Below, piece after piece: positions 1 to 32,000 of a DNA stretch of 32,000 bases; positions within the stretch are counted from its first letter, which is position 1, and every line of letters starts with the position of its first letter. Location: positions 3,090,001-3,122,000 of the forward strand of contig NZ_CP036280.1 in the NCBI RefSeq assembly GCF_007748075.1, given 5' to 3'. The notes under the pieces are model-generated. The model worked only from the letters and a program-made list of their open reading frames with translations, did not search any database and was not told the origin of the DNA. The position numbers were made by a program, and so were the translations under genes. This stretch comes from Mucisphaera calidilacus. GTDB lineage: Bacteria; Planctomycetota; Phycisphaerae; Phycisphaerales; Phycisphaeraceae.

Positions 1-648
1 GACGCACCCTTCTTCGCACGAAGCCCCAGCGAGTTCTGGCGACGATGGCACATCTCACTCTCCACCTGGCTACGCGACTACCTCTACATCCCGCTCGGCG
101 GCAACCGCGCCTCGCGATGGCTCACCTTCCGTAACCTCTCGCTCACCATGATCCTCGGCGGGCTCTGGCACGGCGCCGCATGGAACTTCGTCATCTGGGG
201 CGCCTACCACGGCGCGATCCTCTGCCTCTTCCGCGTCCTGCACCGAAGCCGACCGGCACCAGAACCCACCGACCCGAACCCCCAGCCGCCACGAACGCTC
301 CGGCACAACCTGGGCGTCGCGATCGGCATCGCCGCCTTCTTCCAGATGACCTGCTACGGCTGGCTGCTCTTCCGCGCAGAGTCCTTCGAACAGATCGTGC
401 GCTTCACCACCCTCATCATCACACCCGACGGATGGACGGCCCTCAGCATCCCGCGACCGCCGCTCAGCGCCCTCGCAGGACTCGTCTTCCTCGTCGCCTG
501 GGAAGGGCTGACCTACCGCCACGGCAACGCCTCCTTCTACCGCGACTGGCACCCGCTCCTCCGGGGCGCGCTCATCGGACTGCTGCTGATCCTCCTCGCC
601 ATGGGAATGTCGAATGAATCCGCCACCTTCATCTACTTCCAGTTCTAA
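1..648 (+). CDS. MBOAT-family membrane-bound O-acyltransferase (AlgI/DltB-like), C-terminal portion; 5' end lies outside the window
   Basis: Frame 1 is open from base 1. The translation DAPFFARSPSEFWRRWHISLSTWLRDYLYIPLGGNR...LGGLWHGAAWNFVIWGAYHG is the classic MBOAT core with the invariant His (RRWH). Hydrophobic C-terminal helices follow. Stop TAA at 646-648. Confidence 0.85.
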   Translation, partial: DAPFFARSPSEFWRRWHISLSTWLRDYLYIPLGGNRASRWLTFRNLSLTMILGGLWHGAAWNFVIWGAYHGAILCLFRVLHRSRPAPEPTDPNPQPPRTLRHNLGVAIGIAAFFQMTCYGWLLFRAESFEQIVRFTTLIITPDGWTALSIPRPPLSALAGLVFLVAWEGLTYRHGNASFYRDWHPLLRGALIGLLLILLAMGMSNESATFIYFQF

Positions 649-1762
649 GCGAGCACGAGGCATCAGACCACGCGACGCGCTCTACTGCCTCGCGGGCGCC
701 GTCCTCGTCGTGCTCGCCTTCGACCTCACCGTCGCCTCGCTCTTCTCCATACCCGCCGACCAGCCACTGCCACACGGCCCCCTCCAACGCTTCTTCAGCT
801 ACGGCCAGAGCAGCGAGTCCAAACTCCAACGCACCGTCGGCGAACCGGGCACCGAACCCGCCAGCATCGTCCGCGCCGGCTGGATCCCCACCGAACTCTA
901 CGAGCCTCCCGACAACTGGGACACCGCCCCACAACGCGTCGCCGTCTACGGCATGTCGTTCACCAACCACATCGCCAAAGAACTCCAGCACAACCACCCC
1001 GAACTCGCCGTCATGACCCGAGCCGGACCCGGCGCACCCTTCAACCACAGCTACGCCATGATCCGCGCCGACCCCCACGCCGCCCAGGCCTCATGGGTCT
1101 GCGTCGGCATCCTCTCCTCGTCTCTGCCCTACCTCCAGTCGATGTCAGGCATGAGCTACGCCCTCGAAAGCCCCACACCCTTCGCCTACCCGCGCTTCCA
1201 GGCTGTCGACGGCACCCTCCAACGCATCGACCCGGTCATCGACAACCTCGACACCTTCGCCCGGGCGTTCCGCAGCCGCGACGCCCTTTACCTGCAGCAC
1301 ATCGACCGACTCCGCCAGGAAGACGCCTTCTTCAACACCCTCTTCTACCACGCCTCCTTCCTCGACCGCTCCGCCTTCCTCAGCCTCATGCGCCGCGCCT
1401 ACGGCAAACGATGGATCGCCTCACGCAAAGCAGCCATCTACAACCCCCGCGACGGCTACCAGACCGACCACCCCGCCCTCGCCGCCGTCCCCCTCATGAT
1501 CGACAACCTCCACGAACAAACCACCGCGAACCAACAGCAACTCCTGATCATCCTCCTCCACGCCCGAGGCGAACCCGGCCACCTCGACGCCTGGCTCTCC
1601 CCCCACCTCGAGCAACGAGGCATCCCCACCCTCTCCACAACCACGCTCTTCGACGCGACCGACACGCTCAACTTCATCGGCGACGGCCACTACCAGCCCG
1701 AACTCGACCGCACCCTCGCCGAGGCGCTCTACGCCCTGATCAGCAACCCCTCACCCGACTGA
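614..1762 (+). CDS. Membrane-anchored hypothetical protein; candidate extracytoplasmic partner of the MBOAT (an SGNH/AlgJ-like role is speculative)
   Basis: 382-aa ORF that overlaps the MBOAT 3' end by 35 nt on the same strand. The N-terminus KRARGIRPRDALYCLAGAVLVVLAFDL is a basic stretch plus one TM helix. C/A-ending codon usage matches other + genes. Motifs VAVYGMSFTNH and GDGHY loosely resemble SGNH block I and a DxH block. Confidence 0.65.
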   Translation: MNPPPSSTSSSKRARGIRPRDALYCLAGAVLVVLAFDLTVASLFSIPADQPLPHGPLQRFFSYGQSSESKLQRTVGEPGTEPASIVRAGWIPTELYEPPDNWDTAPQRVAVYGMSFTNHIAKELQHNHPELAVMTRAGPGAPFNHSYAMIRADPHAAQASWVCVGILSSSLPYLQSMSGMSYALESPTPFAYPRFQAVDGTLQRIDPVIDNLDTFARAFRSRDALYLQHIDRLRQEDAFFNTLFYHASFLDRSAFLSLMRRAYGKRWIASRKAAIYNPRDGYQTDHPALAAVPLMIDNLHEQTTANQQQLLIILLHARGEPGHLDAWLSPHLEQRGIPTLSTTTLFDATDTLNFIGDGHYQPELDRTLAEALYALISNPSPD

Positions 1763-2836
1763 ACCGCCCCACTGAATCACCAGGTACGCGAAATACATCA
1801 GCACCAGCGGCGCTCCCATCCAACGCGAAAAACGCCCACGCCGGACCGCCATCGCGATGAACACCCTGAACAACACCAGCATCGCGATCAGCGTCGGCAG
1901 GTGAAGCTCCAAAAACACGTTCGGCCACGACGCCCCCGGCTCGGTCAAAGGCAGCGGAGCCGCCAACGCCGCAAAACCAATCACAAACAACACATTCAGC
2001 ACGTCCGCCCCGATCACGTTGCCCACCAGCAACTCCGGGTGACCCTTGCGGATCGACATCAGACCCACCACCAGCTCAGGCGTCGACGTCCCCATCGCCA
2101 CCAGCGTCCCCGCGATCACCACCTCCGGAACGCCCCAACGCATCGCCAGCTCGCTCGCCGACTGCACCATCACCTCGCCGCCCAGCACCACCATCGCCAG
2201 GCCCAGCAGCCCGAAAAACAACAACCACCACGCCGAATGACGGTGCACCTCGTGCCCGTGATGCTCGTCCGTCACCTGCGTGATGGCATGCAGCTCCGCC
2301 TGCTGACGCGCCCACACCACCGAACGACCCAGGTACGCCACCAGCAGAACCACAAACAAAACGCCCAGCGGACGCCCGAACGTCGCCGAGTCACCCTGCG
2401 CGTACCACAACGCGTAACACGCAACCGCCAGCAACGCACCCGAACCAAACTGCACCCAACCCTGACGCGAGAGCAGAAACCGATCCGCCGGCAACGCCGT
2501 CATCAGACAGCCAATCCCGAAGATCAAACCCGTGTCCGCGATGATCGAACCCACACCATTGCCCAACGCCAGACCCGCATTGCCCGACCACGCCGCCAGA
2601 ACCGAAACCGCCATCTCCGGGCTCGTCGTGCCCAGCGACACGATCGTCGCGCCCACAATGATCCTCGGCAGACCCAGCTGATACGCCGTCGCCGCCGCCG
2701 CCTCCACCAGCCAGTCCGCTCCGTAAACCAGCACCACCAACGCCACCACGATGAACAACAGCAGCAACCACTGCGGCTGATTCAAAAACCAGGCGTGTGG
2801 CAGCAACGAGGCAACAGTCACAGGGACGCAGGTCAT
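1751..2836 (-). CDS. Ca2+/cation antiporter (CaCA family, YrbG-like sodium/calcium exchanger)
   Basis: 361-aa polytopic membrane protein. It has the two CaCA alpha-repeat signatures GTTSPEMAVSV and GTSTPELVVGL, separated by a charged loop. Confidence 0.85.
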   Translation of the reverse strand: MTCVPVTVASLLPHAWFLNQPQWLLLLFIVVALVVLVYGADWLVEAAAATAYQLGLPRIIVGATIVSLGTTSPEMAVSVLAAWSGNAGLALGNGVGSIIADTGLIFGIGCLMTALPADRFLLSRQGWVQFGSGALLAVACYALWYAQGDSATFGRPLGVLFVVLLVAYLGRSVVWARQQAELHAITQVTDEHHGHEVHRHSAWWLLFFGLLGLAMVVLGGEVMVQSASELAMRWGVPEVVIAGTLVAMGTSTPELVVGLMSIRKGHPELLVGNVIGADVLNVLFVIGFAALAAPLPLTEPGASWPNVFLELHLPTLIAMLVLFRVFIAMAVRRGRFSRWMGAPLVLMYFAYLVIQWGGSVG

Positions 2837-2885
2837 AGGCGGGCGATGTTAGCAGAGATACCCCACGACCCGCCGCCGAACCACA

Positions 2886-3527
2886 CTACTCAAGCGTCGC
2901 CAGGTAATTCGTCAACGCATCGATCGAACCCGTCGTCAAACCATCGAAAGACGCAACAATCACCCCCTCACGATTCACCACCAGAAACCGCGACGAGTGC
3001 GTGATCGGCATCAACGTGTTCCCCGGGTCCTCGTCCAACGCAAGCTGGAAACCCTCCTCCACCAGCGGCCAGATCGTCGCGCGATCACCCGTCAGAAACG
3101 TCCACCGCTCCGGGTCCGCGTTGTAACGCCCCGCAAACGCCGTGATCACCTCAGGCGTGTCGTTCTCCGGATCCACCGAAATACTCACCAGCCTGATCTC
3201 TCCCATCCCCGCCGCGTCCAGCTGCCGCTGAAGACGACTCATGTTGAGCGTCATGATCGGGCACACCAGCTGACAACGCGTGAAAAAGAAATCCACCACC
3301 CAGATCTCACCCGCGAGCTCCTCCGACGAGAACGGCTCGCCGCTCGCGTCGGTCAGCGTAAACACCGGCGCAGGATGGTCGATCGCCGTCCCGTACGCCG
3401 GATCAATCGCCGGCCGCTCCTCCGCCCGGAACCGCGCCGCCGTCGTCAACGCGATCATGCTCCCCGCAATCGTCAGCATCACGAATCCCGCCGCCAGAAA
3501 CAGCCGCTGCGTCGTCCGCGCATTCAT
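2886..3527 (-). CDS. SCO1/SenC-family thioredoxin-fold copper chaperone
   Basis: N-terminal TM anchor, the CxxxC motif in VVDFFFTRCQLVCP, and a distal conserved His (ITHSSRFLVVN). The ATG at 3527 overlaps the upstream permease stop (ATGA). Confidence 0.8.
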   Translation of the reverse strand: MNARTTQRLFLAAGFVMLTIAGSMIALTTAARFRAEERPAIDPAYGTAIDHPAPVFTLTDASGEPFSSEELAGEIWVVDFFFTRCQLVCPIMTLNMSRLQRQLDAAGMGEIRLVSISVDPENDTPEVITAFAGRYNADPERWTFLTGDRATIWPLVEEGFQLALDEDPGNTLMPITHSSRFLVVNREGVIVASFDGLTTGSIDALTNYLATLE

Positions 3528-4417
3528 GAAACAGGCCTCACCGCACGTGTCGCAAAAACAACCGCCGCCACCGCCGCGACCAGCAGCAACGGCAACGCCA
3601 AAAACAGAGGCGCCGCAGCCGCGGGCGGCGAACCCTCAAACATCGCCCACGTCAGCACCGCGTGCCCGTACGTCATCGGATTCAGATAACCCAGAACACG
3701 CAGCCAGATCGGCGCCAGCTCGAGCGGGAACACCGCACCCGACAAAAACCACATCGGCATCAGAATCAGATTCATCAACGCGTGGAAACCCGCCGTCGAC
3801 TTCATCGGCCACGCCAACATCAGACCCAGACCCGCCAACCCCGCCGAGCACAGAGCAATCACCCCCAACGCCGCCAGCCACCACACCACGCTGATCCCAC
3901 CGCCCACAAACGGCCACGCCAACAGGAACAGCCCGCCCTGGAGCGTCGCGATCCCCGCCGCACCGATCATCTTCCCCACCGCCACCGCCGAGCCCGGGGC
4001 CGGCGAAACCAGAACCCCCTGCAAAAACCCCTCACGACGGTCCTCGATCACCGTGATCGTCGAGAAAACCGCCGTGAACAACACGATCATCAGCACCGTG
4101 CCCGGGAAAAAATAGGCCAGATAACCCACCGTCGCCTCGTCCGCCGTGTTCAACGCCACCGCTCGGTTCAAACCCGACCCTAGCAGCAGCCAGAACAGCA
4201 CCGGAGTCGCCAACGCACCAATGATCCGTGTTCGCTGGCGGCTGAAACGCACAAACTCACGCAACGCGATCCCGAAACAGGCCCTCGGCCACAACAACGC
4301 AGGCGAAGCCTCGCGCGGGGGAGAAGAATCACGGCTGATCGTGCTGGACAGGTCGGCTGACGTCATGGGACTTATCCTAGCCGGACAGCTTTGGCTGAGC
4401 GCCGTCGGCAGATCCAA
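3524..4417 (-). CDS. ABC-2 type transporter permease (no cognate ATPase gene adjacent)
   Basis: Six-TM pattern and an ABC-2-like N-terminus [31 protein letters not shown]. The ORF-track start at 4417 is TTG. An ATG at 4366 preceded by AGGA is a more likely start. Confidence 0.7.
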
Positions 4418-4464
4418 CCGATCGCTACAATTCGCCTTTAACCCGCCACGAAGGATGTGCCCAC

Positions 4465-5100
4465 ATGAGTCTGATCCCGATGGTCATCGAGAAAACCGGT
4501 CGCGGCGAACGCGCCTACGACATCTACTCCCGACTCCTCAAAGACCGGATCGTCTTCTTACCCGGTCCCGTCACCGACGAATCGGCCAACCTGATCATCG
4601 CTCAGCTGCTCTTCCTCTCCAACGAAGACGCCAAGTCCGACATCCACTTCTACATCAACTCCCCAGGCGGATCCGTCTCCGCCGGCCTCGGCATCTACGA
4701 CACCATGCAGTTCATCCGGCCGCAGGTCGCCACCTACTGCATCGGCGTCGCCGCCTCCATGGGCGCCGTCCTCATGATGGCCGGCACCGAAGGCAAACGA
4801 CACATGCTCCCCAACGGACGCGTCCTGCTCCACCAGCCGCTCATGGGGGGCGTCATGCAGGGACAGGCCACCGACCTCTCCATCCAGGCCAAGGAAATGC
4901 TCAAGACCCGCGAACGCCTCTACCAGATCATGAGCAACCACACCGGCAAAGACTACGACACCATCGCCAAAGACTGCGAACGCGACTACTGGCTCGACGC
5001 CGAAGAAGCCGTGACCTATGGCGTCGCCGACGCCATCCTCAAACACCTGCCGGAAAACGTCGCCGGCGATGACAAATCCAAAAACGACGCCGACGACTGA
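4465..5100 (+). CDS. clpP: ATP-dependent Clp protease proteolytic subunit
   Basis: Full-length ClpP: [24 protein letters not shown], catalytic Ser in GVAASMGA, His in LLHQPLMGG, Asp in [21 protein letters not shown] start with AAGGA 9 nt upstream. Confidence 0.95.
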
Positions 5101-5120
5101 ACCTGAAAGGGGTTAGCCAC

Positions 5121-5717
5121 ATGCGGGGACCGCTGCGTGATCGTCTCGGACTGATCCTCCTCGCCGCCGCGCTGGCCGTCACCGGCTGCAGCGCCAGCAG
5201 GGAAAACTCCAAGCTCCGACGCGAACGCGCCGAACGCCAGGACACCATCGCAAAACTCACCGCCGACCTCGAAGCACGCGAGGCCGAGATCGACGCGCTC
5301 CGACAACAACTCGGCCGCGCCTCCAAGGTCGAAGGCATCGACCTCCCCATCCTCACCAGCCTCCGCCTCGGCCGACTCTCCGGACTCGTCGATACCGATG
5401 GCGACGGCACCCGCGACCTGCTCCGCCTCTACGTCACACCCCGGGACGACCGCGGCCGCTTCCGCGCCTTCAGCGGAACCGCCCGACTCACCGCCGTCGA
5501 CATGACCGCTCAGGACGCGCCCCGCGTCATCATCGAAACCGACTTCGACGGCCCCGCCGTCGACAACGCCTACCGCAGCGGATTCGCCGGCACCCACTAC
5601 ACCTTCGAAACGCCCATCGACACCACCGACCTCCAACAACTCACCGTCTCCCTCGTCGTCACCGACGCCGAGTCAGGCATCCAACTCAACCTGACCGAAA
5701 CCTACCCCGTCCGCTGA
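5121..5717 (+). CDS. Lipoprotein of unknown function (coiled-coil N-terminus, beta-rich C-terminus)
   Basis: Signal peptide with lipobox LAVTG|C. Lies 20 nt downstream of clpP. Codon usage matches other + genes. Confidence 0.7.
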   Translation: MRGPLRDRLGLILLAAALAVTGCSASRENSKLRRERAERQDTIAKLTADLEAREAEIDALRQQLGRASKVEGIDLPILTSLRLGRLSGLVDTDGDGTRDLLRLYVTPRDDRGRFRAFSGTARLTAVDMTAQDAPRVIIETDFDGPAVDNAYRSGFAGTHYTFETPIDTTDLQQLTVSLVVTDAESGIQLNLTETYPVR

Positions 5718-7300
5718 GACGCCAGCAACCGCATCAGCCCCAGCGGCCAGCTCGCCAACGCGTACACCGCCATCCCCACGCCAACCGCGCCCGCCACACG
5801 CACCAGCGCCGACGCCTCGGCCAGCCGCTGATCCAGCAGCCACACCACCACGCCCATCACAACACTCGCCACCACCACCCGCGTCGCCGTACCCGCCATC
5901 CCCAGACCGCCCCGCCGCCGAAGCACCAGCGCAAGCCCCAACGCCTGAACCACCGCCGCCGCCGCCGTCGACCACGCCAATCCCACCGCGCCCAGCGGCC
6001 AGATCAGCGTCAGATTCAGCACCAGGTTCAAAGGCACCGTCGCCGCCATCACACGGAGCGGCCACGTCGGACGGTCCAACGCATAACACGCCCGCGTCAA
6101 CACGTGCGTCAGCGAATAAGCCCACACCGCACTGCCGTACGCCAGCAGCAGCAACGCCACCCGCGCCGTCGCCGCACCATCAAACGCACCTCGCTCGTAG
6201 ATCAACGCCACCAGCGGCTCCGCCACCAGCGCCAGCCCCACACTCGCCGGCAGCGTCAGCCACAGACTCAAACCCAGACCCCGACGCAGCACGCCGCCAA
6301 ACGCCCGCGGATCCGACGCCGCCCGCGCCAACGCCGGGAACGCCGCCGTCGCCACCGCGATCCCGAACACACCCAGCGGGAACTGATACAGCCGCTGCGA
6401 CCACTGCAACGCCGCCACCGACCCCGTCTCGATCGGGTAAGCCACGCCACCAGGCAGCCACCCCACCGTCGTCACGCCCGCGTCAGGCGGCGAGAGCACG
6501 AACGCGATCACGTGATCCAACAACGCATTGACCTGAAACACCGCCAACCCCCCCGCCATCGGCAGCATCCGCCACGCCATCGAACCCACCTCCGGACCCG
6601 ACGCCGCCGACGGCCGCGCCACCAGCCCCCGACGCGATGACGCCACCACCATCCACAACAACTGCAACACACCCGCAACCAGCACGCTCAACGCCAACGC
6701 AAACGCAACACCTGAAGCACCGAACGACAACGCCCCCGCCAGCAACGCCGCCGAGATCATCGCCGCGTTCAACAGAATCGGTGCCGCCGCCGCCGGCGCA
6801 AACACACCACGCGCCTGCAACAACCCGCCCAGCATCGCCACCAGACACACCAGCGGCATGTAAGGCAGCATCCACGCCGCCAGACGCAACGCCTCCGAAG
6901 CCCGCGACGACGCCGCCACCCACGAACCCGCAATCAGCAACGCCACGACCCCCACCGCCGCGATCACCGCCGTCACGCCCGCCGTCCACGCCAGCACCGA
7001 ACCCGCAAAACCCGCCGCCCGCCGCGCATCCAGACCGTACAGCCGCGTGTACGCCGGGATGAACGCCGAGGTCAACGCACCCTCACCAAACAGCCTGCGA
7101 AACAGATTCGGCACCAGGAACGCCAGAAAAAAGATGTCCGCCCAGACCGACAGCCCCAGCGTCGCAGCCAGCACCGCGTCTCGCACCAGACCCGTAAAAC
7201 GCGACACCAGCGTCAGACCACTCACCACCACCGTCGCGCGACCGACACCCCCGCCGTCGTCGGCCCTGCACTCACTCGCCTTGTCGTCTGGTTCCGTCAT
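5702..7300 (-). CDS. murJ: MurJ/MviN-family (MOP superfamily) lipid-linked glycan flippase
   Basis: Signature LVSRFTGLVRDAVLAATLGLSVWADIFFLAFLVPNLFRRLFGEGALTSAFIPAY and about 14 TM segments. The ORF-track start at 7375 is GTG. The ATG at 7300 lies 2 nt after the VanZ-like stop (TGAACATG), so I take it as the start. Confidence 0.85.
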   Translation of the reverse strand: MTEPDDKASECRADDGGGVGRATVVVSGLTLVSRFTGLVRDAVLAATLGLSVWADIFFLAFLVPNLFRRLFGEGALTSAFIPAYTRLYGLDARRAAGFAGSVLAWTAGVTAVIAAVGVVALLIAGSWVAASSRASEALRLAAWMLPYMPLVCLVAMLGGLLQARGVFAPAAAAPILLNAAMISAALLAGALSFGASGVAFALALSVLVAGVLQLLWMVVASSRRGLVARPSAASGPEVGSMAWRMLPMAGGLAVFQVNALLDHVIAFVLSPPDAGVTTVGWLPGGVAYPIETGSVAALQWSQRLYQFPLGVFGIAVATAAFPALARAASDPRAFGGVLRRGLGLSLWLTLPASVGLALVAEPLVALIYERGAFDGAATARVALLLLAYGSAVWAYSLTHVLTRACYALDRPTWPLRVMAATVPLNLVLNLTLIWPLGAVGLAWSTAAAAVVQALGLALVLRRRGGLGMAGTATRVVVASVVMGVVVWLLDQRLAEASALVRVAGAVGVGMAVYALASWPLGLMRLLASQRTG

Positions 7301-7302
7301 GT

Positions 7303-8160
7303 TCAGCGATCGTGCGTCCGGGTCCCGATGCCAACACGACGCAGCAACGGCTGCGCCGCCGCCAGAAGCGCCCACGCCATCAACGCCGCCAGCAGACCCA
7401 GCTCATGCCAGTAAACATCGGCCGCCTCGAAGCCACGACCTGAACCTCGCTGCGCCCACTCGATCAGCGGTGCCGACGCCGCCATCACCACCACCGTCAG
7501 CAGAAAACTCAGCCGCGGACGCGTGATCCCCGCCGGCATCGCCGTCGCCAGCAGAACCGTCCACGCCGCGCCCACATACAGGTGCCCCGGCTTGTCCGCC
7601 CCGTACCGACTCAGACCCACCGCCTCCGCCAGCCGGATCAGGTAGGGATTCGCCGCCGGAAGCAGAAACAGCAAGATCAGCCCCGGCGTAATCACCAGGT
7701 TCAGCACACGACTCACCCACGCCAGCACGTCCCGACGCGGGATCTGATGCCTCGGCCGACTGATCAGAAACGCCGTCAGAACGCCGATCGTGTTCGCCAC
7801 CGCGTCCTCCACCCCCGTGTACCGATTCACGAACTGCTGCGTGTACTCATCCACCAACGCGAACACCACCACCGCCAGCGTCGTCACCAGACGGCTGCCG
7901 TGACTCCCCAGCAACCGCACACCAAACCCGCAGTGCAACGCCAGCCAACCCAGAAAACCGAACGCGAACACGTGAACCAGCTTGTCCGTCTGAAACACAG
8001 GCGTCGCCGACGGCAACGCCAGACCCGGCCAGTGCGTCGCCAGCACCAGCACTGGCGCATACACCACCAGCAACGGCCGCGCCGCACGATCCGCAAAACG
8101 CTCGAAAGGCGTACGGCCGCGTCGCAGCCGCTCAACCCCGTCTCGCCCCGGCCCCGTCAA
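7303..8160 (-). CDS. VanZ-like family integral membrane protein (apparently two VanZ-like halves)
   Basis: DKLVHVFAFGFLGW...ALVDEYTQQFVNRYTGVEDAVANTIGV is VanZ-like. A second similar half contains PLIEWAQRGSGRGFEAADVYWHELG. The TTG start at 8160 overlaps the upstream GT4 stop (TTGA). Confidence 0.65.
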   Translation of the reverse strand: MTGPGRDGVERLRRGRTPFERFADRAARPLLVVYAPVLVLATHWPGLALPSATPVFQTDKLVHVFAFGFLGWLALHCGFGVRLLGSHGSRLVTTLAVVVFALVDEYTQQFVNRYTGVEDAVANTIGVLTAFLISRPRHQIPRRDVLAWVSRVLNLVITPGLILLFLLPAANPYLIRLAEAVGLSRYGADKPGHLYVGAAWTVLLATAMPAGITRPRLSFLLTVVVMAASAPLIEWAQRGSGRGFEAADVYWHELGLLAALMAWALLAAAQPLLRRVGIGTRTHDR

Positions 8161-9386
8161 ACCGCGTCGTCCGTGTAACGCGACGTCTGCACGACCTCAA
8201 CCAGCAGTCGCTCCCACGCCGCGCAGCGGTGCTCCACCGCGTGCCGCGAACGCGTCGCCGCCAACGCCCGATCACCCATCGCCCTGCAACCCTCACGATC
8301 ACCCGCCAGCGACTCAATCCCCGACACCAGACCGTCTACATCACCCACGTCGATCCGCAAACCCGCACCCGACTCCGCCAACTCCAACGCCACCTCCGCG
8401 TCCTCGGGACCCACGAAAAGCGACGGACGACCCGCCGCCATGATCCCGTACAGCTTCGAAGGCACCACCACACCCGTGAACGAGGGCAACTGGCTGATCA
8501 GGTGCACGTCCGCCATCGACAACAGATCCTCCAGACGCTCACGCGGCTGATAGCCGTAAATCTGCGCGTTCGGCAACGCCTCCACACGCTCCCGGATCTC
8601 CGCCATCCGCTTGCCCGAACCGACAAACACAAACCGGATGTCCTCGCGATCCCGCAGCCGCTCCGCCGCCGCGATCAGCGTCTCCGCGTCGTGCGCCAGC
8701 CCCAGATTGCCCGAGTACATCACCACGAACCGGCCATCCAGACCCCACGCCCCGCGGTACGAACTCGCCGCCGGATCGCGACGGGCAGGCTCGTTCGCCG
8801 CCCACACACCAATGACCTCCACGTTCTCCGCCGACACCCCCTTCGACACGATCAGACGCTTCATGCAACGACCCAACGCCACCGTCCGGTCGCACGCACG
8901 CATCAGCCACCGATTGAGCCACTCGAACCCCAGCGTCAGCCACCCGTCTGGCTTCATCACACCCAACGCCACCGGCACGTCCGGGTACAGGTCCATACCC
9001 CAGTAAACCCAACGCGATCCCCGCAGCAGCCGCAGCGTCGCGCCCACCAACCCGATGAACGGAGGCGTCGTCAGCGTCACCACCACGTCCGCACGAGGCA
9101 GCGTCAGAACCTTCAACGCCGCCAGGTCGTAGAACAACAAAAAGTCCGCCAGACGCGCCGCGATCCCCTTCTTCCCGAAAACCGACATCCCCACACGGTG
9201 CACGTCGATCCCGTCCACACGCTCCCGCGCCGGCAGACTCGCGCCCGTCTCCCCGTAGATCGACCGCGACGCCACCACGTCCACCTCGTGACCACGCTCA
9301 ACCAGATAACGCCCCAGATCGTGAGCGTGCTGCGCGGTCGCGGCCACGTCGGGATAAAACGGCTGGTTGAGGATCAGAACACGCAT
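8157..9386 (-). CDS. Glycosyltransferase family 4 (WcaI-like)
   Basis: MRVLILNQPFYPDVAATAQHAHDLGRYLVERGHEVDVV is a WcaI-type N-terminus. The C-terminal GT-B region is VVPSKLYGIMAAGRPSLFVG. ATG at 9386 preferred over the upstream GTG at 9431. Confidence 0.85.
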   Translation of the reverse strand: MRVLILNQPFYPDVAATAQHAHDLGRYLVERGHEVDVVASRSIYGETGASLPARERVDGIDVHRVGMSVFGKKGIAARLADFLLFYDLAALKVLTLPRADVVVTLTTPPFIGLVGATLRLLRGSRWVYWGMDLYPDVPVALGVMKPDGWLTLGFEWLNRWLMRACDRTVALGRCMKRLIVSKGVSAENVEVIGVWAANEPARRDPAASSYRGAWGLDGRFVVMYSGNLGLAHDAETLIAAAERLRDREDIRFVFVGSGKRMAEIRERVEALPNAQIYGYQPRERLEDLLSMADVHLISQLPSFTGVVVPSKLYGIMAAGRPSLFVGPEDAEVALELAESGAGLRIDVGDVDGLVSGIESLAGDREGCRAMGDRALAATRSRHAVEHRCAAWERLLVEVVQTSRYTDDAV

Positions 9387-9515
9387 CAGAGGGTCCGCAG
9401 CAGGCAGGGGAGCGACAGGGTACCCGAGCACCCCGAGTGAATCATCGGTCAGCTCACCGTTATCGGATCATGAGTGATCCCTATAAGGCCCTCCGCAACA
9501 CCCGTCTGCGTTACC

Positions 9516-10922
9516 ATGCAGCGCCGCCACCCAACCGACCGACATGGGTGGAGAGGCTTCTCAGGAGACCCGGCTATTTCTGCTCTGACGATCTTCATCT
9601 TCTTCCTGATCATGCTGACACTCAGCATCGCGGTCTGGATACGCCCGGGCATCGCCGTCGGACTCGTCCTATGCAGCTTCGTCCTCGAACAGTGGGCACA
9701 GGCCGGCAGCGGGCTCTTCGTCTCCTACTACCAGCTCACCAACATCGCCACCGCGCTCATCGTCATGATGGCCTTCACCTCCATGATGATCCAGCGGCAG
9801 ATGCGCTTCCCCGGCTTCGGCAAGGCCGGGTGGATGTTCATCGTCCTCTACGCCTACTGCGCCCTCTCCGTCCTCTGGTCCATCGACCGCGGCGCCACCA
9901 TCAGCAACCTGCGCGGACAGGCCCCCTACATCATCATGTTCTGCCTCGTCGCACCCCTCACCGCGCACAACACAAAAGCCATCCGCGACGCACTCGTCAC
10001 CGTCGCTCTCCTCGGCTCCTTCCTCCTCGTCACCCTCATGATGAACCCCAACTGGGGGCACCGAGGCGTCCGCCTCGCCATCGAAGGAACCACAGGCTTC
10101 GGCGTCGACGACATCGGCAACCCCCTCGAGGTCGCCTCCATGGCCGGATACCTCGTCATCATCCTCTCGCTCCTCAAGATGACCACACTCCCCTCATGGG
10201 CCAACGCCATCCGCTGGACCATCGCCGTCGCCTCACTCTCGCTCATCATCCTCTCCGGATCACGTGGACAGTTCATCGGCGCCGTCATCGCCGTCGTCTG
10301 CTTCGTCCCCCTCGCCTACCGACTCAAGTCCCTCGGCGGGTTCTTCTCAGGCGTCTTCATGGTCGGCGTCGTCAGCGTCACCGCATGGATGCTCTGGTCC
10401 GCACGCAGCGGCGAACGCTTCGAACTCGACCTCCTGCTCCAGGGATACAGCGACACCCGACTCTTCACCACCTTCATCCTCCTCGGCGCCTGGTTCGACG
10501 CCGGACTCGTCTACTGGATCCTCGGACTCGGCAGCTCCGCCTCCTACAACGACAGCATCATCGGCATCTACCCGCACTTCGTCCCCGGCGAGGTCCTCGG
10601 CGAACTCGGTTTCATCGGCTTCGCCATCTACACCACCGCCTACGGCTTCGCCGTCAACGCCTTCATCCGAACCTACCAACGCGTCAAGGAATACCCCGAA
10701 GCACGCAGCCTCGTCGCCACACTCGGCGCCCTGCTCTTCTTCTTCTCTCTCCTCACCCTCAAACAGGGCTCACTCCTCGGCTCCTACGCCCTGCCCATCT
10801 TCATGATCCTCATCATGACCGTCGACCGCGAAGTCGACGCACTCACGCGAAACGCCGCACCCTTGCCCGCACCCTCACCCCAGACCTATGGTGTAGGCAA
10901 CGAGAACGTGCAACCCGCCTGA
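9516..10922 (+). CDS. O-antigen ligase / Wzy-type polymerase family membrane protein
   Basis: At least 10 TM helices. A Wzy_C-like loop follows SLSLIILSGSRGQFIGAVIAVVCF. ATG at 9516; the ORF-track start at 9474 is GTG. Confidence 0.75.
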   Translation: MQRRHPTDRHGWRGFSGDPAISALTIFIFFLIMLTLSIAVWIRPGIAVGLVLCSFVLEQWAQAGSGLFVSYYQLTNIATALIVMMAFTSMMIQRQMRFPGFGKAGWMFIVLYAYCALSVLWSIDRGATISNLRGQAPYIIMFCLVAPLTAHNTKAIRDALVTVALLGSFLLVTLMMNPNWGHRGVRLAIEGTTGFGVDDIGNPLEVASMAGYLVIILSLLKMTTLPSWANAIRWTIAVASLSLIILSGSRGQFIGAVIAVVCFVPLAYRLKSLGGFFSGVFMVGVVSVTAWMLWSARSGERFELDLLLQGYSDTRLFTTFILLGAWFDAGLVYWILGLGSSASYNDSIIGIYPHFVPGEVLGELGFIGFAIYTTAYGFAVNAFIRTYQRVKEYPEARSLVATLGALLFFFSLLTLKQGSLLGSYALPIFMILIMTVDREVDALTRNAAPLPAPSPQTYGVGNENVQPA

Positions 10923-10949
10923 ACCACACCAACCCTGAGGAGCGTGGAT

Positions 10950-11858
10950 ATGCGGCGCCTCACCACCGCCCTGCTCGCCGTCGTCGTGCTGACCCTCACC
11001 GGCATGTCACCCAACCGTTCCACCCAGGCGGTCGCCCAGGAGGAGAACACGGTCGCCGCCACACGCGTCATCGCCTCCGGACCCGCCTTCCCCGTCTTCG
11101 ACGCCACCCTCTACCTCGACAAACCCGACCTCGAACAACTCCACGGCCTCCCCAAACTCCGAACCCACGGCCGACTCTGGCCACGCGGCGCCGACGACAG
11201 CGAACCCGACCGCACACGCATCGTCGCGGCGCTCTCACGCATCCCACGCAACGACCTCTTCTTCATGGACATCGAACACTGGCCCGTCAATGGCGACCCC
11301 GCCGACGTCCAGGACACCATCCGCAAGTACAACCTCGTCACACGCTGGATCCGCGAGGCACGACCCGACCTCACCTTCGGCTACTACGGCATCCCGCCCG
11401 TCCGAGACTACTGGCGCGCCATCAAACCCAGAGACTCACGCCAATACCAAGCCTGGGCCGCCGAGAACGACGCCCTCCAACCCATGATCCGCGACGTCGA
11501 CGTCATCTACCCCTCCCTCTACACCTTCTACGACGACCCCGAGGGCTGGGTGAAATACGCCGAGGTAAACATCCGAGAAGCACGCAAGTACGGCAAACCC
11601 GTCTACCCCTTCCTCTGGCCCCAGTACCACGATTCCCACAAAGAACTCAAGTACCACTTCATCGACGGCGACTTCTGGCGCATCCAGCTCGAAACCTGCC
11701 TCAAACACGCCGACGGCGTCGTCATCTGGGGCGGCTGGACTGACCCCGAAGGCAACCGACTCAAGTGGGACCCCACCATCCCCTGGTGGCGCGCCACACT
11801 CGCCACCATGGCCGAGAACGGCGAACGACTCGTCAACCCCAACGCCGAAGTACGCTAA
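10950..11858 (+). CDS. Secreted protein, putative glycoside hydrolase with a GH56 (hyaluronidase)-like motif series
   Basis: GAGGAG lies 7 nt before the ATG at 10950. Signal peptide RRLTTALLAVVVLTLTG. Ordered motifs: FFMDIEHWP, TFGYYGIP, IYPSLY, GVVIWGGW. CDS confidence is high; the family assignment is tentative (about 0.4). Confidence 0.8.
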   Translation: MRRLTTALLAVVVLTLTGMSPNRSTQAVAQEENTVAATRVIASGPAFPVFDATLYLDKPDLEQLHGLPKLRTHGRLWPRGADDSEPDRTRIVAALSRIPRNDLFFMDIEHWPVNGDPADVQDTIRKYNLVTRWIREARPDLTFGYYGIPPVRDYWRAIKPRDSRQYQAWAAENDALQPMIRDVDVIYPSLYTFYDDPEGWVKYAEVNIREARKYGKPVYPFLWPQYHDSHKELKYHFIDGDFWRIQLETCLKHADGVVIWGGWTDPEGNRLKWDPTIPWWRATLATMAENGERLVNPNAEVR

Positions 11859-12979
11859 TCCCCCGCAACCCCGCGAATCGCCGCCTCAAAACCATCCACC
11901 ATCCGCTCCAGCGTAAAACGCTCCGTCACCGTCGCGTGCGCCGACCGTGACATCGCCCCGAGACGCTCGCGATCCGAAAACAACCCCACCAGCGTCGCCG
12001 CAAGATCGCCCGCATCACCGTGACGGAACATCAGGCCGTTCACGCCCGGATCCAACGCGACAATCTCCGGGTTGTGCGACGCCACGTCATCACCCACCAC
12101 CACCGGCAAACCGTAACCCATCGCGTGAATCAGACTCAAACCCACGTTCGCCGGATAAACAAACACGTCCGAACTCAAAAACCAAGGCGACAAAGCCTCC
12201 TCGCCATACACCGCACCCGGCATGATCACGCGATCCGCAACACCCAGCTCCGCCGCCAAAGCCCGCAGCTCGTCCGCTCCGTCACCCTTGCCGATCAACA
12301 CAGCACGAAATCCCGGGAAACGCTCCGCGATCGCAGGCGTCGCACGGATCAACAACGCCTCCCGATTCTCCGGCGCAAAACGCGACACGAACAACGCCAC
12401 CGGACCCTCACCCAGCCCTCGCTCACGACGAAACGACGCCAGATCATCCGCCCGCGACAACCACGACGAACGAGCCGACTGAATCGGACCCTGATCCAAC
12501 GCGTTCGGCGCCGCAAACAGCCGGTCACGCCGAAACCCACGCTCCGCATAACCCTCCGCCACCGACCGGCTGTAAAACATCAACCCGTCCGCCCGCCGAC
12601 CCAGAAACGAACGCACCCGCGCACGCCAGCCCGTCTCCGACTTCGAATAACCATGCCCCCACAGAATCGTCCGGACACCCGCCAGTCGCGCACGCACCAG
12701 CCCCGCCGGCAGCGACGCGTAGTGCGCGTTCCACGTCAACACCAGCACGTCCGCATGCCGCCGCGACGCATACTTCACCTGCGCCGGGTCCCACATCATC
12801 GAACGGGAACCCACACCCACGCTCGACAACCGGCTCGGCACCGCCTCGAAACCGTCCGGCTCCAGATTCGGCAGCTTCGGGTCATGCGTGTAACTCACCA
12901 GCAACTCGATGCCCGGCCGCGACGCCAACGCCCGAAACACCGGGATGCGATAGGCAGGCAACGCCGGCTGCTGAACCAC
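11855..12979 (-). CDS. Glycosyltransferase family 4
   Basis: QQPALPAYRIPVFRAL N-terminus and the GT-B C-terminal motif VFVYPANVGLSLIHAMGYGLPVVVGDD. The only canonical start is the GTG at 12979. The frame stays open upstream to a TAG at 13040-13042 without any ATG, so the start is uncertain. Confidence 0.8.
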   Translation of the reverse strand: MVQQPALPAYRIPVFRALASRPGIELLVSYTHDPKLPNLEPDGFEAVPSRLSSVGVGSRSMMWDPAQVKYASRRHADVLVLTWNAHYASLPAGLVRARLAGVRTILWGHGYSKSETGWRARVRSFLGRRADGLMFYSRSVAEGYAERGFRRDRLFAAPNALDQGPIQSARSSWLSRADDLASFRRERGLGEGPVALFVSRFAPENREALLIRATPAIAERFPGFRAVLIGKGDGADELRALAAELGVADRVIMPGAVYGEEALSPWFLSSDVFVYPANVGLSLIHAMGYGLPVVVGDDVASHNPEIVALDPGVNGLMFRHGDAGDLAATLVGLFSDRERLGAMSRSAHATVTERFTLERMVDGFEAAIRGVAGD

Positions 12980-13083
12980 AACACGCAGGATGGACTCCGA
13001 TTCGTTGACGCCAAAGCTCCTGCAAACACGGCCGCGACGCTACCTTACACGAGGAACACAACCACCCGCATAAGGATCGGCGG

Positions 13084-14244
13084 ATGTCGGACACAGGTTC
13101 GGTCTTGATCAACGGTTTGTCCATCGGCGGCGGCGGTGGCCTCACCGTAGGCGTCGAACTCACGCGCGCCCTCGCACACGCGCGCCCCGACTGGACCGTC
13201 CGACTCCTCCTCACCGAAAACCACCCCCTCCACGAAGAAGCCCTCCACGCCGACTGGCCCGAAAACGCCGAACTCATCTGGGCCGACCCCGCCACGCAAC
13301 AACGACGACCACGCGACGCCTACGAACGCACCGAGCTCCCCGAACTCGTCCGCGCACGCAACGCCGACTCACTCGTCCAGCTCAACGGCATGATGCCCGC
13401 CGGAAACCCGGCCATCGACGCCCCCATCATCTGCCACCACCAGGACCCCTGGCCCTACCGGCCCCAGGCATGGCTCAGCTGGAAACACCGCGTCATCGCC
13501 TTCCTCAAACGACGACGACACCGCAACGCCCTCCGCAAGGCCGACTGGCTCACCTTCACCAGCAACTACCTCCTCCAGACCATCACCCAACACCACCGCT
13601 ACCCCACCGACCGCTGCTCCGTCCTCGCCAACGGCCTGCCCGATGCCATGATCCGGCTCGCACGCACCGGCCCCGCCCAGGAAGCCGAAGAAGACCGCGC
13701 CGACGAGATCCTCACCGTCAGCAACGTCTCGCCCTACAAGCAGCAGTGGCGCGTCATCGACGCCCTCGCCGAACTCACCCGACGCGGCCACAAAGACGTC
13801 ATCTACCGCGTCATCGGAGGCGGCGACGAACGCGACCTCACCGCGCTCCGCGAACGCGCCCGGCAACTCGGCATCGCGCGACGCGTCCGCGTCGAGGGAC
13901 GCGTCGACGAAGCACGCGTCGTGTGGGCCTACGAACGCGCCCGCGTCTTCGCACTCCACAGCCAGTGCGAGAGCTTCGGCATCCCCGCCATCGAGGCCAT
14001 GGCCTACGGCGTGCCCGTCGTCGTCGCCGACTGCTGCGCCCTGCCCGAGGTCACCGACAACGCCGCACTCCACGCCGACCCCGACAACACCACCGCCCTC
14101 GCCGACGCGATCGAACGACTCCTCACCGACGAAGACCTCTCCGCCGACCTCGCCGCACGCGGCCGCGAACGCGTCGAACAATTCAAGTGGTCCGACTCAG
14201 GCCAACAACTCGCCACCCTCATCGAACAACTAACCCGAAACTAA
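13084..14244 (+). CDS. Glycosyltransferase family 4
   Basis: ATG with AAGGA 7 nt upstream. C-terminal motif FALHSQCESFGIPAIEAMAYGVPVVVAD. Confidence 0.85.
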   Translation: MSDTGSVLINGLSIGGGGGLTVGVELTRALAHARPDWTVRLLLTENHPLHEEALHADWPENAELIWADPATQQRRPRDAYERTELPELVRARNADSLVQLNGMMPAGNPAIDAPIICHHQDPWPYRPQAWLSWKHRVIAFLKRRRHRNALRKADWLTFTSNYLLQTITQHHRYPTDRCSVLANGLPDAMIRLARTGPAQEAEEDRADEILTVSNVSPYKQQWRVIDALAELTRRGHKDVIYRVIGGGDERDLTALRERARQLGIARRVRVEGRVDEARVVWAYERARVFALHSQCESFGIPAIEAMAYGVPVVVADCCALPEVTDNAALHADPDNTTALADAIERLLTDEDLSADLAARGRERVEQFKWSDSGQQLATLIEQLTRN

Positions 14245-15788
14245 CGCAGCACCCGCTCCTTGATCGCACGCGCCGGATTGCCCACGCAAACCTGACCCTC
14301 CGGCAGATCCTTGTACACGCTCGAACGCGCACCCACCACCGTCAAACGACCCACCTCTACGCCCGGACCGATGTAAACATCCGCACCGATCCACACGTCC
14401 TCATTGATCAGTATCGGCGTGCGCAACAGCGGAAAACTCGGGTTCGTGTAATCATGCGTCCCCGCACAGATGTGCGCGTACTGACTCACGATCGAACGTC
14501 TGCCGATCGTGATCTTCCCCAGGCTGTACAGAATCGCGTAGTCCCCCACCGTCGCGTCATCCTGAATCTCCAGCATCCAAGGCACCTCGATGTTCACCGA
14601 GGGACGAATCGCCACACGCCTGCCCACCGTCGCGCCAAAACGCCGAAGCAGCCACGCACGAAGACCGTACCAGTTGTGGAACGTCAACCGAAAAATCGGC
14701 TTGCCGATCAGCATCCACGCCGCACGCGCCACCTTCTCGCGGAACGTCCACGGGCTCGACTCCGGCTGCGTCTGCATCGCCGGGCCGCGGTGCGAGCCGT
14801 CCTGACTCGGGTCAGGCGGCAGCTGACGAAGCGTCCCCTCCACCGGGTCCGGCTCATCATCAGGCAGCGGCATCGTCGGCGGCGCGGTCAGCGTGTCGCC
14901 CTCCGGAACCGCCAGCGTCCCCCCCGACCACTGCATCGCCTTCGCAGGCTCAAAACCCGCCTGCTTCGCCTGCGACATGATGTAGCGGAACTTCAACGCC
15001 ACCATCCCGTCGTACGTCGCGATCAGCTTGCAGAAATCAAAACCCGTCCGGCCATCCAGAAAACCCAGCCGGAAGAAAAACATGTAAATGAAACGCCACA
15101 GCCACGGGAAAGGCATCCGGTGCATCATGTTCCGCTTGAGCCACCGACGACGACGCGTCTCGTCCGTCAGGTTCGCCTGATCGTCCGACGCGTGCGTGAT
15201 GTACTCGTGAAACAGCTGCTGTGCCTCCAGCGTCGAATAACGGTTGTGCTTCGCGATGAAGTGCTCGAGACCACGCCGGTCGTTGTGCAGCATCGGCTCG
15301 TTGATGTAACCCACCGGGTCGTCCACCACCATGTGCTCGTGAACCGCTCGATCCTCGTAAAACGCGCGACCACGCTTGAGCAGACGCATGTTCCAGCTCG
15401 GGAAATATCCGCAGTGACGGATCGGCTTGTCCATGAAGTACGTCACGCGGTTGATGAAATAACCGTTCTCCGCCACCCGACCCGTCGGCTGACGCGCCAC
15501 CTCCAGGATCCGGTCACGCAGCTTCTCCGTGATCACCTCGTCCGCGTCCAGAATCAGAATCCAGTCCGAAACAAAAGGCAGCGACCGAAGACCCCAGTTC
15601 TTCTGACGGGCGTAACCCTCCCAGTCATGATGAACCAGCTCCGCACCCATCTCCGTCGCGATCTCCTGCGTGCCGTCCGTCGAACCCGAATCAACCACGA
15701 ACACACGACTCGCCCACGAACGGACCGATCCGATGCAGTGCGGCAGGTTGAGCGACTCGTTGTACGTGATGATCATCACGTCGATCAT
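14241..15788 (-). CDS. Bifunctional fusion: N-terminal GT2 glycosyltransferase + C-terminal WcaF-like hexapeptide-repeat O-acetyltransferase
   Basis: N-terminal part: MIDVMIITYNESLNLPHCIGSV...VVDSGSTDGT...ILILDADE (DxD). C-terminal part: WLLRRFGATVGRRVAIRPSVNIEVPWMLEIQDDATVGDYAILYSLGKITIGRRSIVSQYAHICAGTHDY...GARSSV. The ATG at 15788 is preferred; the ORF-track start at 15995 adds 69 Arg/Gly/Cys-rich residues. Confidence 0.85.
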   Translation of the reverse strand: MIDVMIITYNESLNLPHCIGSVRSWASRVFVVDSGSTDGTQEIATEMGAELVHHDWEGYARQKNWGLRSLPFVSDWILILDADEVITEKLRDRILEVARQPTGRVAENGYFINRVTYFMDKPIRHCGYFPSWNMRLLKRGRAFYEDRAVHEHMVVDDPVGYINEPMLHNDRRGLEHFIAKHNRYSTLEAQQLFHEYITHASDDQANLTDETRRRRWLKRNMMHRMPFPWLWRFIYMFFFRLGFLDGRTGFDFCKLIATYDGMVALKFRYIMSQAKQAGFEPAKAMQWSGGTLAVPEGDTLTAPPTMPLPDDEPDPVEGTLRQLPPDPSQDGSHRGPAMQTQPESSPWTFREKVARAAWMLIGKPIFRLTFHNWYGLRAWLLRRFGATVGRRVAIRPSVNIEVPWMLEIQDDATVGDYAILYSLGKITIGRRSIVSQYAHICAGTHDYTNPSFPLLRTPILINEDVWIGADVYIGPGVEVGRLTVVGARSSVYKDLPEGQVCVGNPARAIKERVLR

Positions 15789-15865
15789 GGCGTTCTCACT
15801 CGTGCAGGACGCGTGGATGATACGCGAGACCCCACAAGGGTAACTTCGACAGGTCCTTTGACCCG

Positions 15866-16483
15866 ATGAACAACACCATGGACGAATCTGGCCCTGAATC
15901 TCGTTCTGAGTCCGATCACAACGAGACAACGAACCTCTGCCAGCGACTCGACCGCACCCAGCCCTACCCCTACCCAAGATCCGCCTACCTCGCACGCACG
16001 CTCTGGCAACTCGTCCAGACCCTCCTCATTCGACCCAGCCCCCCCCGCTGCTACGCCTGGCGACGATTCTGGCTCAGACGCTTCGGCGCCACCATCCCCG
16101 CCACCGCCGGCACAAGACCCTCCACCACCATCATGCACCCCTGGCTGCTCGAACTCGGCGAATACACGCTCCTGGGCGACCGCGTCCGTGTCTACAACCT
16201 CGGCAAAATCACCCTCGGCAGCCACACCGTCGTCTCGCAGGACGCACACCTCTGCGCCGGAACCCACGACTACCAGACACCCGAACTGCCCCTCATCCGA
16301 AGCACCATCACCATCGGCTCAGGCGTATGGGTCTGCGCCGACGCCTTTATCGGACCCGGCGTCACCGTCCACGACAACGCCGTCGTCGGAGCCAGAGCCG
16401 TCGTCACCGAAGACGTCCCCCACGCCGCCATCGTCGCCGGCAACCGCGCCAAAGTCATCCGACAACGAACCATGCACCCCTGA
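15866..16483 (+). CDS. WcaF-like hexapeptide-repeat O-acetyltransferase (paralogue of the C-terminal domain of the divergent fusion gene)
   Basis: FWLRRFGATIPATAGTRPSTTIMHPWLLELGEYTLLGDRVRVYNLGKITLGSHTVVSQDAHLCAGTHDY...GARAVV aligns residue-for-residue with the fusion C-terminus. Confidence 0.85.
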   Translation: MNNTMDESGPESRSESDHNETTNLCQRLDRTQPYPYPRSAYLARTLWQLVQTLLIRPSPPRCYAWRRFWLRRFGATIPATAGTRPSTTIMHPWLLELGEYTLLGDRVRVYNLGKITLGSHTVVSQDAHLCAGTHDYQTPELPLIRSTITIGSGVWVCADAFIGPGVTVHDNAVVGARAVVTEDVPHAAIVAGNRAKVIRQRTMHP

Positions 16484-16489
16484 ACCCAC

Positions 16490-16520
16490 AAAAAAAGGGC
16501 GAGCCCCGAAGGGCCCGCCC
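16490..16520 (-). terminator. Intrinsic terminator downstream of glnK
   Basis: The minus strand reads GGGCGGGCCC-TTCG-GGGCTCGCCC followed by TTTTTTT (plus-strand A-run 16490-16496). It lies 30 nt after the glnK stop. Confidence 0.7.
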
Positions 16521-16549
16521 GTCATCAGGAGGACAGCCTCACGTGCCCC

Positions 16550-16888
16550 TTACAGCGCATCGTTGTCCGACTCACCCGTGCGGATCCGCACGACCTTGTC
16601 CAGGGCGTAAACAAAAATCTTGCCGTCGCCCACATTCCCCGAACGCGACGACGAGGTGATCGCCTCGATCGCCTTGTCCACGTCCTCTTCCTTCACCGCC
16701 ACCTTCAGCATGACCTTGGGCACAAAACCCACGTCCATCCGACCGCCGCGGTAACGCTCGGTGTGACCCTTCTGCTTGCCAAACCCCTTGCACTCAAGGG
16801 CCGTGGCGCCATAAATCCCGAGCTCGGCTAGCTTCGACGTGATCACAGGCAGCGCCGAGGGCCTGATCACGGATTCGATCATTCGCAT
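16550..16888 (-). CDS. glnK: P-II nitrogen regulatory protein (amt-linked, GlnK-type)
   Basis: 112 aa. Same length and numbering as E. coli GlnB/GlnK: T-loop GFGKQKGHTERYRGGRMDVGF and C-terminus GDGKIFVYALDKVVRIRTGE. AGGAG lies 9 nt before the ATG. Confidence 0.95.
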   Translation of the reverse strand: MRMIESVIRPSALPVITSKLAELGIYGATALECKGFGKQKGHTERYRGGRMDVGFVPKVMLKVAVKEEDVDKAIEAITSSSRSGNVGDGKIFVYALDKVVRIRTGESDNDAL

Positions 16889-16990
16889 CGTTGTTATCTC
16901 CTAGTCTCTGCGGGAGGGGCCGTGGCCGCTCAACCCGCCATGTCTCATGGTTACAAACAACAGACTCCGCAGAGCCTGACGATCCGGGAA

Positions 16991-18535
16991 TCAGATCTCC
17001 CGGGCGTGGTAGCTCTTGATGTAGGTGAACTGGAAGTCCGGGTACGCCGACATGTCGTGCTCGCCGAGGTCCAGACCCTCGATCTCCTCAGCCTCCGAAA
17101 CACGGACACCAAAGATCGCGTTCAGAGCACCAAAGATCACCAGCGCCGCGAAGAAGGCGAAACCACAACCGGCAACCGTGCCGATCGCCTGCGTCACCAG
17201 CTGACCGCCGCCAGCCGTCTCGCCGGCAGCATCACCATAAATCGCCCCGGCGAACAGACCGTTGACACCCCACAGGCCGCAGCAGAGCGTGCCGTAGATG
17301 CCGCAGGTGCCGTGCACCGAGATCGCACCGACCGGGTCGTCGATCTTGAACTGGTCAAGAAGGACCACCGAGAAGTAAACCAGCACGCCGGAAATACCGC
17401 CGACGAGCACCAGAGCCTCGATCCAGTGAGGCGTGTCCGGACCGGCCGTAATGCCGACCAGACCCGCAAGAATGCCGTTGAGCGCCATCGTCAGGTCAGG
17501 CTTGCCGCCGACAACCCACGACACGATCGCGGCCGCCAGACCGCCACCACACGCAGCAAGCGTCGTCGTGACCAACACATACGAAACGCCCGCGGGATCA
17601 GCACTCAGCTCCGAACCACCGTTGAAGCCGAACCAGCCGAACCACAGAAGGAACACACCGATGGTCGCCAGCGGCATGCTGTGACCCGGGATCGGCTGAA
17701 CACTGCCATCCTTCGCGAACTTGCCCAGGCGGGGGCCCAGGATGATCGCACACGCCAGGGCACCCGCGCCACCCACGCCGTGCACCAGCGTCGAGCCAGC
17801 GAAGTCAGCAAAACCTAATTCGGCTAACCGGCCGCCGCCCCAGTGCCACGAGCCGACGATGCAGTAAATCACGCCCGCGAACGGGATACAGAAAATCAGG
17901 AAGGGCAGCAGCTTCACGCGACCCGCCACCGCACCCGAAACAATCGTGCAGCACGTCGCCGCAAACATCGCCTGGAAGAAGAAGTCCGTCCAGACCGTGT
18001 AACCCGGGTTGTAGTCCGGGCCGGTCGCCGCCTCGCCGAAGTAGTAACCGCCACCGCCACCGATGCCGGTGCCGAAGGCGAACACGCCCTCAACGATCCA
18101 CTCGCCCGGGTACATGATCGCCCAGCCGCACAACGCGTACATCACGATGCCGATCATCACGATCATCACGTTCTTGAACAGAATATTGACCGTGTTCTTC
18201 GCCCGCGTCAGACCCGACTCCACACACGCAAAACCCAGGTGCATGATGAACACGAGCATGCCCGCAATCATGATCCACAGGTTGTTCGCCTTGAAATCAG
18301 TCAGGTTGTAAAGCACCGACGCCGGATTCCCGTCGTCGTCCTCACCGACCGCGTAACTGTACTCCCCCTGCAACACCTCCGGGATCGCCTCATTCAGTGC
18401 GTCGACCTCAGCCTGCACCTCCTCGAGGGTCGGTACCGCCTCCGCGGCTTCCTGTGCGAATGCCCCCTGACTCATTACCACCAGTGCGGTAAGGGCCAGG
18501 AGCGGGATGAGCCATCCCCTGATGCGTTCCAACAT
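16991..18535 (-). CDS. amtB: Ammonium transporter (Amt family) with signal peptide and an acidic N-terminal extension
   Basis: Amt signature DFAGSTLVHGVGGAGALACAIILGPRLGKF and 11 TM pattern. N-terminal signal LIPLLALTALVVMSQGAFAQE. AAGGAG lies 7 nt before the ATG at 18535. Confidence 0.95.
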   Translation of the reverse strand: MLERIRGWLIPLLALTALVVMSQGAFAQEAAEAVPTLEEVQAEVDALNEAIPEVLQGEYSYAVGEDDDGNPASVLYNLTDFKANNLWIMIAGMLVFIMHLGFACVESGLTRAKNTVNILFKNVMIVMIGIVMYALCGWAIMYPGEWIVEGVFAFGTGIGGGGGYYFGEAATGPDYNPGYTVWTDFFFQAMFAATCCTIVSGAVAGRVKLLPFLIFCIPFAGVIYCIVGSWHWGGGRLAELGFADFAGSTLVHGVGGAGALACAIILGPRLGKFAKDGSVQPIPGHSMPLATIGVFLLWFGWFGFNGGSELSADPAGVSYVLVTTTLAACGGGLAAAIVSWVVGGKPDLTMALNGILAGLVGITAGPDTPHWIEALVLVGGISGVLVYFSVVLLDQFKIDDPVGAISVHGTCGIYGTLCCGLWGVNGLFAGAIYGDAAGETAGGGQLVTQAIGTVAGCGFAFFAALVIFGALNAIFGVRVSEAEEIEGLDLGEHDMSAYPDFQFTYIKSYHAREI

Positions 18536-18604
18536 GCGAACTCTCCTTTACGTGTTCGGACCTGTGAGATCACCACCCTGACGCAGGCGTGACTCGATTC
18601 GAGC

Positions 18605-18633
18605 AGAATAAAACGTTCATGCCTAGTTTGCAA
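18605..18633 (-). promoter_or_regulatory. Candidate sigma70-type promoter for amtB-glnK
   Basis: The minus strand reads TTGCAA-17 nt-TATTCT, about 70 nt upstream of the amtB ATG. The spacer contains one arm (TAGGCAT) of a 7-bp inverted repeat. By-eye prediction only. Confidence 0.3.
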
Positions 18634-18656
18634 GCGAGTGATTTCAAAAACGCTCA

Positions 18657-19073
18657 ATATTTAGGCATATTACATAAGACCCGTCTGATTCTTATGCGTT
18701 TGCCCCGGACGCCTCGACCGTGGTGAAAAAAAGCGGACACCCTACGAGGGTGCCCGCTCATCGCCCCCCAAGACCGTCTCGGGGGTGGCCTGCGTCCTGA
18801 ATTTGTGCCCGGTGCCCGCCATCCCTTGGCGGCTCCGGGTGTCGCTGGCTTCGTGCCGCCGACGCCACACATAGTGCAACACCCGGACCACAACGTCCCA
18901 GAACCCGAAATTAAAACCTCAGACACCCTTTAATCATCTCCATTCTCCTGACATACAAACACTTACATCCCTCCATATTTTCGCGCACTTTCTCGCTCAT
19001 CACCCACACCCCCTCCAGACCACACCCAGAACTGCGCGCTCAATAGTCATTCTCTGAGGCATTGCCTAAATAT
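18657..19073. repeat. 11-bp perfect inverted-repeat pair, ATATTTAGGCA (18657-18667) and TGCCTAAATAT (19063-19073), bracketing 417 bp
   Basis: Read directly from the sequence. The related half-sites ATGCCTA (18619-18625) and AGGCAT (19057-19062) lie next to the arms. Confidence 0.9.
18726..18757 (-). terminator. Intrinsic terminator of an unannotated minus-strand transcript upstream of the amtB promoter
   Basis: The minus strand reads GCGGGCACCCT-CGT-AGGGTGTCCGC (11-bp stem, one A.C mismatch) followed immediately by TTTTTTT (plus-strand A-run 18726-18732). No CDS ends nearby. Confidence 0.7.
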
Positions 19074-19201
19074 CAGACGAACCCGACCCGCGAAAATCAA
19101 CCCGCATCCCGACCTTCCGCGTGCGAAACCATACAGTTCAGGTCACAATGTCCCCTGAACAAACCCCCTCCTGTGTCAGACCATCGAATCGAGGTGTGCA
19201 C

Positions 19202-21931
19202 GTGATTCATCATGCCGTTCTTCGGGGCTGTGCCGCAGCACTCGCCATCCTCACCCTCAACCTCAACGTCTACGCCCAGGCCAGCGAACAGCCCGCCGCC
19301 GTCCGACTCGACTGGCAGGCACTCCTGCTCGACCCACGCGTCGCCCAGCCGCAGGTCAGTGACCCCGTCTGGCAACTCAACCCCCGCCCAGGCCGCAAAC
19401 AGATGATGATCCCCTTCGTCATCCGCCCTGAAGCCAACATCATCGAACTCCGCGCCCCCGCACTCGCCATCCGGGGCGCCCAGTTCCAGGCATGGTTCAT
19501 CCCCGCACCCACCGACAACCCCGACCAGAACCAGTCCCACGCCCCAACAAACGGCTGGGGCCACAAACAAACCCCACCGGGCATGGACCCCGCAGGCGGC
19601 TTCCAACCCGGACCCAGCAACCCAGGCATGAACCCAGGCATGGGCCTCGGCAGATCCAACCCCGCCAACGACGCACCCCAGCACCCGCGACTCACACGCG
19701 CCATCAACGTCACGCCCCAAGGCGAGGTCCAGTGGTCACTCGACCGCGTCATCAACGGCGCACAACGCGCCGGACAGAACAGCCCCTACGCCCTCAAGAT
19801 GGACCCCGCCGCACTCCGCGAACAACGACCCGCACCCCCCAGCCGCAGCCGAAACGCCGACCGCGAGGCCCAGCGGCGCGAGATGGCCGACTACCGCGAA
19901 AAACTCAACGCCTTCAACCAGATGCAGAAAAGCCTCCGCGCCCTGCCCGATGACTTTACCGCCAAACCCACACAGGTCTGGGGCGTCTACAGCCTCATGG
20001 ACCGCGAAGACCAGCTCGAAATCACCGGACTCGAAACAGGCGACTGGACCATCACCCTCGCCCAACTCGACGCACTCCGAGCCTGGGCACAGAGCACCGA
20101 TGGCGTCGCCGGCGTCGACCCCAACGTCGTCCGCCAACTCCTCACCTCACCCCACCCCCTCAACACACGACTCATCGCACTCGCCGCAGCCCGAAGCGGC
20201 GTCCTCAACACCCTCGAAACCGCCGACCCCGCCGTCGTCATCGGCATCGCTCCCCTGCTCACCGTCCCCGACCAGCCCACACGCGAGGTCATGGTCCGAG
20301 CCATCGCCCAGGGCGAAACCATCGGACCACGCTCCGTCTCCCTCCTCGAACGCGCCGTCAACGACCGCTCACCCGCCATACGACTCGCCGCCGTCACCGG
20401 TCTCATGCGAGGCGACCCGACCGACGAACGACTCCAGCCCATCCTCGACCAGATGCTCCGAAGCGGCGCCGTGCCCGCCGCCAACGTCCTCACCAGCGTC
20501 GCCGAACAGGCCGACGCCGTCCGCAACAACCGCCGCGAAGACCAGGCCGTCATCGACGGCTGGATGAGACTCGTCCAGACCATGCCCGTCAGCGAAGCCG
20601 CCGCTCGCGAAGCCGACGTCGTCCCCGCCATCGTCAACAACAGCACCACCAGCACCACCATGCTCGACTGGCTCGACACCGTCCTCCTCACCGCCGACGA
20701 CCCCAAACTCGTCCTAAGCACCCTCGACACACTCGCTGCCTGGCCGCAGGACGAAGAATCCCCGCGCCTCGAACTCGACCGACCCGACCACCCCTTCATC
20801 GCTCAGCTCCAGGGCCCGCAGGCCGACCGCGCCTGGCCCGCCCTCACCGCCTACGTCCCCGCCGGCTCGCAACGCAGCGCCCGCAACCGGCAGTACGACA
20901 ACTACCCAGGCGACGACATGATGGGCATGGGACCCACAGGCATGGGCGGCCCGCCACCCAAAGCCTCCGCACGCGACAACGCCGACGCCGAGGAACAGGA
21001 ACTCAACGCCTTCGAAACCCTCATCAAGGCCGCGACCGACCTCGATCCCGCCCCCGAACAGGCGCTCGCCTTCGTCCTCCGCTCCGACAACCGCGACCAA
21101 CGCGCCCAGGGCCTCCTCCTCCTCGCAGGTCGCGGCAAGGGACCCGTCGCACAGCAGGCCGGCACCCTCCTCTTCCGCGAAGGCACCGCCGCCACCGCAC
21201 TCAAGGCCTTCGCCGACAACGAAGAACAACTCATCACAGGCCTCTACACCTCCCAGAACCAGCAGCCGCCCAAACTCCTGCCCCTCATCCACGTCGGACG
21301 AGGCGAAGCCCTCCAGTGGCTCGGCGAAAACCTCAACCGCGGCAACCTCCCCGACGACAACGCCTGGCTCGACGTCATCACCTCCGAACGCGACCTCGTC
21401 GCCGCCGGCGCCGACGAACGCGACTCCGTCGCCCGCGCCGCATGGACCGTCCTCGCCATCCGCTCAGGCGGCGACGCTCAACTCGGCGAACGACTCTTCA
21501 ACGAAGCACGCAGCGAGAACGTCAGCGACGCCCCCGCCGCGCAAGTCTTCTGGGAAAAATGGACCAACACCATCAACGCACAACTCATCGGCCAGAAAAG
21601 CGGCCCCTACCGCCTCGAAATCCTCGTCACGCACAAGCACGGCGACCCACAGACCGCCAAACTCGGCATCGTCACCCTCGAGGAAAACAACGGCCAACTC
21701 AGCTTCGCCAACGACGCCCTCAGCGTCGAACCCGGCAGCAGCGCAAGCCGAATCGTCCTCACCAACCCCGCACAACTCAGCGGACTCCAGCCCGACGGCC
21801 CACGACTCCTCGCCGAAATCGACTGGGGACCCTCCGTCGACCTCAGCCATCAGGACGACGGCACCTGGTCCAACTTCGTCATCTTCGGCGACACCAAACT
21901 CAACATCACCCTGACACCCTTCAACGACTAG
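19202..21931 (+). CDS. Large secreted HEAT/ARM-like repeat protein of unknown function
   Basis: The ORF is open from 19121. The GTG at 19202, with GAGG 7 nt upstream, starts a typical signal peptide (VIHHAVLRGCAAALAILTLNLNVYAQA|SEQ). HEAT-like repeats, e.g. DRSPAIRLAAVTGLMRGDPTDERLQPILDQMLRSG. Two Met/Gly/Pro/Asn-rich low-complexity inserts. Confidence 0.8.
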   Translation: MIHHAVLRGCAAALAILTLNLNVYAQASEQPAAVRLDWQALLLDPRVAQPQVSDPVWQLNPRPGRKQMMIPFVIRPEANIIELRAPALAIRGAQFQAWFIPAPTDNPDQNQSHAPTNGWGHKQTPPGMDPAGGFQPGPSNPGMNPGMGLGRSNPANDAPQHPRLTRAINVTPQGEVQWSLDRVINGAQRAGQNSPYALKMDPAALREQRPAPPSRSRNADREAQRREMADYREKLNAFNQMQKSLRALPDDFTAKPTQVWGVYSLMDREDQLEITGLETGDWTITLAQLDALRAWAQSTDGVAGVDPNVVRQLLTSPHPLNTRLIALAAARSGVLNTLETADPAVVIGIAPLLTVPDQPTREVMVRAIAQGETIGPRSVSLLERAVNDRSPAIRLAAVTGLMRGDPTDERLQPILDQMLRSGAVPAANVLTSVAEQADAVRNNRREDQAVIDGWMRLVQTMPVSEAAAREADVVPAIVNNSTTSTTMLDWLDTVLLTADDPKLVLSTLDTLAAWPQDEESPRLELDRPDHPFIAQLQGPQADRAWPALTAYVPAGSQRSARNRQYDNYPGDDMMGMGPTGMGGPPPKASARDNADAEEQELNAFETLIKAATDLDPAPEQALAFVLRSDNRDQRAQGLLLLAGRGKGPVAQQAGTLLFREGTAATALKAFADNEEQLITGLYTSQNQQPPKLLPLIHVGRGEALQWLGENLNRGNLPDDNAWLDVITSERDLVAAGADERDSVARAAWTVLAIRSGGDAQLGERLFNEARSENVSDAPAAQVFWEKWTNTINAQLIGQKSGPYRLEILVTHKHGDPQTAKLGIVTLEENNGQLSFANDALSVEPGSSASRIVLTNPAQLSGLQPDGPRLLAEIDWGPSVDLSHQDDGTWSNFVIFGDTKLNITLTPFND

Positions 21932-23453
21932 CACCACCCGAATCACCCGCCGCCTCATCCGCCTGCTCCTCAGGCAGCTCGATCCGCCACGCCAACGCGT
22001 AATCCTGCAACTCAGGCTCGTACGTCAGCGGGAACGGACGACGCGTGATCTCCAGCCGGTACACGCCCGGCGGCAACGCGTGAATGTACAGGTGCTCCAC
22101 GTTGTCCAGACGCGAACGGCTCTCCGCAAACACCGTCGGCTCGGCAGCCACACCCCCCTCGTCCGGCAACGCCACCAGACGCATGTCCAGGTTCGACAAC
22201 AACGGCCGAGGCAGCCAGACCGGCTTCGGCGTGAACGGACGACCAATCACCTCTCCCTTGATCTGACGATTCCACACCAGCATCAACGACACCGGACCCA
22301 GCAACCGGTTCGCCTTGATCGTGATGCTCCGCGTCTCACCCGTCGCCAGCGACTCGAACGCCCACCCGTAACGACGTCGAATCCTCGGCAGCTCGTCATC
22401 CTCACCCGCACCCTCCAGCGACGGCAGCGCCAGACGCGGGTTCTGCATGATCTTCAACGCGTTGTCGATGTTCAGCGTCCCCGCACCAAAACGCTCCGCC
22501 AGCGGCCGCCCCGGCTGAGCACGCCAGTCCAGCGACTTGGTCGCACCCGCCATCAGCACCGCCTTGACCACCTCGCTCCGACCCCCCGCCTCACCATCCG
22601 CCTCCAGACGGTCCGCCGCCTCCAGCAACGACGCCGCTGCAGCAGCCACCGCGGGCGTCGCGAACGACGTCTGACCGCCCGGCGCCACCAGGTCCGGCTT
22701 GCAACGACCAATCCCGTCCACGGGCGTCCGCCCCCCCGAACTCCGGCCGTTCGTCGTCCCCACCGCGATCACGTTGTACGCCGACGCCAACGCCGGCGGA
22801 ATCTCCGAGTCCGGCCCGTTGTTCACGCCCACCGCCATCACCACGTCACGCGTGTCAATCTGATAATCCACGCGACGCAACACCTGCTCGATCCCACGCG
22901 TCTCCTGCGTGATCCACGAATGACTGAACACCCGGATCGGGTCGTCCTCCAGCGGCGGCTCATCCGTGCCCACACGCAGATACGCCTCGCCGATCCACGC
23001 CATGCTCGAAAAACAATGAACAATCCGGATCCCCGGAGCCAACCCGCCCCGACCATAAATCACACCCGCCGTCGCCGTCGCGTGATCAAAAGGCGTCGCA
23101 GGACCCGATCTCGGCACAAATCGAACGTAATCAAACACCGGCTTTCGACCGTCCGGCAGGTACTGCGTCGCCCCGCCCTCCACGTGACCCGCGATGATGT
23201 CACGGCCCACCGGAAGATCGCGACCCAGACGAAAACGAGCCTTGTCCAGCCCGATCGCCTGCACCGTCGTCGCTCGCGGACCCGCCGGACGAAGCGGCTC
23301 GCTCTCACCGCCCGCCCCCGGACCGGGCACCGGCCGAACACGATTGTCCACCCGGCCCTGCTGACCAAACACCGCACCCGGACCCCACGCCGCCATACCG
23401 ACCAGCACGAGCAGGACTAAACTGATGATCGCTGGCCGAGGAAGGCTGAACAT
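21921..23453 (-). CDS. Secreted subtilisin-like serine peptidase (S8 family) with a C-terminal beta-rich domain
   Basis: The ATG at 23453 starts the signal peptide MFSLPRPAIISLVLLVLVGMAAWGPGAVFG. His motif FDHATATAGVIYG, Asn in GVNNGP, Ser motif APGGQTSFATPAVAAAAASLL. The catalytic Asp motif is not clear by eye. Confidence 0.8.
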   Translation of the reverse strand: MFSLPRPAIISLVLLVLVGMAAWGPGAVFGQQGRVDNRVRPVPGPGAGGESEPLRPAGPRATTVQAIGLDKARFRLGRDLPVGRDIIAGHVEGGATQYLPDGRKPVFDYVRFVPRSGPATPFDHATATAGVIYGRGGLAPGIRIVHCFSSMAWIGEAYLRVGTDEPPLEDDPIRVFSHSWITQETRGIEQVLRRVDYQIDTRDVVMAVGVNNGPDSEIPPALASAYNVIAVGTTNGRSSGGRTPVDGIGRCKPDLVAPGGQTSFATPAVAAAAASLLEAADRLEADGEAGGRSEVVKAVLMAGATKSLDWRAQPGRPLAERFGAGTLNIDNALKIMQNPRLALPSLEGAGEDDELPRIRRRYGWAFESLATGETRSITIKANRLLGPVSLMLVWNRQIKGEVIGRPFTPKPVWLPRPLLSNLDMRLVALPDEGGVAAEPTVFAESRSRLDNVEHLYIHALPPGVYRLEITRRPFPLTYEPELQDYALAWRIELPEEQADEAAGDSGGASR

Positions 23454-23506
23454 GCCGACGATGCTATCGGGACGAAGTGCATCACACTTCGCACAGGAAC
23501 CCGCTG

Positions 23507-24664
23507 ATGGCAGAAAACGACTCTGACGACGCGACATTATCGGCTCCGCTACGCGTGCTCCACCTCACCGCGGGCTCCGACGCGGGCGGCATCAGCCGAT
23601 ACCTCCACGTCCTCTGCCAGGAACTCAAACAACGCGGACACCAGCCCGTCGTCGCCGGCGAGGTCGGCATCTGGCACGACCTCTTTACGAACGCAACCTT
23701 CCCCTGGATCGAAGCACCCCTCAAATCCGGGCCCATCGGGCTCTGGCGCGCCCGCGCAACCATCGCACGCGGACTCCGAAACGCCGGCTTCGACCAGCAG
23801 CCCCCCGTCGATATCATCCACGCCCACTACCGAAAGTCCTCGCTCGTCGGACGATGGCTCGCTCGACGATGGCGCATCCCCCTCGTCTACACACTCCACC
23901 TCACCGGCATCCCCCTCGACTGGGCCTCCAACCTCCTCAGCGACTGGGGCGACACCACCCACGTCCCCTCCTCCCAGGCACAGCAGTGGCTCATCGACGA
24001 GGCACAACTCGACCCCGAACGCATCCAACGCATACCCCACGGCATCCACGCCGAACGATTCCCCGAAGTCGACGACCAGAAACGCACCACAGCACGCGCC
24101 CTACGCGAACTCAATGACGCCTCACCCGTCGTCGCCTTCGTCAACCGCTTCGACACCCCCAAAAACGACGACTGGGTCATCGACCTCGCCGACCTCAGCC
24201 GCGACGTCGCCCCCAACGCCCTCTTCCTCATGCAGGGCGAAGGACCCCACGAACCCATCCTCCGACGCGAAATCGTCGACCGACGACTCCAGAACCGCGT
24301 ACGAATCCTGCCCTACGGCGACCCCGTCCCCACCTACCACGCCGCCGACCTCGTCATCATCCCCTCAGCACTCGAAGGCTTCTCCTACGTCACCACCGAG
24401 GCCATGTCCGCTGGATGCGCCGTCCTCCGAACACGGACCGCCGGCTGGGAAGAACACATCATCGAAGGCGTCAACGGACGATCCTGCCCCATCGACCGCG
24501 AAGCCTTCCTCGCCGCCGGTCTCGAACTGCTCCAACACCCCGAGCAGCTCCGCGACATGGGACACGCCGCCGCCGCTCACGTCCGCGAACACCTCACCAT
24601 CGACCGACAACTCTCCGCCACCGTCGAACTCTACCGAAAGGTCATCGCCCAACACCGCCACTGA
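23507..24664 (+). CDS. Glycosyltransferase family 4
   Basis: LRVLHLTAGSDAGGISRYLHVLCQELKQRGH N-terminus and VIIPSALEGFSYVTTEAMSAGCAVLRT C-terminal motif. Start is the ATG at 23507 or the GTG at 23477. Confidence 0.85.
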   Translation: MAENDSDDATLSAPLRVLHLTAGSDAGGISRYLHVLCQELKQRGHQPVVAGEVGIWHDLFTNATFPWIEAPLKSGPIGLWRARATIARGLRNAGFDQQPPVDIIHAHYRKSSLVGRWLARRWRIPLVYTLHLTGIPLDWASNLLSDWGDTTHVPSSQAQQWLIDEAQLDPERIQRIPHGIHAERFPEVDDQKRTTARALRELNDASPVVAFVNRFDTPKNDDWVIDLADLSRDVAPNALFLMQGEGPHEPILRREIVDRRLQNRVRILPYGDPVPTYHAADLVIIPSALEGFSYVTTEAMSAGCAVLRTRTAGWEEHIIEGVNGRSCPIDREAFLAAGLELLQHPEQLRDMGHAAAAHVREHLTIDRQLSATVELYRKVIAQHRH

Positions 24665-24719
24665 GAGATGAACTAAGTAAGATGGTCAGGTCAGGTGATT
24701 TGCAGCAGGAGCCAGACCC

Positions 24720-26096
24720 ATGCCGACCATGACCACCAAGCACACACGTTTCACGCTCTTGACCCTCGTGATAACACTCGCAGCCCTGCTGCCCGGACCG
24801 ACCGCGGCACAGGACACACCCCCCGACCTCCCCTTCCTCGCACTCGTCATCAACGAGCAGGCCGAACTCCGCGCCGGACCCGGAAAAGCCTACTACACCG
24901 TCGGACGCATCAACCGAAACGACGTCGTCGAAGTCCACGACGCCATGCTCGGCTGGTACAAAATCGCCGCGCCCGAAGGCGTCTACAGCTACATCTCCGT
25001 CATGCACGTCAAGGCCAGCGGTGACGGCACCATAGGCGTCGTCGATGACGACCGCGCCACCGTCAAGGCCGCCAGCGAAAAAGGACCCGGCTGGAGCTTC
25101 AAGTCGCAGGCCACCCTCACACGTGGCACCGAGGTCACCATCGTCGGCGAAGAAGGCAGCTTCTACCGCATCGTCCCGCCCGACGACGCCCGCGTCTTCG
25201 TCGAACGCGCCGCACTAAGACCCATCAGCGACGCCGAACTCGAAGCACTCCGACAAGCCGACGAACAACCCGTGCCCGTCATCACCCAACCCGAACCCCA
25301 GCCACAGCCCCAGCAGCAACCCCAGCCCGAACAGCAACAAGCACAACGCGGACCCCTCATCCCGCCACCCGCACCCGCCACCGACAACGAACAGCCCGAG
25401 CAAACCCCCGCCGAGCCCGCACCCGTCTCCGAACCCCAGGCCGTCGAGCAGTCCATGCCCGTCGAACCCGCCACCGAAGAAGAGTCCGCCTGGCCCGCCA
25501 TCGGTAAGGACACCGTCAGCGTCGCGACCGAGCCCCAGAGCAACACCCTCGAAGCCGTCGAGCAACGCAACCGACCCAACTTCGGCCTCCCCCTCGAAGA
25601 AATGCCCATCGACCAGATGCAGGCCGACTACGAAACCCTCCGCGACGACGACTCCCTCACCGCGCAGGACCAGCAGATCGTCGAGATCCGCCTCATCGCC
25701 ATCGACCGCAACCGCCAGCTCCGCGACCGACTCCGCGCCGAGCAGGAGGCACAGACCGCACAAACCCCCCAGATCGTCGTCGAAGAAACACCCGCCGAAG
25801 ACGCCGTACCCGTCGTCGACCGCTCCGAGAACGCCGCGCCCATCGAGGACTACGCCTTCGTCGGACGTCTCGTCCAGTCCTCTCTCTACGACGGACAGCA
25901 GGGACGACCCTCGCTCCTCCGACTCGTCGACCCCACCACCCGACGGACCCTTGGCTACATCGTCACGCGATCCATCAGCGACCGCCGTGCCATCTCCTCG
26001 CTCGTCGGGATCCTTGGCGAACGCACCCGCGACGAAGACCTCGGCATCATGATCATCGAACCCACACAGATCGACCTGCTCTCCGTCAGGCCCTGA
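24720..26096 (+). CDS. Secreted protein with two bacterial SH3 (SH3b) domains, an acidic P/Q/E-rich linker and a C-terminal domain of unknown function
   Basis: AGGAG lies 8 nt before the ATG. Signal peptide FTLLTLVITLAALLPGPTAAQ. SH3b-like AELRAGPGKAYYTVGRINRNDVVEVHDAMLGWYKIAAP and ATVKAASEKG...GTEVTIVGEEGSFYRIVPP. Linker QPEPQPQPQQQPQPEQQQAQ. Confidence 0.8.
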   Translation: MPTMTTKHTRFTLLTLVITLAALLPGPTAAQDTPPDLPFLALVINEQAELRAGPGKAYYTVGRINRNDVVEVHDAMLGWYKIAAPEGVYSYISVMHVKASGDGTIGVVDDDRATVKAASEKGPGWSFKSQATLTRGTEVTIVGEEGSFYRIVPPDDARVFVERAALRPISDAELEALRQADEQPVPVITQPEPQPQPQQQPQPEQQQAQRGPLIPPPAPATDNEQPEQTPAEPAPVSEPQAVEQSMPVEPATEEESAWPAIGKDTVSVATEPQSNTLEAVEQRNRPNFGLPLEEMPIDQMQADYETLRDDDSLTAQDQQIVEIRLIAIDRNRQLRDRLRAEQEAQTAQTPQIVVEETPAEDAVPVVDRSENAAPIEDYAFVGRLVQSSLYDGQQGRPSLLRLVDPTTRRTLGYIVTRSISDRRAISSLVGILGERTRDEDLGIMIIEPTQIDLLSVRP

Positions 26097-26284
26097 CGTC
26101 TGGTCAAGACAGGACGTTCGTTCCGATCCTGACAAACAAGCCGACCTCCACGGTTGATGCGCCCAGCAGCACCCGGCCCATCATTATCGAACATCCCTCT
26201 CCTCATACCGGTTATGGCCGGCACCCCGCTCGCCGATGCTCCGTCTGCAGCCCTCCGCTGCCGAAGTACCCACGGAGCCCCCCC

Positions 26285-26809
26285 ATGACCTCACCCCAAG
26301 ACCCCTCCGACGCCGGCCAGCCCAGACAAGGCATGCGCATCGGCGAAATCCTCCTCGAACGCGGGTTGCTCTCCGAGCAGCAGGTCTTCGAAATCACCCA
26401 GGCCCAGAAAAAACAGCCCCTGCCCTTCGGCGTCCTCGCCGAACGCATGTTCGACGTCACACTCGAAAGCATCGAGCAGGCATGGATCGAGCAGTACCAC
26501 CGCTTCACCGGAACACTCGACCTCAGCACCGTCAGCTTCGACACCGAAGCCCTCAAGCTCATCAACCGACGACAGGCATGGCAGTTCGAGATCCTCCCCG
26601 TTCGCTTCGAGGCCGACGGACAACTCCTCATCGCCGCCTCGCGGAGCCGACTCGCACGCGCCGTCACCTTCGCCGCACGACGCATCGACCAGGAAGTCTT
26701 CCTACGCATCTCCGAGTCCGACCAGCTCCGCGCCTTCCTCAGACAGCACTTCCCCATGCCCGAGGTCAGCGAAGAGCTTCTGGAACAGGCTCGCCGACTG
26801 GCCGGTTGA
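26285..26809 (+). CDS. Stand-alone T2SSE_N / MshEN-like domain protein (candidate c-di-GMP receptor)
   Basis: 174 aa. RIGEILLERGLLSEQQVFEITQAQ fits the 24-residue MshEN motif. A 5-aa spacer (KKQPL) and a degenerate second copy follow. The C-terminal half resembles the GspE N1 domain (ILPVRFEADGQLLIAASRS). There is no ATPase domain. Confidence 0.75.
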   Translation: MTSPQDPSDAGQPRQGMRIGEILLERGLLSEQQVFEITQAQKKQPLPFGVLAERMFDVTLESIEQAWIEQYHRFTGTLDLSTVSFDTEALKLINRRQAWQFEILPVRFEADGQLLIAASRSRLARAVTFAARRIDQEVFLRISESDQLRAFLRQHFPMPEVSEELLEQARRLAG

Positions 26810-28037
26810 CCGGCTCCCGGAACGTCACCAGCAACAACAACGCGCTGCACAGCGTCAGGCAAACCCCAAGCAGAAACACACGCGCGTAATCCCCGCCGCT
26901 GATGCTCCCCGCGATCCACGGACCAAACGTCCGACCGATCCCGTACACCATCGGCGCAAACACACCCATCATCGACGTCCGGTCGCTTACCCCCGCCAGA
27001 CGATTCAGATAAACCGGGGCCACCACCACGATCAGCATGATCGCCGGGCCGTGAAACACCTGCGACAGAATCGCCGCCCAAACCTCCGGGACGCTGTAAA
27101 GCAGCAGCAGCCGCGCACACATCGCCAACGCACCAATCACCACGATCGCCTTCAGACCAATCCGCCTCTCGATCCACCCGTAATAGTGCGTGAACACGAT
27201 CTCAGGCAGAACGCCGAACGACGCGATCATCCCCACCCACCGCGCCTCCACACCCAGCTGCTGAAGATGCAGCGGATAGAACGTGAAATAACCCGACATC
27301 GACAACGAAAACAGCAGCATCGCCAGGCAATACCACCGCGCACCCGGCGACAGCAGCTTCTGCAACGCCGTCCACGTCGGGAACTTCGCCAACCCGCCCT
27401 CCTGACGCTCGTGACGAACACGCGGAACCGCCTGCAGGTTCACAAGCGTGACCACCGCCAGCACGATCCCGAAGTAAAGCGTCCGCGAAAGCGTCGCCCC
27501 CTCGCCCATCATCAGCACCGGGACGATCAGCGAAGGCATCACGAACCCATACGCACCCATCACACGAATGTGGTGAAACGGAACCTCCGCCACACCCGAA
27601 GCACGCTCGTGCTGGATCCGGAAGTGCAACGCATCACTCACCGTCATCGCAGGCGTCACGCAGATCGCCAGCAAACCCGTCGCCAACGCGGCCAGCAGAA
27701 ACGCGCTCGCACCCAGCAACAACACAAACGACAAACCGATCCCCAGGAAAATCCCCGCCAGAATCGTCCGCGGCTGAACATGAAGATCCGCCATCGCACC
27801 CAGCACCGGCGGCGACACGAAAATCGACACCCCGAACATCGCCATCATCATCCCGATCTGAGCGTCATTCAGACCGATATCCGACAGGATCAGCGGCAGG
27901 TAAGGCTGAACAATCCCGAAGATCGCAAATCCAAACAGATAGTGGCGCTGCAGCGGGCTCAAGGGATCGACAGTGTAGACGCCTTCACGCACCCGAGCGT
28001 CCGGATACAGGATTATCCGGCATCCGCGCTCCAGCAC
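26766..28037 (-). CDS. MFS transporter (MFS_1_like / HcaT-like)
   Basis: 12-TM pattern. N-terminus LQRHYLFGFAIFGIVQPYLPLILSDIGLNDAQIGMMMAMFGVSIFVSPPVLGAMADL. The start at 28037 is GTG and uncertain. Confidence 0.8.
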   Translation of the reverse strand: MLERGCRIILYPDARVREGVYTVDPLSPLQRHYLFGFAIFGIVQPYLPLILSDIGLNDAQIGMMMAMFGVSIFVSPPVLGAMADLHVQPRTILAGIFLGIGLSFVLLLGASAFLLAALATGLLAICVTPAMTVSDALHFRIQHERASGVAEVPFHHIRVMGAYGFVMPSLIVPVLMMGEGATLSRTLYFGIVLAVVTLVNLQAVPRVRHERQEGGLAKFPTWTALQKLLSPGARWYCLAMLLFSLSMSGYFTFYPLHLQQLGVEARWVGMIASFGVLPEIVFTHYYGWIERRIGLKAIVVIGALAMCARLLLLYSVPEVWAAILSQVFHGPAIMLIVVVAPVYLNRLAGVSDRTSMMGVFAPMVYGIGRTFGPWIAGSISGGDYARVFLLGVCLTLCSALLLLVTFREPVNRPVGEPVPEALR

Positions 28038-28193
28038 GCATAAGCGCCCGAGTTACTGGACCCCGCATTCCCGACTTGACCGTCATTTTTGCGCTCGTCG
28101 GCCTCAATCCACCCCCTCCGATTCCCGATGTTCTGGGTGTCGCCGGCGTATTTCCCCGGCGGCACGGAGTTACCCGGAGAAAGGCCGCCAACC

Positions 28194-28772
28194 ATGCCGA
28201 AACAAAAAGACATCCTCACCACGGGCGAAGTCGCCAAGATCTGCAACGTCGCCCCGCGAACCGTTAGCAAGTGGTTCGATTCGGGTCAGCTCAAGGGATA
28301 CCGCATCCCCGGCTCCAAAGACCGACGAATCCCCCTCACCGCGCTCATCAAGTTCATGAAACAGCACCAGATCCCGCTCGACGGACTCCAGTCCGGCAAG
28401 ACACGCGTCCTGCTCGTCGACGAAGTATCCGAAACCGTCGAAGTCCTCAAGAAAATGCTCGTCGAACAGGCCGGCTACGAGGTCGACCTCGCTCACTCCG
28501 GCTTCTCCGCAGGCGTCGAGTGCGAGAAGTTCCGACCCCACGTCATCCTCATCGACCTTCACCTGGGCGACGTCTCAGGCGAAGACGTCCTCAAACTCGT
28601 CCGCGAAAACCCCGACCTCCAGATGAGCAAGGTCATCGCCGTCAGCGGCAAGCTCACCGAAGGACAGGCCTCCGCGCTCACCACCGCCGGATTCGACGGC
28701 TTCCTCCGCAAACCGTTCCACGTCAAGCAGGTCATCGACATCGTCGAAGAGGCCACCGCGCTGGTCTACTAA
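28194..28772 (+). CDS. Response regulator with reversed architecture: N-terminal excisionase/MerR-type HTH (HTH_17-like) + C-terminal receiver domain
   Basis: The ATG at 28194 is preceded by GGAGAAAGG. HTH: LTTGEVAKICNVAPRTVSKWFDSGQLKGYRIPGSKDRRIP. REC: RVLLVDE, VILIDLHLGD (phospho-Asp), AVSGK, RKPF. Confidence 0.85.
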   Translation: MPKQKDILTTGEVAKICNVAPRTVSKWFDSGQLKGYRIPGSKDRRIPLTALIKFMKQHQIPLDGLQSGKTRVLLVDEVSETVEVLKKMLVEQAGYEVDLAHSGFSAGVECEKFRPHVILIDLHLGDVSGEDVLKLVRENPDLQMSKVIAVSGKLTEGQASALTTAGFDGFLRKPFHVKQVIDIVEEATALVY

Positions 28773-28803
28773 ACACCAGCCAACCCCATCCAAGAGAAGG
28801 GCG

Positions 28804-28837
28804 CAGGCCACCCGACACAGGGTGGCCTGTGTTGTTT
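28804..28837 (+). terminator. Intrinsic terminator of the response-regulator gene
   Basis: CAGGCCACCC-GACACA-GGGTGGCCTG is a perfect 10-bp stem, followed by TGTTGTTT. It lies 32 nt after the stop codon. Confidence 0.7.
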
Positions 28838-28885
28838 CACAACTCACCCCCCTCCCGCCCCCCGCTGCAAAAACACAGGCCACCC
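28804..28885. repeat. Three-copy 10-12-nt element (CAGGCCACCC / GGGTGGCCTGTG / CACAGGCCACCC) capable of mutually exclusive pairings
   Basis: Copies at 28804-28813, 28820-28831 (inverted) and 28874-28885. The middle copy is perfectly complementary to either outer copy. Confidence 0.85.
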
Positions 28886-28900
28886 CCCGAGCACAAAGCG

Positions 28901-29385
28901 TCAGTAAGGCTGGCCGCCCCGGTCGTGCCACCGCTGGAAGAGGTCGATGGCCCTGTCGGCCAGGCAGCCGCCCTCCACCATGACAGGGGATTGACCGAGC
29001 TGCTTGAGCTGGCTGTCGCTGACGGGCAGCTCGTTGAAGCCGAAGCGGGCCGCGTCGGCGATCGAAGCACCGAAGACGATGCGCCGTATGCGCGCCCAGT
29101 GGATGGCCGTAAAGCACATCGGGCACGGTTCGGTGGTGGAGTAGATGGTGGCGCTCTCGAGGTGGATCGTGTTCAGGTGCCCGCAGGCGTGCCGGATGGC
29201 GCAGACCTCGGCATGGGCGGTCGGGTCCGACTGGGCACGGACATGATTGTGGGTCGCGACAAGAACCTGATCATCGCGCTCAATCAGGGCACCGAAGGGC
29301 GATTGCCCGTGGTGGATGCCCTGTTCGCAGGCGTCAAGGGCCTGCTGCATCAGTTCGCAGTCGCGTGGCGAGAACGTCATGCGCT

Positions 29386-29389
<4 letters not shown>
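28901..29389 (-). CDS. CDA-fold zinc deaminase, GuaD-type (guanine/nucleobase deaminase-like; a TadA-like function is not excluded)
   Basis: DPTAHAEVCAIRHAC...TEPCPMCFTAIHWARIRRIVFGASIADAARFGFNE carries the HAE and PCxxC zinc motifs and a GuaD-like C-terminal part. The GTG at 29389 overlaps the parA stop (GTGA). An alternative ATG lies at 29380. Confidence 0.8.
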
Positions 29390-31965
<2,576 letters not shown>

Positions 31966-32000
31966 ACCCCTAACAGAATACCGTTTATAGCCGAATATTA

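Follow-up and report, generated by a model that had tools for sequence, protein, structure and literature searches.

Exceptionally strong strand asymmetry and strand-set codon choice in a 28.8-kb segment of Mucisphaera calidilacus

Introduction

Replication-driven 'separate' codon usage is known from Borrelia burgdorferi, Treponema pallidum, Chlamydia trachomatis/muridarum, and Lawsonia intracellularis (McInerney 1998; Lafay 1999; PMC2089121, PMC2671203). The combined bias, (G-C+T-A)/N, is approximately 0.1 in Borrelia and Treponema, 0.07 in Chlamydia, and <0.02 in E. coli (PMC2089121), and the third-position GC skew (GC3) of C. muridarum, computed from the published Table 1, is approximately +0.27 and -0.19 (PMC2089121). 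The typical excess due to GC skew is approximately 2.5% of bases according to SkewDB (PMC8941118), and the phylum Planctomycetes ranks low, with a mean composition bias of 0.023 (PMC4613354). The classic cases are host-associated bacteria with mostly low-GC, reduced genomes, whereas M. calidilacus is a free-living marine heterotroph with 64% G+C and a 3.5-Mb genome. Vertebrate mitochondrial DNA also consists of an A+C-rich and a G+T-rich strand and has a strong GC skew at four-fold sites.

Size of the asymmetry

The window (the whole 32,000-nt stretch of DNA analysed here) consists largely of a segment whose + strand is rich in C and A. The + strand of positions 1-28,772 contains 6375 A, 11727 C, 6775 G, and 3895 T (GC skew -0.268, AT skew +0.241; G+C 64.3%), with z-scores of 36 against G=C and 24 against A=T. 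All 1-kb windows between 1 and 29,000 have a negative GC skew (-0.128 to -0.376), and the level is flat, without gradient, across 28 kb. The initial annotation had proposed this asymmetry from hand counts of G/C in sampled 60-nt lines, which a recount reproduced exactly (14/23, 13/33, 16/24, and 14/24); the exact skew lies far above the |GC skew| of about 0.05 below which it would have given up the idea. The end that it assigned to the skewed stretch, 28,772, also holds, in that the last skewed gene ends there and 28,773-32,000 has a GC skew of +0.049.

The features of the segment are listed below; GC4 denotes the four-fold-site GC skew of the + strand unless the coding strand is stated.

1-28837, no strand: segment of extreme strand asymmetry, + strand C/A-rich, - strand G/T-rich
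1-648, +: MBOAT-type acyltransferase, C-terminal part, the gene continuing beyond the window's left end; GC4 -0.46, AT4 +0.92
614-1762, +: hypothetical protein, no Pfam hit; GC4 -0.75
1751-2836, -: Na+/Ca2+ exchanger family protein (L089 ortholog annotated PF01699); GC4 -0.76, coding strand G-rich
2886-3527, -: SCO1/SenC-type protein; GC4 -0.90
3524-4417, -: ABC-2 transporter permease; GC4 -0.75
4465-5100, +: ClpP protease; GC4 -0.71
5121-5717, +: putative lipoprotein; GC4 -0.78
5702-7300, -: MurJ lipid II flippase (100% identity to M. calidilacus MurJ, P0121); GC4 -0.83
7303-8160, -: VanZ-like protein; GC4 -0.86
8157-9431, -: glycosyltransferase (GT4); GC4 -0.77
9474-10922, +: O-antigen ligase-like membrane protein; GC4 -0.79
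10944-11858, +: secreted protein, weak hyaluronidase-family (GH56) match; GC4 -0.85
11855-12979, -: glycosyltransferase; GC4 -0.82
13084-14244, +: glycosyltransferase; GC4 -0.83
14241-15800, -: GT2 glycosyltransferase with a fused hexapeptide (WcaF-like) acetyltransferase domain, paralog copy 1; GC4 -0.71; AGTHDY at 14448-14465 in G/T-ending codons
15866-16483, +: WcaF-like hexapeptide acetyltransferase, paralog copy 2; GC4 -0.86; AGTHDY at 16256-16273 in C/A-ending codons
16550-16888, -: P-II (GlnB) nitrogen regulator, reduced skew; coding-strand four-fold sites G 33, C 19, T 9, A 2
16991-18535, -: ammonium transporter Amt, the sole weakly skewed gene; GC4 -0.23; coding-strand C 88, G 140
19121-21931, +: large HEAT-repeat-like secreted protein; GC4 -0.87
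21921-23537, -: subtilisin-type peptidase S8; GC4 -0.78
23477-24664, +: glycosyltransferase (GT4); GC4 -0.81
24720-26096, +: SH3_3-domain protein; GC4 -0.81
26285-26809, +: MshEN-domain protein; GC4 -0.83
26766-28037, -: MFS transporter; GC4 -0.80
28194-28772, +: response regulator with HTH_17 and receiver domains (Pfam hits; 100% identity to M. calidilacus P0001), last gene of the skewed segment; GC4 -0.60

As in the Borrelia and Chlamydia cases, G exceeds C and T exceeds A on one strand, most strongly at third positions, the genes fall into two codon-usage classes by strand, and Val and Gly are increased on the G/T-rich strand. The size differs. The value of (C-G+A-T)/N is 0.258, and the keto excess, (G-C+T-A)/N, is 0.26 of all bases in the window and, from base composition, 0.31 in the related locus L089, where the spirochaetes reach approximately 0.1 and Chlamydia 0.07 (PMC2089121); the asymmetry is approximately 2.5 times stronger than in these classic bacterial record holders, and the initial annotation was right to call it unusual. 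GC3 skew is +0.48 and -0.64 in the two strand classes of genes, compared with approximately +0.27 and -0.19 in C. muridarum, and the base excess is 17%, compared with the typical value of approximately 2.5% in SkewDB. Because of the high G+C content, the skew is mainly an exchange of G and C, and on the G-rich strand 71-78% of the four-fold sites are purines. In the strongest cases of earlier surveys (Clostridium perfringens, Firmicutes, and Fusobacteria), much of the skew comes from gene-strand bias, whereas the window has none, its 13 + genes (4586 aa) and 11 - genes (4581 aa) being balanced. The asymmetry resembles ordinary bacterial GC skew (SkewDB, PMC8941118; GC skew index, PMC2684130) in being long-range and independent of gene orientation, in changing sign along the chromosome, and in that rearrangements leave scars.

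Dependence of codon choice on the DNA strand

The bias follows the DNA strand and not the orientation of the genes. Third positions in the 4525 codons of + genes are 67.8% C, 15.0% A, 14.8% G, and 2.5% T, and those in the 4469 codons of - genes are 58.4% G, 20.7% C, 19.2% T, and 1.7% A (chi-square 3356), far from the equal usage that would have spoken against the strand effect claimed at the outset. Four-fold sites are 74.8% C, 13.7% A, 8.7% G, and 2.8% T in + genes and, on the coding strand, 68.2% G, 18.9% T, 10.4% C, and 2.5% A in - genes. Of the 24 genes, 23 have a + strand GC4 skew of -0.46 to -0.90, amt being the exception; the skew is -0.79 under + genes and -0.74 under - genes, which splits into a strand component of approximately -0.76 and an orientation component of approximately -0.03. 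Over all codon positions, the corresponding skews are -0.291 and -0.252 (strand component -0.27, orientation component -0.02). The claim that codon choice is set by strand rather than by gene is therefore upheld. Individual codon pairs behave accordingly: counts in + versus - genes are 177/64 versus 6/188 for GAA/GAG, 55/40 versus 0/55 for AAA/AAG, and 337/36 versus 30/482 for GCC/GCG. Probably highly expressed, amt and glnB partly resist the bias.

Paralogous WcaF-like domains on opposite strands carry complementary third bases. The codons reported earlier for AGTHDY were found as described (GCC GGA ACC CAC GAC TAC on + and GCG GGG ACG CAT GAT TAC on -), as were the endings of the last 38 sense codons of murJ (31 G, 4 C, 3 T, and 0 A). 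Across the 79 identical residues of the two domains, third-base pairs (+/- copy) are C/G at 28, C/C at 16, C/T at 11, and A/G at 9. Between genes, the skew runs the same way as within them (GC skew -0.20). Skew strength there is approximately 0.2-0.3 for GC and 0.25 for TA, compared with 0.75-0.9 and 0.65-0.75 at four-fold sites, and G+C content is 56-61%, compared with approximately 80%.

The skew also explains the long shadow ORFs on the + strand, as had been suggested. The distance from each start to the stop of the underlying - gene is divisible by 3 (for example, 8229 vs 8157, 1901 vs 1751, 12020 vs 11855, 22080 vs 21921, and 27051 vs 26766), so the first base of each shadow codon lies opposite a sense third base. 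With A at just 1.7% of these third bases, stop codons, which begin with T, hardly ever occur, and the shadow codons are mostly CNN or ANN.

Related genomes and effects on proteins

The strand asymmetry is common to three related genomes. On a 3.25-Mb contig of Mucisphaera sp., two loci (both given in reversed orientation) have opposite signs: GC skew is +0.35 in the murJ block (1.006-1.028 Mb), where 18 of 19 genes have GC4 of +0.73 to +0.94, whereas GC4 on the ParA side (1.797-1.806 Mb) is -0.28 to -0.80. These loci are only 0.8 Mb apart and adjoin a terminus-type change, and such spacing implies very unequal replichores or further rearranged segments. In a related MAG, the overlap between L082 and the reversed L090 is 97.6% identical, and the two tile the gene order of the window; along approximately 25 kb, GC4 passes from +0.9 through +0.6, about 0, and -0.45 to values of -0.8 to -0.96. 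This smooth reversal from + to - has the shape of a skew maximum, i.e., it is of the terminus type.

Orthologs placed on the opposite strand flip their codon usage completely. The S8 peptidase shares only 6% four-fold identity with its oppositely placed L082 ortholog, and the four-fold patterns in window/L081/L082 are GCC at 55 sites and GGC at 32. Strand placement alters even some amino acids, an effect also known in Borrelia. Where orthologs in opposite strand states were aligned (3826 residues), Val accounts for 10.95 vs 7.27%, Gly for 10.17 vs 7.89%, Thr for 4.86 vs 7.03%, and Ile for 3.71 vs 5.78%, with 57 I>V replacements and 7 in the reverse direction.

The strong asymmetry is restricted to certain lineages, approximately 50 other Phycisphaeraceae loci being without such skew. 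In 48 metagenomic loci (response regulator 58-78% identical), |skew| never exceeds 0.19 in 3-kb windows, and no strand component is present at the orthologous murJ locus of Algisphaera agarilytica.

The inverted block beyond 28.8 kb

The right end of the window contains the following features:

28773-28900, no strand: convergent intergenic region with the inversion breakpoint (28,838-28,900); collinear with L081 up to 28,837, inverted match from 28,901
28901-29389, -: CDA-fold nucleoside/nucleotide deaminase, TadA-like but under the family cut-off; inverted block; coding-strand GC4 -0.27 (L081 -0.69, L082 -0.77)
29386-30393, -: ParA/MinD-family ATPase; inverted block; coding-strand GC4 -0.30 (relatives -0.68, -0.82)
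30523-31965, +: F0F1 ATP synthase beta subunit (atpD), apart from the other atp genes; inverted block; TIGR01039 784 bits, cut-off 463

In the alignment to L081, window positions 28,158-28,837 are collinear, and 28,901-30,192 and 30,508-31,965 are inverted; L082 gives the same pattern. The inverted block (deaminase-ParA-atpD) thus extends from 28,901 to at least 31,965, with its right end beyond the window. The intergenic region contains the terminator hairpin of the response regulator (28,806-28,829, with a T-rich tail) and, at 28,866-28,885, a further copy of the hairpin's 3' arm in inverted orientation (inverted repeat I1).

The inversion is real and the composition of the block is intermediate. 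The ParA and deaminase coding strands are C-rich as in their orthologs but more weakly (-0.30 and -0.27 vs -0.68 to -0.82), and atpD has shifted from G-rich towards C-rich relative to the relatives (coding-strand GC4 -0.13, compared with +0.02 and +0.39). Each of the three genes has covered 30-37% of the way to local equilibrium, so that the block is about one third re-equilibrated. At sites on the now G-rich strand where both relatives have C, the window has C at 112, G at 55, T at 20, and A at 6. The sharp end of the skew at 28.8 kb is therefore an inversion breakpoint, neither an origin nor a terminus.

Discussion

The window is chromosomal DNA of M. calidilacus (Phycisphaerae), whose lineage very probably has an exceptionally strong replication-associated strand asymmetry. 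The evidence for replication comes from the related genomes and the inverted block: both signs occur on one congener contig, the reversal in the MAG is smooth, and the skew of the inverted block is decaying. A true replichore boundary at 28.8 kb, with the right flank belonging to the other replichore, would agree with the origin-type polarity (negative, then slightly positive), the adjoining ParA-family gene, and the clustering of the relatives' skew transitions near the same genes. It is nevertheless quite unlikely, since the strand component to the right is only about +0.1 instead of +0.8 and the skew ends within 65 bp of a demonstrable inversion breakpoint. Moreover, ParA and the deaminase have moved off the strongly C-rich coding strand that another replichore would maintain, and atpD has moved towards C-rich, as would be expected if the pressure of the left segment also acted on the right block. 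DnaA-box-like sites do not cluster (2 matches in 32 kb vs 1.7 expected, none near the boundary), and the intergenic region, with 65% G+C, has no AT-rich unwinding element. A dependence on transcription direction or expression, through transcription-coupled deamination or repair, could draw on the deviating genes amt (-0.23), glnB, and atpD, but the + strand keeps its sign under 13 + and 11 - genes with an orientation component of -0.02 to -0.03; the per-gene GC4 table refutes it as the cause, leaving it a negligible probability, and the sign tracks the DNA strand, as the initial annotation had maintained.

It is also unlikely that the silent-site asymmetry arises mainly from strand-dependent selection or biased fixation on coding sequence instead of mutation, for example by avoidance of G-rich non-template strands/R-loops in head-on genes or by strand-directed repair or gene-conversion bias. 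The stronger skew and higher G+C of four-fold sites relative to intergenic DNA favor such a process, as does the net change in the inverted block, which is mostly C to G (55 sites, vs 20 to T), an atypical class of spontaneous mutation. However, the bias is equally strong and mirror-symmetric on both strands (-0.79, +0.74), where conflict avoidance would put pressure on a single class, the skew of intergenic DNA points the same way, and the spill into amino-acid replacements is as expected from undirected pressure. Among likely highly expressed genes (amt, glnB, atpD, and L090 ClpP), skew is reduced where the coding strand is the G-rich one, and translational selection therefore opposes the strand bias and is not its cause. 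Single-strand exposure without bidirectional replication (mitochondrion-like strand displacement, unidirectional replication, or repeated single-strand transfer) is very improbable. The A+C versus G+T pattern, the four-fold GC skew of 0.8-0.96, and the strand-dependent codons and amino acids do resemble vertebrate mitochondrial DNA, and L081, L082, and L090 have skew gradients of approximately 10 kb. In mitochondria, however, the skew has one sign and is graded with single-strand exposure time, whereas the congener chromosome has full-strength skew of both signs, contrary to a one-strand model, and the window is flat over its 28 kb; the genes under the bias (clpP, murJ, amt, and ruvB) are of the ordinary housekeeping kind, not a mobile element.

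Under replication-associated asymmetry, one parental strand would accumulate G and T and its complement C and A. The pressure would act on the strand of the duplex and not on genes, and + genes would therefore drift to NNC/NNA and - genes to NNG/NNT codons, with first codon positions and amino acids also shifted. Judging from other bacteria, the G/T-rich strand, here the - strand, would be the leading strand, in which case forks would cross the window from right to left; as genes have no strand bias, they provide no independent identification of the leading strand. An inverted segment would begin with the wrong skew and slowly re-equilibrate, and the deaminase-ParA-atpD block, inverted relative to both sequenced relatives, is on this reading such a segment.

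For the pressure itself, which is probably mutational, the candidate sources are the deamination of C and A while DNA is transiently single-stranded and, in addition, a strand-biased transversion process, the latter postulated because 71-78% purines is beyond the reach of transitions, so that C>T and A>G deamination alone would be insufficient. A purely mutational pressure acting at neutral sites would not produce the gap between intergenic DNA and four-fold sites, unless strong constraint applies to the short intergenic regions. While the kind of phenomenon is known, its magnitude and its setting in M. calidilacus appear to be unreported.

Strand-Dependent Composition and Codon Usage

The plus strand of window positions 1-28,772 contains 6375 A, 11727 C, 6775 G, and 3895 T, which gives a GC skew of -0.268 (z-score 36) and an AT skew of +0.241 (z-score 24) at 64.3% G+C. 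The GC skew is negative in all 1-kb windows up to 29,000 (-0.128 to -0.376), and on the minus strand G exceeds C (11727/6775) together with T over A (6375/3895). The asymmetry over 28.8 kb that had been claimed in the initial annotation is thereby confirmed, and the hand counts of G and C, the murJ codon tally, and the two codon strings from paralogs given there were all exact on recount.

Based on ORFs, homologs, and Pfam, 24 genes were recognized in this segment, 13 on the plus strand (4586 aa) and 11 on the minus strand (4581 aa), and thus there is no gene-strand bias. The two sets of genes differ sharply at third codon positions (chi-square 3356).

Table. Base usage at third codon positions and four-fold sites of genes in the skewed segment (four-fold sites read on the coding strand).
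Third codon positions, plus genes: C 67.8%, A 15.0%, G 14.8%, T 2.5%
Third codon positions, minus genes: C 20.7%, A 1.7%, G 58.4%, T 19.2%
Four-fold sites, plus genes: C 74.8%, A 13.7%, G 8.7%, T 2.8%
Four-fold sites, minus genes: C 10.4%, A 2.5%, G 68.2%, T 18.9%

With regard to individual codons, GAA/GAG is 177/64 in plus genes and 6/188 in minus genes, AAA/AAG is 55/40 and 0/55, and GCC/GCG is 337/36 and 30/482, respectively. CTC occurs 406 times in plus genes, and CTG and TTG occur 334 and 144 times in minus genes.

Read on the plus strand, the GC skew at four-fold sites (GC4) is -0.79 in plus genes and -0.74 in minus genes, which corresponds to a strand component of about -0.76 and an orientation component of about -0.03. 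When all codon positions are counted, the skew is -0.291 and -0.252 (strand component -0.27, orientation component -0.02). The composition bias therefore goes with the DNA strand, independent of gene orientation. It is greatest at silent sites and smaller at positions 1 and 2 (strand components of about -0.10 and -0.03), and is visible in amino-acid usage. It had been proposed that synonymous codon choice here is set by strand and not by gene, and these values bear this out; neither a low skew or equal third-position usage nor a bias following transcription or expression, the outcomes named beforehand as contrary to the proposal, was found.

A transcription-associated strand bias is ruled out by the size of the orientation component, which is only -0.02 to -0.03. 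The segment might also be a horizontally acquired island; however, G+C content is 64.3% to the left of the boundary and 64.5% to the right, and the genes, which have housekeeping and cell-envelope functions, are syntenic in relatives, so this reading is ruled out as well. An assembly chimera or sequencing artefact is ruled out by the equal G+C on both sides and the conserved protein sequences, and the trait recurs in assemblies of independent origin (an isolate, ENA, NCBI, and Logan). The asymmetry is real, and the interpretation first placed on it is supported. Scans of the window for tRNAs and Rfam families gave no matches.

Antisense ORFs of 330-800 aa without stops are present on the plus strand (e.g., 8229-9440, 13470-15869, 22080-23420, and 27051-28043), and are high in Arg, Pro, His, Thr, and Gln. 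In their frame, the first base lies opposite the sense third base. As the latter is A in only 1.7% of codons, T-initial stop codons are nearly absent and long antisense ORFs result, in agreement with the earlier attribution of these shadow ORFs to the strand bias. They represent a risk for gene callers in the Mucisphaera lineage.

Distribution among Relatives

Loci of three close relatives were compared, namely Mucisphaera sp. (L081 and L089, on one 3.25-Mb contig), GCA_040222855.1 (L082), and GCA_040222295.1 (L090). Proteins of the Mucisphaera sp. loci and L082 are 50-91% identical to those of the window. In all three relatives, the asymmetry is equal to or above that of the window. L089 has a GC skew of +0.35 across 21.6 kb, with GC4 of +0.73 to +0.94 in 18 of its 19 genes, and the four-fold GC skew reaches 0.96 in one relative. 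The subtilisin-type peptidase gene (S8) of L082 has 262 C vs. 5 G at four-fold sites, and its four-fold identity to the window ortholog, which is in the opposite strand state, is 6%. Recoding of orthologs in opposite strand states is almost complete.

The bias extends to proteins. In 11 ortholog pairs with opposite strand states (L089 vs. L090; 3826 aligned residues), the copy on the G/T-rich strand is higher in Val (10.95 vs. 7.27%) and Gly (10.17 vs. 7.89%) and lower in Thr (4.86 vs. 7.03%), Ile (3.71 vs. 5.78%), and Asn (1.33 vs. 2.51%). Ile-to-Val replacements number 57 against 7 in reverse, and Thr-to-Val replacements 25 against none.

The skew never exceeds |0.19| in 3-kb windows of 48 metagenomic loci with a response regulator of 58-78% identity, and it is near zero in five more loci of Phycisphaeraceae. 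The orthologous murJ locus of Algisphaera agarilytica has the ordinary coding-strand preference for C only. A scan of the genome collection with ParA gave best matches that are 49-54% identical and non-syntenic, and brought up skewed loci of more distant Phycisphaerales (L003, L010, and L004). Intermediate strand components of about 0.4-0.6 were found in these three and in part of L092, also from a more distant member of the order. Among the loci compared, the skew is confined to certain lineages. The origin of the trait is judged to be recent and lineage-restricted, which leaves its cause open to experiment and comparison.

In L004 (1-19,496; a MAG), GC4 switches sharply from negative to positive near 4.5 kb, in a region with gatCA, dapA, and a hypothetical gene, and moves back toward zero after about 15 kb. 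The switch is not at dnaA and is uninformative as to the origin.

An Inversion at the 28.8-kb Boundary

To the right of the boundary, the following genes are found:

Right of 28,900, minus strand: CDA-fold deaminase (inverted block)
Right of 28,900, minus strand: ParA-family ATPase (inverted block)
30,523-31,965, plus strand: atpD, a genuine F1 beta subunit (784 bits vs. a cut-off of 463)

All three have an ordinary excess of C over G on their own coding strands, and the strand component of the block is only about +0.1. In BLASTN comparisons, window 28,158-28,837 is collinear with L081, and 28,901-30,192 and 30,508-31,965 match it in inverted orientation; the same result was obtained with L082. 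Block 28,901-31,965 is therefore inverted relative to both loci. Since the collinear match ends at 28,837 and the inverted match begins at 28,901, the left breakpoint falls in 28,838-28,900, the point at which the skew changes; the second breakpoint is beyond the right end of the window. The sole sign change within the window is thus located at an inversion breakpoint.

Table. Coding-strand GC4 of the three block genes.
ParA: window -0.30, L081 -0.68, L082 -0.82
Deaminase: window -0.27, L081 -0.69, L082 -0.77
atpD: window -0.13, L081 +0.02, L082 +0.39

The coding strands of ParA and the deaminase are C-rich as in their orthologs, but more weakly so, and atpD has shifted from G/T-rich toward C/A-rich relative to the relatives. 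Relative to the equilibrium of the left segment, each gene has covered 30-37% of the distance, which indicates that the inverted block is under the same strand pressure as its neighbours. Its composition is intermediate, as would be predicted for an inversion ameliorating toward the local skew. In a three-taxon parsimony comparison, sites with C in both relatives on the now G-rich strand have C (112), G (55), T (20), or A (6) in the window, where the counts represent net fluxes only, with silent sites saturated (four-fold identity 42-69%).

On the other hand, the boundary could be read as a replication origin. DnaA boxes (up to one mismatch) number 2 in 32 kb vs. 1.7 expected, with none near the boundary, if an E. 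coli-type box is assumed. The boundary region has 65% G+C without an AT-rich unwinding element, and the right side does not mirror the left (strand component about +0.1). An origin at this point is therefore unlikely, and the inversion is the preferred explanation of the abrupt end.

Between 28,801 and 28,885, the terminator arm of the response regulator gene (CAGGCCACCC / GGGTGGCCTG) occurs three times. A complete hairpin with a T-rich tail is located at 28,806-28,829, and the 3' arm and tail recur in inverted orientation 26 nt off, at 28,866-28,885 (I1; 20 nt, 90% complementary). This additional copy at the breakpoint may be a footprint of the rearrangement.

The three block genes form a conserved trio, in which atpD, with no other atp genes nearby, is divergent from the ParA-family ATPase, followed by the deaminase. 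The latter resembles TadA, but its score of 77 bits does not reach the cut-off of 150. The trio is at or beside a skew transition in three of three genomes.

Table. Location of the atpD-ParA-deaminase trio.
Window: 28,901-31,965
L081: 10,773-13,961
L082: 12,134-15,206

Probable Link to Replication

Three lines of evidence suggest that the asymmetry is linked to replication. In Mucisphaera sp., the skew of L089 (1.006-1.028 Mb of the contig) and that of the ParA side of L081 (1.797-1.806 Mb), both in reversed orientation, are each at full strength but differ in sign. In that genome, 790 kb separate the murJ block from the response-regulator block, compared with about 10 kb in the window; the G-rich strand encodes MurJ and the C-rich strand encodes the response regulator in each case. 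Finally, a smooth reversal is seen in L090 and L082, which overlap by 7,470 bp at 97.6% identity and represent two MAGs of one species; the overlap is confined to the unskewed zone, and L082 is 100% identical to L083. The composite of the two (L090:1-21,632, reversed, joined to L082:7,471-20,579) has the gene order of the window from the Na+/Ca2+ exchanger gene (CaCA) to the deaminase.

Table. GC4 along the L090/L082 composite.
OrnDC to ABC2: about +0.9
ClpP to GT4: about +0.6
Glycosyltransferase cluster: about 0
Hexapeptide transferase and MFS: about -0.45
ParA to S8: -0.8 to -0.96

GC4 thus changes sigmoidally from +0.9 to -0.96 over about 25 kb, centred on the glycosyltransferase cluster, and L081 contains the right-hand half of a similar gradient. 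The change has the shape of a cumulative-skew maximum and, if the leading strand is G-rich, the zone looks like a terminus, diffuse or drifting. A search of the window and of the transition zones of relatives with the published bacterial consensus gave no dif-like XerCD site with at least 21/28 matches, except for one weak match in L003.

The murJ-clpP-glycosyltransferase and S8-to-response-regulator blocks are contiguous in the window and split in Mucisphaera sp., with strand states kept for each gene. Across the three genomes, several nested inversions share end points around MFS, the response regulator, atpD, ParA, and the deaminase.

Opposite signs on one chromosome, a smooth reversal, and a strand state kept through rearrangement all point to replication as the source, and no other known process sets strand identity over such distances and later reverses it. 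A link between the strand asymmetry and replication is therefore supported by the relatives. We infer that the G/T-rich strand is the leading strand, as we do the place of the window relative to the origin and terminus. Vertebrate mitochondrial DNA has a silent-site skew comparable to that of the window. However, strand displacement of the mitochondrial type gives a single, graded sign; it is very unlikely in view of the presence of both signs on one related chromosome, an observation made in the relatives, and the flat skew level across the window also speaks against such a gradient.

Possible Mechanism

G and T are in excess on the same strand, which is the classical direction of strand bias. 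It is usually explained by C and A being deaminated while the lagging-strand template is transiently single-stranded, as Frank and Lobry reportedly set out in 1999 (cited in PMC8941118). On the G-rich strand, 71-78% of four-fold sites are purines. As transitions leave the purine/pyrimidine ratio unchanged, deamination alone is not enough and a strand-biased transversion flux is needed; C to G is the main net change in the inverted block. Alternatively, transitions together with strong AT-to-GC fixation bias, acting through T-to-G changes, could account for the purine excess.

Intergenic DNA (e.g., window 18,536-19,120, as well as regions of L081, L082, L089, and L090) is skewed in the same direction. 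In the window (1.8 kb) its GC skew is -0.20, and 4.0 kb of it taken together from strongly skewed parts of the relatives has a GC skew of 0.23 and a TA skew of 0.25. These values of about 0.2-0.3 compare with 0.75-0.9 at four-fold sites, and the G+C content is 56-61% vs. about 80%. The intergenic regions are short and full of signals and hairpins. The gap does not fit a simple neutral mutational model, which keeps a component of selection or biased fixation alive. With this qualification, we infer asymmetric mutation as the cause of the skew.

Genes that are likely to be highly expressed resist the skew when their coding strand is the G-rich one, such as amt (GC4 -0.23) and glnB (G 33/C 19 at four-fold sites), both at window 16,550-18,535, as well as atpD, ClpP in L090 (-0.47), and the P-II gene of L089. 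On a C-rich coding strand, ClpP shows the full skew. Translational selection for C-ending codons appears to oppose the strand pressure.

It is quite possible, if somewhat short of probable, that the Mucisphaera clade gained a lineage-specific change in replication or repair that drives silent sites to near-complete segregation of G and C between strands, including strand-biased transversions. Such a change could be the loss of a base-excision function, a strand-specific step of translesion synthesis or abasic-site bypass, or the use of different polymerases on the two strands.

Comparison with Known Systems

Mucisphaera calidilacus Pan265 is a free-living, aerobic member of the class Phycisphaerae with a genome of 3.49 Mb, 63.9% G+C, a coding density of 91.7%, and no plasmid (PMC8882080). 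The window's MurJ and its response regulator (28,194-28,772) match proteins of this species at 100% identity. Strand-specific, or separate, codon usage has been established in Borrelia burgdorferi, Treponema pallidum, Chlamydia trachomatis and muridarum, and Lawsonia (PMC2089121, PMC2671203). The combined measure (G-C+T-A)/N is about 0.1 in spirochaetes, 0.07 in chlamydiae, and below 0.02 in E. coli (PMC2089121). It is 0.258 in the window (there as C-G+A-T on the plus strand) and, derived from composition, about 0.31 in L089, above the spirochaetes, so the asymmetry was rightly called unusual in size. The G excess is 17% of all bases in the window vs. about 2.5% in SkewDB (PMC8941118), and the replication-associated component of G skew is 0.27 vs. 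phylum means of 0.001-0.096 (PMC2031905). The mean composition bias of Planctomycetes, at 0.023, is low for a phylum (PMC4613354). In Clostridium perfringens (GCSI 0.815; PMC2684130) and other earlier record holders, mutational skew is accompanied by strong gene-strand bias, whereas the window has no gene-strand bias.

The word "skew" is absent from the species description (PMC8882080) and from a comparative-genomics paper on Phycisphaerae (PMC11266412), and a full-text literature search found no report of such skew in Phycisphaerae. The window is a new, extreme case of replication-linked strand asymmetry with strand-specific codon usage; the kind of system itself is a known one. What makes the case valuable is its magnitude, its cultured, free-living, high-GC host without gene-strand bias, its recent and restricted origin, and its clear record of rearrangement.

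Implications

The cause of bacterial GC skew is disputed among deamination of single-stranded DNA, polymerase asymmetry, repair, and selection, partly because the signal is usually only a few percent. Here it amounts to 17% of all bases and to about 80-95% of the possible range at silent sites, in an axenic, aerobic, mesophilic isolate without gene-strand bias as a confounder. Strain Pan265 should yield an unusually clean strand-resolved mutation spectrum from mutation accumulation and marker frequency experiments, and the gene gain or loss responsible can be sought by comparison with unskewed close relatives such as Algisphaera.

With a bias of this strength, each inversion becomes a dated scar, and termination zones can be exposed in uncultured genomes. 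In addition, the long antisense ORFs, the 6% silent-site identity of orthologs, and the amino-acid shifts affect gene calling, codon-based detection of horizontal transfer, and phylogenetics in the group. If a clade-specific change in replication or repair is indeed responsible, no stronger replication-strand asymmetry would be known from a free-living cellular organism, and this one would be available in a cultured strain, Pan265.

Follow-up and report, generated by a model that had tools for sequence, protein, structure and literature searches.

A strand-composition break beside atpD in Mucisphaera calidilacus: probable junction of a recent inversion rather than a replication origin

Local reversals of GC skew are taken as evidence of past inversions of genes (Merrikh and Merrikh 2018, PMC6220195), and SkewIT treats skew as a flag for rearrangements or misassemblies (PMC7717575); inferring inversions on skew alone has drawn criticism (PMC9098844). 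In inversion-derived reversals, a segment runs opposite to its flanks after being reoriented relative to replication, leaving a relic that decays under the local mutation bias, and the break described here in Mucisphaera calidilacus appears to be of this kind. Unlike skew-only inversion calls, ours also draws on gene order in relatives and on relaxation still in progress, measured against orthologues.

Bacterial DnaA-dependent origins provide a second point of comparison. The break resembles an oriC of this type in its change of GC skew from negative to positive and in the ParA-family gene nearby; it differs from one in lacking the DnaA boxes, AT-rich unwinding element, dnaA/dnaN genes, parB, and mirrored skew that such an origin carries.

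In animal mitochondria, a G- and T-rich strand arises through C-to-T and A-to-G deamination while the DNA is single-stranded. Like the DNA to the left of the break, animal mitochondrial genomes have a G+T and a C+A strand, with a bias independent of gene orientation (reviewed in PMC3269012). The magnitudes are also similar (GC skew ~0.3, third-position GC and AT skews, hereafter GC3 and AT3, of ~0.55 and ~0.76). Unlike mitochondria, the present case is a 3.5-Mb bacterial chromosome: The likeness is one of mutational signature only, with no sign of an unusual replication mode.

The composition break and its left-hand flank

The window is the whole 32-kb stretch of DNA that was analysed, taken from the closed genome of M. 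calidilacus Pan265, an axenic strain without plasmid (CP036280, 63.9% GC; PMC8882080). Two proteins encoded in it, the ParA-like protein and the response regulator, match M. calidilacus proteins at 100% identity. In 1-kb windows along its + strand, GC skew lies between −0.13 and −0.38 over 1–29000, is +0.10 to +0.15 over 29001–31000, and is ~0 past 31 kb; AT skew over 1–29 kb is mostly +0.1 to +0.5. By maximum likelihood, the G/C series changes at 28889 (support interval 28876–28988; likelihood-ratio statistic 208), and third-position G versus C counts differ sharply between the genes of the two sides (chi-square 353, p ~1e-78). The polarity break that an earlier note, made from the letters of this DNA, had reported at 28773–28900 is therefore real. 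The seven hand counts offered in its support were exact on recount (7/7), and the chi-square value just given is that of a significant GC3 difference between genes left and right of 28.8 kb.

The note had placed the break inside the 128-bp spacer that separates the regulator and deaminase genes (Table 1). It is located there, but at the right edge rather than mid-spacer: The spacer itself (28773–28900) has a GC skew of −0.35 and keeps the left-hand pattern, so the break sits at the deaminase stop codon. The change point coincides with the edge of a block formed by the deaminase, ParA-like, and atpD genes. The genes flanking the spacer converge, as described before, with the regulator on the + strand and the deaminase on the − strand.

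Table 1. Coordinates of features at and around the composition break (window positions)
Feature	Position	Strand	Basis or remark
Domain of extreme strand asymmetry; 24 complete genes	1–28772		GC skew ~−0.3
Response regulator, HTH_17 + receiver domain, 192 aa; last left-domain gene	28194–28772	+	Pfam
Predicted intrinsic-terminator hairpin of the regulator gene + T-rich run	28804–28838	+	Conserved left half of spacer
Putative inversion-junction interval, including a C-run	28840–28900		L001/L095 homology lost; change point 28889
Nucleoside (CMP/dCMP-type) deaminase	28901–29389	−	Pfam PF00383; below TadA cut-off
Orphan ParA-like ATPase	29386–30321	−	Pfam AAA_31/CbiA
Divergent promoter region, ParA-like gene/atpD	30322–30522		Conserved blocks aligned with L001, L095, L097; 60% GC
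atpD, F1 ATP synthase beta subunit	30523–31965	+	NCBIfam TIGR01039, 784 bits vs. cut-off 463

The two sides of the break are not mirror images. Top-strand GC3/AT3 values are +0.30/+0.42 for the deaminase gene, +0.25/+0.47 for the ParA-like gene, and −0.15/−0.14 for atpD; to the right of the break only GC skew changes sign, and AT3 of the deaminase and ParA-like genes retains the left-hand sign. The net strand component of the three right-hand genes, derived from their per-gene skews, is ~+0.06 in GC3 and ~+0.15 in AT3 against −0.55 and +0.76 on the left, in agreement with the weaker right-hand amplitude that had been noticed by eye.

The left-hand domain combines a very strong skew with a balanced gene layout. 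Its complete genes, identified by frame analysis and Pfam, split into 12 on the + strand and 12 on the − strand, and their top-strand means (n = 24 genes) are −0.554 for GC3 (sd 0.17) and +0.756 for AT3. Genes on the + strand average −0.64 in GC3 and +0.70 in AT3, and genes on the − strand −0.47 and +0.81. The skew follows the DNA strand whatever the coding strand, with a C- and A-rich + strand; being independent of gene orientation, it leaves the − strand G- and T-rich whichever way genes are transcribed. Such a G- and T-rich strand is the classical leading-strand signature. Measured against the typical bacterial skew of ~2.5% given by SkewDB (PMC8941118), the asymmetry of the domain is unusual and far stronger, and it is because the background bias stands so far above that value that a 3-kb block becomes visible.

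Two further features of the domain were recorded. The genes for GlnK (P-II) and an ammonium transporter (16550–18535, both −) have GC3 of −0.20 and −0.02 with AT3 of +0.62 and +0.77; their near-absence of GC3 skew could reflect selection for C-ending codons under high expression, as in atpD, or an older, nearly relaxed change of orientation. The 585-bp intergenic region at 18536–19120, which separates the divergent ammonium transporter gene and a 936-aa gene, has the highest AT content in the window (28–38% GC in 40-mers).

Gene order in relatives and the junction interval

Gene order was compared with relatives that retain the regulator and its neighbours. In L001, a 3.25-Mb contig of Mucisphaera sp., the order is S8(−) GT4(+) SH3(+) MshEN(+) MFS(−) regulator(+) atpD(−) ParA(+) deaminase(+). 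The window carries the same left-hand genes as L001, followed by regulator(+) deaminase(−) ParA(−) atpD(+). L095, a 1.08-Mb contig of a metagenome-assembled genome, reads MFS(−), fasciclin, regulator(+), two hypothetical genes, atpD(−) ParA(+) deaminase(+) MshEN(−) SH3(−) GT4(−) S8(+). The three-gene block is thus reversed in the window relative to both relatives that show the junction, with the breakpoint at the very spacer that had been flagged, as an inversion junction would have it. Relatives of at most 84% identity were returned by a metagenome scan with atpD. Four distant relatives of the regulator (L098–L101) keep none of its neighbours; the inverted lineage was therefore judged on composition, not parsimony, which counts against the inversion reading.

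A fourth genome was also compared. L102, a Logan contig of a sister organism, from a sample shared with L097 and reached through the one match of the 936-aa gene at 19121 in a protein search, is colinear with the window over 19.1–28.8 kb and has an aminotransferase gene after the regulator. Nine genes are colinear between L102 1648–11266 and window 19121–28772, with opposite polarity at full strength: Skew is +0.3 in L102 versus −0.3 in the window, and GC3 in this stretch of L102 is +0.4 to +0.6. Colinearity with opposite polarity indicates that the whole stretch switched replication orientation between the two lineages.

The position at which homology ends could be followed through the regulator terminator. 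The regulator is 90–91% identical in L001 and L095 and 75–80% identical among the database relatives listed, and more than 5000 proteins match it at E <= 1e-50. Its predicted terminator forms a stem-loop at 28804–28829 (CAGGCCACCC, loop gacaca, GGGTGGCCTG) followed by the T-rich run. The same hairpin also lies 3′ of the regulator gene in L001, L095, and L102, and the L095 copy carries a compensatory base-pair change (CAGACCACCC/GGGTGGTCTG). The regulator 3′ end and the hairpin are alignable in all four genomes (window, L001, L095, and L102) to ~28838, with no similarity beyond. Similarity to relatives thus stops after the hairpin, which puts the junction within ~28840–28900, the same place as the change point.

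The right-hand neighbour of the regulator terminator is a different one in each of these four genomes, and the spot 3′ of the terminator is a recurrent rearrangement point. Within the spacer, 20 nt of the terminator 3′ half recur as a partial copy in inverted orientation (28820–28839 vs. 28866–28885, 90% complementary). A repeated, recombination-prone palindrome at the junction was considered and rejected: The hairpin motif occurs there at the regulator terminator, with the one inverted partial copy only. Elsewhere in the window the motif has three one-mismatch matches.

The block itself behaves as a unit, since it retains its conserved internal promoter region. The gene beside the break had been called parA. 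Membership of the ParA family is upheld by Pfam, but the protein is an orphan ATPase that scores 98 bits where NCBIfam ParA_partition requires 180; it has a Pro/Thr/Asp-rich N-terminal extension and is not accompanied by parB. The ParA-like stop codon overlaps or abuts the deaminase start in the window (28901–30321) and in L095 (10001–11418). A 26-nt gap lies between the ParA-like and deaminase genes in L097 (653–2142), and in L001 (9989–11502) their spacing depends on ORF calls.

An abrupt change of composition can also mark the edge of an island, and the earlier note had suggested that the break might border on horizontally acquired DNA. The right-hand genes do not look foreign, however: Their GC content (0.65–0.66) and third-position GC content (0.81–0.85) equal those of the left side, Mucisphaera relatives carry orthologues of all three (3/3) in that block, with 63–91% identity, and no tRNA, integrase, or direct repeat accompanies them. 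We regard an island edge as exceedingly improbable.

Third-position composition of the block

The three block genes were compared with their orthologues in L001, L095, and L097, in which block skews are at full strength and agree with the flanking DNA. For the ParA-like coding sequence, GC3 is −0.59, −0.73, and −0.59 in these three genomes, respectively, versus −0.24 in the window, and AT3 is +0.29, +0.55, and +0.45 versus −0.33. The deaminase coding sequence follows suit, with GC3 of −0.59, −0.70, and −0.72 versus −0.29 and AT3 of +0.42, +0.62, and +0.64 versus −0.42. For atpD, GC3 is −0.01, +0.20, and +0.04 versus −0.14, and AT3 is −0.68, −0.79, and −0.71 versus −0.14. Relative to the orthologues, all six third-position skews (6/6) are shifted toward the polarity of the left-hand domain in the window, and for two of the genes, ParA-like and deaminase, the sign of AT3 is by now reversed. 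Progress toward the left-domain equilibria is ~29–35% for GC3 in all three genes, a similarity expected from one event; for AT3 it is ~70% in the ParA-like gene, ~70% in the deaminase gene, and ~40% in atpD.

Individual substitutions show the same direction. At four-fold sites in conserved codon families, with the majority base among the relatives as starting state and that of M. calidilacus as end state, the ParA-like gene has 26 C>G and 14 C>T changes versus 4 G>C and 0 T>C (40 vs. 4), and the deaminase gene shows the same direction (18 vs. 1). Changes in atpD, which is encoded on the other strand, run the opposite way (10 G>C vs. 3 C>G). First- and second-position skews of the ParA-like gene are +0.09 and −0.31 in the window and +0.11 to +0.14 and −0.26 to −0.43 in the relatives; in orthologues of opposite polarity they are +0.20 to +0.36 and −0.15 to −0.20. 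First and second positions that stayed in place while the third moved fit a recent change.

Under an HKY-type model of relaxation from mirror-image composition, AT3 outpaces GC3 when transitions dominate. The same model yields an indicative time since the flip of ~0.2 substitutions per third-position site, a rough and model-dependent figure. A relaxation model in which transition rates were left free did not fit the stationary composition, and the HKY-type model was used instead.

These intermediate values also bear on whether the break might stem from the assembly, as a chimeric join (the artefact that had been suggested) or a mis-oriented segment. A 20-nt inverted repeat does lie at the junction. 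The assembly, however, is a closed genome of an axenic strain (PMC8882080), and both sides of the break are closest to Mucisphaera relatives. A flip introduced by the assembler would moreover leave a perfect mirror, with + strand GC3 of ~+0.6 and AT3 of ~−0.5, whereas +0.25 to +0.30 and +0.42 to +0.47 were measured. Intermediate and discordant GC3 and AT3 imply that many substitutions have accumulated in the present orientation, and an artefact is very improbable.

A polarity boundary of another kind, such as a recently displaced origin or a bidirectionally replicated zone in which the right-hand genes sit near an equilibrium of weak asymmetry, would account for their near-zero net strand component. 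It would also suit the 10-kb weak-skew zones that adjoin the same block in L001 and L095 and the clustering of skew changes near the atpD/ParA-like gene in several genomes. Against it, the inversion already explains the change without an added assumption; the ParA-like first and second positions keep the ancestral signature while the third positions have moved, which points to recent change; and the discordant GC3 and AT3 polarity of the ParA-like and deaminase genes was seen in no equilibrated domain examined. We consider a boundary of this kind rather unlikely. The sample counts against the inversion here: With three right-hand genes only, a zone of weak-asymmetry equilibrium and a block in transit are not fully separable.

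On balance, the block of atpD, the ParA-like gene, and the deaminase gene was probably inverted in recent evolutionary time; the break would be the left junction of that inversion, and the old skew would be decaying. An inversion or rearrangement breakpoint had been listed among the alternatives in the earlier note, and it is supported by synteny together with the nonequilibrium composition of the right-hand genes: The block skew is opposite to the flank and out of equilibrium, as in a relic. Before the flip, the block would have shared the polarity of its neighbours, with a C- and A-rich + strand; the flip would have set the mirror-image composition onto that strand. The mutation pressure that shaped the left 28.8 kb, which would render the − strand G- and T-rich, may then have eroded the mirror image. 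C-to-T and A-to-G deamination on exposed single-stranded DNA is the textbook source of a G+T-rich strand. With AT3 reversed and GC3 about one third relaxed, the change of sign in GC skew would be a decaying relic and not a site of diverging forks. If the G-rich strand is the leading strand, as is the usual rule, forks would cross the visible region leftwards from an origin to the right of the window. A point against the inversion is that it is seen from its left junction only; the second is expected just beyond atpD, outside the window, which ends 35 bases past the atpD stop codon.

Origins, replication landmarks, and the wider family

A replication origin in the spacer, or no more than a few hundred bases away, from which forks diverge, would share several features with the locus. 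The polarity change runs from negative to positive, the local minimum of cumulative GC skew within the 32-kb window is at 28979, a ParA-family gene lies 0.5 kb off, and two Phycisphaerae contigs (L003 and L022) switch from negative to positive within ~0–3 kb of atpD. The direction of the change is the reverse of that at a terminus, where the + strand would pass from positive to negative.

The hallmarks of an origin were sought and are missing from the vicinity of the break. No TTATCCACA-like DnaA box (<=1 mismatch) lies within 9 kb of it, and none was found in 30322–30522. The two in the window, at 5113 and 18271, compare with 1.7 expected by chance, the canonical box being assumed for Planctomycetota; when one or two mismatches were allowed, box counts in the window, L001, L003, and L095 stayed at chance level, without enrichment. 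No AT-rich element is present at the break, where the spacer is 65% GC and taken up by the terminator hairpin and 30322–30522 is 60% GC; the AT-richest 40-mers of the window are at 18.6–19.1 kb and in its last 40 bases. The absence of a DnaA-box cluster and of an AT-rich unwinding element, stated earlier from inspection, agrees with these scans. Neither dnaA, dnaN, nor a parAB partition operon was found among 18 ORFs scanned with Pfam from 9474 to 31965; parB is likewise absent from them, and the ParA-like protein falls under the partition-ParA cut-off. Rfam and tRNA scans returned no match.

Composition argues in the same direction. The right side is not the mirror of the left: Its net strand component, ~+0.06 in GC3 and ~+0.15 in AT3, stands against expected values of +0.55 and −0.75. 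An origin at the break would spare the ancestral polarity of the block, so that the ParA-like skews would equal those of the relatives and the atpD coding strand would be G- and T-rich; neither is seen, and all three genes (3/3) have moved away. The suggested origin-type polarity change beside parA thus finds neither an oriC hallmark nor a mirrored right-hand side, and an origin here is improbable.

Taken by itself, the break is evolutionarily commonplace, and annotation as an origin would be a mistake; in genomes of this kind, local changes of skew sign will produce false-positive origin predictions. The lineage bias is strong enough for the unaided eye to pick out a 3-kb inversion, and the extent to which AT3 and GC3 have relaxed gives its age. 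Mucisphaera and related Phycisphaeraceae therefore offer a natural system for studying how fast composition re-equilibrates after reorientation relative to replication, for dating inversions, and for seeking the cause of mitochondrial-scale asymmetry in a free-living bacterium.

The more interesting by-product of the analysis is the extreme, mitochondrion-like strand asymmetry of the lineage. Orientation-independent asymmetry of this strength was observed in the window (1–28772), in L095 (10000–20942), across the whole L003 locus, and in L019, L022, and L102. In these strongly skewed Phycisphaeraceae, whole-sequence GC skew is 0.25–0.5, GC3 reaches 0.84, AT3 is ~0.75, and G couples with T on one strand. 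Near-zero skew characterizes other members (L002, L004, L005, L007, L008, and L098–L101). A search of the literature for skew of this kind in Phycisphaerae found no description.

Skew steps and switches near the same genes in relatives count against the inversion reading, in that something beyond a single inversion may be at work at the locus. Its restlessness across the family may reflect frequent inversions under a very strong bias or the proximity of the block to a replication landmark, the second being a doubtful option. A fuller version of the latter places the atpD/ParA-like block at a Phycisphaeraceae replication landmark (either a non-canonical origin devoid of DnaA boxes, or an origin or terminus that is mobile), with the break as its edge and the landmark driving repeated inversions. 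We hold this version to be unlikely; if it were true, the mitochondrion-like asymmetry (GC3 skew 0.5–0.8) would point to an unusual replication or repair regime.

Hints in this direction are the four right-hand neighbours that the regulator has in four genomes, the skew steps at the block in L001 and L095, and the switches in ZRK32 and L022. In ZRK32 (CP066225, around position 2.96 Mb; L003 5310–6730), a 1.4-kb AT-rich region without ORFs, one small gene past the atpD 3′ end, lies at a sharp switch from −0.45 to +0.45 and is a candidate non-canonical origin. Four copies of GCGCAC(A/G)AA occur at 6335–6599. The ZRK32 locus has no DnaA boxes and no Rfam match, and the GCGCACAAA motif shows no enrichment in the region over the locus. 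In L022 (9500–12000), skew passes from ~−0.3 to +0.3 at the atpD 3′ end, where there is no large intergenic region. In L001 and L095 (1–10000 in each), the zone on the atpD side has a weak skew that fades with distance, with AT3 often still strong; GC3 goes from −0.46 to ~0 over 6–10 kb. The other side, from the ParA-like gene onwards, is at full strength. Within the strongly skewed domain of L095, GC drops to 0.48–0.56 and skew is much reduced at 16500–18000 and 19000–19500; genes for HTH_31 and AadA_C proteins lie in these patches, whose acquisition was probably recent.
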